64,000 bases of DNA from Terriglobales bacterium (GTDB taxonomy: Bacteria > Acidobacteriota > Terriglobia > Terriglobales > SCQP01), in NCBI GenBank assembly GCA_035531375.1, contig DATKSZ010000149.1, positions 903-64,902 of the forward strand, written 5' to 3'. How positions within the stretch are numbered: position 1 is the first letter of the stretch; every line of letters starts with the position of its first letter. The notes below the pieces were generated by a model. That model did no database searches, was not told where the DNA came from, and saw nothing but the letters and a program-made list of their open reading frames with translations. Shown one piece after another: positions 1 through 64,000 of the stretch. The translations under genes were made by a program, and so were the position numbers.

Positions 1-758
1 ACAAGCGCTTCTCCGCCAACCTGGAATATGCCGAAAAGCACATGCAGGATTACAAGCGCATGGAGACGCCCACCGAGCATGTGTGCGAGAAGTGCGGCAA
101 GCCCATGGTGATCCGCTGGGGCAAGCACGGCTCCTTCCTGGCCTGCAGCGGCTATCCCGAGTGCACCAACACCCGCGAGGTGGCCCTCGACCTGCCCGAC
201 CTCGATTCGGCCGACACCAGCCAGGAGAAAGAGGAGTTCTGCGAAAACTGCGGCCGCCCCATGGTGCTCAAGCGCGGCCGCTTTGGCCAGTTCTGGGCCT
301 GCACTGGCTATCCCGACTGCAAGACCACCCGCCGCCTCGACGCCCAGCAGAAGCAGCCCGAGCGCAAGCTGGAGGAGGCCTGCCCGCAGTGCGGCAAAAA
401 CCTGGTGGTCAAGCACGGCCGCTTCGGCGAGTTCACCGCCTGCAGCGGCTATCCCGAGTGCAAGTACATCAAGCAGAACCTGGTGGAGGGCTTCAAGTGC
501 CCCAAGTGCAAGATCGGCGACGTGGCCGAGAAGCGCTCCAAGCGCGGCAAGACCTTCTATAGCTGCACCCGCTATCCCGACTGCGACTTCAGCTTGTGGC
601 AGCGCCCCGTGCCCGAGGCCTGCCCCAACTGCCGCTTCCCCTACCTGGTGAAGAAGTTCCTCAAGGCTGGCCCCAAGCTGGTCTGCCCCAACGAGGGCTG
701 CGGCTATGAGCGCGAGGCCGAGGCCGAGGAGCAGCCCGCCGGGGCCAAAATTGTGTGA
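1..758 (+). CDS. topA: DNA topoisomerase I, C-terminal fragment (5' end outside window)
   Basis: Frame open from the window edge. Four repeated C4 zinc-ribbon units of topo I type (CEKCGKPM..ACSGYPEC, CENCGRPM..ACTGYPDC, CPQCGKNL..ACSGYPEC, CPKCK..SCTRYPDC). Confidence 0.8.
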   Translation, partial: KRFSANLEYAEKHMQDYKRMETPTEHVCEKCGKPMVIRWGKHGSFLACSGYPECTNTREVALDLPDLDSADTSQEKEEFCENCGRPMVLKRGRFGQFWACTGYPDCKTTRRLDAQQKQPERKLEEACPQCGKNLVVKHGRFGEFTACSGYPECKYIKQNLVEGFKCPKCKIGDVAEKRSKRGKTFYSCTRYPDCDFSLWQRPVPEACPNCRFPYLVKKFLKAGPKLVCPNEGCGYEREAEAEEQPAGAKIV

Positions 759-905
759 CCTTCCCCCCCCTGGCACATCCAATCGGGGGACGCCAGGTGC
801 GCGGCGGGCCGGGCCCGGCCGGGTTGGATTTCCGTATTATCATGGCTTTTAAGCTCGCTGCTCCACTTTGGTGAAACGAATCCGATTCACAAGGAGAAAT
901 CTCGT

Positions 906-1259
906 ATGAAAAAGACTCTCGGCGTCGCGACCCTGGTCGCGGCCTTTGGCCTGACGATGTTCGCGTTCGCGGCTCCCACCACCGTGCGGGGCTACATTAT
1001 GGATTCCAACTGCGCCCACGGCGCCAAGGTGCAGAAGATGAAGGGCAATGTCGGCTGCGCCACCAGTTGCATCAAGCGCGGCAGCGCCGCCGTCCTGGTG
1101 GAGGATGGCGCGGCCGGCACGGTGCTGAAGATCGCCAACCAAGACGCCGTCAAGGCGGTCATCGGCAAGCACGTCACCCTCCAGGGCAACGTGGCCGACG
1201 GCTCGATCACCGTGGCCTCGGCCAAGGTGATGCCCGCGGGCATGAAGATGGGCAAGTAA
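906..1259 (+). CDS. small secreted hypothetical protein (117 aa)
   Basis: AGGAG Shine-Dalgarno sequence 8 nt upstream. Sec leader MKKTLGVATLVAAFGLTMFAFA. Followed by a strong intrinsic terminator. Confidence 0.6.
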   Translation: MKKTLGVATLVAAFGLTMFAFAAPTTVRGYIMDSNCAHGAKVQKMKGNVGCATSCIKRGSAAVLVEDGAAGTVLKIANQDAVKAVIGKHVTLQGNVADGSITVASAKVMPAGMKMGK

Positions 1260-1279
1260 GCGCCGCCCGGCGGTGCCAG

Positions 1280-1313
1280 GCGGGGTGGACCTTCCGGTCC
1301 ACCCCGCTTTTTT
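1280..1313 (+). terminator. rho-independent terminator
   Basis: Perfect 12-bp stem GCGGGGTGGACC/GGTCCACCCCGC, loop TTCC, then T6. Confidence 0.85.
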
Positions 1314-1318
1314 GCGTC

Positions 1319-1500
1319 TCGCGGGGGTCGCGCCGCTTTGCCTGCTGGCAAAATCGGCGCGAAAGCCTGCGAAATTCCGCAGGAGGGGCGGGTGCCAGTG
1401 GCACCCGCCCGCCCCCGGGAAGCGAATGCGGCGCGGCCCCAGCGGGGCGGCTCACAAGCGGGACGCGCGCCGCAGGCGCGCGGGGGCCCGCGCCCACCAT
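1319..1500 (+). repeat. mosaic hairpin repeat, copy A (short form)
   Basis: Starts tcGCGGGGGTCGCGCCGCTTTGCCTGCTGGCAAAATCGGCGC and ends GGGGCCCGCGCCCACC. Shares modules with the copies at 25957, 32385, 34633, 47163 and 63835. Confidence 0.9.
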
Positions 1501-1567
1501 CGCCCGCCGCAGGCAACTTTCGGCGCGCGGCCCGGCATCGGTCCTAGCAGACCGAGAGGCGGCCGCC

Positions 1568-1951
1568 ATGTCGAAACGTATTGCCTTCCCCGCCGCGCTC
1601 GCCGCCCTCCTCCTGGCGGCGGCCGGCATCGTCTCCCTGGGCCAGCCGGGCGCCGGCCGCGCCGCGCCTCCGCTCCAGGCCGCGGCCCAGCCGCCCGGCC
1701 CCGGCATGCAAGCCGGCATGGGGCAGGGCATGATGCAGCACATGACTCCGGAGCAGCGCCGCCGCATGCAGCTCCACCGCCAGCGCCTGCAGCAGCTCAC
1801 CACCCAAATGCGCGCCCACATGGCCGAGCTCGCCCAAGCTCCGCCCGCCGTGCGCCAGCAGTTCGAACTGATCACCCGGGCCTTCGAAGAAATGCAGCAG
1901 ATGCGGGCGATGATGCCGCCCCCGCCGGCCCCGGGGCGGCAGCACCGCTGA
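1568..1951 (+). CDS. Met-rich periplasmic protein with LTXXQ-like motif (Spy/CpxP/ZraP-like)
   Basis: Leader MSKRIAFPAALAALLLAAAG. Motif HMTPEQRRRM. Many M/Q residues (MQAGMGQGMMQHM, QQMRAMM). Lies next to copper genes. Confidence 0.55.
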   Translation: MSKRIAFPAALAALLLAAAGIVSLGQPGAGRAAPPLQAAAQPPGPGMQAGMGQGMMQHMTPEQRRRMQLHRQRLQQLTTQMRAHMAELAQAPPAVRQQFELITRAFEEMQQMRAMMPPPPAPGRQHR

Positions 1952-1963
1952 GCCCGCAAGCCC

Positions 1964-2536
1964 TCACATGATGGGCTCCGGGAAGATGCTCTTGGGGTTG
2001 TAGGCCTTCATCGCCTCCACCTCGGCCGGGGTTTGCTGCGGCAGATGTCGGATCAGCGACACCAGCATCCAGATCTCGTCGTTCTCGTCGTCGGGCCAGG
2101 CCGGCATGCCGCTCAGCCGGATGCCGTTGCGGATGGTGTAGAACAGCTCCCCGTCGCTCTTGTCCTGGGTGAGCGGCGCCCGCAGGTCGGGCGGCTTGGG
2201 ATAGAGATCGCGCCCCAGGTCGGTCAGCCCGTCCCCGTTGTTGTTGTGGCACAGGGCGCAGTGGGCGGCGAAGTGCTGGCTGGCCATGGTCAAATTGGCC
2301 GGCGTGGTGGGGAGCGGATTCCGCATCGCCGCCGCCTGGCTGGGCATGGCCATGCGGCGCGCCATGTCGGCCATCATCGCCTCCATGGCGGTGGGCGGGG
2401 CGGTGGCGCTGAAGCCCTGCGCCGACTTTACCCACAGCAGGCCAGCGCCAACCACCACCACCGCCAGGATGGCCAGAGTCAGCGCCAACAGCCAGCCCAG
2501 GCGCCGGCGGATCAACCCGGAGTTCTGCTGGCTCAT
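1964..2536 (-). CDS. membrane-anchored c-type cytochrome with Met-rich linker
   Basis: CALCH haem motif. N-terminal TM helix. Met-rich stretch AMEAMMADMARRMAM. ATGA overlap with the upstream TolC-like gene. Paralog at 49909-50373. Confidence 0.8.
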   Translation of the reverse strand: MSQQNSGLIRRRLGWLLALTLAILAVVVVGAGLLWVKSAQGFSATAPPTAMEAMMADMARRMAMPSQAAAMRNPLPTTPANLTMASQHFAAHCALCHNNNGDGLTDLGRDLYPKPPDLRAPLTQDKSDGELFYTIRNGIRLSGMPAWPDDENDEIWMLVSLIRHLPQQTPAEVEAMKAYNPKSIFPEPIM

Positions 2537-3864
2537 TGCCCGCCTCCCATCGTGCCCATGGACAGCGCCGCCGGCGCCGCCCCCATGCGGTCCAGGCCCT
2601 GCGTCGCCAAATAGCCGCGCAGCGTCACCGCGCTGCGCCACAGTTCCGCCTCCGCCGCCAGATAGCCGGTCTGCTCCTGGAACCAATTGCGCTGCGCCAC
2701 CAGCACCTGCGGGTAGGCAGCCGCCATGTGGTGGTAGTTGTTCAGATACAACGCATAGGCCTGCCGCGCCTGCGGCAACATGTGGTCGCGGTACTGCGCC
2801 ACCGCCAGGGACGCCGCCTGGTAGGCGGCGAGCTGGGGAGCGGCTTGGGCGCGCAGGCTCAAGCGCACCCGCTCCAGCTCCTGTTGCGCCCGGTCGAGCT
2901 CGGCCACCGCGGCCTCGACATTGCCTTGGTTGCGGTTGAAGAGCGGCAACTGCACCCCCACCGAGGCGAAGCCCTGCCAGCCCACCGGGCGCTGGCCGAG
3001 CTGGTCGAGCTCGCGGTTCGCCTCCACCCCGCCCCGCAGTTGCAGGTCGGGGATGGGCTGCTTGCGGGCGCGGCGCAGGGCGGCCTGCGCCTGCGCCACT
3101 GCCGCCTCGGCGATGCGTACCGCCGGGCTCTCGGTCAGCAGCCGCTGCACGTAGGGCTGCGGTAGGATCGGGGCGGGCGGCGTCGCCAAGTCGCCCGCCA
3201 GCGGCTGCGGTTGCAGGCTGGGCTGGCCCACCGTCGCGGCCAGTTGCGCCCAGTCCTGGGTCCGCATCTGTTGGGCTTGGTTCAGGTCCAGTTGCGCCTG
3301 CCCCGCCTCCACCTGCGCCTCGAGCTGGTCGGGCTGGTCGGCCTGGCCCACGTTGGCCAGTTGCGCCGTGGTGCGCACCGCGTCCTGGGCGATGGCGAGC
3401 AGGTGCTGGCGCAGCGCCACCTCCTGCTGCGCGCGCAGGGCCTCGTAGAAGGCCAACTGCACCGCGGTGCCAACCGCTTGGCCCTGGCCGGCGGCGCGCG
3501 CCTGCTGCTGCCGCTGGGCCGCCGCCGCCTCCTGGCGCGCCGCCCCCAGCTTGCCGCCCAGCACAATATCCTGCTGCACGAACGCGCCCTGCTCGCCGCC
3601 GCGGAACGAGCCGCCGCGGATCTGGGCGCCCTCGTAGCCCACCGTCGGGTTGGGCCACAGCCCCGCTTGGCGGGTGCGCCCGGCCGCCGCCGCCACGTTG
3701 TCGCGGGCCTGGCGCAGGGTCGGGTTGTGCGCCAGCGCGAGCTGCTCCAGCGCCGCCAAGGTGAGCGGCGCCGCAGCGGTTTGCGCCGCCGCCCGCCCCG
3801 CCATCCCTCCGCCGCCGAGCGCGGCGAACAGCACCGCAATCAAAGGAAGATGGAGTCGTTTCAT
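2533..3864 (-). CDS. TolC-family outer membrane efflux protein
   Basis: Start at MKRLHLPLIAVLFAAL (leader). Coiled Q/A-rich repeats and LPLFNRNQGN typical of outer membrane factor proteins. 4-nt overlaps with both neighbours. Confidence 0.8.
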   Translation of the reverse strand: MKRLHLPLIAVLFAALGGGGMAGRAAAQTAAAPLTLAALEQLALAHNPTLRQARDNVAAAAGRTRQAGLWPNPTVGYEGAQIRGGSFRGGEQGAFVQQDIVLGGKLGAARQEAAAAQRQQQARAAGQGQAVGTAVQLAFYEALRAQQEVALRQHLLAIAQDAVRTTAQLANVGQADQPDQLEAQVEAGQAQLDLNQAQQMRTQDWAQLAATVGQPSLQPQPLAGDLATPPAPILPQPYVQRLLTESPAVRIAEAAVAQAQAALRRARKQPIPDLQLRGGVEANRELDQLGQRPVGWQGFASVGVQLPLFNRNQGNVEAAVAELDRAQQELERVRLSLRAQAAPQLAAYQAASLAVAQYRDHMLPQARQAYALYLNNYHHMAAAYPQVLVAQRNWFQEQTGYLAAEAELWRSAVTLRGYLATQGLDRMGAAPAALSMGTMGGGQ

Positions 3865-5258
3865 TGCTGGTCTGCCTTTCCCGCTTGGGCGCGGAGTTGC
3901 TGGATCTTGTCGTATATCTCCGGGCGCAGCACCCGCACGATGGTCATCATGCCCTGGATGCTGCCACTCCAGCCCGGCTGCAGCCCGTAGGTCTCCGGTT
4001 TGGCCACGGCTGCGTCCATGGCCATCGCCGGACCCTCCATGTAGGCGTCCTGGGGAAAGCCCGGCACTTGGTTGGCGTGGGCGGCGATGCTGTCCGGCAT
4101 CTGCATGCCCGGCATGCTCGGGCTCGTCGCCTGGCCGCCCTGTGGCCCGTTGGTCACCGGGTGTTCGCGCCCCGGCAAGCCCATGCCGCGCCCCAGGCTG
4201 GCGCCGAACTGGTCCGAGAGCGCGGCGGCGCCTTCCTGCACCATGCCCATGCCGCTCTCCATGCTGCCCGCCGCCGGCATCCCCGGGGTGCGCGTCATCG
4301 GCCCCACCGTCGAGGCCATCTGGTTCATCATGTGGTGCGGCAAGTGGCAGTGCAGCATCCACTCCCCCAGGTGAACCGCGTCGAACTCCACGTCGTAGGC
4401 CTGCGCCACCCCCACCAGCACGGTATTGCGCCGGATCCAGTTCGACTCCGGCTGCCGCCCCCCCTCGGTGCCGGTGATCCAGAACTGGAAGCCGTGCAGA
4501 TGGATGGGATGGTGGTCCATGCCCATGTTGATCAGCCGAATCTTGACCTTCTCGTTGTGGCGGACGATCAGCGGCGTGGTGGCGGGCCCGGATTTGCCGT
4601 TGAAGGTCAGCCAGTTGAACTCCATGCTCATGGTGTTGGGCACCGGGTTGTTGGGCAGGGCGGCGAACTCCTGCATGACGATCAGGAAATCCTTGTCCAC
4701 CTGCGTCGAGTAGGGCTGGCGCGGCTGCAGCACCAGCGGCCCGATCAGGCCGAGCATCTCCTGCATCGCCATGTGCGAGTGGTAGAAGTAGGTGCCCTCC
4801 TGATGCAGGGTGAATTCATAGACGAAGCGTCCCCCGGGCAGCACCGGCGGTTGGGTGATGCTGGTCACCCCGTCCATGGCGTTGGGCACCTCCAATCCGT
4901 GCCAGTGGATGGAGATGGGCTCGGGCAAATGGTTGTCGAAGACGATCCGAACCCGGTCGCCCTGGTTGGCCTCGATCAGCGGTCCGGGCGAGCTGCCGTT
5001 GAATCCCCACAGGTCCAGCGTCTTGCCCGGGATGAGTTCTTGCCGCACCGGCTCGGCGCGCAGGCGAAAGACCTTGACGCCGTGGTCGAGCGTCCAGGGC
5101 AGCTTGGCCAGATCGGGGGTTTGCACCGCGACCGGCCCCGGCGCCCCGGGGGCGGGGAAGGGAAGCGGGGGCGGCGCCGCCGCGGCGCGGCGCCCCAGCG
5201 CCAGGCCGCCGGCGCCCAGCGCCAGGGCCTGTTGCAGAAAGCTCCTGCGGTTGCTCAT
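3861..5258 (-). CDS. Tat-exported multicopper oxidase (CopA/PcoA-like)
   Basis: Twin-arginine leader MSNRRSFLQQALALGAG. Copper ligand motifs HWHGLEV, HPIHLHG, HCHLPHHMMNQM. Met-rich insert. GAGG Shine-Dalgarno sequence before the ATG at 5258; an alternative ATG lies at 5276. Confidence 0.85.
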   Translation of the reverse strand: MSNRRSFLQQALALGAGGLALGRRAAAAPPPLPFPAPGAPGPVAVQTPDLAKLPWTLDHGVKVFRLRAEPVRQELIPGKTLDLWGFNGSSPGPLIEANQGDRVRIVFDNHLPEPISIHWHGLEVPNAMDGVTSITQPPVLPGGRFVYEFTLHQEGTYFYHSHMAMQEMLGLIGPLVLQPRQPYSTQVDKDFLIVMQEFAALPNNPVPNTMSMEFNWLTFNGKSGPATTPLIVRHNEKVKIRLINMGMDHHPIHLHGFQFWITGTEGGRQPESNWIRRNTVLVGVAQAYDVEFDAVHLGEWMLHCHLPHHMMNQMASTVGPMTRTPGMPAAGSMESGMGMVQEGAAALSDQFGASLGRGMGLPGREHPVTNGPQGGQATSPSMPGMQMPDSIAAHANQVPGFPQDAYMEGPAMAMDAAVAKPETYGLQPGWSGSIQGMMTIVRVLRPEIYDKIQQLRAQAGKADQQ

Positions 5259-5382
5259 GGGAACCTCATTGCCCATCCGCCAGCGCGCGGCGCCGGCGGG
5301 AATCGGAGTGGAAAAGGAGCGGGGCGCGGCCTCCCGACGACGGGGGGCGAATGCCCTCGGCGGTGAGATGGCGGGCGGAGGT

Positions 5383-5712
5383 CTAGAGGCGCAGGGGCGC
5401 GGTCGTCGCCGCGCCGGGCGGCGAGGCGGAGCGGGGTGGCTGCCGCTCGAGGAAGTGCGCCGTCAGCGCGGGGCGGGCGGGCGCGGCGGGAGCCCTCCGG
5501 GGCGCCGCCGATGGCGGCGTGGCGCGCTCGCTCCGGCTCAGGCTGGGCTGCTGCGTCCGGCACACCGCGCAGCAATCGGGCGCGGCCTTCTGGCTGCAGC
5601 CGGCCATGGGACCCGACTGGGTGGCTCCGGCGGCGCAGCAGGGACACCCCGCCAGCATGGCGCCCAGGCTCAACCACACCGCCAAGACCAAGTTCAATGC
5701 GCTGCCTGCCAC
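5383..5712 (-). CDS. small leader-bearing Cys-rich protein (possible metal-binding lipoprotein)
   Basis: Starts 6 nt after the murG stop, heading the copper operon. LAGC lipobox-like site, then CPCC..PMAGC..DCCAVC. The tail is low complexity, so the true extent is uncertain. Confidence 0.35.
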   Translation of the reverse strand: MAGSALNLVLAVWLSLGAMLAGCPCCAAGATQSGPMAGCSQKAAPDCCAVCRTQQPSLSRSERATPPSAAPRRAPAAPARPALTAHFLERQPPRSASPPGAATTAPLRL

Positions 5713-5717
5713 GGTTT

Positions 5718-6794
5718 TCAGTCTACCATTCGGCTCGCGGCGGCCGCCGCCAACACCAGCGCGGCGATCTCCTCGGCGGCGCGGGGATGGGCGAAGCCCC
5801 CGACCGCCTGCCGCATGGCCTCGAGCCGCGCCGGGGCGGCGAGCAACTGCTCGATGCGCGCCCCCAGCCCGGCCGGGCTGAGCCTGGCCTGCTCCATCAC
5901 CTCCGCCGCGCCCGCCCGGGCGTAGGCCTGGGCGTTGCGCAACTGGTGCTGGTCGGCGGCGCCGGGGAAGGGAACCAGGATGGCCGGCCGCCGCGCCGCC
6001 GCCAGCTCGCCCAGCGTGCTGGCCCCGGCGCGGCCCACCACCAGCGCCGCCTCCGCCATGGCCGCCGCCATGTCGTCCACAAACGCCACCGCCCGCGCCC
6101 GCCCCCCCAGCCCGGCGTAGGCGGCTTGGCAGGCCCCGAGGTCGGCGGCCCCGGTCTGGTGCAGCAGGCGGAAGGCGACCTGCGGCGCCATCTCCCGCAC
6201 CACTTGATTGAGGGCGTGGGCGCCCTGGCTGCCGCCAGTGACCAATACCAGCGGCGGCCCGGACGCCGCCGCCGCCGCGGCGGCGGCGCGGAAGAACTCC
6301 GGCCGCACCGGAATCCCGGTCACCACCGCCCGCCGGAAGTCGCGCGCGGTCTCGGGAAAATTGACCGCCGCGGTCGCCACCCAGGGCGCCGCCCAGCGGT
6401 TGGCCAGCCCGGTCTTGGCGTTGACCTCGAGCACCACCACCGGCACCCGCAGCAGCGCGGCGGCGGCCAGCACCGGCCCGGAGGCGTAGCCGCCGATGCC
6501 CAGCACCGCCTGCGCCCGCAGCCGCCGCAGCAGCCCGACACTGTGGGCGACCGCCCGCGGCAACTGCGCCAGCGTCGCCAGCCGCCGCCCCGCCCCCCCC
6601 GTCTTCAGCCCCCCGATCCGGATCGTCTCCAGCCGGAAGCCGGCCGCCGGCACCAGCTTCGCCTCCAGCCCCCGCGCCGTGCCCACGAAGGCGGCCGGCT
6701 CCGCCCCCGCCGCGCGCAGCGCCCGCGCCACCGCCAGTCCGGGCATCAGGTGCCCGCCGGTGCCGCCGCCGGCGATGACGATGCGGGCGGCCAT
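5718..6794 (-). CDS. murG: UDP-N-acetylglucosamine--N-acetylmuramyl-(pentapeptide) pyrophosphoryl-undecaprenol GlcNAc transferase
   Basis: MAARIVIAGGGTGGHLMPGLAVA N-terminus, GGYASGP, TGGSQGA motifs. Position in the dcw cluster. Confidence 0.9.
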   Translation of the reverse strand: MAARIVIAGGGTGGHLMPGLAVARALRAAGAEPAAFVGTARGLEAKLVPAAGFRLETIRIGGLKTGGAGRRLATLAQLPRAVAHSVGLLRRLRAQAVLGIGGYASGPVLAAAALLRVPVVVLEVNAKTGLANRWAAPWVATAAVNFPETARDFRRAVVTGIPVRPEFFRAAAAAAAASGPPLVLVTGGSQGAHALNQVVREMAPQVAFRLLHQTGAADLGACQAAYAGLGGRARAVAFVDDMAAAMAEAALVVGRAGASTLGELAAARRPAILVPFPGAADQHQLRNAQAYARAGAAEVMEQARLSPAGLGARIEQLLAAPARLEAMRQAVGGFAHPRAAEEIAALVLAAAAASRMVD

Positions 6795-6796
6795 GC

Positions 6797-7885
6797 TCAG
6801 CCGGTGTGCTGCGACACGTTCAGCAGCACCCCCACCGCCGCCAGCGAGAAGATTAGCGACGAGCCCCCGTAGCTGATGAACGGCAGCGGGATCCCCTTGT
6901 TGGGCACCAGGCTGGTGACCACGCTGAAGTTGATCAGCGCCTGGATCACCACCATCGCCGTCACCCCGATGGCCAGCAGCTTGGCGAAGGCGTCGGGGGC
7001 CCGGCGCGCGATCCGCATCCCCCGCCACAGGAACACCAGAAACGCCGCCACCACCAGGGTGCAGCCCACCCAGCCCAGCTCCTCGCCCACCACCGCGAAG
7101 ATGAAGTCGGTGTGCGCCTCCGGCAGGAAAAACAGCTTCTGCCGCCCGTTCATCAGCCCCACCCCGGTCCAGCCCCCCGAGCCCACCGCGATCAGCGACT
7201 GCACGATCTGGAAGGCCGCCCCGCGCGCCTCCGCCCAGGGATGCAGGAACGCCAGGATGCGCTCGCGCCGGTAGGCGACGTGGAAGATGAGCAGGTACAG
7301 CGCCGGCAGGCTCGCCACCACGCCCAGGCCCAGCAGCCGCCAGCGCAGCCCGGCGGCGTAGAGCATGGTGGCGGCGATCAGCACCAGCGCCACCGTGGTC
7401 CCCAGGTCGGGCTCGGCCACCACCAGCCCGCACACCATCGCCAGGTAGAACAGGATGGGTCCCAGCGTGCTCCACTCGTTCACCTGCCGCAGCCGCGTCT
7501 CCAGGTAGAAGGCGAGGAACAGGATCAGCGTCGGCTTGGCCAGCTCCGACGGCTGCAGCGACAGCGGCCCCAGCCGGATCCAGCGGTGGGTGTTGTGCGA
7601 GCGGTCGAGCAGGAACACCAGCCCCAGCAGGAAGAGGGTGACGCACAGCAGCAGGTAGACCACCCCGGGGTCCTTCAGCCGGCGGTAGTCGAAGCGCATG
7701 ATCAGCACCAGCGCCGCCAGCCCCAGCCCCGCCCCCACCGCCTGGCGCAGCACAAAGCTGTAGGGCGACTGGGTGCGCTCGGCCGCCATCAGCGCCGAGG
7801 CGGAGAACACCATCACCAGCCCGAACGTCACCAGGCCCAGGGTGGTGAGGAAGAGCACGCGGTCGTAGGCGAGGCGCTTGGGCAT
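6797..7885 (-). CDS. ftsW: SEDS-family cell division protein FtsW
   Basis: Polytopic membrane protein; motifs PEAHTDFIF and LPFISYGGSS. Lies between murD and murG. Confidence 0.9.
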   Translation of the reverse strand: MPKRLAYDRVLFLTTLGLVTFGLVMVFSASALMAAERTQSPYSFVLRQAVGAGLGLAALVLIMRFDYRRLKDPGVVYLLLCVTLFLLGLVFLLDRSHNTHRWIRLGPLSLQPSELAKPTLILFLAFYLETRLRQVNEWSTLGPILFYLAMVCGLVVAEPDLGTTVALVLIAATMLYAAGLRWRLLGLGVVASLPALYLLIFHVAYRRERILAFLHPWAEARGAAFQIVQSLIAVGSGGWTGVGLMNGRQKLFFLPEAHTDFIFAVVGEELGWVGCTLVVAAFLVFLWRGMRIARRAPDAFAKLLAIGVTAMVVIQALINFSVVTSLVPNKGIPLPFISYGGSSLIFSLAAVGVLLNVSQHTG

Positions 7886-7889
7886 GGCG

Positions 7890-9260
7890 CTAGCGCGCGG
7901 CGGCCAGTCCCGCCACCAACTGCTTGAACACCTGGCCGCGGTGGCCGTAGTTCTGGAACTGGTCGAAGCTGGCGCAGGCCGGCGCCAGCAGCACCGTGTC
8001 GCCCGGCTGCGCCCGCTCCGCCGCCGTCGCCACCGCCTGGTCGAGCGTGCCGCAGCGGGTGAGCGCCAGCCCCGCCGGGCCCAGTTGCGCCGCGATCTTC
8101 TCGGTGGCGGCGCCGATCAGCAGCACCCCGCGCGCCCGCGCTTCCAACAGCGGCGCCAGCGCGCTGTAGTCGCTGCCCTTGTCCTTGCCCCCCAAGATGA
8201 TCCACACCCCCTGCCCAAACGCCTCCAGCGCCTTGATCGCCGCGTCCACGTTGGTGGCCTTGGAGTCGTTGTAGTAGTCCACCCCCCCCACCTGGGCCAC
8301 GAACTCCAGCCGGTGCTCCACCGCCCGGAAGCTCCGCACCGTCTGCGCCAGCGCCGGCGCCGCCTCTTCCCCCGCCACCAGGCAGGCCATCGCCACCGCC
8401 GCCAGCACGTTCTCCAGGTTGTGCGCCCCGCGCAGCGGGATCTCCGCCACCGGCAGGATGGGCGTCGCCTGGCCGCCGCGCATCCACACCACCTCGCCCC
8501 CGCGCACGCACGCCCCCGTCTGCCGCTCCAGCGCGAAGGGCGCGAACCACACCGGCTGGCTGGCCAGGTTGGCGGCGAACTGCCGGCACCAGGCGTCGTT
8601 GGGGTTGAGCACGGCGTAGTCGGCCGCGGTCTGGTTGCGGAAGATGCGCTGCTTGGCCGCCGCGTAGGCCTCCATGCTGCCGTGCCGGTCGAGGTGGTCG
8701 GGCGAGAGGTTCAGCACCGCCGCGATGTGGGCGTGGAAGCTCTCCACCGTCTCCAACTGGAAGCTCGACACCTCGATCACGTTGACGCAGTCGTCGCTGG
8801 AGCTGTCCACCAGCGAGATCAGCGGGGTGCCGATATTGCCCCCCACCTGCACCCGCCGCCCGCTCGCCGCCAGCAGCTCGCCCGTCAGGCTGGTGGTGGT
8901 GGTCTTGCCGTTGGCCCCGGTGATCGCCACCACCATGCCGCGCAGGTGGCGCGAGGCCAGCTCGATCTCCCCCCATACCGGGATCGCCTGCGCCCGCGCC
9001 CGCTTCAGCAGCGGCAGGTCGGCCGGCACCCCCGGGCTCACCACGATCAGGTCGGCGTCCAGGAAGCTGCGCTCGCGGTGCCCGCCCGTCTCCACCGCCA
9101 CCCCGGTCTGCAGCAGTTGGAAGATCTCCGCCCGCAGCTCCGCCGCCGGCCGCATCTCCGAGATCACCACCCGCGCCCCCCGCCGCCGCAAAAACTCCGC
9201 CGCCGCCATGCCGCTGGCGGCCATGCCCACAACCAACACGCGCTTGCCGTTGAGTTCCAT
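7890..9260 (-). CDS. murD: UDP-N-acetylmuramoylalanine--D-glutamate ligase
   Basis: VVGMAASG N-terminus, ITGANGKTTT P-loop, Mur ligase C-terminal region. dcw context. Confidence 0.9.
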   Translation of the reverse strand: MELNGKRVLVVGMAASGMAAAEFLRRRGARVVISEMRPAAELRAEIFQLLQTGVAVETGGHRERSFLDADLIVVSPGVPADLPLLKRARAQAIPVWGEIELASRHLRGMVVAITGANGKTTTTSLTGELLAASGRRVQVGGNIGTPLISLVDSSSDDCVNVIEVSSFQLETVESFHAHIAAVLNLSPDHLDRHGSMEAYAAAKQRIFRNQTAADYAVLNPNDAWCRQFAANLASQPVWFAPFALERQTGACVRGGEVVWMRGGQATPILPVAEIPLRGAHNLENVLAAVAMACLVAGEEAAPALAQTVRSFRAVEHRLEFVAQVGGVDYYNDSKATNVDAAIKALEAFGQGVWIILGGKDKGSDYSALAPLLEARARGVLLIGAATEKIAAQLGPAGLALTRCGTLDQAVATAAERAQPGDTVLLAPACASFDQFQNYGHRGQVFKQLVAGLAAAR

Positions 9261-9272
9261 GCGGTTTTCAGG

Positions 9273-10406
9273 TTAGCGCAACTTCAGCGTGGTCAGCGCG
9301 AACAATGCGCAGACCGCGGCGATGATCCAAAAACGGATGATCACCTTCGACTCGCTCCAGCCCAAATGCTCGAAGTGGTGGTGCAGCGGCGCCATCTTGA
9401 AGATGCGCTTGCCCCGCAGCTTGTAGCTGCCCACCTGCAGGATCACCGACAGCGCCTCGATCACAAAAATGCCGCCCAGGAACGGCAGCAGCAGCTCCTG
9501 CTTGATCAGCACCGCCACCGTCCCGATCGCCCCCCCCAGCGCCAGCGAGCCCACGTCCCCCATGAAGATCTCCGCCGGATGGGCGTTGTACCAGAGGAAG
9601 CCGATGCTCGCCCCCACCATCGCCCCCCCGAAGATGGTGAGCTCGCCCACCTGCGGCATGCGCTCGATCTCCAGGTAGGTGGCAAACACCGCGTGCCCGG
9701 AGACGTAGGTCAGCACCGTCAGCGCCCCGGCGGAGATGATGGTGCAGCCGATCGCCAGCCCGTCCAGCCCGTCGGTGAGGTTGACCGCGTTGCTCGAGCC
9801 CACCACCACCAGCACCACGAACAGGATGAAGGGCAGGAACGCCACCAGGTACCAGCCCGGGTGCCCCAGCAGCCCGTTGAAGGCCAGGTTGGGGCGGTAG
9901 GCCTTGAAAAACGGCACCACCAGCCGGGTGGAGTAGCGCCCGGCGTGGTTCAGCCACACCAGGATGAGCGCGATCGCCACCGCCGCCAGCACCTGCGCCA
10001 GCAGCTTCTGGCGCGAGGTCAGGCCCAGGTTGCGCTGCCGCCGCACCTTGGCCAAATCGTCCGCCAGCCCGATCGCGCCAAACGCCACCACCGCCAAAAT
10101 CGCGATCCAGATGAAGGGGTTGGCCAGGTCGGCCCACAACAGCGTTGGCACCAGGATGGCGATGTTGATGAGCAGCCCGCCCATGGTGGGCGTGCCCGCC
10201 TTGGCGTGGTGCGAGCGCGGCCCGTCCTCGCGGATGTACTGGCCGATCTGGAAGGCCTGCAGCCGCCGGATCAGCCACGGCCCCAGCACCAGCGCGATCG
10301 CCAGCGCCGTCAGCCCGGCGAAGGCGGTGCGGAAGGTGAGGAAGCGGAACAGCCGCAGCGGCCGGTAGTAGGGAAACAGCTTGCGGTAGAAGAGCCAGTA
10401 GAGCAT
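9273..10406 (-). CDS. mraY: phospho-N-acetylmuramoyl-pentapeptide transferase
   Basis: HHAKAGTPTMGG, NAVNLTDGLDGLA, MGDVGSLALGG, APLHHHFE motifs. Confidence 0.95.
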   Translation of the reverse strand: MLYWLFYRKLFPYYRPLRLFRFLTFRTAFAGLTALAIALVLGPWLIRRLQAFQIGQYIREDGPRSHHAKAGTPTMGGLLINIAILVPTLLWADLANPFIWIAILAVVAFGAIGLADDLAKVRRQRNLGLTSRQKLLAQVLAAVAIALILVWLNHAGRYSTRLVVPFFKAYRPNLAFNGLLGHPGWYLVAFLPFILFVVLVVVGSSNAVNLTDGLDGLAIGCTIISAGALTVLTYVSGHAVFATYLEIERMPQVGELTIFGGAMVGASIGFLWYNAHPAEIFMGDVGSLALGGAIGTVAVLIKQELLLPFLGGIFVIEALSVILQVGSYKLRGKRIFKMAPLHHHFEHLGWSESKVIIRFWIIAAVCALFALTTLKLR

Positions 10407-10412
10407 GGGGTC

Positions 10413-11653
<1,241 letters not shown>

Positions 11654-11657
<4 letters not shown>

Positions 11658-13144
11658 AGGCTCCAGCCCAGTTCCGCCAGCGCCGCCCGCGCCTGCTGCG
11701 CATCGTCGAAGGGCAGGCGCTGCTCGCCCACGATCTGGTAGGCCTCGTGCCCCTTGCCGGCCAGCACCACCACGTCGCCCGCCCGCGCCGTGCGCAGCGC
11801 CAGGCGGATGGCGCTGGCGCGGTCGGCGTCCACCAGCACCGCCCCCGGCTCGACCCCGGCCAGCGCCTCGCGGATGATCGCCAGCGGGTCCTCCGAGCGC
11901 GGGTTGTCGCTGGTCAGCACCACCCAATCCGCCCCCCGCCGCGCCGCCTGCGCCATCAGCGGCCGTTTCCCCCGGTCGCGGTCGCCGCCGCAGCCAAACA
12001 GCACCAGCACCCGCCCCGGCGTGGCGCCCTCGCCGCTGGCCAGCTCGCGCGCCAGCCCCAGCACGTTGGCCAGCGCGTCCGGGGTGTGGGCGTAGTCCAC
12101 CAGCACCACAAACGGCTGGCCGGCGTAGACGCGCTCAAACCGCCCCGGCACCCGCCGCAGCCGGCTCGCCCCCTCCACCACCGCCTCCCGCTCCAGCCCC
12201 ATCGCCCAGCCCGTCCCGATCGCCGCCAGCAGGTTGAGCACGTTGGCCCGCCCCACCAGCGGCGTCGCCACCTCGGCGCGGTACCCTCCCGGGCCGCTCA
12301 GCGTGAACGTCGCCCCCGCCGGCCGGTTGCGCAGCCCGCTGGCGCGCAGCTCCGCTCCTTCTCCCAGCCCGTAGCGCACCACCTCGCCGCCATAGCCCGC
12401 CAGCATCGCCACGCTCGCCGGGTCGTCGGCGTTCACCACCGCCGCCCGCGGCGCCGCCGCCCCCAGCCCCCGGAACAGCCGCCGCTTCGCCTCCTGGTAG
12501 CCCGCCATGGTGCCGTGGTAGTCGAGATGGTCCTGGGTCAGGTTGGTGAACACCGCCACCTCGAAGGCGCAGCCCCACACCCGCTCCATCGCCAGCGCGT
12601 GGGAGGAGACCTCCATCACCGCCGCCTGGCACTCCGCCGCCACCATGCGCGCCAGCAGCGCCTGCAGGTCGTAGGACTCGGGCGTGGTGTGGGGCGAGGG
12701 CAAAACCGCTTCGCCGATATGGTACTCCACCGTGCCCAGCAGCCCGCTGCGGATGCCGGCGGCGCGCAGCAGCTCCTCCACCAGCCAGGCGGTGGTGGTC
12801 TTGCCGTTGGTGCCGGTGATGCCCACTAGGCGCAGGCGCTCCGCCGGGCGGCCGAAAAAATTGGCCGCCGCCTGCGCCAGCGCCCTGCGCGCCTGCCCCA
12901 CCTGCACCCAGGCCACCCCCAACTCCCCCGCCGGCGCCGCCTGCTCCGACAGCACCACCGTGGCGCCTTGGCGCCGCGCCTGCGGCACAAAGGCGTTGCC
13001 GTCGGCCTGCTCCCCCCGGATCGCCACAAACGCCCAGCCCGGCTCGATCCGGCGCGAGTCGTAGTGCAGCCCGGCCACGGCGGCGGGCGCGGGCCCGCTC
13101 CGGGCCAGCACCGGAACGTCGCGCAGGAGCTGGTCCAGGGTCAT
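11654..13144 (-). CDS. murE: UDP-N-acetylmuramoyl-L-alanyl-D-glutamate--2,6-diaminopimelate ligase
   Basis: Start MTLDQLLRDV. GITGTNGKTTT, DYAHTPDAL, GCGGDRDRGKRP, DNPRSEDP (DAP-type) motifs. Confidence 0.9.
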
Positions 13145-13161
13145 GGGGGGTTCCTCCAGGG

Positions 13162-15192
13162 CTAGGGCTGCGTCGCCGCGAAGCGCACCATCACCCGTCC
13201 GCCCGCCGCCAGCCGCGTCCCGGCGGCGGGCGCTTGTGCGCGCGCCACGCCACTTCCCTGCAAGGCAAGGTCCAAACCCAGGCGCGCGCAGGCGGCCGAC
13301 ACCGCCCGCACCGATTCGCCGCTGAAGTCCGGCACCACCACCCCGGCGCCGGCGCCGTAGCGCAACACCACCATCGCCGGCGGCACCGCCGGCCCCGCCG
13401 CCGGCTGCGCCGGCGCCGCCAGCGGCAGCTCCGCCACCTCCTGCGACTCTTCCTGCGCGTCGGCGGCGGCGATATGCACCGGCGCCGGCTCCGCCACCAC
13501 CGGGATGTCGTGCGGCACCCCCAGGTAGGGCAGCACCCGCTCGGCGATCTCCTTGAACACCGGACCCGCCACCGCTCCGCCCTCGTGCCCGTCCCGGGGC
13601 GAGTCCAGCACCACCAGGATGGTCACCGCCGGATCGTTGATCGGCGCGAAGCCGCCAAACGAGGCCACGTAGTCCCGCGCCGAGTAAAGATGGGTGCCGG
13701 GATCCACTTTTTGCGCGGTGCCGGTCTTGCCGGCGGCGGTGTAGCCGTTGAGCTGCGCCTGCTGCGCCGTGCCCGCCAGCACCACCTGCGCCATCATCTG
13801 CTTCATCTCGTTCGCCACCCGCTCGCTCACCACCCGCCGCCCCGGCTCCCCCGCCTCCTCCGCCGCCTGCGCCGGCGCCGCCCCGCTGAACTCGCCCAGC
13901 ACCACCCGCGGCTGGTGGTAGACCCCGCCGTCCGCCAGGGTCGAGATCATGGCGATCACCTGCAGCGGCGTTACCGCCACCTCCTGCCCCATGCTCACCG
14001 CCCCGATGGACATCGGCGTCCAGCGCGCCACCGGCCACACGATCCCGCGCGACTCGCCCGGCAGCATCACCCCCGTCGGCGCGCCAAAGCCGTAGGCCCG
14101 GATGTAGTGGTAAAACTCGTCATCGCCGAGCTTGAGCCCGATCTTGATCGCCCCCACGTCGCTGGAGTGCCGCAAAATATCGCTCACGCTCATCACCCCG
14201 AACTTGGCGTGGTCGTGGATGATGCGCCCGCCCAGAAAGATCGAGCCCATCTGGCAGTTGATCATCTCCTCCGGGGTGATCAGGTGCTGCTGCAGCGCCG
14301 CCGACAGCGTCACCAGCTTGAACACCGAGCCCGGCTCGTAGGGATCGCTCACCGCGGCATCGCCCAGAGCGGCGGCGGGGGCGTTCTCGAAATCGTTGGG
14401 ATCGAAGCTGGGCGAGTTGGCCAGCGCCAGGATCTGCCCGTTGTGGGGATCCTCCACCACGGCCACGCCGCGCAGCGCGTGGTGGGCGGCCACCGCCCGG
14501 TCGAGCGCCTGCTGGGCGATGAACTGGATGTTCTGGTCGAGGCTGAGCACCAGGTTCTTGCCCTCCACCGGGGGGCGCTCGACCTGGCTGTAGCTCTGCC
14601 CGTGGGCGTCCACCTCCAGCACCGCCCGCCCGTTGCGGCCGTGCAGCACCGGGTCGAAGGAGTGCTCGATGCCGCCCAGGCCGTGCCCGTCCATCCCAAC
14701 GTAGCCCAGCACGCTCGCCGCCAGTTGGCCCTTGGGATAGAAGCGCCGCGTGTCGGGCTGGGCGAATACCCCGGCCAGGTGCAGCGCCGCCACCGCCTGC
14801 GCCTGGTCGGCGGTCACCTGGCGCGCGATCCAGACAAAGCCGCGCCGCTCGCGCAGGGTGCGCGCCAACTCGCTCCGGTCCAGCCCCAGGATGGGCGCCA
14901 GCGCCCGCGCCGCCGCCCCCGCGTCCCCCACCTGGCGGGGGTTGGCGAACAGCGACTGCACCGGCAGGCTCATCGCCAGCGGCGTCAGGTGGCGATCATA
15001 GATGGCGCCGCGCTGCGCCTCCACCGTCACCGTGCGCTGCTGCTGCAGTTGCGCCCGCCGCGCCAGCCAGGCGTGGTCCACCACCTGCAGCCAGAACAGC
15101 CGCGCCACCACCAGCAGCGCCCAAAGCGTCAAGCCCGCCTGCAGGCTGAGCAGGCGGTAGCGGGGGGTGGACTGGCGCTCGACGTTCGGCAT
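13162..15192 (-). CDS. ftsI: penicillin-binding protein 3-like transpeptidase with C-terminal PASTA-like domain
   Basis: N-terminal TM anchor. PBP dimerisation and transpeptidase regions (SVFK, SSD, AGKTGTA). Last ~60 aa match the PASTA pattern VPDFSGESVR..GL..GSG.V..Q.P..G. Confidence 0.9.
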   Translation of the reverse strand: MPNVERQSTPRYRLLSLQAGLTLWALLVVARLFWLQVVDHAWLARRAQLQQQRTVTVEAQRGAIYDRHLTPLAMSLPVQSLFANPRQVGDAGAAARALAPILGLDRSELARTLRERRGFVWIARQVTADQAQAVAALHLAGVFAQPDTRRFYPKGQLAASVLGYVGMDGHGLGGIEHSFDPVLHGRNGRAVLEVDAHGQSYSQVERPPVEGKNLVLSLDQNIQFIAQQALDRAVAAHHALRGVAVVEDPHNGQILALANSPSFDPNDFENAPAAALGDAAVSDPYEPGSVFKLVTLSAALQQHLITPEEMINCQMGSIFLGGRIIHDHAKFGVMSVSDILRHSSDVGAIKIGLKLGDDEFYHYIRAYGFGAPTGVMLPGESRGIVWPVARWTPMSIGAVSMGQEVAVTPLQVIAMISTLADGGVYHQPRVVLGEFSGAAPAQAAEEAGEPGRRVVSERVANEMKQMMAQVVLAGTAQQAQLNGYTAAGKTGTAQKVDPGTHLYSARDYVASFGGFAPINDPAVTILVVLDSPRDGHEGGAVAGPVFKEIAERVLPYLGVPHDIPVVAEPAPVHIAAADAQEESQEVAELPLAAPAQPAAGPAVPPAMVVLRYGAGAGVVVPDFSGESVRAVSAACARLGLDLALQGSGVARAQAPAAGTRLAAGGRVMVRFAATQP

Positions 15193-15231
15193 GGTACAGG
15201 CCCCCAGCGGGTGGCGCGCCGCCCCGCGCCG

Positions 15232-15636
15232 CTAGCGATTGCCGGCCGCCATCGGCGCCGGCGCGGTGTTCGCCGCCAAGGCCGGCGCCACCCCGTTGCT
15301 CGGCGCCGTCGCCAGCGCCAGGATCTGCCCCGGCTGCGCCGTCTGCATGCCCAACTGCGCCTGCGCCAGGGTATAAATTCGGTCCGGGCTGCGCAGCGCC
15401 GCCTGCTGCAGTTCCAGCCCGCGGTTCCACTGCTCCAGGCTGGCCGCCTGCTGCCGCGCCGCCTCCAACTGGTAGCCCAGCCGCACCATCTCGAAGCGCT
15501 GCCAGGCGTAGCCGAAGCCCAGCGCGAACACCACCATCACCGCCGCCAGGTACACCCGCTGCTCCCGCCGCCGCTGCGGGTCGGCGACGCGGACCACGCG
15601 CGAGTTGTCAATTTGTTGTACGAAGTAGATCTCCAT
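15232..15636 (-). CDS. ftsL: FtsL-like cell division protein
   Basis: Single TM helix (VYLAAVMVVFALGFGYAW) followed by a coiled region. Conserved slot between rsmH and ftsI. Confidence 0.6.
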   Translation of the reverse strand: MEIYFVQQIDNSRVVRVADPQRRREQRVYLAAVMVVFALGFGYAWQRFEMVRLGYQLEAARQQAASLEQWNRGLELQQAALRSPDRIYTLAQAQLGMQTAQPGQILALATAPSNGVAPALAANTAPAPMAAGNR

Positions 15637-15637
15637 C

Positions 15638-16540
15638 TCAGCCCTCCGCCCCCAACCGCTCCACCGCCCGCAGCTTGGCGCTGCGCGAACGCGGGTTCCG
15701 CGCCGCCTCCGCCGCGCTCGGCCGCAACGGCCGCGGCGTCAAAATCCGGTACCAGCCCGCCTGCGCCCCCGCCCGGAAGCTCTGCTTCACCGGACGGTCC
15801 TCCAACGAATGAAAACTGATGATCACCGCCCGGCCGCCCGGACGCAGCCAGCTCGGCAATATCTCCAGCAACTCGGCAAGGGCCTGCAACTCGGAGTTCA
15901 CGTAGATGCGCAGCGCCTGAAACGTCCGCGTCGCCGGATGCGGCCCCCGGCTGCGTTTCATTGGCCGGTTCACGGCCGCCACCAACTCCGCCAACTGGGC
16001 GGTGCTGCGCAGCGGCCGCGACCGGACAATGGCTCTGGCAATTCTCCGCGACCTCCTTTCCTCTCCGAATTGGAAAATCAGATCGGCCAGCTCGCGCTCG
16101 TCGAACTGATTCACCACCTGTTCCGCCGTCAGCGGCTGGCGAGGATCCATCCTCATGTCCAGCGGCCCCGCGGCGGCAAAGCTAAATCCCCGTTCGGGAC
16201 GGCCGAGCTGCATCGAGCTCACCCCCAGGTCGGCCACCACGCCGTCCACCTGGTCCATCCCCTCCGCCCGCAGCGCCCTCGCCCCTGCGGCAAAGTCCTG
16301 CTGCCGGGCCTCGAACTCCACCTCCCGCTCCCCCCGCCCCGCCAGCGCCTTCTCCGCCAGCGCCAGCGCCTCCGGGTCGCGGTCGAACCCGATCAACTTC
16401 CCCCGCCCCATCGCCGCCGCGATCCGCAGGCTGTGGCCGCCCGCTCCCAGCGTGCAGTCCACATACACCCCCCCCGCCCGCGGCGCCAAATACTCCACCA
16501 CCTCGTCGGCCATGACCGCGACATGTTCCGCCCCGGCCAC
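15638..16540 (-). CDS. rsmH: 16S rRNA (cytosine1402-N4)-methyltransferase
   Basis: HVAVM..VDCTLGAGGHS, FDRDPEA, DLGVSSMQL, ISFHSLEDR motifs. Confidence 0.9.
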   Translation of the reverse strand: MAGAEHVAVMADEVVEYLAPRAGGVYVDCTLGAGGHSLRIAAAMGRGKLIGFDRDPEALALAEKALAGRGEREVEFEARQQDFAAGARALRAEGMDQVDGVVADLGVSSMQLGRPERGFSFAAAGPLDMRMDPRQPLTAEQVVNQFDERELADLIFQFGEERRSRRIARAIVRSRPLRSTAQLAELVAAVNRPMKRSRGPHPATRTFQALRIYVNSELQALAELLEILPSWLRPGGRAVIISFHSLEDRPVKQSFRAGAQAGWYRILTPRPLRPSAAEAARNPRSRSAKLRAVERLGAEG

Positions 16541-16546
16541 GCCGCC

Positions 16547-16990
16547 CTATATCCCCAGGTCGGCCAGCGTCTGCTTGTCGGCGTCGGTGAACTCCTTCGC
16601 CTTCATCTCCGACAGCAGCCGCTCTTCGTTCCAGACTTCCAGGTACTGCAGGTACCCCAGCACCGCCACATCGCCCCGCATCTGCGCCGCCTCGCGCAGC
16701 ACCGCCGGGATTAGCACCCGCCCCTGCGCATCCATCTCCACCACCTGGCCAAAGTAGTTCGTCCGGCTCAGCAGCTTCTGCTTGGTCGGGTGCATCGAAG
16801 GCAACGCCGCCAGCCGCTCCTCGATCCGCTCCCACTCCCGCAGCGGGTACACCCGCGCGTTCACCCCGTCGAAGCTGGTGATATAGAACTGGTGGTTGGG
16901 GTTCGCCTGGTCCAGGTGGGCGCGGAACTCGGTGGGCAGCTTGAGCCGCCCCTTTTCGTCCACCCGCGCTGGATAGTTGCCCCGCAGCAT
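16547..16990 (-). CDS. mraZ: transcriptional regulator MraZ
   Basis: MLRGNYPARVDEKGRLKLP N-terminus and a second DAQGRVLIP SpoVT/AbrB-like repeat. The upstream in-frame ORF start at 17014 (GTG, not an ATG) would fall inside the operator boxes, so 16990 is preferred. Confidence 0.85.
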   Translation of the reverse strand: MLRGNYPARVDEKGRLKLPTEFRAHLDQANPNHQFYITSFDGVNARVYPLREWERIEERLAALPSMHPTKQKLLSRTNYFGQVVEMDAQGRVLIPAVLREAAQMRGDVAVLGYLQYLEVWNEERLLSEMKAKEFTDADKQTLADLGI

Positions 16991-16999
16991 TTTCTTCCC

Positions 17000-17034
17000 A
17001 CCACAATTTACCACTTCTCACCACTTCTGCCCAC
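17000..17034 (-). promoter_or_regulatory. four direct GTGG[G/T] boxes at exact 10-bp spacing (candidate MraZ operator)
   Basis: Minus strand reads TAATAT-GTGGG-CAGAA-GTGGT-GAGAA-GTGGT-AAATT-GTGGT-GGGAAGAAA-ATG. This is a 5-nt box plus 5-nt spacer architecture like the known MraZ repeat operators. Confidence 0.5.
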
Positions 17035-17062
17035 ATATTAGTGGCTGGGAGCCCGAAGTCAA
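17035..17062 (-). promoter_or_regulatory. sigma70-like promoter of the dcw operon
   Basis: Minus strand carries TTGACT (17062-17057), a 16-nt spacer, then TAATAT (17040-17035), in an AT-richer gap. Confidence 0.55.
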
Positions 17063-17209
17063 GTCCGGAATTGCACATTTTTTCCGGTATCTGCCCTGTT
17101 ACGCGAAGAAAAGGCGAAGAAAGCCTGGCGGCCGCACGCCCAGCGCCGGCCGTTCGCTTCCGGATTTCGGCGAGTGGCCCTAAAGGCGGCAGTGCGCATC
17201 GCACCTTCG

Positions 17210-18400
17210 ATGCGGGTGCTGGTGCTGGGCGGAACCGGGTTTGTGGGCTCCGCCCTGGTGAAGAGGTTGCTGGCCGAGGGCCACAGCGTCGCCGTCTTCC
17301 ACCGCGGCGCCATCGGCCGGCCTTGCCACTCCCTCGCCGTGGGCCCGCATCCGCCGCCGCTGTGCATCCACGGCGACCGCCGCCAGCTCGAGGCGTTCGC
17401 GGCCGCCTTCGCCCTGTTCGCGCCCGAGGTGGTGGTGGACGCCATCGCCGCCGCGGCCGCGCCGGCGCGGCGCACGCTGCGGCTGTTCGCCGCCTGGGCG
17501 CGGCGCGTGGTGCTGGTGGGCAGCATGGATGTCTACCGCGCCTGCGGCATCTTCCACGGCACCGAAGACGGCGGGCCCGAGCTGGGGGTGCTGGACGAGT
17601 CGGCGCCGCTGCGCCAGCGCCCCGGCCTCTACCCCGCCTCCACCCTGCAGCGCATGCGCCAGCTCTGCGGCTGGCTGGAAGAGGGCTACGACAAGTTGGG
17701 CATGGAGCAGGCGGCGGCCGCCTGCCCGGGCGTGGAGGTGGTGGTGGTGCGCCTAGCGCCGGTCTACGGCCCCGGCGACCGGCAGCGGCGGCTGCTGCCG
17801 CTGTGGCGGCCGATGCGCGACCGGCGGCGCGCCCTGCTGCTGCCGCGCGGCTGGGCGGAGTGGCGCAGCCCGCGCGGCTACGTCGAGAACGTGGCCGAGG
17901 GCCTCGCCCTGGCGGCCCTCCATCCCCGCGCCGCCGGACGCACCTACAACCTCGCCGACGCCGGCAACCACTCCGAGGCGGAGTGGGCGCAGCACCTCGC
18001 CGCCGCCTGCGCCTGGCCCGGGCGCCTGGTGGTCACCTCCCCGGCCCACACCCCGCCCCACCTACGCGTCTATGCCAACACCGCCCAGCCTTGGCTGGCC
18101 GACACCACCCGCATCCGCCGCGAGCTCGGCTACCGCGAGCGCGTCCCCCTGCCCGCGGCGCTCGCCGCCTCCCTCGCCTGGGAGCGACAGCAGCCCGCCC
18201 AGCCCGGCGACGCCGCCGACTACGCCGCCGCCGACTACGCCGCCGAAGACGCGGTGCTGCGCTGGCTGGGCATGGCGGCCGAGGCCGGCGCCTGGGGATG
18301 CAGCTTGGCGAACAGCGCCCACAGCATGGCCACCACCACCAGCACCCAGACGCTGCCCTCCGGCCCCACCGTGCCGCCGGTGATCCAGCTCGAGCCCTGA
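17210..18400 (+). CDS. NAD-dependent epimerase/dehydratase family protein
   Basis: MRVLVLGGTGFVGSALV Rossmann N-terminus. The long non-conserved tail overlaps the convergent CPBP gene by 166 nt. Confidence 0.75.
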   Translation: MRVLVLGGTGFVGSALVKRLLAEGHSVAVFHRGAIGRPCHSLAVGPHPPPLCIHGDRRQLEAFAAAFALFAPEVVVDAIAAAAAPARRTLRLFAAWARRVVLVGSMDVYRACGIFHGTEDGGPELGVLDESAPLRQRPGLYPASTLQRMRQLCGWLEEGYDKLGMEQAAAACPGVEVVVVRLAPVYGPGDRQRRLLPLWRPMRDRRRALLLPRGWAEWRSPRGYVENVAEGLALAALHPRAAGRTYNLADAGNHSEAEWAQHLAAACAWPGRLVVTSPAHTPPHLRVYANTAQPWLADTTRIRRELGYRERVPLPAALAASLAWERQQPAQPGDAADYAAADYAAEDAVLRWLGMAAEAGAWGCSLANSAHSMATTTSTQTLPSGPTVPPVIQLEP

Positions 18401-19158
18401 AAGTGCGGCTGCAGCAGCCGCCCGTGGCTGAGCAGCCCGCTGTCGGGCACGCCGTAGACAAAGCTCTGGCAGAAGTCCCAGGCGGCGTGCATGCCCACCG
18501 CAAACCACAGGTCGCCGGTGCGCCACCAGGTGAAACAGAAGAAAAAGCCCAGCAGCCCCGCCGAGGTCACGCCCAAGGGGGTTTCCCCGGGGTTGCGCAG
18601 GTGGACCGCCCCAAACGCCAACGAGAGCAGCATCGCCGCCGGCCAAAAGCCCACCCCGGCCCGCAGCGTGAACAGCGCATAGCCGCGGTAGCGGAACTCC
18701 TCGAACAGCGCCACCAGCAAAAACGCCAGCCCCCACTCCAGCCCGTAGCGCAGCGTCTCCATCCCCGGCCGCGCCCCCAGCCCCAGGCGCAGGTCGCCGC
18801 TGGCCCCGATCAGCAGCAGCAGCGCCGTGAGCGATCCCGCCCCCCACAGCGCCCCCTCCCAGAAGTTCCGGCGCAAGGCGCCCCGCGCCGGCAGCCCGTA
18901 GGTTCCCAGCGGGCGCTGCTCCAGCAAGGTCATCGCCAGCGTGGCGATCGCCACCCACAGCAGGGCGAATCCCTCGCCCATCGCCACCGCGCCCGGCGTG
19001 ATCACCAGGAGGGCGGGCGAGCTCGGCGCCAGCTTGCCCACCCCGCCGCTGAGCAGGTCGGGAATGCCCACCAGGATGAACCCGAACACCGCCAGCCGCC
19101 AGCCCGCCCGCAGCCCGGCGAAGTCGCGCTGCTCGGGCGAAGAGAACCAAAGGCTCAT
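18235..19158 (-). CDS. CPBP-family intramembrane glutamic endopeptidase (CAAX protease/Abi-like), paralog 1
   Basis: EEFRYRGYA, FGAVHLRN, HAAWDF motifs. Multiple TM helices. Confidence 0.8.
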   Translation of the reverse strand: MSLWFSSPEQRDFAGLRAGWRLAVFGFILVGIPDLLSGGVGKLAPSSPALLVITPGAVAMGEGFALLWVAIATLAMTLLEQRPLGTYGLPARGALRRNFWEGALWGAGSLTALLLLIGASGDLRLGLGARPGMETLRYGLEWGLAFLLVALFEEFRYRGYALFTLRAGVGFWPAAMLLSLAFGAVHLRNPGETPLGVTSAGLLGFFFCFTWWRTGDLWFAVGMHAAWDFCQSFVYGVPDSGLLSHGRLLQPHFQGSSWITGGTVGPEGSVWVLVVVAMLWALFAKLHPQAPASAAMPSQRSTASSAA

Positions 19159-20039
19159 GGCGTGGGCGCCGCCGCCGCTTGTGCCGCCGGGTGGCGCCGG
19201 GCGAACAGCACGAACAGCGCGGCAATCACCAGGAAGACATACACGCTGCCCTCGGGCCCCACGCTGCCGCCGGTGATCCAGTGCGAGCCGCGGAAGCTGG
19301 GGTGCATCAGGCTGCCGGGCAGGGTCGAGCCGCTGTCGGGCACGCCGAACAGAAAGCTCTCGCTATAGTCCCAGGCGGCATGCAGCCCCACCGCAAACCA
19401 GAGGTTGCCGGTGCGGCGCACGGTCAAACAGAAAAACAGCCCAATCCCCGCCGCCGCGAGCGCGCCCAGGATGCTCTCGCCGCTGTTGCCCAGGTGCAGC
19501 GCGCCAAACAGCGCCGACAATCCCACCGCCGCCGGCCAGAAGTCCAGCCCGCTGGCCAGCGTCACCAGCGCGTAGCCGCGGAAGCAGAACTCCTCGAACA
19601 GGCCCACGCTGACAAACGCCACCGCCCACTCCAGCGCCGACCGCACTGTGCCCGCGCTGGCGGTCAAGGGGGCGAAGCGCAGGCCGCCGCTGGCCGCGAT
19701 CAGCCCCAGCAACAGGCTCAGCGCCACGAACCCCCAGAGCGCTCCCCGCCAAAACTCGCCCCGGAAGGCGGCGCGCCCGGGCAGGCCGAAGTCGCCGAAA
19801 GGCCGCTGCTCCAGCCGCGCCAGGATCAGCGTCACCAGCCCCACCCACAGCAGCGGCACCCCATCGCCCACCCAGTGCGGGAGCGCCCGCGCCCACCCCG
19901 CCCCGGCGGCGCTGCTCATCGCCAGTCCATAGCCCAGCAGCGGACCCGCCACCATCAGCACAAACAGCGCGAAGCGCCAGCCCGCCCGCAAACCGCCCAA
20001 GTCGCGCCGCTCCGCCGACGTGTACCAAAGGCTCGCCAT
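19155..20039 (-). CDS. CPBP-family intramembrane glutamic endopeptidase, paralog 2
   Basis: EEFCFRGYA, FGALHLGN, HAAWDY motifs. Collinear with paralog 1, 4-nt overlap. Confidence 0.8.
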   Translation of the reverse strand: MASLWYTSAERRDLGGLRAGWRFALFVLMVAGPLLGYGLAMSSAAGAGWARALPHWVGDGVPLLWVGLVTLILARLEQRPFGDFGLPGRAAFRGEFWRGALWGFVALSLLLGLIAASGGLRFAPLTASAGTVRSALEWAVAFVSVGLFEEFCFRGYALVTLASGLDFWPAAVGLSALFGALHLGNSGESILGALAAAGIGLFFCLTVRRTGNLWFAVGLHAAWDYSESFLFGVPDSGSTLPGSLMHPSFRGSHWITGGSVGPEGSVYVFLVIAALFVLFARRHPAAQAAAAPTP

Positions 20040-20079
20040 ACCGCGTATGGTAGCGGAATTGCCCGCCGCATGCCCTCCG

Positions 20080-20085
20080 TATAAT
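20080..20085 (+). promoter_or_regulatory. -10 box for the tRNA gene
   Basis: Perfect TATAAT 9 nt upstream of the tRNA 5' end. The -35 element is weak (TTGCCC-like at 20059). Confidence 0.4.
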
Positions 20086-20094
20086 GAAGGGGCC

Positions 20095-20172
20095 GGGCGC
20101 GTAGCTCAGTTGGACCAGAGCATCGGCCTTCTAAGCCGACGGTCGCAGGTTCGAATCCTGCCGCGCCCGCCA
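20095..20172 (+). tRNA. tRNA-Arg (anticodon TCT)
   Basis: Hand-folded. Acceptor GGGCGCG/CGCGCCC; D arm GCTC/GAGC; anticodon stem TCGGC/GCCGA with loop CTTCTAA; T arm GCAGG-TTCGAAT-CCTGC. CCA is encoded. Confidence 0.9.
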
Positions 20173-20177
20173 GCCCC

Positions 20178-20609
20178 TCAGCCCAGCGGGTCGAACACCC
20201 GCAGCCCGGCCACGGCGACAAAATCGCGGTCGTGCGTCCAAATCTCGGTGGCGCCGTCGTCGCGCGCCGCCAGCGCGATCTGCAGATCGAAAATCCGCCG
20301 TCCCAGGATCTCTCCCTGGCTGGCAATCGCCAACAGCCGCAGGCCAAAGTCGGCCTGGCCTTGCCATAGTTGCGCCCCCGCGTGGATCAGCGAAGCCAAG
20401 AAGGCAACGGCTTCGGTCGTTGTGGCAGCTTGCGCCCGCTCCCCACCCGCCCGCGTGGCCACGCTCCAAAACTCCGACGCGTTGGCGACGGTAAAGCCCC
20501 AGCCCCGGCCGTCCGCCTGCGCCCGCAACAAGGCTGCCCGCGCGGAGGCGTGCTCCGCCTCCTGCGGGAAGAACGCATAGAGCAGGAGGTTGGTATCCAC
20601 CGCGATCAC
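20178..20609 (-). CDS. vapC: PIN-domain toxin VapC
   Basis: GTG start overlapping the vapB stop (GTGA). IAVDTNLLLY, DLQIA, THDRDF acidic PIN residues. Confidence 0.8.
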   Translation of the reverse strand: MIAVDTNLLLYAFFPQEAEHASARAALLRAQADGRGWGFTVANASEFWSVATRAGGERAQAATTTEAVAFLASLIHAGAQLWQGQADFGLRLLAIASQGEILGRRIFDLQIALAARDDGATEIWTHDRDFVAVAGLRVFDPLG

Positions 20610-20851
20610 TGGGCGTTCTTGGCGCGATTTTCCAGCCACTCCCACATCGCCTCGCGGCTGGAGAGGTCCAAACCACGCGGCAACTCGCCACTCGCCGTGA
20701 CCCAGGCAATGCCCGCCGACGGCTTGGCTCCCGCCGCCAACTCGCGCCGCAGCCCTCGCTCAATCATTTCCCGCAGCGTGCATTTCCGGTCGATCGCGGC
20801 CCGCTTGGCCGCGCGCAGCAGGTCCTCTTCGATCTCGACGGTCGTCTTCAT
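20606..20851 (-). CDS. vapB: VapB-family antitoxin
   Basis: MKTTVEIEEDLLRAAKRAA N-terminus typical of VapB/DUF2191-type antitoxins. Coupled to the PIN gene. Confidence 0.7.
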   Translation of the reverse strand: MKTTVEIEEDLLRAAKRAAIDRKCTLREMIERGLRRELAAGAKPSAGIAWVTASGELPRGLDLSSREAMWEWLENRAKNAQ

Positions 20852-20853
20852 AA

Positions 20854-20873
20854 ATATGGCCATATTACCATAT
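20854..20873. promoter_or_regulatory. palindromic operator candidate upstream of vapB
   Basis: Perfect 12-nt palindrome ATATGGCCATAT plus a third CCATAT half-site, directly 5' of the vapB ATG in an AT-rich patch. Confidence 0.45.
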
Positions 20874-20885
20874 CGGCCCTGCCTC

Positions 20886-20915
20886 AAAAAAAACGGGCCC
20901 GCCGCAGCGGGCCCG
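20886..20915 (-). terminator. rho-independent terminator of the BNR/VPS10 gene
   Basis: Stem CGGGCCCGC/GCGGGCCCG, loop CGCA. A8 on the plus strand equals a U-run on the minus strand. Confidence 0.75.
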
Positions 20916-20938
20916 CGCCCAACATCGCTGAGCTGGAT

Positions 20939-23905
20939 TTACGGCCGCATCCAGATGTCGTCCAACACCTGGACCGAGCTGTTGAGCGTCTGCCCGCCGA
21001 CCGTGACCCGCACCATATAGGTGCCCGGCGCCAGCAGCGGCCCCTGCACCGCGCCGCGGCCGAAGAAGCCGCCACGGCCGCCATTGGCCACGAACGGCAC
21101 CGGCTGCGGGCCGCCGCGCCCGGCGGCGCCGCGCCCGCCGCGTCCGCCGCGGCCGCCGGCGTTCTCCCCGCCGCGCGCCGCCGGCGGCGCCGCGCCGCGC
21201 ATATCCCACTGGAAGCGGTTCATGCCCGCCTTGATGTCCTTCGCCTTCATGCTGCTGACCACCTTGCCCTCCTGCAGGAAGTCAATCGTGGCCGGCCCCA
21301 TGTCCGCCTTGGCCCAGATGCTGATGGCGGTGCCGCCCTGCGGGTTGGCGCCGCGGAAGGCGTTCTGGAAGACCGGGTTCTGCTCCTCGATGTCGTTCCT
21401 CCACTCCACCGCCGGGCGCGGCGTGAACAGGTGCACGTCGGCATCGCCGATCTGGCCCAACTGCTCCAGCGGGGTGATGTCGTCGGCGATCCAGATGGAG
21501 CGCCCGTGGGTGGCCAGGATCAGGTCGCGGTCGCGCGGCTGGATCAGGATGTCGTCCACCGGCACCTCGGGCAGGTCGTTCATGAACTTGTGCCAGCTCT
21601 GGGCGCCGTCGGTGGAGACGAACAGCCCGAACTCGGTGCCCACGAACAGCAGGTTGGGGTTGCGGTCGTCCTCGCGCAGCGCCTGGATCTCGCCCTGGGC
21701 GGGCAGGTTGGCGGTGACGTCGGTCCAGGTCTTGCCGTAGTCGGTGGTCTTGAAGAGGTAGGGGTGGTAGTCGTCGTTGCGGTGGTTGTCGAGGGCGACG
21801 TAGGTGGTGGCGCCGTTGAAGTGCGAGGGCTCGATGCGGTTCACCTGCACGTAGCCCTTGGGCGCGCCCGGCACGCTGGCGTCGAGGTTGGGCATGACGT
21901 TGGTGAAGGTGGCGCCGTCGTCGAGGCTGAGCTGCAGGTTGCCATCGTCGGTGCCCACCCAGATCTCGCCCGGGCGCGAAGGCGACTCGCGCACCTGCGT
22001 CGCCAGCGAGCTGGCGGAGTAGCCGTCGTGCTTCTCCGCCATCGGCAGGTTGCCGGCCACGCCCATGATCGCCATTTGCGGCGACCACCGGTCCACGTTC
22101 TTGGTCAGGTCGGTGGGGTTCATGGTCCAGGTGTCGCCGCGGTTGTCGGACTTGAAGAAGTACTGCGCCGCCATGTAGACCTTGCGCGGGTTGAAGGGCG
22201 AGATCTCAAACGGGGCGTTCCAATAGAAGCGGAACGGCGGCGGGTCGGCGGGCTGGTTGATGATGTTGCCCGGGCCGCCGCGGCCGCCAAAGCCGCCCGC
22301 CGGCGCCGCCGGCGCGGTGGCCCGCGGCCGGATGCTCACCTGCGTGCCCGCGCGCAGGTCGTGCCGCACCATGCCGCCGTCCTGCGACTCGCCGTAGACG
22401 ATGGCGAAGTTGCCCGGGTCCTGCCGCGTGTAGAAGCCGTCCCCGCCCGCCACCGTGTACCAGTCGGTGTTGACGATGCCGTTGGCGTTGCGCACCGCGC
22501 TCGGCCCGCACCAGGCGTTGTTGTCCTGCAGCCCGCCGCAGACGTAGTAGGGGTGGCGCATGTCGCTGGAGACCTGGTAGAACTGCCCCACCGCCATCTT
22601 GTTCTCGTAGGTCCAGCTCATGCCGCCGTCGTGGCTGATGTCCAGCCCGCCGTCGTGGCCGATGGCGACGATGCGCGGGTCCTGGGGATCAATCCAGATG
22701 GCGTGGTAGTCGGTGTGCGAGCCCGTCATCGGCCGCCAGGTCTTGCCCCCGTCCATCGAGATCTGCCCCGGCGTGCCCCCCACGAACAGCTTGTTGGAGT
22801 CCACCGGATCCACCCGGATCTGGCTGAAATAGACCGGGCGCTGGTCCTGGTTGCTCATGAAGGTCCAGGTCTTGCCGGCGTCGGCGGAGCGGAACACGCC
22901 GCTCTTGTTGGGGTCGGGCGGCGGCGCCGCCCCGCGCCCGCGCCCGCCGAAGCCGCCCCGTCCCGGCGGCAGGGGCCCGCCGCTGGCGGCGGTGCCCCCG
23001 CCCACGCCCGCGCTCGCCCCCGCCTCCACCTGCGCATAAACGATGTTGGGGTTGCGCGGGAAGATGGCGATGGCGATGCGCCCGTAGATGCCGTCCTGGG
23101 GCTTCGGCCAGCCCGCCCCGTCCAGCCGCGTCCAACTCGCGCCCGCGTCGGTGGACTTCCACAGCCCGCTGTTGGGCCCGCCCCCGTTGTAGCCCCACCA
23201 GGTGCGGCGGTGCTCGTAGCTGCTGGCGTAGACCACCTTCGGGTTCGCCGGGTCAATCGCCACGTCCTCAAAGCCGGTGTTCTCGTCCAGGTACTTGGCC
23301 TTGATCCAGGTCTTGCCCCCGTCCGTGCTCTTGTAGAGCCCGCGGTCGGGGTTGGGCCCGAACAGGTGCCCCGCCGCCGCCACGTAGACCACGTCCGGGT
23401 TGGTCGGATCCACCGCGATGCGCCCGATGGACTGGGTGTTGGCCAGCCCCAGGTGGGTCCAGGTCTTGCCCCCGTCGCGCGTCCCCCACACCCCGTCGCC
23501 GATGGTCGAGCTCTGCCGGTTGTTGGCCTCGCCCGAGCCCACATACACGATCTCCTTGTTCGAGGGTGCGATCCCAATCGCCCCCACCGACTCGTCCGGC
23601 ATCTGGTCCCAGAGCGAGGTCCAGTGGTTGCCCCCGTCGGTGGACTTCCACAGCCCGCCGGTGGCGAAGCCGATGTACAGGGTCATCGGATCCTGCGGCG
23701 AGCCCTCGATGTCGTCCAGCCGCCCCATCATCGTCGCCGGCCCGATCGAGCGGAAGGTGAACGGCGCCAGCAGCGGGTTGCTGGAGATGTTGATCGGCTT
23801 CGGCGGCGGCTGCTGGGCGCGGCCCTGCGCCAGCGCCAGCCCGCTGCTGGCCAGCAGCAGGGCGGTGGATGCGGCAATGCGGCGGAAGGCGGTGCGGTTC
23901 GGCAT
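20939..23905 (-). CDS. secreted BNR/Asp-box repeat protein (VPS10/sortilin-like beta-propellers)
   Basis: Many SxDxGxTW boxes (STDGGNHW, TRDGGKTW, STDGGKTW, STDAGASW, SADAGKTW, SMDGGKTW, SHDGGMSW, STDGAQSW). Leader MPNRTAFRRIAASTALLLASSGLALA. GGGAG Shine-Dalgarno sequence before the ATG at 23905. Confidence 0.8.
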   Translation of the reverse strand: MPNRTAFRRIAASTALLLASSGLALAQGRAQQPPPKPINISSNPLLAPFTFRSIGPATMMGRLDDIEGSPQDPMTLYIGFATGGLWKSTDGGNHWTSLWDQMPDESVGAIGIAPSNKEIVYVGSGEANNRQSSTIGDGVWGTRDGGKTWTHLGLANTQSIGRIAVDPTNPDVVYVAAAGHLFGPNPDRGLYKSTDGGKTWIKAKYLDENTGFEDVAIDPANPKVVYASSYEHRRTWWGYNGGGPNSGLWKSTDAGASWTRLDGAGWPKPQDGIYGRIAIAIFPRNPNIVYAQVEAGASAGVGGGTAASGGPLPPGRGGFGGRGRGAAPPPDPNKSGVFRSADAGKTWTFMSNQDQRPVYFSQIRVDPVDSNKLFVGGTPGQISMDGGKTWRPMTGSHTDYHAIWIDPQDPRIVAIGHDGGLDISHDGGMSWTYENKMAVGQFYQVSSDMRHPYYVCGGLQDNNAWCGPSAVRNANGIVNTDWYTVAGGDGFYTRQDPGNFAIVYGESQDGGMVRHDLRAGTQVSIRPRATAPAAPAGGFGGRGGPGNIINQPADPPPFRFYWNAPFEISPFNPRKVYMAAQYFFKSDNRGDTWTMNPTDLTKNVDRWSPQMAIMGVAGNLPMAEKHDGYSASSLATQVRESPSRPGEIWVGTDDGNLQLSLDDGATFTNVMPNLDASVPGAPKGYVQVNRIEPSHFNGATTYVALDNHRNDDYHPYLFKTTDYGKTWTDVTANLPAQGEIQALREDDRNPNLLFVGTEFGLFVSTDGAQSWHKFMNDLPEVPVDDILIQPRDRDLILATHGRSIWIADDITPLEQLGQIGDADVHLFTPRPAVEWRNDIEEQNPVFQNAFRGANPQGGTAISIWAKADMGPATIDFLQEGKVVSSMKAKDIKAGMNRFQWDMRGAAPPAARGGENAGGRGGRGGRGAAGRGGPQPVPFVANGGRGGFFGRGAVQGPLLAPGTYMVRVTVGGQTLNSSVQVLDDIWMRP

Positions 23906-24032
23906 GGGGCTCCCTCTCGGGTGAAACAGGGGCAATGTATCACATCTGCGCTGGTTCCCCGGCAGGCATTCTGCAAAATGACGCCCCGGTCAGCCCCTGC
24001 AACTTCCGCCGCCTTGGGGAATCCTACCCACT

Positions 24033-24779
24033 ATGACCGCACCCGCCAAGATCGCGCTCTGGTCGCTGGCGGCGCTGGCCGCGCTGGCGGCCTTGGCCGC
24101 GCTGGTCTCGACCAGCGGCGTCTCCCCCGTCCGCACCCTCGCCCGCCTGCCCGCCGCCCGGCTCGACGAGCCCCGCCCGCTGCATGGCTCCGCGCCCACC
24201 CGGGAATCGGTGGTGCTGGCCGGCGGCTGCTTCTGGGGCATGCAATTGGTCTTCGAGCACGTGCGCGGCGTGGACGCCGTCACCGCGGGCTACGCCGGCG
24301 GCCTGGCCGCGACCGCCCACTACGACAGGGTGAGCACCGGCGCCACCGGCCACGCCGAGTCGGTGCGCATCGTCTACGATCCCGCCCGGGTCTCGCTGGG
24401 CACGCTGCTGCGCGTGTTCTTCTCCGTCGCCCACGACCCCACCGAGCTCGACTACCAGGGCCCCGACCAGGGCACGCAGTACCGCTCCGCCATCTTCTAC
24501 GCCAACCCCGGGCAATACCGCATCGCCCGCGCCTACATCGCCCAACTGCAGCAAGCGCGCGCCTTCCGCCGGCCCGTCGTCACCGGGCTGACGCCGCTCA
24601 CCGCCCAGCGCGGCTTCTATCCGGCCGAGGCGTATCATCAGGACTACGCCGCGCACAATCCGGATGACCTCTACATCCGCATCAACGACCTGCCCAAGCT
24701 CGCCGCCCTGCGCCGCCAGTGGCCCGCCCTCTCGCGGGACGCGCGGCGCAGCCGCGCAGGGGCCCGCGCCCACCATTGA
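24033..24779 (+). CDS. msrA: peptide-methionine (S)-S-oxide reductase
   Basis: GGCFWG active-site motif, GHAESVRIVYDP, YHQDY. N-terminal leader. The last ~15 codons are supplied by a repeat module. Confidence 0.9.
   Translation: MTAPAKIALWSLAALAALAALAALVSTSGVSPVRTLARLPAARLDEPRPLHGSAPTRESVVLAGGCFWGMQLVFEHVRGVDAVTAGYAGGLAATAHYDRVSTGATGHAESVRIVYDPARVSLGTLLRVFFSVAHDPTELDYQGPDQGTQYRSAIFYANPGQYRIARAYIAQLQQARAFRRPVVTGLTPLTAQRGFYPAEAYHQDYAAHNPDDLYIRINDLPKLAALRRQWPALSRDARRSRAGARAHH
24734..24776 (+). repeat. mosaic repeat, tail module only (copy J)
   Basis: GCGGGACGCGCGGCGCAGCCGCGCAGGGGCCCGCGCCCACC equals the 3' module of copies C and F. It lies inside the msrA 3' end. Confidence 0.7.
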
Positions 24780-24798
24780 TCGGTCCCTGAAAATCCTG

Positions 24799-25950
24799 AT
24801 GGTCAGCGACGATCCCGACGACCCCACCGTGGGCGCCGCGATCGTCCCCCGCCAACTGCAGCGGGCGTTCACCGAGCTGGGCCACCGCTGCGACCTGCTC
24901 TTCAGCCACGACCTGGGCGGCTGGCCGGCGAACGAGCGCCTGCGCTTCGCCCTCTCGCCCCGGCTGGCCCAGCGCGCAGTCGAGCGCGCTTGGCGCCGCA
25001 ACGGCCCCTACGACGTGGTGGACGCGGTCGCCGCCGAGGCTTCGCGCCTCGCCCGGGGGCGCGCGCGGATCCCCTGCGCCGTCCTCATCGCCCGCAGCCA
25101 CGGCCTCGAGCACTTCTATTACCGCGAGCTGCTCGCCGACCACCGCGCAGGCCTGCTGCGCAAGCCCTGGTGGCGGCGCGGCTACTACCCGCTGGTGCGC
25201 CTGCGTCCCGCCGCCGCCGGCTTCCGCCGCGCCGACCGCGCCATCCTGCTCAACCGCCGCGAGCGCGCGGAGGCGCTGGCGCGCCACTGGCAGCCCCCGC
25301 AACGCCTCGACCTCATTCCCCACGGCCTCGACGACGCCCGCCTCGCCGCCGCGCCCCCGCCCGACGCCCCCCGCGGCGCCGGCCTGCTCTTCAGCGGCGC
25401 CTGGTACACCGGCAAGGGCAATATCTACCTCGCCCGCGCCCACGCGCTGCTGGTCCAGCGCGGCCTGCCGCTGCCACTCACCCTGCTCGGCCCCGGCATC
25501 GGCCATCCGCCGGCCGAGGTCGAGCGCCACGTCCGCGCCAGCTTCGCCTCCGCCTCCCAGCCCTATCTCACCATCCTGCCCCGCCTCGCCTCGCCCGCCG
25601 CGGTGGACGCGCACTACCGCCGCCACGACCTGCTGGTCTGCCCCTCCACCGCCGAGGGCTTTGGCATGGTGGTGTTCGAGGCGCTCAGCCAGCGCCTGCC
25701 GGTGGTCGCCAGCAGCGCCGTCGGCGCCGCCGACTATCTCCGCCCGGACGAAGATCTCTGCATCGTCCCGCCCCGCGACCCCGAAGCCCTGGCCGGCGCC
25801 ATCGCCCGGCTCTGGCAAGACCCCGAGCGCCGCCGCGCCCTGGCCGAGCACGGCCACCAAACCGTGCGCCCCTACACCTGGCGCCGCGCCGCCCAGCAAA
25901 CCCTGGCCTGCTACGCCGCCGCCCGCGCTGCCCGCCCACAGATCCGCTGA
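24799..25950 (+). CDS. glycosyltransferase family 4/1
   Basis: (LKIL)MVSDD N-terminus. C-terminal CPSTAEGFGMVVFEALSQRLPVVAS EX7E-type motif. The start is uncertain because no ATG precedes LKIL. Confidence 0.75.
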   Translation: MVSDDPDDPTVGAAIVPRQLQRAFTELGHRCDLLFSHDLGGWPANERLRFALSPRLAQRAVERAWRRNGPYDVVDAVAAEASRLARGRARIPCAVLIARSHGLEHFYYRELLADHRAGLLRKPWWRRGYYPLVRLRPAAAGFRRADRAILLNRRERAEALARHWQPPQRLDLIPHGLDDARLAAAPPPDAPRGAGLLFSGAWYTGKGNIYLARAHALLVQRGLPLPLTLLGPGIGHPPAEVERHVRASFASASQPYLTILPRLASPAAVDAHYRRHDLLVCPSTAEGFGMVVFEALSQRLPVVASSAVGAADYLRPDEDLCIVPPRDPEALAGAIARLWQDPERRRALAEHGHQTVRPYTWRRAAQQTLACYAAARAARPQIR

Positions 25951-25956
25951 ACCCCT

Positions 25957-26249
25957 GGCGGGGGCCGCGCCGCTTTGCCTGCTGGCAAAAGCGGCGCGCA
26001 AGGCTGCGTGTAATTCCGCAGGGGCGCGCCAGTGGCGCGTCTGCGCCCCCGGGAAACGAATGCGGCGCGGCCCCAGCAATCCATTAACAAAACCGCGCAG
26101 CGCCGACTTGGGGCCAGGGGCCCCCAAGCCGGCGTGAGCATGCCGCCCCGCGCCGTTACAGCGGGGCGGCTCACAAGCGGGACGCGCGCCGCACCGGCCC
26201 GGCGCTGCTACAGCCGGGCCGGGCAGGCGCGCTGGAGTCCGCGCCCACT
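25957..26249 (+). repeat. mosaic hairpin repeat, copy B (long form)
   Basis: Same module order as copy G, without the H2 hairpin. Confidence 0.9.
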
Positions 26250-26296
26250 AACTTGTAGCAAAGTATGACCTTTCGCCTCCGCCCCGCATTTTTCTC

Positions 26297-26327
26297 TTGA
26301 CACCCGCCGCCCCGGTTCGGTTAGCCT
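26297..26327 (+). promoter_or_regulatory. possible promoter of the RHS locus
   Basis: TTGACA at 26297-26302. Only a weak -10 (TAGCCT, 19-nt spacer). AT-richer context. Confidence 0.3.
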
Positions 26328-26359
26328 GACCGCGCGGTGTGGCTCACAGGGTGACGGCA

Positions 26360-27009
26360 ATGCGGATGGCAAAAGACTTGCTCTCTCTCTCTCTCTCTCT
26401 CTCCTAGTTCTCGCTAGCGCCGCGCAGGCGCAGGTTCTTGCGGCGACGGGCTACATTGCCCGCGGCACAGCCACGGTCATCGGCCCGCGCGGCAGCGAGA
26501 GCGGTGCGATCACGGTCGCGGCCTGGGGCGAGGGCCACTGCAAGGTCACGATCGCCCTGGGGGGGCCGGGGGCGCGGCGCCAGTACACGGCCATCGCCAA
26601 CGGCAACCACGCCAGCATCTCGGCCCCGGCGGGAATGGCGGCGGCGGCGCCGCTGCCGCTCGGCCCGCCCGTCGGCTGTGCGCTGCTGCCGCAGGGGCTG
26701 GCCTACGACAAACTGGCCGCGGGCGGCGCGGCCAGCCTCACTGCGGATCCAGCGACGGGGCGGCCGCTGGCGCTGGTTTGGACGGCCCTTGCGCCCGGCG
26801 GCGGCGAAGCCGCAACGCTGGCCTACGGGAACTACCAGGTTTCCGGAGGGCTGAGCTACCCAGCCACGGTCACCGAGAGCGTGGCTGGCCAGACGCGGCT
26901 TGCCATCCGCTTCACCTCGATTGAAACCCATAGCCTCGCCGAGAGCGACTTCGCGCTGCCGCCGCCGCCGAAGGGCTTTCCCACCCGGACCACGGGAGGT
27001 GGGCTATGA
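26360..27009 (+). CDS. secreted protein gene interrupted by a frame shift in the (CT)11 tract (as sequenced: leader in frame 2, mature part in frame 1; first in-frame ATG only at 26635)
   Basis: See the first finding. Frame 1 is open from 26269 to 27009 with protein-like, high-GC3 translation from 26404. ATGA overlap with the RHS start. Confidence 0.6.
26381..26403 (+). repeat. (CT)11 dinucleotide microsatellite
   Basis: Perfect CTCTCTCTCTCTCTCTCTCTCTC. The only such tract seen in the window. Confidence 0.95.
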
Positions 27010-30000
27010 AGGCGCGGGTACTTGCTGGCCTCTTGCTTCTGGCACTCGCGGCGCTTCCGGCGGCGGCGCAGGTCAACACCTCGGGCTGGGGCAGCTTCCA
27101 GTCGCTGCCCGAGGGCCGCGTGGACCGCGGCGACCTCGACCTGCACCTCGAGTTCCCGATCTTCAATCGGGCCACCGTAGGGCGGGCGCAGGTGAAGGCG
27201 GTGCTGGTCTACGACAGCCAGTTTTGGCAGCCGGTGAACGGCGCCTGGGCGCCCGAGACGGGCGGAGGCTGGTGGCTGCGCACCGCCGCTGGGCATCTGA
27301 GCGAGACGACCACGGTGGACAGCGGTGCCTGCGGCTGGACCGACGGCAGCGGCACCGACGACGGCAGCGGCACCATCACCAACCACGCCTTTGCCTTCAC
27401 CGAGCCCGATGGCACGGTGGCGCCCGCGGGCAGCTACATCTCGGTCTATGCGCCCAACAGGATCCATCCCGAGGGCTACTACAACGACTGCCCGCCCTCG
27501 GACACACTGCCCATCACGACCTTCATCGGCGACGGCAAGGGCTACCGCGTGGTGATTGACAGCTCGGGCGCGGGAACGGCCTGGGACGGCGACGGCGACA
27601 ACCTGACCGACGGCCTCACCGATCCCAACGGCAACTCCGTCACCGTCTCCGCCGGGGCCCTGAACGACCCGCTGGGAACGGCGCTCACCGTCAGCGGCTC
27701 GGGAACCCCCAGCTCGCCCATCGTCTACACCTACACCGGCACGGGCGCCACCCCGGTGAGCGTCACCGAGAACTTCGAGTCGGTGTATGCCACCGGCAGC
27801 TTCGGCTGCTACCCCGGCTGGAGCGGGTACCTGAACCTGCCGGAATCCATCACCTATCCCGACAGCTCCGAGTACGTCTTCAGCTACGACTCGGCCGGCA
27901 GACTGGCCACGCTCACGCTCCCCACGGGCGGGGTGATCAGCTACAGCCAATCGCTTTCGAACAACTGCTCCTACACCACCAGCACCCTCACCCGCTCGGA
28001 GTCGCTGGATTCCGGCAAGGAATGGCTCTGGTGGAATTCCAGCGGCTCCTCCAGCGGGCAGACCACCCAGACCAGTCCGGACAACAACCTTTCCGTCTTT
28101 GACTTCGACGCCACCGGCGCGCTGACCGAGACCGACGCCTACAGCGGGCCGTCGACCGGGACCATAGAGAGCGAGACCACCATCGCCACCGGCTACAGCG
28201 GCGGCACCACCAAGACGGCGGTGACCGAGCTGTTCGGCCCAACTCCGCTCTACTCCCAGCACCAACAGACGTTCGACCCCTTCGACAACCTCACCGCCAG
28301 CAGCGACACCGACTGGGGCACAACCTCGCCTGGGGGCGCCATCCTGCGCCAGACGACGGCGGTCTACGGCACCAGCGGCGAGGCGGAGGTGCTCGCCAGC
28401 CGGACGGTGAGCGACGGCTCCGGCAACGAAGTGTCAAAGTCCACATTCTCCTACGACAGCCACGCCAATCTGCTGAGCGAGAGCGATTACGTCACCGGCA
28501 GCACATACCTCACCAAAAGCTACGCCTACAACAGCAACGGCACGGTGCACACCGCGACCGACGCCAACGGGGGGGTGACCACCTACAGCTACACCTGCGG
28601 CAGCGGGTTTTACCCCAGCAGCGTGCAGAGCGCCATCGCCCCGGTGGCCACCAGCGCCACTTGGGACTGCGCCGGCGGCGTGCAGCTAACCTCCACCGAC
28701 CCCAACGGCCAAACCACCACCACCGCCTACGACGATCCAACGCACATGTGGCGGCCGACCTCGATCACCGCGCCCGACGGCAGCCAGACCACGATCAGCT
28801 ACATCTCGCCCAACCAGGTGGAGCGGGCGCAAACCTACAATTCCGGCCACTCCACCGACGATGTGCTGACCACGCTCGACGCTCTGGGGCGTCCCGTCCT
28901 CAGCCAGCGCCGGCAATCGCCCGTCAGCGGGAGCTTTGATACGGTCGAGACTTGGTACGACGCCATGGACAGGCCGGTCCAGGCGAGCATGCCCTTCACC
29001 TCGACCGCCGGCGTCGGCGGTGGCGCCGCCTTCACCACCACCACCTACGACGAGTTCTCGCGTCCGCTGGTGGTGATCGACGGCGGCGGGGGAAAGGTGA
29101 GCTATGCCTACAGCCAGAACGACACCCTGATCACGGCCGGGCCGGCGCCGAGCGGGGAGAACACCAAGAGCAAGCAGGAGCAGTTCGACGGCTTGGGAAG
29201 GCTGCAGTCGGTGTGCGAGATCAACACGCTGGGGGGCGACGGGCCCTGCGGACAGACGGTGGCGCAGAGCGGGTATCTTACGGTCTATGCCCGCAACGCC
29301 CTGGGCCAAATCACCCAGGTCACCCAGAACGCGCAGACCACGCCCACCCAGACGCGGACTTTCAGCTTTGACCAGCTCGGCCGGCTGACGGCGGAGGCCA
29401 ACCCGGAGAGCGGGACCACCGCCTACACCTTCGACAGCGATGCGACCTGCGGGATCTCGGGAGGCGACTTGGTGAAGCGCGTGGACGCCAACGGCAACAC
29501 CACCTGCTACGCCTACGATTTGCTCCACCGGGTAACGCAGATCCGCTATCCGAGCGGCGATCCGAACCCCACGCCGGACAAGTATTTTGCCTACGACGGC
29601 GCCAGCCTGGACAACACCAGCATGGCCAACGTGGCGGGCAGGCTGGCCGAGGCCTACACCGGCACGCCGACGGCCAAGATCACCGACCTGGGCTTCAGCT
29701 ACCCCAATCCGGGCGCGGACGAAGAGGACGTCTACCAGTCCTCGCCCAACTCCGGCGGCTGGACCATCGCCATCGCCCAGCATTACGCCAACGGCGCGGT
29801 TTCGACGCTGACCTTGCCCACGGGCGTGCCGGCCATCACCTACAGCCTGGACGGCGAGGGCCGCCCGGTCGGCGCCATGGCGGGCACCGCGACGCTGGCG
29901 AAGAACGGCGTCTACTCGCCCGAGGGGCTGACCAGCCTGACCCTGGGCTCCAACGACAGCGACGGCTACCAGTACGACGCCAGTACCGGCCGCATGGAGC

Positions 30001-31631
30001 AGTACCAGTTCACGGTGGGCGGCGCGACCGACACCGGGACGCTCACTTGGAACGCCAACGGCTCGCTGGGGACGCTGGGGATCACCGACAACATCCCGGG
30101 CGCCGACGACACCCAGTCCTGCACCTACACCCACGACGACCTGGGCCGCATTGCCTCGGCGGCATGCACCGGCGGGGACAACTGGAGCCAGACCTTTTCC
30201 TACGATTCGCTGGGCAATGTACTGAAGAGCGGGACGCAATCGTTCCAGCCCAACTATGGGATCAACAACCGCATCTCGACCAACATCAACTTCACGGCCC
30301 ACTACGACAACGACGGCAATTTGCTCGACGACCCGGTGACGCCGGCCACCGGAGTCAACGCCTTCGACGCCGAGGGGCACGCGGTGACACTGGAGGGGAT
30401 CGGGGTGACGTATGACGCGCTGGGAAGGGCGGTGGAGGCGGCGGAGCCGGGCGGGACGATCGAGTTCCTGTATGGCCCGGGCGGGGGTAAACTGGCGGTG
30501 ATGAACGGGCAGACCCTGGCGGCCGCCTACATTCCGCTGCCGGGCGGGGGGACGGCGGTCTATCATGGTGCGACGCTGGCCTACTACCGGCATGCCGATT
30601 GGCTGGGCAGCTCGCGGCTGGCCTCGACCCCCGGCCGGACGCTCTATTCGGCCACCGCCTACGCGCCGTATGGGGAGCCGTACGAGGAGAGCGGGACGAT
30701 CGACCGCAATTTCACCGGCCAGAACCAGGACATCGTCGGCGGCCAGTACGACTTCCTCATGCGGGTGTACAACCCCATCCAAGGCCGTTGGTGGACGCCC
30801 GACCCCGCCGGCCTGGCGGCGGTGGACCCCAATGACCCGCAGAGCTGGAATCGCTACGCCTATGTCGGCGGCACCCCCCTGGAGGCCACCGATCCGCTCG
30901 GGCTGGACCCGTGCCCGCCGGGGAGCAGCGTGCAGTGGTGCTTTAGCGGGAGCTCGGTGCCTGGGCTGGGGCAGCAGAATACGCCGCCGGGCATGGGCAG
31001 CGGCGGCCTCGACCTGCTCATCGCTGCGCTGCAGCAGGAGCTCAGTCTCTTTTGGCCCGGCAGCGCCCAGCCTGCCATTGTCGTGCCCGGCAGCGGGAGT
31101 GGCGAGCCAACTAGCCCTGCGACGACGACTTCAGGAAAGCAAAGCAACACGCCGTGCAGCCACGGGATTGGCGTAGGCGCAATGAGTGGGGGCGCTGCCG
31201 AGGCGGGCGCTGGGGCCGCCGGCGCTGGAGTACAGGGCTCTGTCGGCGGCGGCCTGTTTTTCAACCCGCAAAATGACCTTAGCATTGGCGCGCTGGCCGC
31301 CGGCGGTGCCGTGGCCTATGCCGGGGGCGCTGTCTCCGGGGTGCCGCAGCAATACCCCAAGACTGCTCTTATCCTTGGGGCGTTCGCCGGCGCTGGCGGT
31401 GGCGTCTTCCTCACGAATGCGGGGTCAGTGTCCGAACTCGCGGGTCCATTTCTGACCCTCAGCGCGAATCTTGCGGTTTTTGGAATCAAGGGCAGCCTCC
31501 AGCTTGCCGTTGATCGCCACTGGACGGCCATGGCAACGTTTAGTCTCGGCGCCGGCCCGCCAGGGGCCGATTTTTCCGCATACACGACCGACACCGTGAC
31601 CACGGAGCCAGGGTGCTCCTGGGTGCCGTGA
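27006..31631 (+). CDS. RHS/YD-repeat polymorphic toxin with Sec leader and glycine-rich C-terminal domain
   Basis: GGGAGG Shine-Dalgarno sequence. Leader MKARVLAGLLLLALAALPAAAQ. Numerous YD repeats. RHS core end YNPIQGRWWTPDP..NRYAYVGGTPLEATDPLGL, followed by a 241-aa tail. Confidence 0.9.
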   Translation: MKARVLAGLLLLALAALPAAAQVNTSGWGSFQSLPEGRVDRGDLDLHLEFPIFNRATVGRAQVKAVLVYDSQFWQPVNGAWAPETGGGWWLRTAAGHLSETTTVDSGACGWTDGSGTDDGSGTITNHAFAFTEPDGTVAPAGSYISVYAPNRIHPEGYYNDCPPSDTLPITTFIGDGKGYRVVIDSSGAGTAWDGDGDNLTDGLTDPNGNSVTVSAGALNDPLGTALTVSGSGTPSSPIVYTYTGTGATPVSVTENFESVYATGSFGCYPGWSGYLNLPESITYPDSSEYVFSYDSAGRLATLTLPTGGVISYSQSLSNNCSYTTSTLTRSESLDSGKEWLWWNSSGSSSGQTTQTSPDNNLSVFDFDATGALTETDAYSGPSTGTIESETTIATGYSGGTTKTAVTELFGPTPLYSQHQQTFDPFDNLTASSDTDWGTTSPGGAILRQTTAVYGTSGEAEVLASRTVSDGSGNEVSKSTFSYDSHANLLSESDYVTGSTYLTKSYAYNSNGTVHTATDANGGVTTYSYTCGSGFYPSSVQSAIAPVATSATWDCAGGVQLTSTDPNGQTTTTAYDDPTHMWRPTSITAPDGSQTTISYISPNQVERAQTYNSGHSTDDVLTTLDALGRPVLSQRRQSPVSGSFDTVETWYDAMDRPVQASMPFTSTAGVGGGAAFTTTTYDEFSRPLVVIDGGGGKVSYAYSQNDTLITAGPAPSGENTKSKQEQFDGLGRLQSVCEINTLGGDGPCGQTVAQSGYLTVYARNALGQITQVTQNAQTTPTQTRTFSFDQLGRLTAEANPESGTTAYTFDSDATCGISGGDLVKRVDANGNTTCYAYDLLHRVTQIRYPSGDPNPTPDKYFAYDGASLDNTSMANVAGRLAEAYTGTPTAKITDLGFSYPNPGADEEDVYQSSPNSGGWTIAIAQHYANGAVSTLTLPTGVPAITYSLDGEGRPVGAMAGTATLAKNGVYSPEGLTSLTLGSNDSDGYQYDASTGRMEQYQFTVGGATDTGTLTWNANGSLGTLGITDNIPGADDTQSCTYTHDDLGRIASAACTGGDNWSQTFSYDSLGNVLKSGTQSFQPNYGINNRISTNINFTAHYDNDGNLLDDPVTPATGVNAFDAEGHAVTLEGIGVTYDALGRAVEAAEPGGTIEFLYGPGGGKLAVMNGQTLAAAYIPLPGGGTAVYHGATLAYYRHADWLGSSRLASTPGRTLYSATAYAPYGEPYEESGTIDRNFTGQNQDIVGGQYDFLMRVYNPIQGRWWTPDPAGLAAVDPNDPQSWNRYAYVGGTPLEATDPLGLDPCPPGSSVQWCFSGSSVPGLGQQNTPPGMGSGGLDLLIAALQQELSLFWPGSAQPAIVVPGSGSGEPTSPATTTSGKQSNTPCSHGIGVGAMSGGAAEAGAGAAGAGVQGSVGGGLFFNPQNDLSIGALAAGGAVAYAGGAVSGVPQQYPKTALILGAFAGAGGGVFLTNAGSVSELAGPFLTLSANLAVFGIKGSLQLAVDRHWTAMATFSLGAGPPGADFSAYTTDTVTTEPGCSWVP

Positions 31632-31894
31632 TGACAGGGCTCCCGCAGCAAATGTTTGAGGTTTTCCGGCCGATCGGCGTCCTGTTGGCGTACTCTTTCT
31701 GGCTGCTCGTACTGGCGAGGGCGCCTATTGTCGAGAAGGCGGAGAGATGGATTGAGCGGTCGGGCTTGGGCAGGTGTTCGAACTGGCTGCCGCAGGATTT
31801 CCGGACCGCAACTAGCCGCGGCTGGCGGTGGGTTGCTCTGGTTATCACGATTGGAATTTATGTGTCGCTGGTTTTGGCGCCCTGGGGCCTGTAG
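31631..31894 (+). CDS. small 2-TM membrane protein, candidate cognate immunity
   Basis: ATG shares one nucleotide with the RHS stop (TGATG). Predicted helices IGVLLAYSFWLLVLA and WVALVITIGIYVSLVLAPW. AT-richer sequence. An alternative GTG start lies at 31613. Confidence 0.55.
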   Translation: MTGLPQQMFEVFRPIGVLLAYSFWLLVLARAPIVEKAERWIERSGLGRCSNWLPQDFRTATSRGWRWVALVITIGIYVSLVLAPWGL

Positions 31895-31927
31895 CGGCGG
31901 GCACATGCCAGCATTGGACCGACGCAC

Positions 31928-32233
31928 ATGACGCGAGTTGACTTGCTTGTAGATGCCGCAATCCCCTTTCTGATCCCGCTGGGGCCGATTTGGATCTGTT
32001 ACGTAATCTTCCGGCTGGTGAATGGAGGGGCGCCCATGGGGCACCGTCAGAGATTCGTTACGGCGGCTTGGGCGTTCTTTTTCTTCGAATTCGGCATATT
32101 GGGCGCGCTTGGCTCCCTTTGGAATATCCAATTTCGAATTTCTATTTCGCTCGTGCTCTGCACCTTGCTGGCCTTGGTGGTCGGGCGCTGGTGGGCGGGG
32201 CGCGGGCAAGCGCGGAATGATTTGGGCGGCTGA
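31928..32233 (+). CDS. small 3-TM membrane protein (second immunity-like ORF)
   Basis: ATG start. Three hydrophobic segments. Same AT-richer patch. Confidence 0.5.
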   Translation: MTRVDLLVDAAIPFLIPLGPIWICYVIFRLVNGGAPMGHRQRFVTAAWAFFFFEFGILGALGSLWNIQFRISISLVLCTLLALVVGRWWAGRGQARNDLGG

Positions 32234-32384
32234 GCGCCAACGAAAAGTGGGCTCTGAACGAAAATCTGACAAGGTGCTCATTTCAAGCGGATTTCCGCAG
32301 GACAGGCCTGACCCGCAGACGGCTGGGCGTGGCAGCTGGGAAGGATGGAGCGTTCCTAAGGGGCACAGCGGTTGACCGTCCCCT

Positions 32385-32585
32385 TCGCGGGGGTCGCGCC
32401 GCTTTGCCTGTCGGCAAAATCGGCGCGAAAGGCCGCGAAATTCCGCAGGGCGGCCCGCCCCCGGGAAGCGACTTCGGCGCGGCCCCTGCGAGGCGCAGCG
32501 CCGGCTTGGGGCTCCGGGGCCCCCAAGCCGGCGTGAGCACAAGCGGGACGCGCGGCGCAGCCGCGCAGGGGCCCGCGCCCACCTT
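32385..32585 (+). repeat. mosaic hairpin repeat, copy C
   Basis: Head module (H1) plus H5 hairpin plus short tail. Confidence 0.9.
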
Positions 32586-32604
32586 CGCTGCCGCGTCCAT
32601 CGCC

Positions 32605-33648
32605 TCATGAAAGGTTCCGCTTGAGCCCCAGGAGGGGCCGCTCGAAGCCGAACCACAGCGCCGTGGCCACCGCGATGGCGGCCGTCCAGCGCGCCGCCAC
32701 GATGGCCAGGTCGCCGGCAGCCCCGGCGTGAATGGCGTCCATGCGCGCGTCCAGCCCGCCCAGCAGCATGAACACCGGCATGTGGACCATATAGAGGCCG
32801 TAGCTGATCCTGCCCAGGCCGCGCAGCGGGCGCAGCCGCAGCCCGCGGGCGACGGCGCTGCCGGTTTCCTCGCCCCCCACCGCCAGCAGCAGCAGGCCGC
32901 CAAAGCCCAGCGCCACCGCCGAGCTGATCCCGGGCCCCCACCAGCGCGCCGCGGCCACCGCGCCCGCCAGCCCGGCTCCGGCGCCGCCCCAGGCCAGCCG
33001 CATCCAGGTGCGGCGCGGCCAGCGCGTGGCGCGCAGCCCCAGCGCGAGCAGCGAGCCGATCGCCAGCCCGTCCAAGTGGTAGAGCGTGTGCACCGGGACA
33101 AACCAGCGCGGATGCGCCCGCACCCAGGGCTCGGCCGCCACCACCAGCCCCAGCACCCCGGCCAGGGCCGCCGCCGGCAGCCGCCGCGCCAGCGGCGCCC
33201 ACACCAGGTAATACTGCTCCTCGATGGCCAGGCTCCAGGCTGGATACAACGCCCCGTTCAGCCCCGGAACCAGGTTCTGCAGGAAGAGCGCGAACATCAG
33301 CCAATACGGCTGCCGCCCGGTCCATACCGCCCCCGCCCCGAAGAGCAGCACGCAGGCGGCGACCACCAGCGCCAGCACCGGCAGGATGCGCAGCCCGCGG
33401 CGGGCGTAGAAGCGGGCGAAAAACCGCTGCCGCCGCCGCCCGTCGAGCACGATGCCGGTGATCAAAAAGCCGGAAAGGACAAAAAACAGATCCACCCCGA
33501 TCCAGCCCCACTCCGCCGCCCCGCCCAGCCCCAGCGGCGCCAGCCGCGGCGCGCAGTGCTGCACCAGCACCAGCGCGATGGCCGCCCCCCGCAGCCCGTC
33601 CAGCGCGGGCATGGCGTCGGGCACCCAGTCGGGCTTGGTCTGGATCAC
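32605..33648 (-). CDS. acyltransferase family 3 membrane protein (OafA/YrhL-like)
   Basis: GTG start. LDGLRGAAIALVLVQH N-terminal motif. About 10 TM segments. Confidence 0.85.
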   Translation of the reverse strand: MIQTKPDWVPDAMPALDGLRGAAIALVLVQHCAPRLAPLGLGGAAEWGWIGVDLFFVLSGFLITGIVLDGRRRQRFFARFYARRGLRILPVLALVVAACVLLFGAGAVWTGRQPYWLMFALFLQNLVPGLNGALYPAWSLAIEEQYYLVWAPLARRLPAAALAGVLGLVVAAEPWVRAHPRWFVPVHTLYHLDGLAIGSLLALGLRATRWPRRTWMRLAWGGAGAGLAGAVAAARWWGPGISSAVALGFGGLLLLAVGGEETGSAVARGLRLRPLRGLGRISYGLYMVHMPVFMLLGGLDARMDAIHAGAAGDLAIVAARWTAAIAVATALWFGFERPLLGLKRNLS

Positions 33649-33731
33649 CTGTTCACTCTAGCCTGCCGGACGCCCATGCGCGGCTTGACATGCGGGAAAT
33701 TTGGACCACACTGGAGGCAACGGAGATTCCC

Positions 33732-34592
33732 ATGCCCGGCAGATGGAAGGTGGCCACGTTCCTGCTCGCGGCTGTCTTGGCGGCAGGGGTGCTGGCCTTG
33801 GCCGATTCCTACGTGCGCATCGTGCGCGTCAGCTTTCTGGCCCACCAGGTTGAGGTCAGCCGGCCGGCGGCCGCCGCCGCGGGCGCGACCCGCCCCCGGC
33901 GCTGGTCCACCGCCCTGCTCAACGCCCCCGTGGTGCAGTCCGAGCGGCTGCGCACCCGCGCCGCCGGCGAGGCCGAGGTGCAGTTGGAGTGCGGCTCGGC
34001 GCTGCGCCTGGCGCCGGACTCCGAACTCGTCTTCTCCAAGCTGTCGCTGCTCGACAGCGGCGTCCGCGCCACCACGGTGACGCTCCGCCGCGGCACCGCC
34101 TACTTCACCCTGCAGCGCGCCGACAGCCCCGATTTCCACGTGCTGCTGCCGGGGGGCGAGATCTCCACCCCCAACGGCGGAGCCAGCCTGCGCGTGGCCG
34201 CCCCCGACGACGCCCCCGCCACGGTCGAGCTGCTTGCCGGCCACGCCGTGGTCACCGCCGAGCAGCAAAAATTCGTGCTCAAGAAGTCGCGCACGCTGGC
34301 GCTGCTGCCCGACGGCGGCGTGGCCTGGCGGCCCGCGGCGCCGCCCGACCTCTGGCAGCGCTGGAGCCGCAGCCGCGACCAGGCCTTCCAGCGCGCCGTC
34401 AACGCCAGCGTGCCCAAGCTCGATATGGATGCCCACCCGCTGGCGCCGCCCCCGCCCCAGCCCAACATCGCCGGCACCCCCGACCTCTACGACCCCCTCC
34501 CCGCCGACGCCACCAGGATGTTCAACGACAGCGACCCCTTCGTCGCCACCGCCCGCGCCATCGCCAAAGTCCCCTATTGCGCCAACAACTGA
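33732..34592 (+). CDS. FecR-domain-like membrane-anchored protein
   Basis: GGAG Shine-Dalgarno sequence before the ATG at 33732 (alternative ATG at 33690). TM helix VATFLLAAVLAAGVLAL. Beta-rich region GEAEVQLECGSALRLAPDSELVF..LRRGTAYF. Confidence 0.65.
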   Translation: MPGRWKVATFLLAAVLAAGVLALADSYVRIVRVSFLAHQVEVSRPAAAAAGATRPRRWSTALLNAPVVQSERLRTRAAGEAEVQLECGSALRLAPDSELVFSKLSLLDSGVRATTVTLRRGTAYFTLQRADSPDFHVLLPGGEISTPNGGASLRVAAPDDAPATVELLAGHAVVTAEQQKFVLKKSRTLALLPDGGVAWRPAAPPDLWQRWSRSRDQAFQRAVNASVPKLDMDAHPLAPPPPQPNIAGTPDLYDPLPADATRMFNDSDPFVATARAIAKVPYCANN

Positions 34593-34632
34593 CCGCGCGG
34601 CAGGGCCCGCGCCGCCGCCCGCCGCCCGCCGC

Positions 34633-34919
34633 TCGCGGCGGTCGCCCCGCTTTGCCTGCTGGCAAAATCGGCGCGAAAGCCCGAAATTCCGCAGGGGCAG
34701 ACGCGCCCGTGGCGCGTCTGCGCCCCCGGGAAACGGCGGCCCCAGCAGCCCAGCAGCGAAGCCGCGCAGCGCCGGCTTGGGGCCATGGGGCCCCCGAGTC
34801 GGCGCGAGCATGCCGCCCCGCGCCGTTGCAGCGGGGCGGCACACAAGCGGGACGCGCGGCGCACCGGCCCGGCGCTGCTCCAGCCGGGCCGGGCAGGCGC
34901 GCTGGGGCCCGCGCCCACC
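34633..34919 (+). repeat. mosaic hairpin repeat, copy D (long form)
   Basis: Its last base abuts the TAA stop of the FG-GAP gene. Confidence 0.9.
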
Positions 34920-37900
34920 TTAGTTCAGAATCGTCAGCGTCAAGTTCAGCGCCGGCAGCGAGCCGCCGGTCATGTTGGCGCCGATGGCGATGGGCACTGC
35001 CCCCGCCGGCGGCGGCGTCCCGCCCCCGCCCAGGTTCGGCGCCGCGCTGGAGCCGCAGCCCACCAGTCCGCCGCCCAGGGCGAGGCCCAGCACCACCGCC
35101 AGGGCCCAGCCGCCGCGCCGCCCGCGGCGCTTGCGCCACCCCAGCGGCAGCAGTCCCAGCAGCGCCAGCGGCCACGCCATCGCCAGGTCGAATCCGCCCG
35201 GCGGCGGCAGCCCGGCCACGGTGGCGTCCACCGTGATGGTGAGCACGGTCGAGGCCGAGTCGCCCGCGCCGGCCAAGGTTGTCGGGATGGGATTGGGCGA
35301 GAAGCCGCAGTGCACATAGGCCGGCAGCGTGCTGGGGCAGGTGAAGGTGATGGGCGCGGAGAAGCCGTTGGGCGTGGTCACGGTGAGGGTGGTGGTGACG
35401 CTCTCGCCGCCCGAGGCCGTCAGCGACGAGGGGTTGGCGCTGATCAGGTACTGCACCGTGGCGTCTTGCGGCGTGGTGACGTTGGCGCTCTCGAAGTTGC
35501 TGTCGCCCGAGTAGGAAGCGGTGATGGCGTAGGGCGTGGCGCTGGGCGCCAGCACCGGCGACAGCACCCCGGCGTTGGAGCTCAGCGCCACCGCGCCGCC
35601 GGGGATGGCAATGCCGTTGCTGTAGAAGGTGATCGTGCCCGAGGGGTTGGGCGCGTTCCCCAGCGTCGCCGTGGTCGAGACCGTGCCGGTCAAGACCAGC
35701 GGCGTGATGCTGGCGCCGCTGGCCACGCCCCCGCTCACCGCCAGCGTCAGCGTGGTCGGCGCCTTGCCCAGGGTGTAGGAAGTGGCGTCGGCGCCCTGGC
35801 TGCTTTGGAAGTTGCCGCTGGCGTCGCTGTAGCAGGCGGTGACGGTGAGGCCGCTGCCGGCCCCCACCACCACGCCGGAGACGCTGGCGGCGCCGTTCTG
35901 CACCGTGGCCGTGGCCACGTAGGCGGAGACCGAGCAGGCCGCCCCCGCCGTCCCCACGATAAAGCCCACGCTGCCCTCGGCCACCGGCGCGCTGGCGTTG
36001 TTGCTGTTCGCCACCGTGGCGCTGAAGCTCACCGGGCCGGGATAGGTGTTGGTCGCCTCGGTGAAGCTGGCGCTGACCGCGGTCGGCGCCGCCGTCACCT
36101 GCAGCGGCACGGTGCCGGCGGTGGTGCTGGCGGCGAAGCTGCCGCTGCCGCTGTAGCTGGCCGAGACCAGGTAGCTGCCCACCGGAATGGCGCCGCTGGC
36201 GCTGGCCGTGCCGCCCTGCACCGAGGCCGCCATCAGTTGCACCGGGCTGGCACAGGCCCCGGTCGCGGGACACAGGCTGAAGGTCACCGACCCGCCCGCC
36301 ACCGATCCCCCCGTCCAGGTCACCGCCGCCGTCAGCGTGCCCGGGCCGGGATAGACCGCCGTCGCCGCCAGTCCGGTGACGGTGATCGTGGTCGATGTCG
36401 CGCTGCTCGAGGCCACCCCGTTGTTGACCAGCAGCGCCGCCCCCTGGCTGGTCGAGACCAGCACGCCGGGGCTGCCCCCCACCGGCGCGGTTCCCGCCGC
36501 CGCCAGGTTCGAATCCACCCCGGCCACCGTCCCCACCGTCGGCGGCAGCAGTTGTCCCTTCACGTTTTGATAGGCGTAGGCGACGCCATTCGCCAGCGCC
36601 ACCACGTCCGGCAGCGCCGAGCCGTAGAACTTGCCGGTGGCCAGCACCGGGTCGTAGCTGACGCAGCCGGCGTAGTTGCCCCCGGCGTTGCAGTTGGGCC
36701 CGGGAATGCTGTCGCCGGCGTAGAGCGGCTGCGCCGGCTGCGGGGTGAAGCTGCCCGCCTGCCCCGCGGTGTTGAGCAGCACCTGCACCCCCTGGCTGCC
36801 CGCCACCACGAGGTCGGGCAGGCCGTCGCCGTTGATGTCGGCCGAGGCCACCGCGCTGAAGTTGGGGTAGGGCGTTCCCACCGCCTGGCTCAACAGCGTG
36901 GGGTTGGTCGGCGCCACCAGCATGCCGCCGTTGTTTTGCAAAATCCCCACCGCCGCGCCGCCCTGAGCGGCGGTGTTGCCGCTGCACAACTCGCCGCCAT
37001 CCACCAGCGCCAGGTCGGGCTGCTTGCCCTGGAAAAAGAAGTCGGCCGCCCCCGCCACCGGGTTCACCACCGGCGGCGCCACGTACACCGGGTTGGCGAA
37101 GGTGCCATCGCCCTTGCCCAGGAACACATACACCGCCCCCAGCGAATCCCCCGTGCCGTCGTTGTTGCAGTTGTTGCCGTTTTCCGGGAGCACCAGCACC
37201 AGGTCGGCCTTGCCATCGCCGTTGACGTCGAAGGCGAACATCTGCGGCTGCGCCCCCGCCCCGGGCGTGCTGGGCCGGTAGTTGTAGCCGGGATAGCCGG
37301 GGGCCGCGGAGAGGTTGTAGCTATAGGTCGGGGTGAAGGTCCCGTCGCCGTTCGCGCCCATCACCACCACCGTGTCCGCGCCAAACAGCGCCAAGTCGCT
37401 GTTGCTCGAGGGCCCGAAGTTGCCCGCCACCTCGGCATCGGCGCCGCTGTAGCTCAGGCTGGCATTGGCGACCGTGGTCACCGGCACAGTGGTGGTGGTG
37501 GGCAGCGCCCCGCTGGCGTTGGCCAGGTAGACGGTGAAGTTGGGCTCGCCCGTCGCCAAGTCGCCGCCCAGCACCGCCAAGTCGGTCTTGCCGTCGCCGT
37601 TGAAGTCGCCGGTGGCGAAGCCGGGCGGAAAGTTGTACCCATTGCGGCCGGTGCCGGGATAGAGCGTTGCCGTGCCGCCCACCGCCCCCGCCGCGTTCAG
37701 CACATAGACGTCAATCGAGCGCTCGTCGGTGAAGCTTTGGAAAATAGGAAACGAGCCGGCGTGGACGCCGGCGCCGATGACCACGTAGCCTGGGCTGGCC
37801 AGGTTGGGCGAGTAACCGCTGGCCAGCGCCTGCTCCGGCGGGCTCAGCGCCCCGCTCGCCTGCCAGGTGCCGTTGAACGTGCCCCCGCTGCCGCTGAAGT

Positions 37901-38930
37901 TGGAGTAGGAGCTGACCTCGAGGCTGTTGGACGCGTCCAGGTAGGCGAACTCGATGCTGCTGGTTCCGCTGCTGTTCAGCACCGTCAGCGCCGAGCCCAG
38001 CGGCGATCCGCCCTGCGGCACCAGCGAGACCGCCGCGAAGGTGCCGCTGCCGTCGCTCTGGAAGGCCTGGATGGCCTGGGAGGTGTTGGTCCAGAACAGC
38101 GCCGGCAGGTTGTCGAATTCCCCCGCCGCCAGCCCGCCGCTGGTCCCGTTCAGCGAGATCTGCTGGCTGGGGGCGGGGCCGAAGGTCCCGCTGCCCTGGT
38201 TGGGGAAGATGTACAGGGCGTCGAAGGAGATGGGGCCGCACACCAGCGCCAAGTCCACCCGCCCGTTGGAGGGGCTGGTGAAGCTGCCGCCCACGATGGC
38301 GCTGCAGCGGTAGCCCGTCTGCGCCGCCGGGTAGGCGGTGCCCGCCCCGCTGGGCAGGCCGCCGCCGTTGGGCGCCAGGAAAACGGTGAACGCGCCGGCG
38401 CCGTTGGGAATGGCGGCGAGGTCGCTGAAGCCGTTGCCGTCCAGGTCGGCCACCGCCAGGGCGGCGAAGCCGCCCGTCGCCGTGATGGCGCTGGCGCTCA
38501 GGCTGAAGTTGCCGCTGCCGTCGTTGGTCAGATACACAATGCCGCTGTTGGTCGCCACCGCCAAGTCGAAGGTGGTGGCGCTGCGGAAGCCGCCGCCGGC
38601 GATGGCGTTGCCCCGCACCCCCGCTCCCAGCGACACCACCGCCGTGCTGGCAAAGCTGCCGTCGGCCTGGCCCTGGAAGATATCCACCTCGTCGCCGGCG
38701 CCGTTGGGGTTCTCCAGCAGCACGGCGAAGTCGAGCAGGCCGTTGCTGGCGTTGAACACGCCGGTGGCCACCGCCTTGGGGATGGTTCCCGCCGGCGCCT
38801 CGTAGGCGGCGGCGCCGCCCAACTGCAGCGGCGTCGCGTTCTGCGCCCCCGCGGCGGCGGCGAGGAGCAGCAGCGCGCCCACCAGCCGGATCACCCTCGC
38901 GTCCACCCCACGCCGGGACAAGTGTGTCAT
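34920..38930 (-). CDS. FG-GAP/VCBS-repeat plus Ig-like-domain surface protein (1336 aa)
   Basis: Start MTHLSRRGVDARVIRLVGALLLLAAAAGA (leader). Repeats DLDGNGFSDLA, DFNGDGKTDLA, DVNGDGKADLV, DINGDGLPDLV. Then about 5 Ig-like modules and an unusual double hydrophobic C-terminus. Confidence 0.85.
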   Translation of the reverse strand: MTHLSRRGVDARVIRLVGALLLLAAAAGAQNATPLQLGGAAAYEAPAGTIPKAVATGVFNASNGLLDFAVLLENPNGAGDEVDIFQGQADGSFASTAVVSLGAGVRGNAIAGGGFRSATTFDLAVATNSGIVYLTNDGSGNFSLSASAITATGGFAALAVADLDGNGFSDLAAIPNGAGAFTVFLAPNGGGLPSGAGTAYPAAQTGYRCSAIVGGSFTSPSNGRVDLALVCGPISFDALYIFPNQGSGTFGPAPSQQISLNGTSGGLAAGEFDNLPALFWTNTSQAIQAFQSDGSGTFAAVSLVPQGGSPLGSALTVLNSSGTSSIEFAYLDASNSLEVSSYSNFSGSGGTFNGTWQASGALSPPEQALASGYSPNLASPGYVVIGAGVHAGSFPIFQSFTDERSIDVYVLNAAGAVGGTATLYPGTGRNGYNFPPGFATGDFNGDGKTDLAVLGGDLATGEPNFTVYLANASGALPTTTTVPVTTVANASLSYSGADAEVAGNFGPSSNSDLALFGADTVVVMGANGDGTFTPTYSYNLSAAPGYPGYNYRPSTPGAGAQPQMFAFDVNGDGKADLVLVLPENGNNCNNDGTGDSLGAVYVFLGKGDGTFANPVYVAPPVVNPVAGAADFFFQGKQPDLALVDGGELCSGNTAAQGGAAVGILQNNGGMLVAPTNPTLLSQAVGTPYPNFSAVASADINGDGLPDLVVAGSQGVQVLLNTAGQAGSFTPQPAQPLYAGDSIPGPNCNAGGNYAGCVSYDPVLATGKFYGSALPDVVALANGVAYAYQNVKGQLLPPTVGTVAGVDSNLAAAGTAPVGGSPGVLVSTSQGAALLVNNGVASSSATSTTITVTGLAATAVYPGPGTLTAAVTWTGGSVAGGSVTFSLCPATGACASPVQLMAASVQGGTASASGAIPVGSYLVSASYSGSGSFAASTTAGTVPLQVTAAPTAVSASFTEATNTYPGPVSFSATVANSNNASAPVAEGSVGFIVGTAGAACSVSAYVATATVQNGAASVSGVVVGAGSGLTVTACYSDASGNFQSSQGADATSYTLGKAPTTLTLAVSGGVASGASITPLVLTGTVSTTATLGNAPNPSGTITFYSNGIAIPGGAVALSSNAGVLSPVLAPSATPYAITASYSGDSNFESANVTTPQDATVQYLISANPSSLTASGGESVTTTLTVTTPNGFSAPITFTCPSTLPAYVHCGFSPNPIPTTLAGAGDSASTVLTITVDATVAGLPPPGGFDLAMAWPLALLGLLPLGWRKRRGRRGGWALAVVLGLALGGGLVGCGSSAAPNLGGGGTPPPAGAVPIAIGANMTGGSLPALNLTLTILN

Positions 38931-39000
38931 GGTAACTCTTGTCGTGAGAGAGTCTCTGCCGGGCAGTATACACCCGCGGCGGCGCGCCGGGCGGCGGTGG

Positions 39001-39780
39001 TTACGCGCCGGCGCGCGCGGCCCGGTCCGTTCGCCGCCGGCAGCGCGCCCGCAGCCGCCGCAGGTTGAGCGCAAACTCGAGATAGTCGCGCCCCCCCAGC
39101 TTGGAATTTCCATACTGCCGCTGCCCAAAGCGAATGGGCAGCTCCACCACCGGCGCGCCGCTGAGCAGCAGCTCGGTGATCAGCGACGACTGGAAGGCGT
39201 AGCCGCGGGTCGCCAGCTTGTCCACCCGGCACCCTTGCAGGCAGCGCGCCAGCGCCGCCGCGTCGAGGCAGCGGAAGCCGGAGGTGTAGTCGTAGAGGTG
39301 GGGCAGGCCGGCGAGGCGGTGGATCAGCCAGTTGCCCACCCGGCTGGTGGCGCGCCGCCGCCAGGAGAATGCCGGGGTCGCCCCCCCGGGCGCGAAGCGC
39401 GAGCCCACCACCGCCGCCACCGCCGGCCCGCAGGCCTCGATCAGCGCCGGCAGCATCGCCGGATCGTGCTGCCAGTCGCCGTCCATCTGCACCAAAAGGC
39501 TGGGCGCCAGCGTCGCCAGCGCCTGGGCGAAGCCGCGCTGATAGGCCACCCCCAGCCCCTGCTTGCGCCCGCGCACCACCTGCATCCGGGGAAACTCGCG
39601 CTGCAAGCCCTCCAACAGCGCCGCTGAGTCGTCGCCCCCGCCCGGGCCCTCGTCGTTGACCACCACCAGCCAAAGCTCGTGGCTCAAGATGCGCGCCTGC
39701 TGCGCGAAGATGGCGGGCACCAGCGTGGGCAGATGGTGCGCCTCGCAGTAGGTGGGCAGGACGACGCAGCAGCGCGGCAT
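39001..39780 (-). CDS. GT2 glycosyltransferase (polyprenyl-phosphate sugar transferase-like)
   Basis: Start MPRCCVVLPTYCE. VVNDEGPG, DGDWQHDP (DxD-type) and SGFRC motifs. Confidence 0.85.
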   Translation of the reverse strand: MPRCCVVLPTYCEAHHLPTLVPAIFAQQARILSHELWLVVVNDEGPGGGDDSAALLEGLQREFPRMQVVRGRKQGLGVAYQRGFAQALATLAPSLLVQMDGDWQHDPAMLPALIEACGPAVAAVVGSRFAPGGATPAFSWRRRATSRVGNWLIHRLAGLPHLYDYTSGFRCLDAAALARCLQGCRVDKLATRGYAFQSSLITELLLSGAPVVELPIRFGQRQYGNSKLGGRDYLEFALNLRRLRARCRRRTDRAARAGA

Positions 39781-39794
39781 AGGGCAGGTTCCGC

Positions 39795-41951
39795 TCAGCG
39801 GCAGCGCCGCACCTGGGCCAGCAGCCGCCCCAGATCGTGCGTGGCCGGCGGCGAGGCGGCGCCGTAGCGCACCGCTTGGTAGGCGGCGACGAAGGCGGTG
39901 GCGGCGGCCAGCAGGGGCGAGCGCGGCCGCGCCGCCGCCACCTCGCCCAGCAGCTCCTCGCTGGTCTGCGCCGGCCGGGGCGCGAAGCCCGCCCGCCGCA
40001 GCGTGCGCTGGAAGCGCCGGTAGGCGCGCCGCGCCCGCCGCGCCGCCGCCTCCTCCTCCGCCGCCGCCCCGGGCCCGGCGCGCCACCAGCCCCGCCGCCG
40101 CACCGTCCAGCCCGCCAGCCCCAGCCCGCCCAAAAGCACCAGCCCCGCCGCCCCCTCCGCCCAGCCCTTCGCGCCCGCGCCGCCGCCGGCGCCGAGCTGC
40201 CGCCAGGCCGCGCTGGCCGCCGCCCCGCCTTGGCTCCAGGCCCGCGCCACGCTCTCCGCCACCCGCGTCTCCACCCCCTCCGCCAGCCGCGCCTGCCGCA
40301 GCCAGTCGTAATTGACGATCCACTCCTGCCACAGGCTGGAGAGCGCATCCAGCACCATCCCTCCCCCCCAGCCCGCCGCCGCCGCGCTCGCCCCCGCCGG
40401 GGTGGCGTCGAAGCTCATCCAGGTCCCCGGCTGGAAGCCCCGCCCCCGCCGCTCCCCCGGAAAATACGCCTCCACCCAACTGTGCGCGTCCCGCCCCCGC
40501 ACCACGTACTCGCCCGACAGCGGGTTGTAGGCGTCCACCACAAACCCGTTCACCACCCGCGTCGGGATCCCCAGCGTGCGCGCCATCACCGCCAGCGCCG
40601 AGGCGAAGTACTCGCAGTCGCCCGCCTGCTGGTCAAACAGAAACTCTGCCAGCGGGTCCGCCCCCTGCGGCAGGTCCTCCAGCGTGTACTGGTAGTGGGT
40701 CTGCAGATACCCGCTCAGCGCCTGCATCCGGTCCCAGTCGTCGCCCGGCGCGTGGGCCACGATCGAGCGCGCCAGCAGCGGAATGCGCGGGTCCAGCCCC
40801 CGCGGCAGTTGCAGGTAGGCCTGGAAGCCGAAGCGGAAGCGCACCCGCGCCCGCGGATCGCGGCGCAGCGCCTGCGGGCTGGGTTGCGCCAGGTCGGAGA
40901 CGCCGGCATAGGAGGTGCCCGCGAAGTCGGCGCCCAGGCTGGCCAGCGTCCCCGTCGCCCGGTCCCAGGCCAGCACCGGAAAGTGGGTGGAGGCGCGCAG
41001 CAGTTGCGCCGGGAAAAACAGCACCGGGCTGTTCATCGGCTCCAGCGTCACCTGGTAGCGCACCAGCTCGGGCGGCGATCCGGCGCTGTAGCGGCTCACG
41101 TCCAGCCGCCCCGCCTGGGTGCCGTACAGCCCCGGGGTGGAGTCGCTGGTCCAGCGCTGCCCATCGAAGTGGGTCAGTCCCCGCCCCCGCCACCGGATCT
41201 GCTGGAACTGGGCCGGCGTCAGCGGCGGATCGCTGCTCACCAGCCGGATGTGCATCACCGGCGTGTCGCTGCGCTCCAGGCTGGCGATCGCCCCCAGCCG
41301 CACCTCGTCGCTGAAGCCGGTCAGCCCCCGCGCCGCCGGCCGCGCCGCCCACACCCCCATCCCCGTGCGCGGCAGCAGGAAGAAGATCACCACGCTGCTC
41401 AGCGCCACCCCCAGGCTGAGCAGCAGCGAAAAGCGGAACAGCGGCCGCAGCGGCGAGCCCCCTCCCGGCGCCGCCCGCTGCGCCTCCGCCCGCGCCATTT
41501 CCTGCGCCACCAGCGTCGCCACCAGCAGCACCAAGAACAGCAGGAAGAGCACAAAAAACAGTCCCGACACCGTCAGCAGCGCTGCCGTCAACACCTCGAG
41601 AAAGGCCAGCAGTCCCAGCAACAGCGTGTCCCGGCCCGACTCCGGCGCCAGCAGCTTGCCCGCCCCCGCCAGCACCACCAGGTGCAGCGTGGCCTGCAGC
41701 AGGCTGTGCGACCACAACAGCGCGTCGCCGGCGTAGACCGGAAGGTAGAGCAGCAGCCCCGCCAACCAAACCCGGTTGGGGACGGTCAAGCTGCGCCGCC
41801 GCAAAAACCCATAGCAGCGCACCGCATAGGCGCTTCCCGCCGCCACCACAATCGGCCAGGCCAGCCGCCCGGTGCTGGCTAGGGTGAAAAACCCGGTCGC
41901 CAGCAACAGCAGCAGCAGGCCGTCGAAGTAGCGCCGCAGCGGCGTGCCCAT
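39795..41951 (-). CDS. transglutaminase-like protein with N-terminal polytopic membrane domain (TgpA/DUF3488-like)
   Basis: Six N-terminal TM helices. Core QAGDCEYFASALAVMARTLGIPTRVVNGF..GRDAHSWVE (Cys-His-Asp type). Confidence 0.85.
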   Translation of the reverse strand: MGTPLRRYFDGLLLLLLATGFFTLASTGRLAWPIVVAAGSAYAVRCYGFLRRRSLTVPNRVWLAGLLLYLPVYAGDALLWSHSLLQATLHLVVLAGAGKLLAPESGRDTLLLGLLAFLEVLTAALLTVSGLFFVLFLLFLVLLVATLVAQEMARAEAQRAAPGGGSPLRPLFRFSLLLSLGVALSSVVIFFLLPRTGMGVWAARPAARGLTGFSDEVRLGAIASLERSDTPVMHIRLVSSDPPLTPAQFQQIRWRGRGLTHFDGQRWTSDSTPGLYGTQAGRLDVSRYSAGSPPELVRYQVTLEPMNSPVLFFPAQLLRASTHFPVLAWDRATGTLASLGADFAGTSYAGVSDLAQPSPQALRRDPRARVRFRFGFQAYLQLPRGLDPRIPLLARSIVAHAPGDDWDRMQALSGYLQTHYQYTLEDLPQGADPLAEFLFDQQAGDCEYFASALAVMARTLGIPTRVVNGFVVDAYNPLSGEYVVRGRDAHSWVEAYFPGERRGRGFQPGTWMSFDATPAGASAAAAGWGGGMVLDALSSLWQEWIVNYDWLRQARLAEGVETRVAESVARAWSQGGAAASAAWRQLGAGGGAGAKGWAEGAAGLVLLGGLGLAGWTVRRRGWWRAGPGAAAEEEAAARRARRAYRRFQRTLRRAGFAPRPAQTSEELLGEVAAARPRSPLLAAATAFVAAYQAVRYGAASPPATHDLGRLLAQVRRCR

Positions 41952-42001
41952 GCTGCCAGTCTAACGCGCCTCCTCCCCGGCCGCGCTATGCTAGCGGTGG
42001 C

Positions 42002-43171
42002 ATGGGCGCGCCCTTCCATTGGGTCTTCCACACTCCTTTGGCCGAGCAGAGCGACGATTTCCTGCTCTTGGCGGGCACCCTGGCGCGCGACTTCCAGGCC
42101 GAGCTGAGCGCCGCCCCCGCCCCAGCGGGGCGCAGCGCCGATTTGGGGCCACGGGGCCCCCAAATCGGCGCAAGCACAAGCGGGACGCGCGCCGCAGGCG
42201 CGCTGGGGCCCGCGCCAACCATCGGCTGGGTGCTGCGCGCCGATTTTGCCGGCGACGAGATGGAGGCGGAGGAGCGCGGCCGCGCCTTTTGGCTGGAACT
42301 CCACAGCCGCTGCCTCGACGCCAACCTCGCCATGGAACTGGTCGAGGGCTTCGAGCCCGCCCAAGGCTGGCGTCCCGCCTCCGGCCTGGCCCCCGCGCCG
42401 GAAGCCTCCGCCGCCGCCCTGCCAGCGGCGGCCGCCGCGCTGGCCCCGCCCGCGCCGGCGGCGCTCGCCCGCCAGCGCCCGCCCATCCCCGCCCAGACCG
42501 TCTACGACCTGCTGCGCGCCGACGACCCCGACCTCGACCGCAATCTGGACGAGACCATCGCCTGGATCGAAGCCGCCGGCCTACCCGTCATCAACCTGCT
42601 CAGCTATCTCGACCTGCCGCTGTTTCGCGGCTACGCCGCCGAGCACCCCGACGAGCGCGACCAGAACCTCTTCTTGCACATGCTGCACACCTGGGCCTGC
42701 TTCCGCCGCTGGGGCGCGGTGGGCGCGGTGTTGCCGCCGGCGCTGGCCCAGGCCTTCGCCGACCCGCGCTACCTGCGGTTGAACACCACCCAGTTCCGCT
42801 CCCCCGCCCCCGCCCTCTGCCTGCAACTCGCCGACTGGTCCGAGCCGGTGCGCCCGGTGGCCGGCGGCGCCCCGCAATGGGCCAAGGAGATCTACCTCAC
42901 CCACCTGGACCCCCCCACCCCCGCCGACGACCGCGAGCTCACCCTGATGATCGTCAGCTACGACGAGCGCGGCGAGTTTGGCTTCATTCCCTTGGAGATC
43001 CCGCTCAGCCTGCCCGGCGTGGGCGAGTCCATCGCGGCTTTTTTCGCCCCCAGCGCCGGCGACGAGGAGCTGGGCGCCAACACCGAAGACCTGCATCGCC
43101 TCACCGTGCTGGCCGCCACCTATTGCCTCTATGCCACCGCCCGCGACCCCGCCCTCTACCTCGCCGGCTGA
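42002..43171 (+). CDS. hypothetical protein carrying an in-frame repeat-module insertion
   Basis: ATG start. Protein-like sequence on both sides of the repeat. No recognisable family. Confidence 0.55.
   Translation: MGAPFHWVFHTPLAEQSDDFLLLAGTLARDFQAELSAAPAPAGRSADLGPRGPQIGASTSGTRAAGALGPAPTIGWVLRADFAGDEMEAEERGRAFWLELHSRCLDANLAMELVEGFEPAQGWRPASGLAPAPEASAAALPAAAAALAPPAPAALARQRPPIPAQTVYDLLRADDPDLDRNLDETIAWIEAAGLPVINLLSYLDLPLFRGYAAEHPDERDQNLFLHMLHTWACFRRWGAVGAVLPPALAQAFADPRYLRLNTTQFRSPAPALCLQLADWSEPVRPVAGGAPQWAKEIYLTHLDPPTPADDRELTLMIVSYDERGEFGFIPLEIPLSLPGVGESIAAFFAPSAGDEELGANTEDLHRLTVLAATYCLYATARDPALYLAG
42120..42222 (+). repeat. mosaic repeat, H5 plus tail modules (copy E), inside a CDS
   Basis: GCGCAGCGCCGATTTGGGGCCACGGGGCCCCCAAATCGGCGC...GGGGCCCGCGCCAACC. 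Confidence 0.8.
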
Positions 43172-44522
43172 GGCCGGCGCCGCCGCGCCCGACCACGCCG
43201 CCACCGCCGGCGAAGCGCAGCGCCGGCTTGGGGCCGCGGGGCCCCCAAGCCGGCGTGAGCACAAGCGGGACGCGCGGCGCAGCCGCGCTGGGGCCCGCGC
43301 CAACCATTGGGAGGCCGCCTTCTTCGCCCTGCTCGCCGCCGCCGCCGCCGCGCTCGCCCTGTTGCGCCCCGACAAGGCGATTGATTTCCACGTCTACGTG
43401 GAGAACGCCCGCCACTACTTTCTGGCCGGCGCCGCCATGTACGGCCCCCACAGCGGCACCGGCTGGGCGGGCGGGGTGTACCGCTATCCCCCCATCTTCT
43501 TGGATCTGTTCCGCCCGCTCTCGCTGCTGCCGCTGCGGTGGGGCGCCGCGCTCTGGGCGGTGGGCAAGCTGGCCCTCGGCGGCGCCCTGGCGGTGCGCCT
43601 GCGCCGCCGCTGGCATCTGGCCAGCATCCTCCCCTTCTGGCCGGCGCTGCTGCTGGTGGCCGCTTACTTCATCCAGGAGTTACGCTACGGCAACGCCCAG
43701 TTCTATATCGTTGCCCTGGTGGTGCTCGCCTTCCTGGCCGACGATCCGCGCTGGGGCGGCTTCTGGCTGGGCTTCGCCGCCGCCCTCAAGGTCTGGCCGC
43801 TGTTCTTCTTCCCCTGCCTGGTCCCGCGCCGGCGCCTGCGCATGCTCGGCGCCGCCGTCGCCAGCGGCGTGGGCTGGACGCTGCTGCCGGTGCTCTGGCG
43901 CGGCTGGACGGCGCAGGGGCGGCTGCTCGCGCAATGGCTGGCGCAGGAGCGCTCCATCGCCGCCACCAGCGCCGCCCGCGGCGAGCTCTGGTACCCCGGC
44001 CAGTCGCTGCACGACGTCATGGCCCGCTACCTCGGCGTGTTGAACTACTCCCGCCTCGCCGACGCCCGCTACGTGCAGGTGGCCTGGGCCCACTGCGCCC
44101 CCGCCACGGTCGAGCGCCTGTGGTGGGCCGTGGTCGCGGTCTTGCTGGTGGCGATGTTTGGGTGGCTGTGGCGTGCCCAGGGCAGCGAGGACGGGGTGGT
44201 GGCGCTGTTGTTCTGCGGCGTGGTGGTGTTCGAGCCCCACGTCCACCGCCTCATCCTCGAGACCCTGCTGTGGTCGGCGCTGTGGCTGGCCTCCGAGCGG
44301 GCGCAGGGCCGCCTCGCCGGCTGGCGCCGCGCCCTGTTCTGGCTGGCGGTGGCGGCGGCGGTGGCGCAGCCCTTGGTGCCCGGCGCCGCCCGCCAGCGCT
44401 GGCTGCAGGTCTACGGCGTGGACTTCTTTTTCGTGGTGGTGCCGCTCACCGCCGTAGTGGCGCGGCAGGCCTGGCTAGGGCATATCGCCGATAGGCAGGC
44501 GCGCGCGGCGGCGGCAGACTGA
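43131..44522 (+). CDS. polytopic membrane glycosyltransferase (DUF2029/GT87-like); start uncertain
   Basis: About 10 TM helices; YRYPPIF and NAQFY motifs. No ATG/GTG/TTG between repeat F and the first TM helix. The nearest in-frame ATG is 43131, upstream of the repeat. Confidence 0.6.
   Translation: MPPPATPPSTSPAEAGAAAPDHAATAGEAQRRLGAAGPPSRREHKRDARRSRAGARANHWEAAFFALLAAAAAALALLRPDKAIDFHVYVENARHYFLAGAAMYGPHSGTGWAGGVYRYPPIFLDLFRPLSLLPLRWGAALWAVGKLALGGALAVRLRRRWHLASILPFWPALLLVAAYFIQELRYGNAQFYIVALVVLAFLADDPRWGGFWLGFAAALKVWPLFFFPCLVPRRRLRMLGAAVASGVGWTLLPVLWRGWTAQGRLLAQWLAQERSIAATSAARGELWYPGQSLHDVMARYLGVLNYSRLADARYVQVAWAHCAPATVERLWWAVVAVLLVAMFGWLWRAQGSEDGVVALLFCGVVVFEPHVHRLILETLLWSALWLASERAQGRLAGWRRALFWLAVAAAVAQPLVPGAARQRWLQVYGVDFFFVVVPLTAVVARQAWLGHIADRQARAAAAD
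43215..43306 (+). repeat. mosaic repeat, H5 plus tail modules (copy F)
   Basis: Near-identical to the 3' half of copy C. Confidence 0.85.
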
Positions 44523-44547
44523 GACAGCCTCAGGAGCCCGCGCCGAT

Positions 44548-46659
44548 TTGCCACTTCGTCGCACTCTCGCAATTGGGCTGCTCGGCCTCTGCCTGTTCGC
44601 GGCAGGCGTGGGCGCCACCGGCGCCCACCCGCCCCAGGCACGGGCCCGGCCCAGCCCGCCGGCGCGCCGTCCCCCGGCCGCCTTGCCGGCCGCCGGCGCC
44701 GGTGCCGGCGCCGGCAGCTTGCTGCGCGCCGCCGCCCCCTACCTGAAGTCGCCCCGCGCCCTCGCCGACCAGGCCTCCGCCTTTCCCGCCGAGGGCGCGG
44801 TCGAGCTCTACCACCTCGACTACGAGCAGGTCATGCCCAGCGGCCTCTCCGGCCAGGTGGTGCAGCGCGTCTTCCAGATCCGCACCGCCGCCGCCGCCGC
44901 CGACTTTGTGCCCGACGACGTCTGGTACGACCGCTCCCGCTCCCGCTTTCAACTGGTCCGCGCCCAAGTGTTGCGCCGCGGCCGCATCCTCCACGGCACC
45001 GACCGTGGCGACCTGAACCCGGACGGCACCGGCAACCAGCCCCGGCACTTGACCTTGCCGCGGCTGCGCCTGGGCGACCGCGTCAACCTGGTCTACCTCC
45101 TGCTGCCCGACACCCGCCACGACTGGTCGCTGCTCGGCGGCCACTTCCTCGGCAACCTCTTCGCCTTCCGCGACAGCTACTCCACCCTGCGGGTGCGCTA
45201 CGTGCTGGCCGCCCCCGCCGCCCAGGCCGCCGCCATCGCCACCAGCCAAGTGGGTGTGCCCCCACCCCGGCGCGGACGCGGCCGCAACGGCGAGCCCACC
45301 TGGAGCTGGCAGGCGCGGCGGCAAGCCGCCTTCTTCTCCACCCTGGACGGCCCCTCCATCACCGACCTATCGCCCTTTGTCCAGGTCTCCGGCTTCTCCT
45401 CCTGGGCGGCGATGGCGGATTGGTACAACAACCTGCTGGCGCGCCGCGCCCGCCTCGGCGGCGGCTTGCAGCAGCGCCTCTTGCAGGTGGCGCTGCCCGG
45501 CCTGGCCGCCGCCGCCCCCGGGCTGGGCGCGCGCCCCCCCGCCCAGATTCGCGCCACCGTGGCCCGCGTCTGGCGCTACCTGTCCGCCCATCTCGACTAC
45601 CGCGGCGACGAGACCGGCATCCACGCCTATGTCCCCGCTCCGGTGGGCGCGGTCTTGGCCGCCGGCCAAGGCGACTGCAAGGACGGCGCCCTGCTGTTGA
45701 CCGCTTGGCTGCGCGCCGCCGGCGTCGAGGCCGACTTGGCGCTGGTGCGCACCGCCGCCATGGGCCAGATCGCCCCCGCCGGCCCCAACGGCCAAGTGGC
45801 CGCCACCATGGCCGCCTTCGACCACGCCCTGGTCTACATCCCCGCCACCCAACAATGGATTGACACCACCGCCCCCAACTTCCTCTCCACCGAACTCCCC
45901 TCCTCCGACCAAAACAGCCTGGCGCTGATCGTGCGCGCCGGCCAGAGCCAACTGGTGCGCGTGCCCATGGCCGCCGCCAGCGCCAACCTCACCCGCCGCA
46001 GCCTGCGCTTCACCCCCGCCGGCGCCGGCTGGCTCCAGGCCGAGGGCGACATCCAGGTGCGCGGCGCCGACGCCCCACTGCTGCGCCAGCGCTACGCCGA
46101 CCCCGCCCGCGGCCGCCGCGAGTTGGCCGCCTGGCTGCGCTCCATCTTCCCCCAAGCCCAGGTGGATTCGGTGGCGATCGCCGGGGTCGAGCCCTCCCGC
46201 TCCACCGTGCATCTGCAGTTCGCCGCCCGCATCCCCGCCGCCGGACTGCCGGCCGCCCTGCGCGCCGCCTGGTCGCGCCGCCATTACGCCCGCCTGCTGG
46301 CCCTCCAGGCCGAGCGCCGCCAAGCCCTCGAACTGCCGCTGCGCTGGCAACTCGACGAATCCTGGGCCGTGCAAGTCGGCGACCGCGCCGCCTGCGCCCA
46401 GCTTCGCCCCCCGCTGCGCCGCGACGGCCCCTTCGGCCAGCTCTCCATCTCCACCTCCTGCGCCAACGGCTGGTTCCAACTGCGCTCGCGCGTGGCCCAA
46501 ACCTCCCGCCAAGTCCCCCCCGCCGACTACGCCGCCTTCCGCTCCTTCTGGCAGGGCGTGGACGCCGATCTCGCCGCCCCGGTGCTGGGCACCGAGTTCG
46601 CCGGCGCCGGCTCCCCGCTCGCCACCGCCCGATCCATGGGTGTCGGCAACCGCCGCTAG
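44548..46659 (+). CDS. DUF3857-like plus transglutaminase-like domain protein
   Basis: Leader MPLRRTLAIGLLGLCLFAAG. Core GQGDCKDGALLLTAWLRAAGVEADLALV. Confidence 0.75.
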   Translation: MPLRRTLAIGLLGLCLFAAGVGATGAHPPQARARPSPPARRPPAALPAAGAGAGAGSLLRAAAPYLKSPRALADQASAFPAEGAVELYHLDYEQVMPSGLSGQVVQRVFQIRTAAAAADFVPDDVWYDRSRSRFQLVRAQVLRRGRILHGTDRGDLNPDGTGNQPRHLTLPRLRLGDRVNLVYLLLPDTRHDWSLLGGHFLGNLFAFRDSYSTLRVRYVLAAPAAQAAAIATSQVGVPPPRRGRGRNGEPTWSWQARRQAAFFSTLDGPSITDLSPFVQVSGFSSWAAMADWYNNLLARRARLGGGLQQRLLQVALPGLAAAAPGLGARPPAQIRATVARVWRYLSAHLDYRGDETGIHAYVPAPVGAVLAAGQGDCKDGALLLTAWLRAAGVEADLALVRTAAMGQIAPAGPNGQVAATMAAFDHALVYIPATQQWIDTTAPNFLSTELPSSDQNSLALIVRAGQSQLVRVPMAAASANLTRRSLRFTPAGAGWLQAEGDIQVRGADAPLLRQRYADPARGRRELAAWLRSIFPQAQVDSVAIAGVEPSRSTVHLQFAARIPAAGLPAALRAAWSRRHYARLLALQAERRQALELPLRWQLDESWAVQVGDRAACAQLRPPLRRDGPFGQLSISTSCANGWFQLRSRVAQTSRQVPPADYAAFRSFWQGVDADLAAPVLGTEFAGAGSPLATARSMGVGNRR

Positions 46660-47128
46660 CGGCAGAAACTGCACCCGCACGCCCGCTCGTGCGTCACAAT
46701 ATCAAGACGTGCAGCGCGCGCAACCCATCTTCCTGGTGCTCTTGCTGCTGCTGCCGCTAGCCCCTTGGGCGGCGGCGGGGCTGCCAGCCTGCTGCCTGGG
46801 CGCGAGCTGCCCCATGGCCCCGGGGAAACCGGCCACCGCCAAGCCGCATTGCGCCCTGGGCGCCATGGGCGCGATGGGCGCCATGGGGGCGATAGGGGCG
46901 ATGGGGGCGATGGGCGCGATGTCCCCAGCCCGGTGTCCCATGCCCTGCTGCGGCGTCTCGGCGGCCCCGCCGCTCAGCCCCCTGCCCGCCCTGCTGCTCG
47001 CCCTGCCCCCAGCCGCCACCGCATCCGGCGCCGTCCTCCCCCGGCGGCTGCGCCGCCTCGTCCTCGCCACTGGCCCCGCCCCCGCCCTGGGCTGGCGAGA
47101 CCGCGTCTTCCATCCTCCCCAGGCCTAA
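46640..47128 (+). CDS. small leader-bearing Cys/Met-rich protein with (GAM)7 repeat
   Basis: GTG starts at 46640 or 46709. Hydrophobic leader IFLVLLLLLPLAPWAAAG. ACC..CPMAP..HC, then GAMGAMGAMGAIGAMGAMGAM, then CPMPCC. Confidence 0.45.
   Translation: MSATAASGRNCTRTPARASQYQDVQRAQPIFLVLLLLLPLAPWAAAGLPACCLGASCPMAPGKPATAKPHCALGAMGAMGAMGAIGAMGAMGAMSPARCPMPCCGVSAAPPLSPLPALLLALPPAATASGAVLPRRLRRLVLATGPAPALGWRDRVFHPPQA
46859..46921 (+). repeat. 7 x 9-bp tandem repeat (GGSGCSATG)
   Basis: ggcgccatg ggcgcgatg ggcgccatg ggggcgata ggggcgatg ggggcgatg ggcgcgatg; in frame. Confidence 0.9.
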
Positions 47129-47162
47129 TTCGGCAGCCCCGCGCGCTCCCGAACCCAGCCCC

Positions 47163-47496
47163 TCGCGGGGGTCGCGCCGCTTTGCCTGCTGGCAAAATCG
47201 GCGCGAAAGGCTGCGAACCTGGGTCCCCTGAGCCCGCCTCGGGTTCTGGGGTGGTCGTAATTCCGCAGGCGCAGACGCGCCAGTGGCGCGTCTGCGCCCC
47301 CGGGAAGCGAATTCGGCGCGGCCCCCCTGGCAGTGAAGCAGCGCAGCGCCGACTTGGGGCCATGGGGCCCCCGAGTCGGCGCGAGCATGCCGCCCCGCGC
47401 ATCTACAGCGGGGCGGCTCACAAGCGGGACGCGCGCCGCACCGGCCCGGCGCGGCTACAGCCGGGCCGGGCCGGCGCGCTGGGGCCCGCGCCCACC
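47163..47496 (+). repeat. mosaic hairpin repeat, copy G (longest, all modules)
   Basis: H1, H2, H3, H5, H6, outer tail hairpin with nested H8, then GGGGCCCGCGCCCACC. Confidence 0.9.
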
Positions 47497-47533
47497 AAAG
47501 TGTCTGCGGCCCGCCTGGGCCGCGGGAGGATCC

Positions 47534-49732
47534 ATGCGTTCGCTCTTCGTCTTCGTCTGGTTGGCCGTCTCCGCCTGGGGCGCCGTCCCCGGCGCCGTGC
47601 GCGGCATTGTCCACGATCCCCAGCATCGCCCCATTCCCGGCGCGCTCCTGCGGCTGCGCGCTGTGCATGCCCCCTGGCGGCAATCGGCCAGCTCCGATGC
47701 CAACGGCGAATTCCGTTTTTCCTCCGTCCCGCTGGGCGCGTACACCCTCACCGCCTCCCACCCCGGCTTTCGCACCGTGCGCCAGGCCCTGGTAGTCGCC
47801 GCCGGCCAAGCGCCCATTCTCCACCTCGAGCTGCCCTTGGCGGCGGTTAGCCAGAGCACCACCGTCACCGCCTCGGCGCCGCTGGCCGACGTCGCCTCCT
47901 CCACCCCCACCACCACCGTCACCCGCCTGGAGGTCGCCCGCACCCCCGGCGCCGACCGCACCAACAGCCTGGCCGCCATCACCGACTTCGTCCCCGGCGC
48001 CTACATGGTCCACGACCAGTTGCATGTCCGCGGCGGCCACCAGGTCAGTTGGCTGGTGGATGGCGTGCCCGTGCCCAACACCAACATCGCCAGCAACGTC
48101 GGCCCCCAATTCGATCCCAAGGACATGCACGCCCTCCAGGCCCAGCGCGGCAGCTACGACGCCGAGTACGGCGACCGCACCTACGGCGTCTTCAACGTCG
48201 TGCCCCGCACCGGCTTCTCCCGCAACCGCCAGGCCGAGTTGGTGCTCAGCGCCGGCAGCTTCGGCCAGACCAACGATCAACTCAACCTCGGCAGCCACAC
48301 CGACCGCTTCGCCTACTACGCCAGCCTGAGCGGCAACCGCTCCGCCCTGGGGCTGGAGACGCCCACCGCCCAGGTGCTGCACGACGCCGACAATGGCCTT
48401 GGCGGCTTTCAGTCGCTCCTCTTCAACCTCGATCCCAAGGACCAGTGGCGGGTGGTCGCCTCCGAGCGCCGCGACTTCTACCAGATCCCCAACACTCCGG
48501 CGCAAGACACCGCCGCCCAGCACGATGCCCAGCGCGAAGCCGACGCCTACGTCAATTTCAGTTGGGTGCGCACCCTCAGCCCCAGCGCCGTGCTCACCGT
48601 CTCGCCCCTCTACCACTACAACGCCGCCGACTACCGCGGCGGCCCCAACGACTTCCCCCTCAGCACCACCGACGACCGCTCCTCCCAGTACGCCGGCGCC
48701 CAGGCCGTGCTCAACGCCTCGACCGCCCGCAACAGCCTCGCGCTGGGCTTCTACGGCTTCGCCCAGCGCGACCAGCAGTTCTTTGGCCTGCGGTTCAACG
48801 ATGGCTCCCAGCCCAACCTGAGCCAAAACCAGCCCGCCCGCGGCCAGCTCGAGGAGGAGTTCCTCGAGGAAAAATTCCAGCCCTGGAGCTGGCTGACCCT
48901 CATGGGCGGCCTGCGCCAGTCCCACTTCCGCGGCAGCCTGGCCGAAGACGCCACCTCGCCCCGGCTGGGGCTGGCGCTGGCCCTGCCGCGCCTGCACTGG
49001 GTGCTGCGCGGCAACTACGGCCGCTACTACCAGCCCCCGCCGCTGGTGACCGCCTCCGGCCCGCTGCTGCAGTTCGTCACCGGCCAGAACCTGGGCTTTA
49101 TCCCCTTGCGCGGCGAACGCGACCAGGAGTGGCAGGTGGGCCTCACCCTCCCCCTGCGCGGCTGGGCCCTCGACGGCGACTACTTCCACAACCGCGCCCG
49201 CAACTTCTTTGACCACAACAATATCGGCAACTCCGATCTCTTCTTCCCGCTCACCATCGCCGCCGCCCGCGTCTACGGCTTCGAGGCCACGCTGCGCTCC
49301 CCCCGCCTCTGGAACCGCGGCCAGGTCCACCTCGCCTACTCCAACCAGATCGCCGAGGGCGCCGGCGCCGTCTCCGGCGGCCTCACCGACTTCTCCCCTC
49401 CCCAAGGCTGGTTCCTGCTCGACCACGACCAGCGCAACACCCTTGACGCCGGCGCCGACCTCAACCTCCCCGGCGCCGCCTACCTCTCGGCCAATCTCTA
49501 CTTCGGCTCCGGCTTCGCCAACGGCAACGCCCCCCCCGCCCACCTCCCCGGCCACGCCGAGGTTGACCTCACGCTGGGCAAGCCAATCGCCGAAAACCTC
49601 TCCATCGCCGCCACCGTCCTCAATCTCGCCAACTGCCATCTGCTCACCGACAACAGCCTCACCTTCGGCGGCACCCACTGGAACAGCCCGCGCCAGGTCT
49701 ACCTGGAACTCCGGTACCGATTCCGTTACTAG
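47534..49732 (+). CDS. TonB-dependent receptor with CarboxypepD_reg-like N-domain
   Basis: GGGAGGA Shine-Dalgarno sequence. Leader MRSLFVFVWLAVSAWG. GIVHD..ANGEFRF..PLGAYTL, then plug (VRGGHQVSWLVDGVP). Terminal ...YLELRYRFRY. Confidence 0.85.
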   Translation: MRSLFVFVWLAVSAWGAVPGAVRGIVHDPQHRPIPGALLRLRAVHAPWRQSASSDANGEFRFSSVPLGAYTLTASHPGFRTVRQALVVAAGQAPILHLELPLAAVSQSTTVTASAPLADVASSTPTTTVTRLEVARTPGADRTNSLAAITDFVPGAYMVHDQLHVRGGHQVSWLVDGVPVPNTNIASNVGPQFDPKDMHALQAQRGSYDAEYGDRTYGVFNVVPRTGFSRNRQAELVLSAGSFGQTNDQLNLGSHTDRFAYYASLSGNRSALGLETPTAQVLHDADNGLGGFQSLLFNLDPKDQWRVVASERRDFYQIPNTPAQDTAAQHDAQREADAYVNFSWVRTLSPSAVLTVSPLYHYNAADYRGGPNDFPLSTTDDRSSQYAGAQAVLNASTARNSLALGFYGFAQRDQQFFGLRFNDGSQPNLSQNQPARGQLEEEFLEEKFQPWSWLTLMGGLRQSHFRGSLAEDATSPRLGLALALPRLHWVLRGNYGRYYQPPPLVTASGPLLQFVTGQNLGFIPLRGERDQEWQVGLTLPLRGWALDGDYFHNRARNFFDHNNIGNSDLFFPLTIAAARVYGFEATLRSPRLWNRGQVHLAYSNQIAEGAGAVSGGLTDFSPPQGWFLLDHDQRNTLDAGADLNLPGAAYLSANLYFGSGFANGNAPPAHLPGHAEVDLTLGKPIAENLSIAATVLNLANCHLLTDNSLTFGGTHWNSPRQVYLELRYRFRY

Positions 49733-49908
49733 CTGCGGCTGCGGTGCCGAGCGCACCCACCTTGGCCGAAGGGAGGGGAAACGGGTAAGCTGGAAGATGC
49801 ACGGAGGGTTCGCTGTGGACGCTGACACCCCAGGGCTCGGGCGGAGCGCCGTAAGCGTGGGGGGCGACGGCGGCGACGTGCCGGCGGCGGCTGCGCCGCG
49901 CCTGGACC

Positions 49909-50373
49909 ATGCGCAGAGGCTTGATTGTCGTGTTGGTGCTGGCGATCCTGGCCGCTGGGGCGGCCTGGGGATGGCTGCGCTCGGCCCATGGCTTCAGCGC
50001 CCGCGCCCGCCCCACCTGGATCGAGGCCAAGCTGGCGGCGCTGAGCCGGGCCCTGGCCCTGCCCGGCAATGAGAACGCCGTGAAGAATCCCTACCCCGCC
50101 ACCCCCGCCGCGCTGGCCCAAGGCCGCCAGATCTTTCACTCCCAGTGCGCCCTCTGCCACAACGACAACGGTGACGGCCGCACCGCCCTGGGGCAGTCTC
50201 TCTATCCCAAGCCCCCCAACCTGCGCGGTTTGACCCAGGACAAGAGCGACGGCGACCTTTTCTTCACCATCCGCAACGGCGTCCGCATGAGCGGCATGCC
50301 CGCCTGGAGCCAGGATTCCGATGAACAAATCTGGAACTTGGTGAGCCTGATCCGCACCCTCAAAACGCAATGA
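49909..50373 (+). CDS. membrane-anchored c-type cytochrome (paralog of 1964-2536)
   Basis: CALCH motif. Collinear with the other copy: CALCHN.NGDG.T.LG..LYPKPP.LR..LTQDKSDG.LF.TIRNG.R.SGMPAW. Confidence 0.8.
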   Translation: MRRGLIVVLVLAILAAGAAWGWLRSAHGFSARARPTWIEAKLAALSRALALPGNENAVKNPYPATPAALAQGRQIFHSQCALCHNDNGDGRTALGQSLYPKPPNLRGLTQDKSDGDLFFTIRNGVRMSGMPAWSQDSDEQIWNLVSLIRTLKTQ

Positions 50374-51713
50374 AAACCCTTCGCATCCTCGGTTGTCTGC
50401 TGGGCTTGGCCTTGGCGCTCGGGGCGCAGGACCAGACCCAAATCGTGATCACCGGCCAGGTGAAGTACAACCTCGCGCTGCCGCTGTTCAACCCCGGCCC
50501 CGGCGTGCCCGCCGCGGTCGCCTCCACCTTCGACAACGTGCTCTGGAACGACCTCTACCAGTCGGCGGTGGTGAACCTGGTGGGGCGCAGCCTATATACC
50601 GCCCCCACCCCCGCCGCCGAGACCGACCTCAACAACCCCGCCCTGCGCGGCGCCTGGACCGCCCCGCCGCTCTCCATCCAGCGCCTGGCCTTCGGGGCGC
50701 TGCAGGTGAACCAGGGCGGCCTGGTGGTGGACGGCTTCCTCTACGACGTCACCCAGCCCCCCGGGGCGGGCCGCCTGCTGGCCCGCCGCTACGCCAACCC
50801 CGACACCCCCGACGGCGCCCGCGCCATCGCCCACCACCTCGCCGACGACATCATCGCCGCCCTCGGTTTTGGCCCCGGCATCGCCAGCAGCCAGATCGCC
50901 TTCATCAGCAACCGGTCCGGACACCAGGAGGTCTGGACCATGGACTACGACGGCCACAGCCAGCAGCAGCGCACCCACCTCCATAGCATTGCCTACTCCC
51001 CCCGCATCTCCCCCAACGGCCAAACCCTGGCCTTCATGAGCTCGGTCGGCGGCCAGCCCCAAATCAAGCTGCTCTCCCTGCTTACCAACCGCCTGCTCCG
51101 CTTTCCCGCCTACCGCGGCCTGGCCGAGTCCCCCGCCTGGTCGCCCGACGGCAGCCAGCTCGCCTTCGCCGCCAACATGGGCGGCCCCAACATGGAGATT
51201 TACACCATCCACGCCGACGGCACCGGCCTCCACCGCCTCACCTTCTCCCACGGCTACGACAACATGTCCCCCGCCTGGAACCCCAAGCCCCCCCCCGGCA
51301 GCCCCGGCCAGATCGCCTTCGTCAGCAGCCGCATCGGCCTGCCCCAGATCTACACCATGAACGCCGACGGCAGCGACCAGCAGCGGGTACCCCTGGGGGG
51401 ATACGCCGTCAGCCCCTCCTGGTCCCCCAACGGCCTCTCCCTGGCCTTCGCCTGGGTCCGCGGCGGCGGCGGGGAGAACAGCGGCCTGTCTGATATTTAT
51501 TTGTGGTATTTCGGCGATCAGAAGTATGTCCAGTTGACCCATAATGGAGACCGAAACGACTTTCCCAGTTGGGCGCCCGACAACCGCCACATCGTCTTCC
51601 AGTCCGGAAAGCAGTACCACACCCAACTGTTCACCGTCGCTGCCGACGGCTCCGTGCCCACGCAGCTCACCTCAGCCGGCAGCAATGAAATGCCCAACTG
51701 GTCGTGGCACTGA
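50370..51713 (+). CDS. tolB: Tol-Pal system beta-propeller protein TolB
   Basis: Leader, TolB N-domain, repeated PD40 blades (SPNGQTLAF, SPDGSQLAF, IAFVSSR, SPNGLSLAF, APDNRHIVF). ATGA overlap with the cytochrome c gene. Confidence 0.85.
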   Translation: MKTLRILGCLLGLALALGAQDQTQIVITGQVKYNLALPLFNPGPGVPAAVASTFDNVLWNDLYQSAVVNLVGRSLYTAPTPAAETDLNNPALRGAWTAPPLSIQRLAFGALQVNQGGLVVDGFLYDVTQPPGAGRLLARRYANPDTPDGARAIAHHLADDIIAALGFGPGIASSQIAFISNRSGHQEVWTMDYDGHSQQQRTHLHSIAYSPRISPNGQTLAFMSSVGGQPQIKLLSLLTNRLLRFPAYRGLAESPAWSPDGSQLAFAANMGGPNMEIYTIHADGTGLHRLTFSHGYDNMSPAWNPKPPPGSPGQIAFVSSRIGLPQIYTMNADGSDQQRVPLGGYAVSPSWSPNGLSLAFAWVRGGGGENSGLSDIYLWYFGDQKYVQLTHNGDRNDFPSWAPDNRHIVFQSGKQYHTQLFTVAADGSVPTQLTSAGSNEMPNWSWH

Positions 51714-51739
51714 CCCAGCACCTGAAAGGAACCGAGTCC

Positions 51740-52498
51740 ATGCGCAAAGCCCCTTCGTCCCACCTTGTGACCGCCCTCATTTCTGGTTCAGCCTTGGCGC
51801 TGTGCTTGGCCATGGCTGCCTGCGGCCACAAAGCTGTGCCTCCGCCTCCGCCCCCGGCGCCGCCCAAGGCCGCCGCCCCGGCGCCCACCATCACCCTCCA
51901 GGCCGACCCCACCGCCATCCAGAGCGGCGCCGCCTCCACCCTGACCTGGGCCTCGACCAACGCCACCCGGGTGGAATTGAACGGCACGGCGGTCAACCTC
52001 AACGGCAGCCAGCAGGTCACTCCCTCCCAGTCCACCGACTATGAGGTGGTGGCCACCAACGCCGATGGCCAGACCGCCAACGCCACCGTGCGCGTCACCG
52101 TCACCCAGCCCCCGCCGCCGCCGGCGCCTCCCGCCCCGGTCGTCCAGAATGTGGGCTCCTTCTCCGACAACGTCAAGGACGCCTTCTTCGACTACGACAA
52201 GAGCGACATCCGGCCCGACGCCGAGACCGTGCTGCAGGCCGATGCCCAGTACTTCAAGCAGAACCCCGACATCAACCTCCAGGTCGTCGGCCACTGCGAT
52301 GCCCGCGGCAGCGCCGAGTACAACCTGGCGCTGGGCGAGCGCCGCGCCGATGCGGTCAAGAACTACCTGGTGTCGCAAGGCATTGACGCCAGCCGCATCT
52401 CCACCACCAGCGTCGGCAAGGAGCAGCCCTTCTGCACCCAAACCACCGACGACTGCTACCAGCTCAACCGCCGCGGCCACTTCGTCAAGGGCAATTGA
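51740..52498 (+). CDS. pal: peptidoglycan-associated lipoprotein (OmpA-C domain) with extra Ig-like insert
   Basis: Lipobox LAMAAC. OmpA-like FDYDKSDIR..GHCDARGSAEYNLALGERRA. Confidence 0.85.
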   Translation: MRKAPSSHLVTALISGSALALCLAMAACGHKAVPPPPPPAPPKAAAPAPTITLQADPTAIQSGAASTLTWASTNATRVELNGTAVNLNGSQQVTPSQSTDYEVVATNADGQTANATVRVTVTQPPPPPAPPAPVVQNVGSFSDNVKDAFFDYDKSDIRPDAETVLQADAQYFKQNPDINLQVVGHCDARGSAEYNLALGERRADAVKNYLVSQGIDASRISTTSVGKEQPFCTQTTDDCYQLNRRGHFVKGN

Positions 52499-52508
52499 TT
52501 CCCCCGGA

Positions 52509-52537
52509 CCCTCCCGGGCCGCCGCGGCCCGGGAGGG
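52509..52537 (+). terminator. hairpin after pal (13-bp perfect stem, no U-run)
   Basis: CCCTCCCGGGCCG-CCG-CGGCCCGGGAGGG. Confidence 0.4.
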
Positions 52538-52627
52538 CCCGACCCCGCCCCCGGAGCCGGGTGCGCGGGGTACAATGAGCAAAAATCGTTAGCCGACGGC
52601 TCTGCCAGCCGCCGGGGGGAGGCTGGT

Positions 52628-53482
52628 ATGCGGAAAAATCTCGTGGCGATTGCGTTGTTGGCCGCGCTGGGGGCGCTATCGTTCTCCCGCCCCGCCGCCG
52701 CCGAAGACAAGGGCATCCTGGCGCTGCAGCAGAGCGTCAGCCTGTTGATGAGCCAGGTGGCCGACCTGCAAAGGACCCTCAACACCTCCCTGGGCATGAT
52801 GCAGGGCCTGGTGACCCAGAACACCGACACCGTCAACAAGCTCTCCGCCGCCGTGGACGGCATCCAGCGCGCCCTCAACGGCACCCAAGTGGTGTCCGCC
52901 CAGCACCAAAGCGACATCAGCAAGCAGTTCGGCTCGCTCTCCGCCACCATCTCCGAGTTGCAGGCCCACCTGCAGCGCATGGACGAGACGCTGAAGCAGA
53001 TCCACCAGATGCAGCAGACCATTCCGCCGCCCACCGCACCCGCCGCCGGCGCCGCCCCCGCCGACGCCGCCGCCGGCGACAGCGGCGCCCCCGCCGCCTC
53101 CTCCACCTCGCTGCAGCTCTACCAGACCGCCCTGCTCGACTTCCAGAAAAATTCCCCCGCCGCGCTGGGCGAACTGGCCAGCTTCATCCGCAACTATCCC
53201 AACGATCCCCAGGTGCCGGATGCCATGTACTACCTCGGCACCATCTTCATGCAGAAGACGCAGTACAACGAGGCCATAGACCGCTTCAGCCAGGTGGTCG
53301 AGCAGTACCCGGACAGCCCCAAGGCGCAGTTGGCCGAACTCAACAAGGGCATCTGCCTCGCCCGCCTGGGCAACCGCACCGCCGCCATCAGCGAGCTGCG
53401 GGCGCTGAAGAAGAACTACGCCGGCACCGAGGCCGCTCGCCAAGCCGACATCGAACTGCGCAGCCTGCTGCGCGTCCGCTAG
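52628..53482 (+). CDS. cpoB: Tol-Pal system protein YbgF/CpoB
   Basis: Leader, coiled-coil N-domain, C-terminal TPR (YYLGTIFMQKTQYNEAIDRFSQVVEQYPDSPKA). Confidence 0.8.
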   Translation: MRKNLVAIALLAALGALSFSRPAAAEDKGILALQQSVSLLMSQVADLQRTLNTSLGMMQGLVTQNTDTVNKLSAAVDGIQRALNGTQVVSAQHQSDISKQFGSLSATISELQAHLQRMDETLKQIHQMQQTIPPPTAPAAGAAPADAAAGDSGAPAASSTSLQLYQTALLDFQKNSPAALGELASFIRNYPNDPQVPDAMYYLGTIFMQKTQYNEAIDRFSQVVEQYPDSPKAQLAELNKGICLARLGNRTAAISELRALKKNYAGTEAARQADIELRSLLRVR

Positions 53483-53515
53483 CGCCCTCCCAACCCAGCC
53501 CCGCCGGCCGCGGTG

Positions 53516-53556
53516 GCACAGCCCGTCTTGGCTGTGCAGGCGCCAGCTTGGCTGGC
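53516..53556. terminator. two adjacent hairpins between convergent genes
   Basis: GCACAGCC-CGTCTT-GGCTGTGC and GCCAGC-TTG-GCTGGC. No U-run. Confidence 0.35.
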
Positions 53557-53557
53557 C

Positions 53558-54607
53558 TCAGTTTCCGCCGCAGCAGACCGGCGGGCTGCCCCCCGGCGGC
53601 GGCATGCCCGGCAGGCTGGGCGTGGGCGGCGCGCCCGGCGCCGTCGGCATCGTCGGCGGCGCCTGCCCCGGCAGGCCCGCCCCCGGCGGCGGCAAGCTCA
53701 TGGCGCCGTTGCCGCTCGGGCGCGGCGGCGGCGCGTCGCCGGGACGGCGCAGCGTGGGCGGCGGTTCCGCCGCCTCCCGCTCCTCCTGCGCCGCCTCCCG
53801 CTGCTGTTGCCGCGCCTGCGACGCCAGCGCCGGGTCGGGGGTGCTGTCCACGATGTGGGTGCCGTTGGGCAGGTAGGTCGTCACCCGCGCCACCCGCCCG
53901 CCGATGAAGCGCACAAACACCGTCTTCGCCGGCGGTCGGCCATACATCCAATCCTCGTAGGGCTGCCCCTGGGCGCTGGTCTCGCGGTCCTTGTTGTTGG
54001 TCCGCCCCAGCGCCGCCACCACCATCCCCGGGGTCATGCCCACCAGCACCCGATGGCTGTGGATGGCCGCCTTTACCGGCGCCGGCAGCGCCCGCACCAT
54101 CATCTCCGCCTCCGCCGGCCGGTCCCAGTCGATCAGCGCCCCCAAATCCGCCTTCACCGCCGCCGGCGTCAGCGGCGGCACCCCGCCGGCGAAGTGCAGC
54201 GTGATCAATGCTCCCCGCGGCCCCACCTGGCTCGGCCCCACCGGCTGCGCCCCGCCCCCCATGCCGATGGAGACGTGGTTGTACCAGTGGTCCTTGTGCG
54301 GCCCGCCGTTGAGGTCAAATACAATGCGGTCGCCCTTGAACGTGATGGCGGTGATCGCCACCCGGTCGCCCACTTTGGCGGCGAGGCCGTGCTCCTGCAG
54401 CGCCTGCGCCACCTTGCTCGGGTCCAGCACCTGCCCGCTCGCGCCCAGGTCCACGCCGTGCTTGTTCGGCGGCAGCGCTTGGCGGGCAATGCCCACCTCG
54501 GCGATCAGGCTGCGGATGATGGCCATCTTCTGCGCCTCGCTGATGCGCGGCGCCGAGGCCGCCAGCGGCAGCCACAACAGCCCCCCCAGTCCCAGCACAG
54601 CCCCCAT
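53558..54607 (-). CDS. secreted hypothetical protein with Pro-rich C-terminus
   Basis: Start MGAVLGLGGLLWLPLAASA (leader). The longer ORF 5' extension is only antisense repeat sequence. Confidence 0.6.
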   Translation of the reverse strand: MGAVLGLGGLLWLPLAASAPRISEAQKMAIIRSLIAEVGIARQALPPNKHGVDLGASGQVLDPSKVAQALQEHGLAAKVGDRVAITAITFKGDRIVFDLNGGPHKDHWYNHVSIGMGGGAQPVGPSQVGPRGALITLHFAGGVPPLTPAAVKADLGALIDWDRPAEAEMMVRALPAPVKAAIHSHRVLVGMTPGMVVAALGRTNNKDRETSAQGQPYEDWMYGRPPAKTVFVRFIGGRVARVTTYLPNGTHIVDSTPDPALASQARQQQREAAQEEREAAEPPPTLRRPGDAPPPRPSGNGAMSLPPPGAGLPGQAPPTMPTAPGAPPTPSLPGMPPPGGSPPVCCGGN

Positions 54608-54654
54608 CGTGCGATAGCCAAACACGATGGCTCTATTATAGTCCCCTCGCCGCC

Positions 54655-54773
54655 GCGCGAGCATGCCGCCCCGCGCTGTTACAGCGGGGCGGCTCACAAG
54701 CGGGCCGCGCGCCGCACCGGCCTGGCGCTTGCTACAGCCGGGCCGGGCAGGCGCGCTGGGGCCCGCGCCCACC
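54655..54773 (+). repeat. mosaic repeat, H6 plus nested tail modules (copy H)
   Basis: GAGCATGCCGCCCCGCG...GGGGCCCGCGCCCACC. Lies between two minus-strand genes, yet in plus orientation. Confidence 0.85.
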
Positions 54774-54794
54774 AAGGCGCGCCCGCGCCCGTCT

Positions 54795-55160
54795 TCAGTG
54801 CGGCAGCTCGACCTCGATCTGGTTGAGCACGTGGAAGCCCCGCCAGCCGTCCTTGGCCGCCACCGCCCGCGCCATGCGCGTGGCCACCCCCTTGTGCTCG
54901 GCCGAGTGCACCACCCCGCGCAGGGTGATGTCGTCGCCGCTGACCGCTAAATTGACCTGGTCGCCGCTCAGCGGCGCGGCGCGCAGCGCCGCCGCCAAGT
55001 CCTGCTCCAGCGCCGCCGCGCTCTTGGGCCCGGCCGGCTTGGCCGGCGCATTGTGGACGAACTTGCCCGCCCGGGCGGCGGGATGCAGGGGGTGGGCGGG
55101 GGCGTGCGCCGGCGTTTGCGGCAGCCAGAAAAAGGCGAACAGAAGCGTGGGCAGGAGCAT
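54795..55160 (-). CDS. BON-domain protein
   Basis: Leader. C-terminal VNLAVSGDDITLRGVVHSAEHKGVATRMA pattern of BON domains. Confidence 0.65.
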   Translation of the reverse strand: MLLPTLLFAFFWLPQTPAHAPAHPLHPAARAGKFVHNAPAKPAGPKSAAALEQDLAAALRAAPLSGDQVNLAVSGDDITLRGVVHSAEHKGVATRMARAVAAKDGWRGFHVLNQIEVELPH

Positions 55161-55192
55161 GGCTCTTCCTGCAACGATACTACAATAGCCCC

Positions 55193-56194
55193 ATGGAACA
55201 CGGCGATTTCTGCGACCTGCTGATTGTCGGCGCCGGCCCCACCGGCTTGGCCTGCGCCATCGAGGCGGGCAAAGCCGGGCTGCGCGCTATCGTGGTGGAA
55301 AAAGGCTGCCTGGTCAACTCCCTGTTTCACTACCCCGCCAACATGGTCTTCTTCACCACCTCCGAGCTGCTGGAGATCGGCGGCGTGCCCTTCACCACCG
55401 CCCTCGCCAAGCCCAACCGCCTGGAGGCGCTGGAGTACTACCGCAAGGTCGCCGCCCACTTCGCCCTCGACACCCGCCTTTACGAGCGCGTCGAGGCCAT
55501 CTCCCCTCTCCTGCCCGGTTTCGAGGTCGCCACCACCCGCGCCGACGGCAGCCGCGGCCGCTACCGCGCCGCCGCCGTGGTCATCGCCACCGGCTACTAT
55601 GACCTGCCCAACCTAATGGGCATTCCCGGCGAGGACCTTCCCCACGTCCGCCACTACTTCCAGGAGGCCCACGCCTTCGCCGGCCAGGAGGTGGCCATTA
55701 TCGGCGGCAAGAACTTCGCCGCCGAGACCGCCCTCGACCTCTACCGCCATGGCGCCCGCGTCACCCTCATCCACCGCCAGGCCGAGCTCGCCGCCAGCAT
55801 CAAGTATTGGGTCCGCCCCGACATCGACAACCGCATCAAGGCGGGCGAGATCCGCGCCCGCTTCCGCACCCGCGTGCTCGAGGTCCTGCCCGGCCGCCTG
55901 CGCCTCGCCACCCCCGAGGGCGAGGCCGAGATGCGCGCCGATTTCGTCTTCGCCCTCACCGGCTACCATCCCGACTTCGACTTCCTCCGCGCCGCCGGCG
56001 TCGCGCTCGACCCCGCCTCCCGCCCGCTCTGCGATCCCGCCAGCTACCAGACCAACGTCCCCGGCCTCTACCTCGGCGGCGTGGTCGTCGCCGGCCGCAA
56101 CACCTCGGAGATCTTCATCGAGAACGGCCGCTTCCACGGCCAGGTGATCGTCGCCCACCTCCTCGCCCAGCGCGCCGCCGCCCCACTGGCATGA
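55193..56194 (+). CDS. YpdA-family FAD/NAD(P)-dependent disulfide reductase (putative bacillithiol disulfide reductase)
   Basis: DLLIVGAGPTGLACAIEA, LVNSLFHYPANMVFFTTSELLEIGG, second Rossmann motif IIGGKNFAAE. Confidence 0.8.
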   Translation: MEHGDFCDLLIVGAGPTGLACAIEAGKAGLRAIVVEKGCLVNSLFHYPANMVFFTTSELLEIGGVPFTTALAKPNRLEALEYYRKVAAHFALDTRLYERVEAISPLLPGFEVATTRADGSRGRYRAAAVVIATGYYDLPNLMGIPGEDLPHVRHYFQEAHAFAGQEVAIIGGKNFAAETALDLYRHGARVTLIHRQAELAASIKYWVRPDIDNRIKAGEIRARFRTRVLEVLPGRLRLATPEGEAEMRADFVFALTGYHPDFDFLRAAGVALDPASRPLCDPASYQTNVPGLYLGGVVVAGRNTSEIFIENGRFHGQVIVAHLLAQRAAAPLA

Positions 56195-56622
56195 CCACCG
56201 AGACCATCCTGCAGATCGAGACCAGCCTGGACGACTGCAGCCCGCAGGTGGTCGGCTACGTGCTCGAGCGGGCGCTCGAGCTGGGCGCGCTCGACGCCTA
56301 CGCCCTCGCCGCGCAGATGAAGAAGCACCGCCCCGGCGTAGTGCTCACCCTGCTCGCCCGCCCGGAGCGGCGCGACGTGCTGGTGGAACTGCTGCTGCGC
56401 GAGACCCCCACCCTGGGGGTGCGCATCCTGGCCTGCGAACGCGTGGTGCTGGAGCGCGCCCAGGCCACGGTCGCCACCCCCTTCGGCCCCATCCAGGTCA
56501 AGGCCGCCGGCGACAAGGCCGCGCCCGAATACGACGATTGCCGCGCCGCCGCCCGCCGCCATGGCGTCCCCCTGCGCCAAGTTATGGATGCCGCCCTCGC
56601 CGCCTGGCGCCGCCAAAGTTAG
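56191..56622 (+). CDS. stand-alone LarC C-terminal domain protein (DUF111 C-terminal part)
   Basis: ATGA overlap with ypdA. ETSLDDCSPQ..GALDAY..QMKKHRPG..RETPTLGVR..PFGPIQVK..PEYDDC resembles the C-terminal third of LarC nickel-insertion proteins. The N-terminal two thirds are absent. Confidence 0.7.
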   Translation: MTTETILQIETSLDDCSPQVVGYVLERALELGALDAYALAAQMKKHRPGVVLTLLARPERRDVLVELLLRETPTLGVRILACERVVLERAQATVATPFGPIQVKAAGDKAAPEYDDCRAAARRHGVPLRQVMDAALAAWRRQS

Positions 56623-56720
56623 CCCCGCCCCCCCTGTTTTTTGCCCCGCCGCGGCCGGGGAAATATGAGATACTGGCAATCACGCTGGATCCCCCCCCCG
56701 AGTGAGTTGGTGCTGGTAGC

Positions 56721-57932
56721 ATGGATATTCGCACTCTGCTGTTGGGCGATCTGGTGTTGCAGGTGTGCTGTGCCCTGGGCCTGCTGCTGATGAGCCGCGG
56801 CGTGCCCGGCTTCCGGGGCCTGCGCTGGTTCGCCTGGGCCTACGCCGGCGCCACCGCCGGCATCGTGCTGATGCTGCTCCAGGGCCACCTGCCCGCCCCC
56901 TGGACCATGGCCGCCGGGCGCACCCTGCTGCTGCTGGCGGCGGTGCTGCTCACCCAGGGCATCGCCGAGTTCGTGGTGCCCGCGTCCAGCGCCCTGGGCT
57001 GGGGCCTGCCGCTGCTGGGCGTCTATGCCCTGGTGGATTTCCTCCGCCCCCACGGCAGCCCCGGCTCGGTGGGCGAGGTGGTGCTGTTCGGCGTCGCCTT
57101 CGCCGCCCAACTGCTGGTCGGCATCCTGGTGCTGGCCTCCAATCCCCACCCCGCCGAGCGCACCGCCAGCCGCGCCACCGCCGGCCTGCTCGCCGGCTTG
57201 GCCACCCTCAGCCTGGCCCGCGCCGCCATCGCCCCGCTGCGCCGCCTCGGCCCCGCCTCCAGCTCCTACAACGCCCTCATGTTCGGCGGCGTGGTGCTCC
57301 ACATGCTCTTCAGCGCCGGCATGGCCTTCGGCTTCATTTGGATGATGACCGCGCGCCTGCGCCAGGAGTGGGAACACCAGGCCCGCACCGACGACCTCAC
57401 CGGCCTGCCCAACCGCCGCGCCCTCGAGCTCGCCGGCGAGCGCGAACTGGCCGCCTGCCGCCGCCGCGGCGGCCCGCTGGCGGTGCTGGCCATGGACCTG
57501 GACCACTTCAAGCAGCTCAACGACACCTACGGCCACGCCGCCGGCGACCGCGTGCTGGCCGCCGCCGCCCGCGCCTTCGCCGCCGGCCTGCGCAGCTCCG
57601 ACCTGGTCGGCCGCCTGGGCGGGGAGGAGTTCGCCGCCGTGCTGCCCGAGCGCGACGCCGAGCGCGCCCTGGAGATCGCCGAGCGCCTCCGCCTCCGCCT
57701 GGAATCACTCCGCGTCAGCTTCGAGGGCCAGCCCCTGCGCATCACCGCCAGCCTGGGCGTGGCCGCCCTCGCCGATCCCGGCGAGGGCTGGCACGAGCTG
57801 CTGCGCCGCGCCGACCGCGCCCTCTACGAGGCCAAGCGCGCCGGCCGCAACTGCTGCCGCAGCGCCGAGGCCGCCCCCCCCGGCCCCGCCCCCTGCGCCG
57901 TCGCCAGCGCCGGCGCCCGCGCCACCGCCTAG
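56721..57932 (+). CDS. membrane-bound diguanylate cyclase (GGDEF)
   Basis: About 6 N-terminal TM helices. DDLTGLPNRRAL, DLDHFKQLNDTYGHAAGD and RLGGEEF active-site motifs. Confidence 0.85.
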   Translation: MDIRTLLLGDLVLQVCCALGLLLMSRGVPGFRGLRWFAWAYAGATAGIVLMLLQGHLPAPWTMAAGRTLLLLAAVLLTQGIAEFVVPASSALGWGLPLLGVYALVDFLRPHGSPGSVGEVVLFGVAFAAQLLVGILVLASNPHPAERTASRATAGLLAGLATLSLARAAIAPLRRLGPASSSYNALMFGGVVLHMLFSAGMAFGFIWMMTARLRQEWEHQARTDDLTGLPNRRALELAGERELAACRRRGGPLAVLAMDLDHFKQLNDTYGHAAGDRVLAAAARAFAAGLRSSDLVGRLGGEEFAAVLPERDAERALEIAERLRLRLESLRVSFEGQPLRITASLGVAALADPGEGWHELLRRADRALYEAKRAGRNCCRSAEAAPPGPAPCAVASAGARATA

Positions 57933-57942
57933 CCCGGCCGGA

Positions 57943-58239
57943 CTAGCCGCCCGCAATCGCCCCCAGCACGATCAGCGGCTCCTCCCCCCGCGCCACCGCC
58001 GCCGGCAGCGGCGTCTCCGGCGGTTCGTGGGAGACATCGCGCGCCCCGGCGAAGTAGCGCACGTAGGCCCGCCGCCGCCCGCTGTCGTGCTCGCGAAGGG
58101 TGCCCCGCAGCATGGGATAGCGCGCCTCCAGCGCCTCCAGCGCCGCCCCCAGCGTCGCCTCCCCCCCCAACTCCAGCTCCACCGCCGCGCCCACCCCCGC
58201 CAACGTGCGCAAATGCGGCGGCAGCTCCACCACGATCAC
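57943..58239 (-). CDS. MoaD/ThiS-family ubiquitin-like sulfur-carrier-type protein ending in Gly-Gly
   Basis: GTG start overlapping the upstream stop (GTGA). 98 aa; C-terminus ...VLGAIAGG. Confidence 0.7.
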
Positions 58240-59420
58240 GGCAGCACCTGCGCCTCCACCGACAGCACCGCCGGCAGGTCGCGCACGATCGCGTTCCAGC
58301 TCTCGCCCCCGTCGGCGGAGGCGTAGACCTGCCCCCCCGTGGTGCCGAAGTACACCCCGCAGGGATCGAGCTGGTCCACCGCCATCGCCTCGCGCAGCAC
58401 GTCCACGTAGCAGTCGCGGTCGGGCAGCCCCCGCCCCAGCTCCTGCCATCTCTCCTCCCCGCCCCGGCTGCGGTACACCCGCAGCTTGCCCCCCGGCGGA
58501 TAATGCTCGCTGTCGCTCTTGATCGGCACCACGTAGACCGTCTCCGGCTCGTGCGCGTGCACCTCCACCACAAAGCCAAAGTCGGTGGGCAGGTCGCCGC
58601 TGATCTCCCGCCAGTCGTCGCCGGCGTTGTCGCTGCGCATCACGTCCCAGTGCTTCTGCATGAACAGCGTCTCCGGCCGCGCCGGGTGGCGGGCGATGCG
58701 GTGCACGCAGTGGCCGATCGCGGCGGCGGGGTCGGGCAGGTAGCCGGAGCGCAGCCCGCGGTTGATCGGCCGCCAGCTCGCCCCCCCGTCGTCGCTGCGA
58801 AAGGCGCCGGCGGCGGAGATCGCCACCCACAGGCGCCCCGGCCGCGCCCGATCCAGCAGGATGGTGTGCAGGCACAGCCCCCCCGCCCCCGGCTGCCACT
58901 GCGGGCCGGTGCCGTGGCCGCGCAGCCCCGCCAGCTCTTGCCAGCTCTCCCCCCCGTTGCTCGAGCGGAACAGCGCCGCGTCCTCCACCCCGGCGTAGAC
59001 CAGGTCGGGATCGTCCGGCGCCGGCTCCAGGTGCCACACCCGCTTGAACTCCCAGGCGTGCTGGGTGCCGTCGTACCACTGGTGGGTGGTCAGCGGCCGG
59101 CCCGTCGCCGCCGTGGTGTCGTAGGCGAAGCGGTTGCTCTCCCCCCGGGCCGGTCCCGGCGCGGCCGCCGCCCCGCCCGCCGGCGTGCCCGGCTGCTGCC
59201 AGCTCCGGCCCCCGTCGTCGGAGCGCTGCAGCACCTGCCCGAACCAGTCGCTCGCCTGCGAGGCGTAGAGGCGGTTGGGGTCGGCGGGCGAGCCCTTGAG
59301 GTGGTAGACCGGCCAGCCCGCGAACAACGGCCCGGCGATCTCCCACTGCCGCCGCTGGCCGTCGGCGCTCAGCAGAAAAGCGCCCTTGCGCGTGCCCACC
59401 AATACCCGTACCCGGCTCAT
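58236..59420 (-). CDS. cytoplasmic BNR/sialidase-like beta-propeller protein
   Basis: No leader. Asp-box-like motifs ([44 protein letters not shown]). Confidence 0.75.
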
Positions 59421-59442
59421 CCTCCCCGTCTCCTTCCCCGGT

Positions 59443-62400
59443 CTAGTAGCTCGGCGCCGCCTCCCCCGCCACCGCCGCCGGCTGCGCCTTCTTCTTCCCC
59501 ATCCAGCCCTGCAGCCGGTCCATGTAGATGTACACCACCGGCGTGATATACAGCGTCAGGAACTGCGCCAGCACCAGGCCCCCCACCACCGCCAGCCCCA
59601 GCGGCCGCCGGCTCTCCGCCCCCGGCCCGGTGCCGATGGCGATCGGCAGCGTCCCCACCAGCGCGCAGAAGGTGGTCATCATGATGGGGCGGAAGCGCAC
59701 CAGCGCCCCCTGGTAGATCGCCTCCTCCGGCCCGTGGTTGTTCTCCCGCTCCGCCTGCAGCGCGAAGTCGATCATCATGATGGCGTTCTTCTTCACGATC
59801 CCGATCAGCATGATGATGCCCACGATGGAATAGATGTTCAGGTCCACGTGGAAGTACCACAGCGTCAGCAGCGCCCCGCACGCCGCCGCCGGCAGCCCCG
59901 ACAGGATGGTGAGCGGGTGGATGAAGCTCTCGTAGAGGATGCCCAGCACGATGTAGATCACCAGCACCGTCATCACCAGCAGCAGCGCCATCCCCTGCAT
60001 GGACTGCTGGAACACCTGCGCCGTGCCCTGGAAGGTCAGGTTGATGGTGGGCGGCAGCATCTCCCGCGCCGTCTGCTGGATCAGGTCCACCGCCGTGCCC
60101 AGCGACGCCCCCAGCTTCAGGTCGAAGGAGATGGTCACCGCCGGAAACTGCCCGATGTGGTTCACCGTCAGCGGCCCCAGGCTCTGGGTGAAGTTGGTCA
60201 CCGCGCTCAGCGGCACCAGCGCCCCGTTGCTGGAGTGCACGTAGAGGTAGGAGAGCGTCTGCGGGTTGAGCTGGTACTTCTGCTGCAGCTCGGTGATGAC
60301 GTAGTACTCGTCGTCGGGGGCGTAGATCATGGACAACTGCCGCTGCCCGTAGGCGGTGTAGAGCGCCTGCTCGATCTGGCTGGCGCTCACCCCCAGGCTG
60401 CTGGCCTTGTCGCGGTTGATCACCACGTTCACCTGCGGGTTCTGCATCTGCATGTCGGTGTTCACATCCTTGAGGATGGCGAACTGCGACAGCTTCTGCG
60501 CCAGCAGCGGGGCGTAGTGGTAGAGCTCGTCCGGGTTGGTCCCCTCCAGCGCCACCTGGTACAGGCTCTTGGTGCCGTGCGCCCCGATCTTGATCGGCGG
60601 CGGGTTCTGCAGGAACACCTGCACCCCCGGGATTTTGGCCAGCACCGGCCGCACCGCCGCGATGATCTGGTCGGCGCTGCGGCTGCGCTCCGCCCGCGGC
60701 TTGAGGTGGTCGTAGACGGCGCCGGTGTTGCCCGCCCCGCCCCCCGCCATCGCCATCGCTGCCTGCGTCTCCGGCAGCGCGTCGAACACCTTGATCACCT
60801 CCAGCTCGTGCTGCCGCATCGCCGTCCAGGAGATGCCCTGCGCCGCCTGCACCTGCGCCACCACCTCGTCCATGTCCTGGTTGGGCAAAAAGCCGGTGGG
60901 CAGGATGAGGAACAGCTTGATGGTCAGGCCCAGCACCGCCAGCGCTCCCAGCATGGTCAGCGCCGGATGCCGCAGCACCGCCTTCAGGGTGGCGTTGTAG
61001 GCGCGGTACATCAACTGGTAGCCGCCCTCGAGGAAGTTGTACACCGCGCCGTGGCGGCGGTGCCCCTCCGGTTTGAGGAAGCGGCTGCACAGCATCGGCG
61101 TCAAGGTCAGCGACACCAGCCCGCTCACCAGGATGGCCGCCCCGATGGTCACCGCAAACTCGTGCAGCAGCCGCCCCAGCACCCCACCCATGAACAGGAA
61201 GGGGATGAACACCGCCGACAGCGACAGCGTCATGGAGAGGATGGTGAAGCTGATCTCCTTGCTGCCGTCAAACGCCGCCTGCAGCGCCGCCTTGCCCATC
61301 TCCATGTGGCGGACGATGTTCTCCAGCATCACGATGGCGTCGTCCACCACGAAGCCCACCGACAGCGTCAGCGCCAGCAGCGAGAGGTTGTCCAGGCTGT
61401 AGTGCAGCAGGTACATCACCGCGAACGTGCCCACGATGGTGAACGGCAAAGCCAGGCTGGGGATGGCGGTGGCGGAGATGTTCTTCAGGAACAGGAAGAT
61501 CACCAGCACCACCAGGAACATGGTCAGCAGCAGGGTGAACTTGACGTCGTTGACCGAGGCCCGCACCGGAATCGATTTGTCGTACTCCACCTGCAGCTTG
61601 ATCGAGGGCGGGATCGAGCGCTGCATCGCCGGGATCAGCGCCTTCACCCGGTCCACCGTGTTGATGGTGTTCGCCCCCGGCTGCTTGTTGATGGTCAGCA
61701 GCACCGCCGGGGTGCCGTTCACCCAGCTCTCGTTCTTGTCCACCAGCACGCTGTCCACCACGTGGGCGATGTCCTGCAGCCGCACCGGCGCGCCGTTGTG
61801 CTCGGCCACGATCAGCGAGCGGAAGGCGGCGGCGCTGGTCAACTGCCCGGTGGCCTGCACCGTGTAGGCCTTGTTCTTCCCCCACAGCACCCCGGCCGGC
61901 AGGTTCACGTTGCCGTTCTGGATCGCCGTCTGCACCTGGTCAATCCCCACCCCCCGCGCCGCCATCGCCAGCGGGTTCAACTGCACCCGCACCGCGTACT
62001 TGCGCGCCCCCATCACGTTCACCTGCGCCACCCCGCTCAGCATCGAGATCTGCTGCCCCACCACGTCCTCGGCGTAGTGGTCCACCGTCGACAGCGGCTG
62101 CGTGCTCGAGCTCAGCGCCAGGTTGAGGATGGAGGTGTCGGCCGGGTTGACCTTGTGGAAGGTGGGCGGCGCCGGCATGCCCTGCGGCAACTGCCCTCCC
62201 GCCGCGTTGATCGCCGTCTGCACATCCCCCGCCGCCCCGTCTATGTCCCGGCTCAGGTCGAACTGCAGCGCGATCGAGGTCGAGCCCTGCTGGCTGCTCG
62301 AGCTCATCTCGTCCAGCCCGGGGATGGCGGCGAACTGCTTCTCCAGCGGCGTCGCCACCGAGCTCGCCATGGTCTGCGCGCTCGCCCCCGGCAGCCCCGC

Positions 62401-62544
62401 GTTCACCTGGATGGTGGGAAAGTCCACGTTGGGCAGGTCGCTCACCGGCAGCGCCCGGTAGGCCACGATGCCAAACACCAGCAGCGCCATCATCAGCAGC
62501 GCGGTGGCGATCGGACGGCGGATGAAGATGCTCGCCAGGTTCAT
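59443..62544 (-). CDS. RND efflux transporter permease (AcrB/HAE1-like)
   Basis: [19 protein letters not shown]-terminus. 12-TM, two-large-loop architecture. 1033 aa. Confidence 0.95.
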
Positions 62545-62547
62545 GCC

Positions 62548-63705
62548 CTACTCCTGCGCCTGCGTGCCCGGATTGGGCCCCGCCCCCTGCGCCTGTACCC
62601 CCGGCCGCACCGTCACCTTCGCCCCCGGGTACAGCGCCAACTGCCCGTCGGTCACCACCGTCTCCCCCGGCGCCACCCCCTTGGCGATCACCGTCACCCC
62701 GTTGGCCGTGGTCGAGGTGGTCACGGTGCGGTTCTCCACCGTCCCCGCCGGCGTCACCACGTACACGTACATGTCGTTCTGTCCGGTCAGCACCGCCGTC
62801 GAGGGCACCACCGTCGCCCCGTCCTGCACCGACAGCGTCACGTCGGTGTTGACATACTCGCCCGGCCACAGCCGCTGCTGCGCGTTGGGAAAGGTCCCCA
62901 TCAACTGGATGGTGGCGGTGCTGTTGTCAATGCTGTTGTTGATGAAGCTCAGCACCCCCGCCTCCGGCGACGCCTCCCCCTGCGCCTGCGCCCGCACCTG
63001 CAGCGGATGCCGCGCGTTCAGCGCCTTCAGCTCCAGCAGGTACTGCTCCGGCACCGAAAACGAGACGTAGATCGGCGCGATCTGGTTGATCGTCACCAGC
63101 ACCGTCGCGTTGGGCTGCACTACGTTGCCCGCCTGCACCAGCAGGCTGCCGGTGCGCCCGTCAATCGGCGAGGCGATGGTGCAGTAGCTCAGGTTCAGCT
63201 TCGCCGTCTCCACCGCCGCCCGGTCCGCCCGCACCACCGAGTCGTCCGCCGCCGCCGCCGCCTGCAACTGCTCGTTCTGCTCCACCGACACGATCCCCTG
63301 CTTGGCCAGGTCGCCGTAGCGCTTGGCCTCCACCTGCGCCTGGCTGTCGTTGGCCAGGTCGCGCGCCAGGTTGGCCTGCGCCTGCGCCAAGGCCGCCTGG
63401 TAGGGCTGCGGGTCTATGGTGAACAGCACCTGCCCCTTGTGCACCTCGTCGCCTTGGCGGAAGCCCACCGTCTTCAGCTCCCCCCCCACCAGCGACTTCA
63501 CCGACACCGTCGCCATCGCCTGCACCGAGCCGATTGCCTCCAGCCGGGTCGGCACATTTTGCGTCGTGGCGCGAGCCACCGTCACCGCCACCGGCGCCAG
63601 CGCCGCCGCCTTGGGCGTGGCCGCCTTGCAGCCCGCCAGCAGGCTGGCCAGCAGCCCCATCGCCGCCGCGGCGGCCAAAGTCCGAGCAGGTGTCGAAAGT
63701 CGCAT
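62548..63705 (-). CDS. RND efflux periplasmic adaptor (membrane fusion protein)
   Basis: Start MRLSTPARTLAAAAAMGLLASLLAGC (lipobox). GDEVHKGQVLFTIDP lipoyl/hairpin motifs. Confidence 0.85.
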   Translation of the reverse strand: MRLSTPARTLAAAAAMGLLASLLAGCKAATPKAAALAPVAVTVARATTQNVPTRLEAIGSVQAMATVSVKSLVGGELKTVGFRQGDEVHKGQVLFTIDPQPYQAALAQAQANLARDLANDSQAQVEAKRYGDLAKQGIVSVEQNEQLQAAAAADDSVVRADRAAVETAKLNLSYCTIASPIDGRTGSLLVQAGNVVQPNATVLVTINQIAPIYVSFSVPEQYLLELKALNARHPLQVRAQAQGEASPEAGVLSFINNSIDNSTATIQLMGTFPNAQQRLWPGEYVNTDVTLSVQDGATVVPSTAVLTGQNDMYVYVVTPAGTVENRTVTTSTTANGVTVIAKGVAPGETVVTDGQLALYPGAKVTVRPGVQAQGAGPNPGTQAQE

Positions 63706-63834
63706 AGTCGGGCGCGGGGGCTCGCCGTCGCGCACACCCCCCCAGACTTTCAATTGTATATCCGTCGGCCCGGTTTTTCCCCGCCTTCTCCCCCTTCCTT
63801 TTCCCCGGTTACGGTTAATGACAGCCTTGTCCGA

Positions 63835-64000
63835 TCGCGGGGGTCGCGCCGCTTTGCCAGCTGGCAAAACCGGCGCGAAAGGCTGCGAACCGGGGTCCCC
63901 AGAACCCGCTTCGGGTTCTGGGGTGGTCGTAATTCCGCAGGCGCAGACGCGCCAGTGGCGCGTCTGCGCCCCCGGGAAGCGAATTCGGCGCGGCCCCAGC
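63835..64000 (+). repeat. mosaic hairpin repeat, copy I (truncated by window end)
   Basis: H1, H2 and H3 modules nearly identical to copy G. Confidence 0.9.

Follow-up and report, generated by a model that had tools for sequence, protein, structure and literature searches.

The locus analysed here raises the question of how a mosaic, hairpin-built repeat came to be scattered along one stretch of the chromosome of an uncultured Terriglobales bacterium (Acidobacteriota) always in the same orientation, and of what might propagate it. Within the window (the whole 64-kb stretch of DNA), nhmmer and blastn searches with the copy at 47163-47500 as the query recovered ten copies and one remnant, all on the plus strand; the minus-strand matches were palindromic hairpins matching themselves only. 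The copies are 45-340 bases long and take up about 3% of the window, at a density of about one copy per 6 kb. Each of the ten copies proposed in the initial annotation, all of them on the plus strand, was found where it had been placed or within about 20 nt, and 10 of 10 do lie on that strand; the coordinates hold overall, with the corrections that one copy (B) extends over 24721-24776 and another (I) begins at about 54637. The 16-nt terminus of the repeat, GGGGCCCGCGCCMACC, occurs exactly eight times in the window, always on the plus strand, and with up to two mismatches it gives 12 matches against 2.18 expected, a number that none of 100 shuffled sequences reached.

Architecture, ends and folding

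Alignment of the copies upholds the order and the sequences of the modules originally described: a head, the hairpin H1, an optional H2, H3 with its AGT loop, a spacer, H5, an optional H6, the tail hairpin GCGCGSC-GCA-GSCGCGC, in which a further hairpin may be nested, and the terminus. These modules make up the units of the family: the tail, some 45 nt long; domain 1, which measures about 90 nt; and domain 2, about 95 nt in length, which comprises H5 and the tail and is closed by a spacer:tail helix. Joined together, the units give full elements of 190-340 nt, and optional perfect hairpins are seated in the loops of other hairpins. The longest copy, H (47163-47498, called G in the initial annotation), carries every module, that is H1, H2, H3, H5, H6 and the nested tail hairpin. 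Two further copies have the long form: C (25957-26251), with H3, H5, H6, the nested tail hairpin and a slightly degenerate terminus, and E (34633-34921), which has lost part of its spacer and lies between convergent genes. Copy D (32385-32585) has the commonest short full form, of about 200 nt, and folds as two branched hairpin domains; copy A (1319-1500, about 180 nt) consists of head, H1, H3, spacer and tail without H5. Domain 2 alone (H5 plus tail) makes up copy F (42120-42222), in a divergent intergenic region, and copy G' (43213-43307), while copy I (54637-54775), which is antisense to both of its flanking minus-strand genes, comprises H6 and a tail with the nested hairpin. Copy J (63835-64000) shows domain 1 with H2 and H3 and continues past the end of the window, and copy B (24721-24776) is a minimal tail unit, with the stop codon of the open reading frame 24033-24779 just beyond it. 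The degenerate tail-like piece suspected at 20894-20927 is real, and a related strain (L016) carries a 107-nt copy at the same site.

The ends of the element had been described as direct-like rather than inverted, and comparison of the head, GGGGGTCGCGCC, with the tail, GGGGCCCGCGCC, agrees: there are no terminal inverted repeats. The left boundary reads TC|GCGGGGG and the right boundary GCGCC-[C/A/T]ACCA-[A/T]; hairpins stand close to both ends, H1 on the left and the tail hairpin on the right. The left flank has the form C(98%)-N-N-N-T(95%)-C(93%) and the right end the form [C/A/T]ACCA[A/T], and no target-site duplication was evident at about 100 flank pairs. Since terminal inverted repeats are lacking and no target-site duplication is evident, we rejected a MITE of the inverted-repeat type (Correia, ERIC and similar). 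The resemblance of the ACCA end to the 3' end of a tRNA was likewise discarded, because the repeat ends in AGTCA, GATCG and similar sequences in other lineages.

The copies fold with an energy of -0.657 kcal/mol per nt, compared with -0.451 +/- 0.084 for random genomic segments, and the DNA-fold z-scores are -5.07 for the plus and -5.22 for the minus strand. The two strands do not differ in folding energy (plus more stable in 50 copies, minus in 51; Wilcoxon p=0.54), so folding does not tell which strand is active. Variants of the hairpins are fully compensated, as in H2, where CCCCAGAGCCC/GGGCTCTGGGG alternates with CCCCGGGACCC/GGGTCCCGGGG, and on the plus form G.T wobbles exceed A.C mismatches by 346 to 90. 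Covariation between alignment columns 171 and 345 was considered as a proof of pairing and set aside, as it is linked to the variant of the tail hairpin as strongly as to the partner column and so marks two subfamilies; both this covariation and the wobble excess follow the two subfamilies and thus reflect few independent events. At the gathering threshold, Rfam found a single tRNA in the whole window and nothing on the repeat, and at an E-value threshold the best sub-threshold matches to copy H scored 16-20 bits against cut-offs of 45-52. Gene callers read through the hairpins.

Orientation, strand asymmetry and turnover

The wider sample comprised 113 further loci (832 kb) of the same metagenome series, selected for containing a copy and drawn from several related genomes, and gave 237 copies together with the window. 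That the single orientation is no accident, as first argued from the window, is borne out here: neighbouring copies are co-oriented in 119-121 cases against 2, the ratio being 69:2 where 500 nt or more separate them and 51:2 where a gene intervenes, and orientation is uniform in 58 of the 60 multi-copy loci, whereas adjacent genes agree only 338:183. Inverted copies enclosing a transposase were sought among the exceptions and rejected, the two truly discordant pairs having a GH1 beta-glucosidase between them (L094) or lying 8 kb apart (L069). Relative to the genes that flank them, the copies are oriented almost at random (upstream gene in the same orientation in 89 cases and opposite in 65; downstream gene in 67 and 88), which argues that the polarity is not linked to transcription. 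Copies are enriched in convergent intergenic regions, which hold 37 of 101 where roughly 17% would be expected.

A check of orientation against GC skew, suggested at the outset, was strongly positive on the 113 further loci. Genes co-oriented with the copies have a GC3 skew of -0.208 (n=259) and anti-oriented genes one of +0.020 (n=247), a difference with p=4e-22 in the Mann-Whitney test. On the copy strand, DNA outside genes and repeats is skewed by -0.044, and 53 of 76 loci are in agreement (p=8e-4). The negative GC3 skew of the co-oriented genes places the plus form on the C-rich strand, which is the lagging strand by skew convention only. In the window itself the skew is negative throughout, and the dcw cluster lies on the strand opposite the copies. 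Neither the orientation of tRNA genes (about 4 against about 4 distinct genes) nor gene-strand bias relative to the copies (259 against 247) corroborated the direction of replication.

The copies differ between related strains. At 20070-20077, where the window is without a copy, L016 carries a full one; the dcw cluster of L003 contains copies that are absent from the window, and these keep the same orientation on the chromosome and run antisense to the operon; and L081 has a copy at a site that is empty in L043. A BLAST search with joined flanks for empty sites yielded one usable pair, at 87% identity, and no filled/empty pair was close enough to fix the target or the exact ends. Domain 2 has also been amplified locally into tandem arrays of an 89-nt unit, with 4.6 and 3.1 copies that are 97-98% identical, and one copy lies in frame within a gene. 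The only gene seen within a copy is part of an IS110-family insertion sequence (L080); it is the sole case that resembled an autonomous element with a gene between head and tail, and was rejected as an insertion into an existing copy.

Candidate enzymes and known systems

The initial annotation had reported no RAYT or IS200-type gene in the window, and six-frame HMM and motif searches for Y1 enzymes (phmmer with E. coli RayT, an HMM of 100 RAYT sequences, and an HUH...Y regular expression) found none there either. The only Y1 enzyme in the approximately 1.07 Mb sampled is a class-2 RAYT (L006/L047; Pfam Y1_Tnp, E=6e-10), with a 66% identical homologue in L135. It had been proposed to look for RAYT or TnpA genes flanked by the mosaic hairpins; the RAYT that was found, like its homologue, is instead directly flanked by REP-X (GTGGCACAGCC...; GTGGCACAGSC...), a different, classic REP. 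REP-X shares the polarity of the mosaic family, 20:2; read in its 5'-GTGG orientation, it lies on the C-rich strand, as does the plus form. Among 663 predicted proteins there was no multi-copy transposase, the clusters being ordinary paralogues and read-through artefacts, and the approximately 1.07 Mb contained neither an autonomous relative with tnpA/tnpB sharing the mosaic ends nor a class 3 Y1 gene (NHVH...YV..EQ).

The closest likeness is to the REP/BIME-REPIN repeats that are associated with RAYT (TnpA_REP, a class 2 Y1 HUH enzyme). Like them, the family consists of imperfect palindromes that are intergenic, high in copy number and enriched where genes converge, and it shows mosaics of units, clusters and tandem arrays, compensated stem variants, occasional in-frame intragenic copies and the use of copies as targets by IS110-family elements. 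The tail unit, which reads on the minus strand 5'-GT(G 51%/T 39%/A 9%)G-GCGCGGGCCCC...CCCGC with a GTNG foot and a hairpin-bulge-hairpin, may be a further likeness to the REP, an imperfect palindrome of 20-40 nt with a conserved 5' GT[AG]G foot. The family differs in that the composites of 190-340 nt have two branched domains and direct-like ends, that 98% of adjacent copies point the same way, with a polarity that follows strand skew and with no inverted dimers or BIME-REPIN pairs among them, and that no REPtron (a single RAYT gene flanked by the same REPs) was found, the local RAYT being flanked by another REP. Pneumococcal BOX elements have the structure boxA-boxB(n)-boxC, and they too possess a modular head, a repeated middle unit of variable number and a tail, and are strongly folded and intergenic; they have no sequence relationship to the mosaic family and are not known to be polar with respect to replication.

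Gene-less derivatives of IS200/IS605 elements (PATE or MITE-like), which move as single-stranded DNA at the lagging-strand template, offer a second comparison. The mosaic family resembles them in lacking terminal inverted repeats and any evident target-site duplication, in carrying a hairpin close to either end and in a strict orientation bias with respect to replication strands, here deduced from skew. Such elements insert 3' of a fixed target of four or five nucleotides that abuts the left end. Unlike them, the family has left and right hairpins that are mutually unrelated, an internal modular mosaic and tandem arrays, and no related autonomous insertion sequence (tnpA/tnpB) was found in the sample. 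IS608 and ISDra2 target the lagging-strand template, and amplification of REP/BIME by TnpA_REP has been proposed (PMC6006769, PMC3333891); the sign of the mosaic polarity does not fit the IS608 rule simply, and the 5'-GTGG form of REP-X is also on the C-rich strand. The structured repeats linked to class 3 TnpA_Y1 in Solibacter (Quentin 2018, PMC6006769), compared here by their description, are likewise acidobacterial, high in copy number (roughly 600 around the three class 3 genes of Solibacter usitatus Ellin6076) and built of non-canonical hairpins, and their 5' CnGA foot may have a counterpart in the CGGA or CCGA that stands before H5 in some mosaic copies; most copies have CGCA there, and the approximately 1.07 Mb sampled yielded no class 3 gene. 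CGTC-tagged REPs lack a dedicated transposase and have 8-9-bp stems starting with A/T pairs, 4-5-nt loops and mostly head-to-head dimers (Di Nocera et al. 2013, PMC3733652). The mosaic family resembles them in the absence of an identified dedicated transposase, in a short unpaired CCA-like tail at one end and in a tail hairpin that abuts CGTC on the minus strand, but its stem is 7 bp of G/C only, its loop has 3 nt and it forms no dimers. We found no description of the family in the literature, which names the class 3 repeats of Solibacter but gives no sequences for them, and it is apparently undescribed so far.

Explanations for a polar repeat

The reading that we favour, with a probability of about 0.55, is that of a non-autonomous REP/BIME-like repeat of nested and branched hairpins whose mobilisation as single-stranded DNA keeps pace with replication. 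That nearly all copies keep to one strand suggests that they spread at the replication fork in single-stranded form. By analogy, a hairpin-recognising HUH (Y1) enzyme would mobilise the elements in that form at the fork, in a mode resembling the 'peel-and-paste' of IS200/IS605 and the proposed processing of REPs by RAYT, and mobilisation coupled to the fork would fix one orientation per replichore. The initial annotation had already pointed to REP/BIME elements and single-strand transposition; this remains the best available interpretation, with the reservation that the sampled DNA showed neither a linked transposase nor an inverted REP pair. A more conventional version, in which the minus-strand tail unit is a canonical REP (a 5' GT[G/A/T]G foot with hairpin-bulge-hairpin) mobilised by the RAYT of L006/L047, draws on the composition of that foot, on a full mosaic copy within 60 nt after this RAYT and on a tail fragment after the homologue in L135. 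We consider it unlikely, as both RAYTs have REP-X and not mosaic units as direct flanks, the mosaic foot varies (ACTG, ACGG, ATTG, ATCG, ATAG) in L135 and in other MAGs and related lineages while REP-X keeps GTGG, and inverted REP pairs or REPINs are absent; the copies are moreover so dense that adjacency to any single gene is weak evidence.

The polarity could also have been imposed by selection once the copies were in place, and not by the way in which they insert. It might be kept for a replication-oriented function of the chromosome, be it a signal of the KOPS, Chi or Ter kind or the avoidance of a harmful orientation, and the near-absolute co-orientation (119:2) tied to strand skew would fit, as would the shared polarity of the unrelated REP-X, which could reflect a common constraint. 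Known polar signals, however, are short oligomers and not variable mosaics of 45-340 nt, the copies are dispensable between strains, their tandem amplification and truncation resemble selfish spread, and hairpins equally stable on both strands leave hairpin toxicity unable to discriminate orientations; on balance we hold such a function to be doubtful. One could further speculate that the copies are structured-RNA genes or cis-elements (a multi-copy sRNA, or a 3'-UTR stabiliser or terminator) whose hairpins act as RNA helices. The very stable, branched fold, the compensated stems, the extra hairpins in loops, comparable to RNA expansion segments, the wobble excess on the plus form and the enrichment between convergent genes would all suit this idea, but the few independent events behind the wobbles and the covariation weaken it, the orientation is almost independent of flanking genes, and within the dcw operon of L003 the copies run antisense. 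Inspection of alignments and flanks showed a 5' flank that is not conserved and no promoter-like AT-rich motif within the elements, Rfam gave no match on either strand, truncated copies, tandem arrays and the in-frame intragenic copy are typical of DNA repeats, and with equal folding of both strands an RNA role would not impose polarity, which makes this account very unlikely.

Returning to mobilisation as single-stranded DNA, it is possible, if tentative, that the family and the co-polar REP-X together represent an unrecognised REP-type mode of propagation or retention with a strict tie to a single replication strand. The canonical REP orientation would then lie on the C-rich strand, opposite to the IS608 rule, the enzyme might be of RAYT type and use the opposite template strand or nascent lagging DNA, or it might be a new one specific for hairpins, and the branched two-domain elements would form a new structural class of substrate.

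On the practical side, such dense and stable hairpins mislead gene callers into read-through and act as targets for insertion sequences, as in L080, and for this lineage the orientation of the repeat could serve to tell which way a replichore runs in fragmentary metagenome assemblies. The movement of REP-type repeats is still largely inferred, and the inverted pairing of canonical REPs hides any strand preference; an abundant family in a single orientation, accompanied by a co-polar classic REP, thus offers a natural system in which to test insertion or retention of REP-like hairpins at the fork.

Architecture and occurrence of the mosaic family

The mosaic repeat family is real and abundant. 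The ordered module set described in the initial annotation, running from the head through H1, optional H2, H3, spacer, H5 and optional H6 to the tail hairpin and terminus, is shared in this order among the copies it listed, as read directly in the window sequence. Using the longest copy, 47163-47500, as query in nhmmer and sensitive blastn, we recovered every one of them on the plus strand, as had been claimed, and the only minus-strand matches in the window were hairpins pairing with their own complement. The terminus GGGGCCCGCGCCMACC has eight exact occurrences in the window, on the plus strand in 8/8, and with up to two mismatches there are 12 matches against 2.18 expected, a number reached in 0 of 100 shuffles. 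The summed copies cover about 1.9 kb, or about 3% of the window, a fraction that would be an extrapolation if applied genome-wide. The 248-residue ORF at 24033-24779, which has no Pfam hit, owes its final codons to a tail copy (B), and the genes called at 42002-43171 and 43131-44522 likewise read across copies F and G'.

Beyond the window, scanning metagenomes for the spacer motif yielded 113 loci (832 kb), mostly non-redundant and none overlapping the window. With an HMM trained on the window copies, the total for window and loci together comes to 237; of these, 147 are full copies, 61 consist of the tail only, 26 of the head only, and 3 are internal pieces. Exact protein look-ups match the window to a TPA MAG of a Terriglobales bacterium (Acidobacteriota), and JGI sample 3300031670 and ENA assemblies contain it as well. 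The tail motif is present in several further MAGs labelled Acidobacteria or Terriglobales. Four IMG/VR contigs classed as viral (L130-L133) also contain it.

The element ends are sharp, with a left boundary of C-N-N-N-T-C (the C at -6 in 98%) directly followed by GCGGGGGTCGCGCC, and a right boundary of GGGGCCCGCGCC followed by C (51%), A (39%) or T (9%), then ACCA and A or T. The tail is an imperfect direct repeat of the head, and both are complementary to the spacer GGCGCGGCCCC. Folded as single-stranded DNA, the short form is predicted to adopt two consecutive branched hairpin domains (z=-5.07 for the plus and -5.22 for the minus strand). The lengths of full copies cluster at about 193, 212, 235, 254, 285-300 and 316-333 nt because optional modules are present or absent; among 102 distinct full copies, H2 is found in 38, a long H3 in 56, H5 in 89, H6 in 31 and the nested tail hairpin in 26. 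Each optional module is a perfect hairpin seated in the loop of another, the nested tail hairpin having the GCA loop triplet on either side, and stem variants show full compensation. Domain 2 (H5 plus tail) also forms head-to-tail arrays with a period of 89 nt (4.6 and 3.1 copies, 97-98% identity), and one locus, L061, holds five full copies inside 2.5 kb.

Orientation and strand composition

Adjacent copies in the window and loci are co-oriented by 119-121:2, a ratio of 69:2 at spacings of at least 500 nt and of 51:2 with an intervening gene, and orientation is uniform in 58 of 60 multi-copy loci; adjacent genes, for comparison, share orientation by just 338:183. Relative to flanking genes, copy orientation is approximately random (same versus opposite, 89:65 upstream and 67:88 downstream), and convergent intergenic regions are enriched for copies (37/101). 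One of just two truly discordant pairs lies in L069, a locus with unusually strong GC3 strand skew (about 0.5-0.6) in all its genes. A rare inverted pair of minimal tail units, 2474-2528 (-) and 2943-2991 (+) with 415 nt between them, occurs in L008, from another Acidobacteria MAG, where an ORF at 2999-4252, by eye a putative tyrosine (phage-type) integrase, starts 8 nt past the second unit.

GC skew is negative over the full length of the window (G+C about 71%). The comparison of orientation with GC skew proposed in the initial annotation, run on the sampled loci, places the + form (the orientation of the window copies) on the C-rich strand: sense-strand GC3 skew is -0.208 in genes co-oriented with copies versus +0.020 in anti-oriented genes (p=4e-22), which attributes about 0.11 to the strand, as distinct from effects of transcription or codons. 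The copy strand is C-rich in non-genic DNA too, and per-locus skew agrees in 53 of 76 loci. Since the copy strand is C-rich, the + form would, by the usual skew convention only, lie on the lagging strand. This placement fits the opposite-strand dcw cluster, while tRNA orientation and the gene-strand bias (259:247) speak neither for nor against it.

One could also consider that the copies act as RNA. A search of Rfam with the family gave no match, the two strands are equal in folding strength (plus the more stable in 50 and minus in 51 of 102 copies, p=0.54), and an excess of G.T over A.C (346 vs 90) and long-range covariation both trace to two subfamilies. An RNA role leaves unexplained a polarity that ignores gene orientation, and a replication-linked asymmetry at the DNA level is therefore the more economical explanation.

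Insertion sites

Related loci differ in their copies, although the filled and empty pairs are too diverged to define a target site or duplication. In L016, a strain matching window 3162-21073 at 83-99% identity, a full copy lies between a tRNA (promoter region) and an Rce1-like gene, in place of the 8 nt present in the window; at a second site, where only a remnant survives in the window, L016 has a copy of 107 nt. L003, one of the MAG loci with the tail motif, is syntenic with the window's dcw cluster (79-86% identity) and has copies at positions that are empty in the window. Two copies sit in the dcw region in antisense to the operon, keeping the chromosomal orientation seen in the window. 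Another site is filled in L081 and empty in L043, the insert having 14 extra nt whose start resembles the tail terminus.

Several more copies abut tRNA genes, as in L041 (tRNA 2324-2399, copy at 2402). The tRNA gene within window 20095-20863 adjoins what looks like a VapBC pair, consisting of a small gene and one with a PIN domain, and L049 has an Arg-tct tRNA at the homologous site. In L080 (about 456-1974) a frameshifted IS110-family IS (PF01548 and PF02371) sits within a mosaic copy, separating its head part from the tail, resembling REP-targeting IS110/IS1111 elements. In L088 (964-2055), about 100 aa derived from the mosaic family are inserted in frame into a UbiE/COQ5 methyltransferase gene; on the Pfam profile the insert falls between positions 88 and 89.

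RAYT, REP-X and the standing of the family

The suggested search for a RAYT or TnpA gene flanked by mosaic hairpins turned up a RAYT with other hairpins at its flanks. About 1.07 Mb of sampled sequence yielded a single Y1 HUH gene, a class-2 RAYT (motifs NHVH, WQ and Y..FNP; Pfam Y1_Tnp, PF01797, E=6e-10; relatives carry the JGI name RayT), located at 2189-2660 of L006 and present as the same gene in L047. A mosaic copy lies directly 3' of it; its flanks carry a different, classic REP, REP-X (GTGGCACAGCCAATCYTGGCTGTGC), and a 66% identical homologue (L135, 2309-2863) has REP-X-like hairpins on both flanks. The L006 reading frame stays open, free of stop codons, through REP-X and the mosaic copy, and an IstB/IS21 end (about 1700-2185) abuts its start codon. 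REP-X has 21 matches in about 1 Mb, including window 53513-53545 (+), L006 2659 and 2937, L027 7991, five copies in L099, L073 and others, and shares the strand of the mosaic + form in 20 of 22 cases. The minus strand of the mosaic tail unit is REP-like, with a GT(G/T/A)G foot; this foot differs in the mosaic tails of other lineages, and REP-X retains GTGG. With REP-X on the RAYT flanks and variable mosaic feet, a link of RAYT to the mosaic family is, judging from sequence, possible only.

In Acidobacteria, class 3 Y1 genes have atypical structures at their flanks, of which Solibacter usitatus carries about 600 copies (Quentin et al., PMC6006769). The mosaic family is apparently undescribed, the Solibacter structures being known to us by description only. 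The likeness to REP/BIME elements and substrates of single-strand transposases drawn in the initial annotation holds in general character and stops short of membership: unlike REP/BIME, the family has neither inverted pairs nor a REPtron, and, unlike IS200/IS605, no autonomous IS with mosaic ends was found in the sampled 1.07 Mb or so, which places it outside the defining features of both. The best available reading, by analogy, is that the family behaves like REP/BIME or IS200/IS605-type single-strand elements.

Follow-up and report, generated by a model that had tools for sequence, protein, structure and literature searches.

The locus described here lies in the window, by which we mean the whole stretch of DNA that was analysed (64,000 nucleotides). 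It consists of a small gene with a CT repeat near its 5' end, followed by a gene for an RHS/YD-repeat protein and by two genes for small hydrophobic proteins (Table 1). The RHS protein was matched by Pfam RHS_repeat in three stretches (E = 9e-25) and TEN_YD-shell is on record for the product. It ends in a hydrophobic domain rich in glycine, and Pfam gave no match to the last 243 aa. Wherever a locus extends past the small gene, a homologous RHS gene comes next. Around the first of the two small hydrophobic genes the local GC falls to 0.58-0.63, against about 70% in the window, and no Pfam match was obtained for its product; the product of the second gave a weak match to DUF3397 (E = 0.0098), which is below the Pfam cut-off. 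The small gene itself has no paralog within the 64-kb window.

Table 1. Features of the small gene, the RHS gene and their surroundings, with positions in the window
Feature	Position	Strand	Remark
TTGACA, -35-like hexamer with a T-rich stretch before it	26297-26302	+	putative promoter
TAGCCT, -10-like hexamer	26322-26327	+	19-nt spacer from TTGACA
AGGGTGA, Shine-Dalgarno-like	26348-26354	+	5 nt upstream of ATG 26360
Leader frame, OFF allele as sequenced	26360-26407	+	MRMAKDLLSLSLSLS, then TAG 26405-26407; translation
(CT)11C simple-sequence repeat	26381-26403	+	mutable element; codes for the (LS)n core of the signal peptide
Signal-peptide end (LVLASAAQAQ) and mature domain, LolA/LolB-like predicted fold	26404-27009	+	201-codon frame
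Double out-of-frame stop trap	26405-26417	+	TAG 26405-26407 and TAG 26415-26417 close both wrong frames
124-aa ORF from gene callers (P0001-type)	26635-27009	+	N-terminally truncated artefact of the OFF state
Junction GGAGGTGGGCTATGA	26995-27009	+	GGAGG within the upstream Gly-Gly tail; ATGA stop/start overlap
RHS/YD-repeat protein, 1541 aa	27006-31631	+	own predicted Sec signal peptide (MKARVLAGLLLLALAALPAAAQ)
Small hydrophobic protein	31631-31894	+	candidate immunity gene (inferred); ATG overlaps RHS stop (TGATG)
Second small hydrophobic protein, 101 aa	31928-32233	+	candidate immunity or orphan gene (inferred)

Among the signals for expression, the two promoter-like hexamers were regarded as a putative promoter only, since a consensus promoter and terminator scan gave no site within 25900-27100. 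By eye, GCATTTTNNGCTTGAC(A/T) is kept at equal distance upstream of the leader ATG in 13 of 13 representative loci, and GGGTGA, GGAGTGA or GAGGTGA precedes this ATG in all loci. Rfam gave no match above noise across 25800-27100. The leader RNA folds more weakly than shuffled sequence (z = +2.18), which agrees with the expectation for an accessible initiation site. It was also considered that the CU tract might hide its own Shine-Dalgarno sequence or that of the RHS gene; this candidate was rejected, as the leader is less structured than shuffles and the fold at the junction is no better. At the junction, a hairpin over the RHS GGAGG had no statistical support (z = 0.29). The overlap of the small ORF with the RHS start as ATGA, which the earlier note had reported, was found again, the TGA overlapping ATG 27006. 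The arrangement GG(A/G)GG-N6-ATGA is kept in 12 of 12 loci, which explains why GG(A/G)(Q/L) is invariant at the C-terminus across the family. With its own strong and conserved GGAGG Shine-Dalgarno, the RHS gene need not rely on the gene upstream.

The region 26404-27009 is covered by 18 homologs at 37-65% identity. Among homologs from Terriglobales metagenomes there are proteins with this leader in frame, and their (LS)n runs vary in length. In-frame leaders of this pattern are found in P0004, P0006, P0010, P0011, P0014, P0018 and locus L018, and the beginning MRMA..LLSLSL is seen in P0004, P0018 and L018. All 18 homologs share conserved protein sequence over the part from 26404 to 26635 (GPRGSESGxITVAAWGxxHCK). 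Judged by this conservation and by the in-frame leaders, the upstream leader is the real N-terminus of the protein. The earlier note had asked whether orthologs begin at the equivalent of 26635; they do not, and Met-26635 is not kept among them. The N-terminus of P0013 as called, VSGWHSVCSLSLSL.., looks like an OFF allele that was read from a GTG in the mature frame. Gene callers give truncated proteins of 124 to about 180 aa at these loci, and the family is therefore mis-annotated in databases.

The AlphaFold model of the small protein is all-beta (pLDDT 88, pTM 0.82), with pLDDT 83-96 at residues 11-190 of the 201-residue model starting at 26404. The best Foldseek matches in the PDB were LolB, LolA and the LolA superfamily (E = 2e-5, TM 0.45-0.51), and no Pfam family, LolA/LolB included, was matched at E <= 0.01. 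With the members of this superfamily (1iwm, 3bk5, 3buu, 9tp6) the protein appears to share an open antiparallel beta-sheet barrel with short helices, as predicted from the model, a size of about 190 aa and a predicted periplasmic location. It differs from them in that the identity is only 9-17% at these TM values, in that it has no lipobox, and in that its genomic partner is an RHS gene rather than the Lol pathway. This likeness between a predicted model and known folds does not imply a lipoprotein-carrier function.

Reading frames at the CT tract

The (CT)11C tract is perfect and starts 21 nt past ATG 26360, near the 5' end of the coding region. A second tract of this kind is absent from the 64-kb window, and (CT)6 was matched zero times in 100 dinucleotide-preserving shuffles. 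The leader frame is opened by ATG 26360 and ATG 26366. The start ATGCG(G/A/C)A(T/C)GGC is common to ortholog groups A-F. Groups D and F have ACG where the second ATG would be, so the start that is conserved is ATG 26360. The mature frame is open from 26269 to the TGA at 27007-27009 and has its first ATG, GTG or TTG only at 26635. A non-canonical start upstream of the tract in the mature frame was looked for and discarded: there is no ATG, GTG or TTG in 26269-26635 and, by eye, no CTG or ATH behind a Shine-Dalgarno.

From the leader TTG to the first codon after the tract there are 23 nt, which is 2 mod 3, so that a change of -2, +1 or +4 nt joins the two frames into MRMAKDLLSLSLSLLVLASAAQAQ... 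By the same frame arithmetic, a tract of 21 or 27 nt gives the full leader with the mature protein. The allele sequenced in the window is OFF by its translation. The leader in the ON frame resembles a textbook Sec leader, as suggested by its composition and by the natural in-frame homologs: it has an n-region MRMAK, an h-region LLSLSLSLLVLAS and AQA ahead of the predicted cut, and the (LS)n h-region coded by the tract sits between MRMAKDL and LVLASAAQAQ. What the earlier note had read from these letters stood in all points, namely the single perfect 23-nt tract in the window, the upstream frame from ATG 26360/26366 to TAG 26405, the downstream frame 26269-27009 with no start before 26635, the fusion of the two frames by -2 or +4 nt, and the OFF state of the sequenced allele, whose leader stops at TAG 26405.

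Tract length among relatives

The switch proposed in the earlier note requires the number of CT units to vary, and this is borne out by the relatives, among which tracts of 10, 15, 19, 23, 27(+2), 29, 31, 33 and 37 nt were found. The closest comparison is with locus L012, which is 99.07% identical to the window over 3557 nt with 25 mismatches; the single gap in this alignment is the tract, with 23 nt in the window and 31 nt in L012. In a second ortholog group, tracts of 15 nt (L030), 19 nt (L001 and L017) and 29 nt (L002) lie between identical 40-nt flanks, and L017 and L002 both come from metagenome Ga0307372. At the paralog, L005-L008 have a tract of 29 nt and L009-L011, from a related population, one of 33 nt. 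Moreover, a MAG contig of 2.06 Mb holds both the 31-nt allele of the window locus and a 29-nt paralog. The DNA pattern of leader and tract was found in one GTDB representative genome, whose locus L029 is identical to L004. When a 7-sequence alignment was used as query, metagenome contigs gave 4 loci only and genome contigs gave no match.

The frame state was counted on 10 distinct alleles whose tract is perfect or almost so. Three of them are ON (15, 33 and 37 nt) and the other seven are OFF (10, 19, 23, 29, 29, 29 and 31 nt). In groups G, H, I and J, where the tract is degenerate or missing, every allele is ON and stable, and group I is identical across 7 assemblies. These frame states, as read from the assembled alleles, fit free drift of length in pure tracts and stability in impure ones. 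In the ortholog group of the window no ON allele was found, both the 23-nt and the 31-nt alleles being OFF, and its full-length protein was not found in a collection of 5.8 billion proteins. Most long-tract alleles are OFF; neutral decay would yield the same, and this counts against a switch.

A wrong tract length, with the gene in truth in frame, or a real 124-aa ORF with an upstream frame that arose by chance in GC-rich DNA, would make the OFF state an error of sequencing or annotation. Some sequencing chemistries err at dinucleotide repeats, the 2.06-Mb contig with the 31-nt allele bears a long-read-style name (contig_6581), and the 124-aa ORF is what gene callers report. Against this, the 23-nt tract is identical in L013, L014 and L015, which are independent ENA and JGI assemblies, and it occurs in at least four independent short-read assemblies from two pipelines. 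This repetition argues that the tract is not an assembly artefact, a point on which the earlier note had made its proposal depend. L014 matches the window at 100% identity along 6.2 kb and is probably the window's own contig; the 23-nt assemblies, whose cassettes are 100% identical, were taken as one allele and not as independent strains. No other length of this exact allele was found, as the consensus of each assembly has 23 nt. Furthermore, the paralog tract reads exactly alike in the long-read-style 2.06-Mb assembly and in three short-read ones, and the differences of 4-10 nt between alleles exceed stutter. As for mis-annotation, the region upstream of 26635 is conserved and has a confident predicted fold, with Met-26635 unconserved. 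An error of this sort is hardly credible on these grounds.

Selection on the small gene and the stops behind the repeat

We believe that (CT)n is a slipped-strand (simple-sequence-repeat) translational switch in the signal-peptide region of the first gene of the operon, and we put the probability of this reading at roughly two in three. The operon would comprise, in this order, the LolA-like secreted protein, the candidate RHS toxin and the small membrane proteins. CT units would be gained or lost through replication slippage, and the leader MRMAKDL(LS)n would be joined to LVLASAAQAQ and the mature domain only at lengths of 0 mod 3. At the window locus, the ON state would require 21, 27 or 33 nt, that is 10, 13 or 16 CT units. 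With 11 units, ribosomes that start at ATG 26360 would end at TAG 26405 and no exported protein would be made, and ON could be regained with one CT unit less or two more. The two stops just past the tract would shut both wrong frames at once.

In the alleles compared, the length polymorphism is concentrated at the tract, and predicted ON and OFF alleles both occur in nature. The substitution pattern and the alignments likewise indicate long-term purifying selection on the mature domain and a conserved operon junction. Between pairs of OFF alleles, the dN/dS of the mature domain is 0.24 for L001-L016 (dS 0.81), 0.42 for window-L001 and 0.47 for window-L016. For window-L012 it is 0.33-0.34; this pair differs by 7 synonymous and 6 non-synonymous substitutions, and neutrality is rejected at P = 0.047. 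Values of 0.24-0.47 between OFF alleles indicate that the gene has been kept functional. Frequent and reversible switching within a clone may occur, and the heterogeneity of ON and OFF cells may have adaptive value. Early termination may also lower the expression of RHS through lost translational coupling or Rho polarity, and the LolA-like protein could function together with the RHS protein in the periplasm.

The same alleles could have arisen by non-adaptive instability of the repeat, in which the CT-rich Leu/Ser codons that happen to encode the signal peptide of this family expanded in some lineages into an unstable repeat, and the OFF alleles are ordinary knock-outs, in effect permanent, that precede loss of the gene. 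Seven OFF alleles among 10 with long tracts is the proportion expected without selection for ON, and real decay is seen at long-tract loci: L002 has lost 334 nt across the gene junction, and L009-L011 carry an IS66 insertion. In addition, every lineage whose tract is interrupted is ON and stable, as though it were advantageous to be rid of the repeat; many family members have ordinary leaders that hold just the proto-repeat LLSLSL; and L001 and L017 differ by 0 synonymous and 4 non-synonymous changes. What weighs against decay is that six independent OFF lineages still have an undamaged mature ORF, with dN/dS of 0.24-0.47 at dS up to about 1, so that all the inactivations would need to be recent and independent. 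The 23-nt and 31-nt OFF alleles are in different wrong frames, and the tract has therefore still moved after any first knock-out. At least six groups, whose proteins are now 40-65% identical, also retain long pure tracts, as do both paralogs of one genome. We consider gene decay unlikely as the explanation.

The stops behind the repeat bear on both this question and the switch. The two TAGs of the trap are embedded in CTA GTT CTC GCT AGC, which codes for LVLAS, and NTA and GCT-AGC codons supply the trap stops. The tract is followed within 0-4 codons by stops in both wrong frames at 11 of 12 representative loci. Elsewhere in those 11 genes a median of 53-400 codons is needed until both are stopped, and only 0-1.4% of the other positions close both as fast. 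In GC-rich DNA out-of-frame stops need upkeep by selection and, as the comparison of loci indicates, they are kept here. Decay does not readily account for a conserved double stop trap, unless frameshifts recurred and were under selection.

A bypass of the frameshift by recoding was also weighed, in which RNA polymerase would slip by one CU unit or the ribosome would shift by 2 nt, and OFF alleles would be leaky, that is ON at a low level. This would agree with the predominance of OFF alleles while purifying selection holds, and each OFF length is exactly one CT unit away from an ON length. The repeat of 23-37 nt exceeds the RNA-DNA hybrid and, from the sequence, a 2-nt shift in (CU)n would re-pair the P-site and A-site tRNA perfectly. 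Against it, bacteria are not known to show efficient slippage at dinucleotide repeats during elongation, and no stimulatory structure was found, the leader region being less structured than shuffles. The conserved stops just past the tract look designed to end translation and not to rescue it, and a constitutive version of such recoding would not require length polymorphism. Recoding is very improbable in our view, and the slipped-strand switch is preferred.

Known repeat switches and the wider reading

Phase variation driven by repeats has been studied nearly only in host-adapted pathogens. Stern et al. reportedly described in 1986 the opa genes of Neisseria, with CTCTT pentamer repeats in the region coding for the leader peptide. 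As in our locus, a pyrimidine-rich repeat codes there for the hydrophobic core of a signal peptide, the repeat number sets the frame, and several paralogs per genome each have their own tract. The opa system is unlike ours in that the repeat is a pentamer and not a dimer, the genes code for adhesins on the surface of a pathogen restricted to humans, and no toxin gene lies downstream.

A closer likeness is offered by oipA/hopH, sabA and babA of H. pylori, in which CT repeats in the 5' signal-peptide coding region are subject to slipped-strand mispairing, with 29 CT patterns and 386 ON and 150 OFF cases (PMC10564699). The oipA type shares with the present locus the CT unit, the position in the signal peptide after the start codon, the setting of ON and OFF by the number of units, and natural populations with many tract patterns and with ON and OFF alleles. 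In both, a conserved motif at the end of the signal peptide marks the ON frame, FWLHA in H. pylori and L(V/A)LAS-A here. However, H. pylori is an AT-rich, host-adapted pathogen, whereas the window comes from a free-living soil Acidobacteriota (Terriglobales) of about 70% GC, and an adhesin or outer-membrane protein stands there in the place of a predicted soluble periplasmic or secreted LolA-like protein that heads an RHS operon. Switching rates have been measured in H. pylori, whereas here switching is proposed from a comparison of tract alleles. Since the CT unit and the signal-peptide site match those of oipA, the kind of switch is known, and the taxon and the cargo are new.

With respect to gene order, the mafA-mafB-mafI loci of Neisseria are similar in that the gene of a small exported protein (MafA, a lipoprotein) lies directly upstream of those for a polymorphic toxin with a Sec signal and its immunity protein (PMC4287609). 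MafA has no sequence relation to the small protein and MafB has no RHS repeats. Deletion of mafA did not abolish the secretion of MafB (PMC4287609). Among 12 of the 18 matching passages of that paper, none ascribes a repeat switch to mafA, and the term 'slipped-strand' is present in it once only, in the reference list (a siaD capsule paper) (PMC4287609). A review of 2025 names soil and ocean bacteria as a gap in the knowledge of phase variation (PMC11868660). Our literature search yielded no report of phase variation through repeats either in Acidobacteria or at RHS loci, and nothing relevant on LolA-like partners of RHS. The locus offers a concrete and testable case in an abundant, hard-to-culture soil phylum of about 70% GC, and natural ON and OFF alleles, two paralogs in one genome and degenerate 'locked-ON' relatives may serve as built-in controls.

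A wider reading is that the tract and the double stop trap together let free-living soil Acidobacteriota hedge their bets in antagonism between bacteria by switching the whole operon, with the LolA-like protein as an obligatory partner; we offer it tentatively and with the odds clearly against it. In an OFF cell the ribosome would halt 15 codons in and leave about 600 nt of RNA untranslated. The loss of ATGA coupling, and possibly Rho polarity, would then silence the Sec-exported RHS toxin too, and the LolA-like protein would be the obligatory periplasmic chaperone or export factor of a T6SS-independent class of RHS proteins. If this were true, a clonal population would always contain both toxin-armed and unarmed subpopulations. 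The locus points to a conserved, unannotated LolA-like gene as a candidate partner for a class of predicted Sec-exported RHS toxins. In addition, stops in both wrong frames right behind a repeat may be used as a signature when high-GC genomes are scanned for real switches.

Reading frames and N-terminus of the small protein

The small LolA-like gene carries the only perfect (CT)11C tract within the 64-kb window; (CT)6 or longer occurred 0 times in 100 dinucleotide-preserving shuffles of the window. The leader frame, MRMAKDLLSLSLSLS, reads through the tract and terminates right behind it, and the second frame, open up to the RHS start, lacks an early start codon (feature table). The leader TTG and the first post-tract codon are separated by 23 nt (2 mod 3), so that the frames fuse into MRMAKDLLSLSLSLLVLASAAQAQ... 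when the length shifts by -2, +1 or +4 nt. The earlier note had described the tract, both frames, fusion by -2 or +4 nt, the ATGA overlap with the RHS start and an OFF allele (leader out of frame with the mature domain); all these statements and coordinates were right.

Feature coordinates (window positions unless a related locus is named)
Feature	Location	Remark
Leader start	ATG 26360	ends at TAG 26405
CT tract	26381-26403	(CT)11C
Second frame	26269 to TGA 27007-27009	earliest ATG/GTG/TTG 26635
Stop trap	26405-26417	C-TAG-TTCTCGC-TAG-C
RHS gene	start 27006	1541 aa; RHS repeats, Pfam E = 9e-25
RHS C-terminus	30900-31631	glycine-rich, hydrophobic, GVGAMSGGAAEAGAGAAGAG...GGLFF
Two small hydrophobic ORFs	31631-32233	candidate immunity genes; local GC down to 0.58-0.63
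Second upstream element	26240-26275	cttgtagcaaagtatgacc
Same, L004	~5820-5845	
Same, L022	~2912-2930	
Same, L012 and L009	upstream	
Intergenic segment	25956-26251	296 nt, GC-rich, several inverted repeats
Replacement in L012	2509-2609	unrelated 101 nt
Glycosyltransferase gene	24664-25950 (+)	family 4
1078-aa ORF	21431-24667 (+)	no Pfam match
IS66-family element, L009	6384-7750	TnpB_IS66
Deletion, L002	about 6404-6410	334 nt

Comparison of homologs indicates that the upstream leader is the genuine N-terminus. Among 5.8 billion proteins searched, 18 homologs were found; a source is named for few of them, in each case a metagenome bin of Terriglobales or 'Ca. Sulfopaludibacter'. The best match, P0001, is a 124-aa call starting at 26635, and the others align across the entire 26404-27006. 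Orthologs do not begin at the equivalent of 26635, the alternative start raised in the earlier note: this Met is not conserved, and the block GPRGSESGxITVAAWGxxHCK upstream of it is highly conserved. Several homologs have an in-frame leader of like type with LS runs of differing length (MRMASHLLSLSLVIAAS in P0004, MRMARYLLSLSLSLSLSLLALAS in P0018, MRMAGGSLSLSLSLSLSLSLLALAS in L018). Furthermore, conservation in all loci extends to the start ATGCG(G/A/C)A(T/C)GGC, to the Shine-Dalgarno-like GGGTGA/GGAGTGA 5' of it and to the upstream element GCATTTTNNGCTTGACA. Leader RNA structure is weaker than in shuffled sequence (z = +2.18), which fits genuine translation initiation. The called N-terminus of P0013 (JGI 3300056388) is VSGWHSVCSLSLSLSLLALDS, resembling a shifted leader (..RMAFRLLSLSL..) that is read in the mature frame from GTG; from some OFF alleles, a product whose pseudo-leader is hydrophobic and uncharged may still arise.

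The AlphaFold model (17 aligned sequences) is confident and all-beta (pLDDT 88, pTM 0.82). The top 12 Foldseek matches in the PDB were LolB, LolA and LolA-superfamily proteins (E 2e-5 to 3e-4), with TM of just 0.40-0.51 and identity of 10-16%, and a Pfam search matched no family; hence the predicted protein is named LolA-like by fold alone. It belongs to a small family, for which a search of 1.84 billion cluster representatives gave 58 matches at E <= 1e-10. In many of its members the leader is ordinary and includes a proto-repeat, LLSLSL or LLSLCLSL, from which the CT tract probably arose.

Tract variation and persistence of the gene

In the present study, 30 related loci were tabulated by ortholog group, leader, tract length and frame state.

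Tract length and frame state by ortholog group
Group	Leader	Tract	State	Loci
A (window locus)	MRMAKDLL	23 nt	OFF	window, L013, L014, L015
A	MRMAKDLL	31 nt	OFF	L012
B (paralog on the 2.06-Mb contig of L012)	MRMARYLL	CA+27 = 29 nt	OFF	L005-L008
B	MRMARYLL	33 nt	ON	L009-L011 (interrupted by IS66)
C	MRMASHLL	15 nt	ON	L030
C	MRMASHLL	19 nt	OFF	L001, L017
C	MRMASHLL	29 nt	OFF	L002 (deletion over RHS junction)
D	MRTAGYLL	10 nt	OFF	L016
E	MRMAGG	37 nt	ON	L018
F	MRTATNLL	17+A+10+T = 29 nt	OFF	L004 (L029 identical)
G, H, I, J	various	degenerate CT-rich or none	ON	

The invariant length that would have spoken against switching was not found: L012 is 99.07% identical to the window across 3557 nt, and the sole gap is the tract. 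L014 is identical to the window (100%), L017 and L002 come from one metagenome, and group I is the same in seven assemblies. Length varies among pure tracts, most of which are out of frame (3 ON, 7 OFF), in line with the one-third ON expected under free length drift, and impure tracts are in frame and stable. Slipped-strand mutability, increasing with the number of uninterrupted repeats, would produce this pattern.

The tract is not an assembly artefact, a doubt voiced in the earlier note. Both JGI contigs and MEGAHIT-style ENA contigs contain the 23-nt allele, contig_6581 (2.06 Mb, long-read-style name) carries the paralog tract exactly as in three short-read assemblies, and the allele differences of 4-10 nt are beyond what stutter could give. 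Artefact or mis-annotation is hardly credible.

In our reading, with a probability of about 0.68, slipped-strand mispairing switches the LolA-like gene ON and OFF, and the sequenced allele is in the OFF state. The mature ORF is intact in six OFF lineages. Nei-Gojobori dN/dS of the mature domain was 0.24 for L001-L016 (dS 0.81), 0.42 for window-L001 and 0.47 for window-L016, all between OFF alleles, and 0.33-0.34 for window-L012 (7 synonymous, 6 non-synonymous; P = 0.047 against neutrality). Under irreversible inactivation, these losses would all have to be recent, independent and simultaneous, so that reversible switching appears the more economical explanation. Real gene loss happens as well: the IS66-family element of L009-L011 cuts the paralog after ~110 codons, the L002 deletion spans the LolA-like/RHS junction and takes the adjoining ends of both genes, and the L001-L017 pair has 0 synonymous and 4 non-synonymous changes. 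Non-adaptive repeat instability with gene decay is an unlikely account overall. Transcriptional or ribosomal slippage, making OFF alleles leaky, is still less probable; in principle, a 2-nt shift within (CU)n would give perfect tRNA pairing again.

Between the window and L012, the LolA-like gene (26404-27006) differs by 2.2% (13 changes in 603 nt) and the first 2.8 kb of the RHS gene (27006-29798) by 0.36% (10 changes). Relaxed constraint, diversifying selection or recombination are possible reasons for this six-fold gap.

The stop trap behind the tract

In the window, the two wrong frames end 0 and 3 codons after the tract. Both stop within 0-4 codons in 11 of the 12 representative loci (window, L001, L003, L004, L005, L012, L016-L019 and L022); elsewhere in those genes, the median distance to stops in both wrong frames is 53-400 codons, and just 0-1.4% of positions perform as well. 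The stops are made of NTA (Leu/Val) and GCT-AGC (Ala-Ser) codons, which are uncommon choices at 70% GC. In addition, the trap is kept in relatives with a degenerated tract (L003, L019, L022), is missing in L020, a stable ON lineage, and its GCTAGC hexamer is conserved as DNA, also in relatives without a pure tract. From these patterns, we read the trap as a result of selection for immediate termination after a frameshift. Its likely benefit would be that no aberrant peptides are exported behind a working signal sequence, or that operon polarity is maximal.

The RHS operon, known switches and surroundings

A homologous RHS gene follows in every locus that has downstream DNA, including the group B paralog L005-L008. 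The junction GG(A/G)GG-N6-ATGA is kept in 12/12 loci, which accounts for the invariant GG(A/G)(Q/L) at the C-terminus of the small protein. The ATGA overlap and early termination argue for some RHS coupling or polarity; the conserved Shine-Dalgarno sequence of the RHS gene itself argues for its independence of the switch, and a hairpin over that sequence was without statistical support. The RHS protein carries a Sec signal peptide of its own, and its C-terminus, lacking a Pfam match, suggests by composition a putative membrane-active toxin. The first of the small hydrophobic ORFs downstream overlaps the RHS stop (TGATG).

Neisseria opa genes carry CTCTT repeats in the leader. In Helicobacter pylori, CT repeats in the signal-peptide coding region of oipA, sabA and babA switch the frame, and clinical isolates show dozens of tract patterns, both ON and OFF (PMC10564699); this mechanism matches that proposed for the window locus. 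The operon layout resembles that of Neisseria mafA-mafB-mafI (PMC4287609). The switch type is already known; what is new is the free-living, high-GC soil Acidobacteriota host, the cargo (a LolA-like partner at the head of a Sec-type RHS operon) and the selected stop trap. Soil bacteria are a gap in phase-variation research according to a 2025 review (PMC11868660), and our literature search gave no report of a switch of this type in Acidobacteria or at RHS loci.

In several ortholog groups, a second conserved element, TTGTAGCAA / TTGTGACAA, at times in two copies, stands ~30-50 nt 5' of the -35-like TTGACA. It is a possible transcription-factor operator, and the operon is perhaps under transcriptional control too. 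The intergenic segment just 5' of the putative promoter is replaced in the 99%-identical strain L012. In L013, the cassette is identical from window 25958 on; upstream of L013 2321 lie enolase, phosphoglycerate mutase and chlorite dismutase-like genes instead of the glycosyltransferase, so the LolA-like/RHS cassette has moved or been rearranged. This glycosyltransferase, directly 5' of the module, also gives a match to the Pfam model 'GT4 in conflict systems'. The 1078-aa ORF before it overlaps a minus-strand gene call of the same contig, a 988-aa Sortilin-Vps10/BNR protein, and is therefore probably a shadow ORF in GC-rich DNA.

Follow-up and report, generated by a model that had tools for sequence, protein, structure and literature searches.

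The 64-kb stretch of acidobacterial DNA analysed here (the window) contains about 46 genes, among which a Pfam scan recognised a dcw cluster, Tol-Pal genes, an RND efflux system, a TonB receptor and glycosyltransferases. On its forward (+) strand, which carries all features described below unless stated otherwise, a gene for a secreted protein (26360-27009), here called the partner, overlaps an RHS/YD toxin gene (27006-31631), which is followed by two small ORFs. This module is bordered by a dispersed intergenic repeat of ~300 bp, with one copy directly upstream (25951-26250) and a partial copy directly downstream (32381-32539). The presence or absence of the repeat differs between the window and L001, a public contig 99 % identical to it.

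The RHS ORF encodes 1541 aa and is intact both in the window and in L001. The preliminary description of the locus had divided the protein into a leader, a YD shell and an RHS core, and this division was confirmed, for shell and core by Pfam, NCBIfam and the positions of the motifs. The N-terminal MKARVLAGLLLLALAALPAAAQ (aa 1-22, 27006-27071) reads as a Sec signal peptide of n/h/c layout ending in AAAQ, the sequence showing neither a lipobox Cys nor a twin-arginine motif, and comparable leaders open all partner-linked RHS orthologues. The family-specific region that follows (aa 23 to ~330, 27072-27995) is conserved in orthologue alignments, contains DLHLEFP, CGW and FGC motifs and the first YD repeat, and was matched in at least 170 proteins in a profile search. 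AF2 modelled it as all-beta (pLDDT 78.8); in the model the N-terminal ~285 aa continue as beta-hairpins and do not fold into a globular plug domain of their own. The YD-repeat shell, or cage (27873-30659), is recognised by Pfam RHS_repeat (E 9e-25), NCBIfam YD_repeat_2x (TIGR01643, E 1e-10) and, in precomputed annotation, TEN_YD-shell. In Foldseek searches the partial AF2 shell matched the shells of T6SS Rhs proteins, teneurins and Tc BC complexes, T6SS Rhs cages being the closest structural relatives. The RHS-associated core (aa 1219-1300, 30660-30905; NCBIfam Rhs_assc_core TIGR03696, E 4e-15) includes YNPIQGRWWTPDP at aa 1255-1267 and PDPAGL at aa 1265-1270, and it is closed by TDPLGL at aa 1295-1300. 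With both Asp motifs present (xDPxGL ... DPxGL), the intact core is a predicted autoproteolysis site.

The last 241 aa (30906-31631), which follow the core, form a variable C-terminal domain. The domain consists of 19 % Gly and 14 % Ala, has glycine-zipper-type motifs and two to three hydrophobic segments, and gave no matches in Pfam, NCBIfam or PDB sequences. When the RHS proteins of the window and of L006 were aligned, the cores were conserved and the C-terminal domains unrelated. Having shell, core and variable C-terminal domain, the protein is an RHS/YD polymorphic toxin, and we predict that the domain is a membrane-acting, probably membrane-inserting toxin. The small membrane proteins reported downstream were recovered as a 93-aa ORF with two hydrophobic segments (31613-31894), a candidate immunity protein, and a 101-aa ORF with three (31928-32233), a candidate immunity or orphan immunity gene. 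Both are also called genes in L001, and no family match was found for either. Past the RHS stop codon, positions 31632-32380 have a GC content of 59 %, compared to 71 % for the window, and this low GC of the cassette adds to the case for a toxin and immunity pair. The toxin and immunity roles are candidate assignments, based on position, composition and hydropathy.

The partner gene starts with ATG at 26360 and ends with TGA at 27007-27009, overlapping the RHS start codon (ATGA). A GGAGGTG Shine-Dalgarno sequence lies in its last codons (26990-27009, including the overlap), and a GGAGGTG..ATGA or GGGGG..ATGA junction is common to all close-family loci. Upstream of the gene, TTGACA at 26297-26302, with a T-run and a TGTGAC/TTGTAGCA-like motif in front of it, marks a candidate promoter region of the operon, proposed from conservation only: TTGAC is kept in the upstream regions of eight of the nine aligned loci and is TTGGC in L004. 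Scanning for the sigma-70 consensus gave no full promoter.

As assembled, the partner ORF is interrupted, or OFF, by a frame shift within a (CT)11.5 tract (26381-26403) in the signal-peptide codons (LSLSLS), located by tandem-repeat and frame analysis. The phase interruption and the ATGA coupling described earlier for the upstream secreted protein were thus both read again. The tract is the sole period-2 array among the repeats listed for the window. A tract length divisible by three restores the ORF, and removal of one CT unit gives a protein of ~215 aa. In the restored frame, as in ON orthologues, the partner has a signal peptide; no lipobox Cys follows the leader, and neither a lipid anchor nor adhesin repeats were found.

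The tract measures 23 nt in the window and 31 nt in L001, with flanks 99.4 % identical, and 19 and 29 nt in two copies of a paralogue (L014 and L015), where these 10 nt of CT are the sole difference, with no mismatches over 3764 bp; both comparisons include the same long-read-style assembly (contig_6581), and part of the difference could be technical. A CT tract is found at the same codons in orthologues of 40-60 % identity. All long-tract copies are out of frame; other orthologues are in frame. A frame-setting tract within an ORF and variation of its length between near-identical sequences are the marks of a simple-sequence-repeat contingency locus, and judged from the sequences the CT tract is a candidate slipped-strand phase switch. 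The opa genes of Neisseria carry CTCTT repeats where the signal peptide is encoded, and these set the frame and hence the ON/OFF state. The tract described here is similarly a pyrimidine-rich short tandem repeat that sets the frame in the hydrophobic core of a leader. It differs from opa in being a dinucleotide (CT)n repeat in a toxin operon of a soil acidobacterium, and here the switch is a candidate only.

It could be argued that the locus is decaying and no longer functional, its frame shift reflecting a pseudogenising mutation or an error of sequencing rather than a switch, since no long-tract copy is in frame, two of the compared sequences come from one long-read-style assembly, and the RHS copies of L002, L009, L015, L017 and L023 are either split or disrupted by IS elements. 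Some partner-RHS loci may indeed be decaying. For the present locus we nevertheless consider this explanation highly improbable, as the 1541-aa RHS ORF is intact in two sequences, the partner frame past the tract is open, conserved and otherwise free of lesions, diverged orthologues keep the tract at the same codons with others in frame, and L014 and L015 differ by nothing other than CT units.

The helper role suggested in the preliminary description requires the upstream ORF to accompany RHS homologues, and the partner gene was indeed found directly upstream of the RHS gene in every related locus read. The order partner-RHS with the ATGA overlap occurs throughout the close family (window, L001, L002/3, L004, L005, L006/7, L008, L009-11, L012/13, L018/19 and L022), and even a decayed paralogue in the same genome keeps the pair. 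In a remote subfamily all three sampled loci (L016, L017 and L023) have a secreted protein of 261-269 aa directly upstream of N-domain/RHS genes, and hhalign links this protein to the partner family with a probability of 84 % (E 7.6e-6). The flanks of ~15 related loci share no other context. The sequence of the partner tracks the conserved N-terminal ~330 aa of the RHS protein and not the variable toxin end; since the C-terminal domains are unrelated while the N-terminus is conserved, the partner reads as an accessory and not an immunity protein, which its occurrence exclusively as a stand-alone protein also supports.

One search found 14 partner homologues, and the family comprises 64 clusters (about 58 of them real) among 1.84 billion searched. 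The AF2 model of the partner (pLDDT 87, pTM 0.82) is an open, curved beta-sheet. When it was compared to the PDB with Foldseek, the top ~45 matches were all LolB, LolA or members of the LolA superfamily, including LprG and RseB/MucB, with a best E of 7e-6 and TM values of ~0.45-0.55. The sequence signal is weaker: a family profile searched against 177,635 PDB sequences placed LolB at ranks 1-5 with a non-significant E of ~0.2, individual family members gave weak matches to LolB and DUF4292 (E 0.13-0.14), and no Pfam LolA/LolB/LolA-like model reached threshold for the window protein. The loose resemblance to LolA/LolB-fold carrier domains noted in the preliminary description has thus gained support from the model, and a LolA/LolB-type open beta half-barrel with a helical lid is the predicted fold, at moderate TM. 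The partner resembles LolA/LolB and the wider LolA superfamily (LprG, RseB/MucB, NE2245, DUF1329) in its predicted open beta half-barrel with short helices and in export to the periplasm. Unlike LolA/LolB carriers, it has no Pfam LolA or LolB membership and no lipid anchor, it is limited to ~58 clusters, and it has an RHS toxin as its obligate neighbour. No lolCDE-type neighbour is present in the 64-kb window. Because the RHS protein is no lipoprotein, it lacks the acyl chains that LolA and LolB classically bind. Given the synteny, the way the partner co-varies with the N-terminus of the RHS protein and the export of both to the periplasm, we infer that the partner may act as a chaperone or export helper.

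No genes of T6SS (vgrG, hcp, eag), T2SS, Tc-A or two-partner secretion were found among the ~46 genes of the window, and the flanks of the ~15 related loci contained no dedicated secretion genes, T6SS included. A borderline TcdB_toxin_midN match in the window belongs to an unrelated FG-GAP protein on the opposite strand. Within the RHS protein, Pfam and NCBIfam scans detected no PAAR, VgrG-linked, SpvB/TcdB or TPS domain. The earlier observations that the protein has no PAAR or other recognised trafficking domain, and that the window has no T6SS, Tc or two-partner secretion gene, therefore hold for these scans. The 16 Cys of the RHS protein form eight near-neighbour pairs and Cys46 and Cys92 are conserved across partner homologues, which fits an extracytoplasmic, oxidising location of both proteins.

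One class of T6SS Rhs effectors typically begins with a hydrophobic segment and is preceded by a gene for an Eag/DUF1795 chaperone. The RHS protein could accordingly be read as a T6SS effector with a prePAAR-type transmembrane N-terminus, an Eag-like cytoplasmic chaperone encoded upstream and a VgrG/T6SS cluster elsewhere in the genome. The upstream helper gene and the hydrophobic N-terminal stretch fit such an arrangement, as does the structural closeness of the shell to T6SS Rhs cages. The details, however, do not: no PAAR/prePAAR motif or DUF1795 match was found, the RHS leader has the n/h/c layout ending in AAAQ, the partner has a signal peptide of its own and a fold matching LolB/LolA and not Eag, both proteins have paired cysteines, and T6SS genes are absent from the window and the ~15 related contexts. 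We regard a T6SS effector as very unlikely. What the locus shares with T6SS Rhs plus Eag, and with the TcB-TcC cocoons of Tc toxins, is the cage fold, a core predicted to be self-cleaving and a helper or second subunit encoded immediately upstream; it differs in lacking PAAR/prePAAR, VgrG, Eag, SpvB/TcdB-N and TcA and in having Sec leaders on both proteins.

Experimentally studied RHS toxins with signal peptides include Bacillus subtilis WapA and Pseudomonas aeruginosa RhsT. The preliminary description considered the delivery of a Sec-dependent RHS poorly described; the Sec leader stands, but this view was overstated, as RHS polymorphic toxins with a signal peptide only and no signature neighbour gene are already listed as a Sec/'T2SS' class (Zhang et al. 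2012, PMC3482391, Table 1), and the C-terminal domain of P. aeruginosa RhsT is listed under T2SS in the same work (PMC3482391). The novelty is therefore in the partner and not in the Sec leader. As in this class, the signal peptide is the sole trafficking signature, no secretion gene is nearby, and the protein has a cage, a DPxGL core and a variable C-terminal toxin followed by immunity genes, which are candidates here. The locus departs from the class in its overlapping LolB-fold partner gene upstream and in the family-specific N-terminal region of the RHS protein. Moreover, the host is a diderm acidobacterium, so that the outer membrane is still to be crossed.

The closest analogy in operon logic, though not in sequence, is the MafA-MafB-MafI system of Neisseria. 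In both, a small exported partner is followed by a Sec-dependent toxin with a conserved, lineage-restricted N-terminus and a polymorphic C-terminus and then by immunity genes, which are candidates in the present locus; the family is confined to one lineage, and neither system comes with an assigned route across the outer membrane. MafB carries DUF1020 and lacks an RHS cage, whereas the present protein has the cage and gave no DUF1020 match in a Pfam scan, and MafA is an outer-membrane lipoprotein, unlike the partner, which has no lipobox. MafB was still secreted after deletion of mafA (Jamet et al. 2015, PMC4287609), which means that a conserved upstream partner need not be a secretion factor. 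It is possible, although on balance unlikely, that the partner is no producer-side chaperone but a targeting subunit with affinity for lipids or glycolipids, an adhesin that travels with the cage and binds the target envelope in the manner proposed for TcA or MafA-like adhesins. The lipid-binding cavities of LolA/LolB-superfamily folds (LolA/B, LprG and RseB/MucB among the matches) would suit this function, MafA itself is a surface-exposed glycolipid-binding lipoprotein dispensable for secretion (PMC4287609), and stoichiometric ATGA coupling suits a lasting complex. The lack of a lipid anchor and of adhesin repeats in the partner speaks against it. The present data favour neither a targeting nor a chaperone role.

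The partner might also have no carrier function and close the cage in trans as a cap or plug, as TcB completes the TcC cocoon. The RHS N-terminus modelled as beta-hairpins without a globular plug, the open, curved sheet of the partner and the constant adjacency and overlap of the two genes are compatible with such a role. On the other hand, partner and RHS are never fused among the ~58 clusters, in which the partner always stands alone, and the large repeat proteins that the partner profile seemed to match have VCBS/cadherin-like and not YD repeats, these matches looking spurious. A cap or plug is thus improbable in our judgement.

We prefer, with a probability of roughly 60 %, to read the locus as an operon of the Terriglobia (Acidobacteriota) for a polymorphic RHS toxin that is exported by Sec, independently of T6SS, and has a LolB-fold partner. 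The operon would have four parts, namely the partner, the RHS toxin with its swappable C-terminal end, one or two small membrane immunity candidates and the CT switch. The RHS protein and the partner, each exported by Sec, would meet in the periplasm, where the partner would bind the conserved N-terminus of the RHS protein and assist its assembly, escort it or target it to the outer membrane, or possibly serve as cage cap or lipid-binding targeting subunit. For its exit through the outer membrane the toxin would depend on T2SS, vesicles, lysis or another general route encoded outside the locus. The core would cleave itself and the freed C-terminal domain would attack the membrane of neighbouring bacteria. 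The CT tract would turn the partner, and probably the whole operon through polarity or coupling, on and off. A bolder version, which we put forward tentatively as possible but doubtful, is that the LolB-fold partner serves, in the periplasm or at the outer membrane, as the dedicated factor of a previously unrecognised T6SS-independent route for RHS cages in diderms. It would recognise the RHS N-terminus and pass the ~160-kDa cage on to the outer membrane or across it, with stochastic deployment of the whole weapon by (CT)n.

RHS cages are among the commonest toxin containers of bacteria. To our knowledge, apart from T6SS and Tc systems, the way in which an RHS protein with only a signal peptide leaves a two-membrane cell or enters its target has not been described. 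The LolB-fold partner and the repeat switch of the RHS operon appear not to have been described so far. The partner, invariably linked and co-varying, provides a concrete, testable handle on the exit of RHS proteins without an injection machine. Soil Acidobacteria are usually viewed as slow and poorly tractable; the conserved CT repeat suggests that they have pathogen-style contingency loci on interbacterial weapons. If a dedicated route and the switch both prove true, a phylum of free-living soil bacteria would have a contingency locus of this kind.

The RHS protein, 1541 amino acids long, is encoded at 27006-31631 on the forward strand. Genes in the window were called by codon-usage score, because many spurious ORFs overlap at its GC content of about 71 %. 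Residues 1-22 of the RHS protein (MKARVLAGLLLLALAALPAAAQ) have the layout of a Sec-type signal peptide, being charged at the start, hydrophobic in the middle and closed by small residues, and the N-terminus is read as such; neither a lipobox cysteine nor a twin-arginine motif can be read in this leader. The protein matched RHS_repeat in Pfam (E 9e-25) and the YD repeat in NCBIfam (E 1e-10), the NCBIfam RHS-associated core covered aa 1219-1300 (E 4e-15), and both Asp motifs of the self-cleaving core were present (PDPAGL at aa 1265-1270 and TDPLGL at aa 1295-1300). The leader layout, the repeats and the core establish as real the Sec-leader RHS/YD ORF proposed in the preliminary description. Its claim that the protein has no PAAR-type domain and the window no secretion-partner gene agrees with the Pfam and NCBIfam searches: no PAAR, VgrG-docking, SpvB/TcdB or TPS domain was matched in the RHS protein, and a Pfam scan of all of the approximately 46 called genes of the window gave no T6SS, T2SS, Tc-A or two-partner-secretion gene.

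The AlphaFold2 model of aa 23-700 (66-sequence alignment, pLDDT 78.8) consists of beta-hairpins from the first residues onwards. In Foldseek it matched T6SS Rhs cages, teneurins and Tc BC cocoons, in whole-shell matches only and with low TM-scores. The 16 cysteines of the protein occur as eight near-neighbour pairs, which would fit an exported protein. Every partner-linked RHS protein starts with a signal peptide, followed by a common N-terminal region of about 330 aa that contains DLHLEFP, CGW, FGC and the first YD repeat. The profile of this region matches at least 170 proteins in Acidobacteriota, at about 30 % identity.

Directly upstream lies the gene of a small secreted protein, here called the partner. 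It starts with the ATG at 26360 and, as assembled, meets a stop codon at 26405-26407, directly behind a perfect (CT)11.5 tract. When one CT unit is removed the protein reads MRMAKDLLSLSLSLLVLASAAQA/QVLAATGY..., a signal peptide and then some 190 further residues, and the restored ORF ends with the TGA at 27007-27009, which overlaps the RHS start codon as ATGA. The upstream secreted protein had indeed been described as phase-interrupted and ATGA-coupled. The RHS gene also has its own ribosome-binding site, a Shine-Dalgarno sequence GGAGGTG inside the last codons of the partner gene. Before the partner gene (26240-26330) a conserved motif was observed, TGTGAC / TTGTAGCA-like, followed by a T-run and TTGAC(A); equivalent regions were found at six related loci (L002, L005, L006, L008, L009 and L012). 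The motif may combine a site for a regulator with a -35 box; a sigma-70 consensus scan found no promoter.

The partner had no Pfam or NCBIfam match, and its homologues are rare (14 among 5.8 billion clustered proteins). With a full HMMER profile, 64 matches were obtained among 1.84 billion representatives, of which about 58 clusters are real family members, all stand-alone proteins of about 100-285 aa without fusion; the named sources were Terriglobales, Candidatus Sulfopaludibacter and related Acidobacteriota MAGs. The rest were repeat proteins matched via multiple stretches. The idea that the partner itself contains YD-like repeats was rejected, as these large proteins, matched via 3-15 stretches each, were three VCBS/cadherin-like and two other non-YD repeat proteins, and none was a fusion.

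The AlphaFold2 model of the partner (14-sequence alignment, pLDDT 87, pTM 0.82) is made mainly of long antiparallel strands, with two short helices mid-protein. When compared with the PDB by Foldseek, the top approximately 45 matches were all LolB, LolA or members of the LolA superfamily, including 3bk5, 3buu, MucB and DUF1329 (best E 7e-6; probability 1.0; TM approximately 0.45-0.55). At the sequence level, a 40-sequence partner profile run against 177,635 PDB sequences placed LolB in the five best positions, but with E only about 0.2; the match was in register over the C-terminal third. Pfam LolB and DUF4292 appeared at E about 0.13 in single family members. The model thus points to a LolA/LolB-type fold without sequence membership in the Lol families, and the earlier, tentative suggestion that the C-terminus resembles LolA/LolB was therefore right at the fold level. 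The partner has no lipid anchor; C46 and C92 are conserved in the close family, i.e. the loci in which the two genes overlap.

The partner and the RHS gene were compared across related loci (numbered L001 to L023). Their order was partner then RHS in every locus that could be read, so the co-occurrence proposed earlier as a check was borne out. The 4-nt ATGA overlap was present in the window, L001, L002/3, L004, L005, L006/7, L008, L009-11, L012/13, L018/19 and L022. L001 is a public contig of 2.06 Mb that is 99 % identical to the window. The genes flanking the close-family loci are unrelated housekeeping genes, different at each locus, and no secretion-system gene was found among these neighbours. 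A second copy of the pair (L015, 9577-14526) is found elsewhere on the contig of L001, at a distance of about 116 kb according to the record coordinates. This copy is decayed: a deletion took the 3' end of the partner and the 5' end of the RHS gene, which is further interrupted by a DDE transposase and a Tn5-like transposase.

In a remote RHS subfamily, found among the matches of the N-terminal profile, a secreted protein of 261-269 aa lies directly upstream in all three sampled loci (L016 from Acidiferrales, L017 and L023 Sulfotelmatobacter-like). These three proteins form one family, for which annotation searches gave no family or structure match. Its alignment with the partner family (hhalign probability 84 %, E 7.6e-6), which includes the terminal ..SDF motif, shows a remote relationship, and since the same pairing recurs here it is older than the close family. 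A mirror-tree comparison of partner and RHS N-terminal identities showed a correlation too weak to be used as evidence (r = 0.45, 28 pairs). Collection scans gave only 1 locus in the genome contigs and only 3 in the metagenome contigs; the first alignment was too diverse for pattern design.

The domains that follow the conserved core are unrelated among the partner-linked RHS proteins. Because the partner is linked to the end of the toxin that serves delivery rather than to the one that kills, and because its gene lies upstream instead of downstream of the toxin gene, a role as immunity protein was ruled out. In the window the C-terminal domain consists of 241 aa (19 % Gly, 14 % Ala) with several GxxxGxxxG-type motifs and 2-3 hydrophobic segments. 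Two ORFs follow, of 93 aa with two hydrophobic segments and 101 aa with three, corresponding to the small membrane proteins noted earlier. Neither the domain nor these ORFs had a Pfam, NCBIfam or PDB sequence match. From composition and position, we predict a membrane-inserting toxin and integral-membrane immunity proteins. The GC content falls from 71 % in the window and 67 % in the RHS gene to 59 % after the RHS stop (31632-32380, holding the two ORFs). Such a drop is typical of swapped toxin-immunity cassettes, and this one is consistent with horizontal exchange.

The CT tract (26381-26403, 23 nt) lies in the Leu-Ser core of the partner signal peptide and was the only period-2 array among those listed for the window. 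It lies at the same codons in orthologues of only 40-60 % protein identity. The tract is 31 nt long in L001 (9739-9769), 23 nt in L009-11 (4113-4135 in L009), 19 nt in L008 (9952-9970), L022 (154-172) and L015 (9603-9621), and 29 nt in L014 (9593-9621). It is interrupted in L005 (17 nt plus 10 nt), L004 and L018/19, and absent from L002, L006 and L012. All long uninterrupted tracts put the partner out of frame, and all loci with an interrupted or absent tract are in frame. The window and L001 have flanks that are 99.4 % identical, yet their tracts differ in length by 8 nt, and 10 nt of CT is the sole difference between L014 and L015 over 3764 bp. Because L001 and L015 share one long-read-style assembly, the length difference could partly be technical, an explanation that cannot hold for the conservation of the tract between species. 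In form the tract resembles a slipped-strand contingency switch, like the leader-region CTCTT repeats of the Neisseria opa genes. An out-of-frame partner may also silence the RHS gene, via polarity or lost coupling. Full-text literature searches gave no report of SSR phase variation, either for polymorphic toxins or among Acidobacteria.

The window otherwise contains a complete dcw cell-division cluster from mraZ to murG (5718-16990, reverse strand, Pfam scan) and further housekeeping genes at 50370-53482 (forward) and 59443-63678 (reverse), including TolB-Pal-YbgF-like genes and an AcrB/HlyD-type RND efflux pair. MsrA, glycosyltransferases, an acyltransferase, FecR, a transglutaminase and a TonB-dependent receptor were also found by Pfam. 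The reverse strand carries a tandem pair of genes for Rce1-like CAAX proteases and one for a PIN-domain protein (18235-20039 and 20178-20609); they lie a few kb ahead of the module and are arranged as in L001. A 1328-aa protein with FG-GAP/VCBS repeats and Big_3_5 domains (34920-38906, reverse) had a borderline TcdB_toxin_midN match (24.9 bits, cut-off 24.8); it was rejected as a Tc-like partner, being on the opposite strand, separated by unrelated genes and missing from the other loci. A GC-rich and hairpin-rich intergenic repeat of about 300 bp occurs at 1318-1474, 25951-26250, 32381-32539, 34629-34918, 47159-47498, 54643-54775 and 63837-64000, all in the same orientation. Copies border the toxin module directly on both sides. 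The window and L001 differ in which copies they have, a pattern suggestive of a mobile MITE-like element.

A Sec-dependent RHS class was already described: Zhang et al. 2012 listed a class of "T2SS/Sec-dependent" polymorphic toxins with the signal peptide as sole N-terminal signature, including RHS repeats and lacking a signature neighbour gene, and also noted lineage-specific domains after the signal peptide (PMC3482391). On its own, then, the Sec leader is no novelty. The preliminary interpretation is supported in part: the fold and the conservation of the pair hold, the export-helper function is putative, and the novelty it saw in the Sec route was overstated. The closest operon logic is that of Neisseria mafA-mafB-mafI, in which an exported partner is combined with immunity and with a Sec-dependent toxin whose N-domain is lineage-restricted. 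MafB was still secreted when mafA was deleted, by an unknown route across the outer membrane (PMC4287609), which is a warning not to take the partner here for a secretion factor. The defining features of T6SS Rhs proteins with an Eag chaperone are lacking in the RHS module, as are those of a Tc BC component in the RHS protein, and an Eag-type chaperone with a prePAAR effector was rejected: no PAAR or prePAAR motif and no DUF1795 domain was matched, the partner has a signal peptide of its own and resembles LolB/LolA rather than Eag in fold, and neither the window nor about 15 related contexts showed a T6SS gene. A LolA-like partner for Rhs toxins was not found described in full-text literature searches.

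We favour, with a probability of about 0.6, a Sec-exported RHS toxin acting with a LolB-fold partner. Both proteins would reach the periplasm through Sec and come together there, and the partner may bind the conserved N-terminal region. As an escort or chaperone, the leading though tentative reading of its role within this model, it would stabilise the cage or accompany it to the outer membrane. That it is instead a targeting subunit, contributing lipid binding, appears unlikely, and that it caps the cage more unlikely still. The Sec-exported toxin would cross the outer membrane by a general route encoded elsewhere, and the cage would free a membrane-active toxin against neighbouring bacteria while the small membrane proteins shield the producer; the CT tract would make deployment stochastic. 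The finding matters for two reasons. The partner is a concrete candidate for a factor in the so far unexplained delivery of RHS cages that diderm bacteria achieve independently of a T6SS, and the CT tract makes this a candidate contingency locus from a soil phylum.
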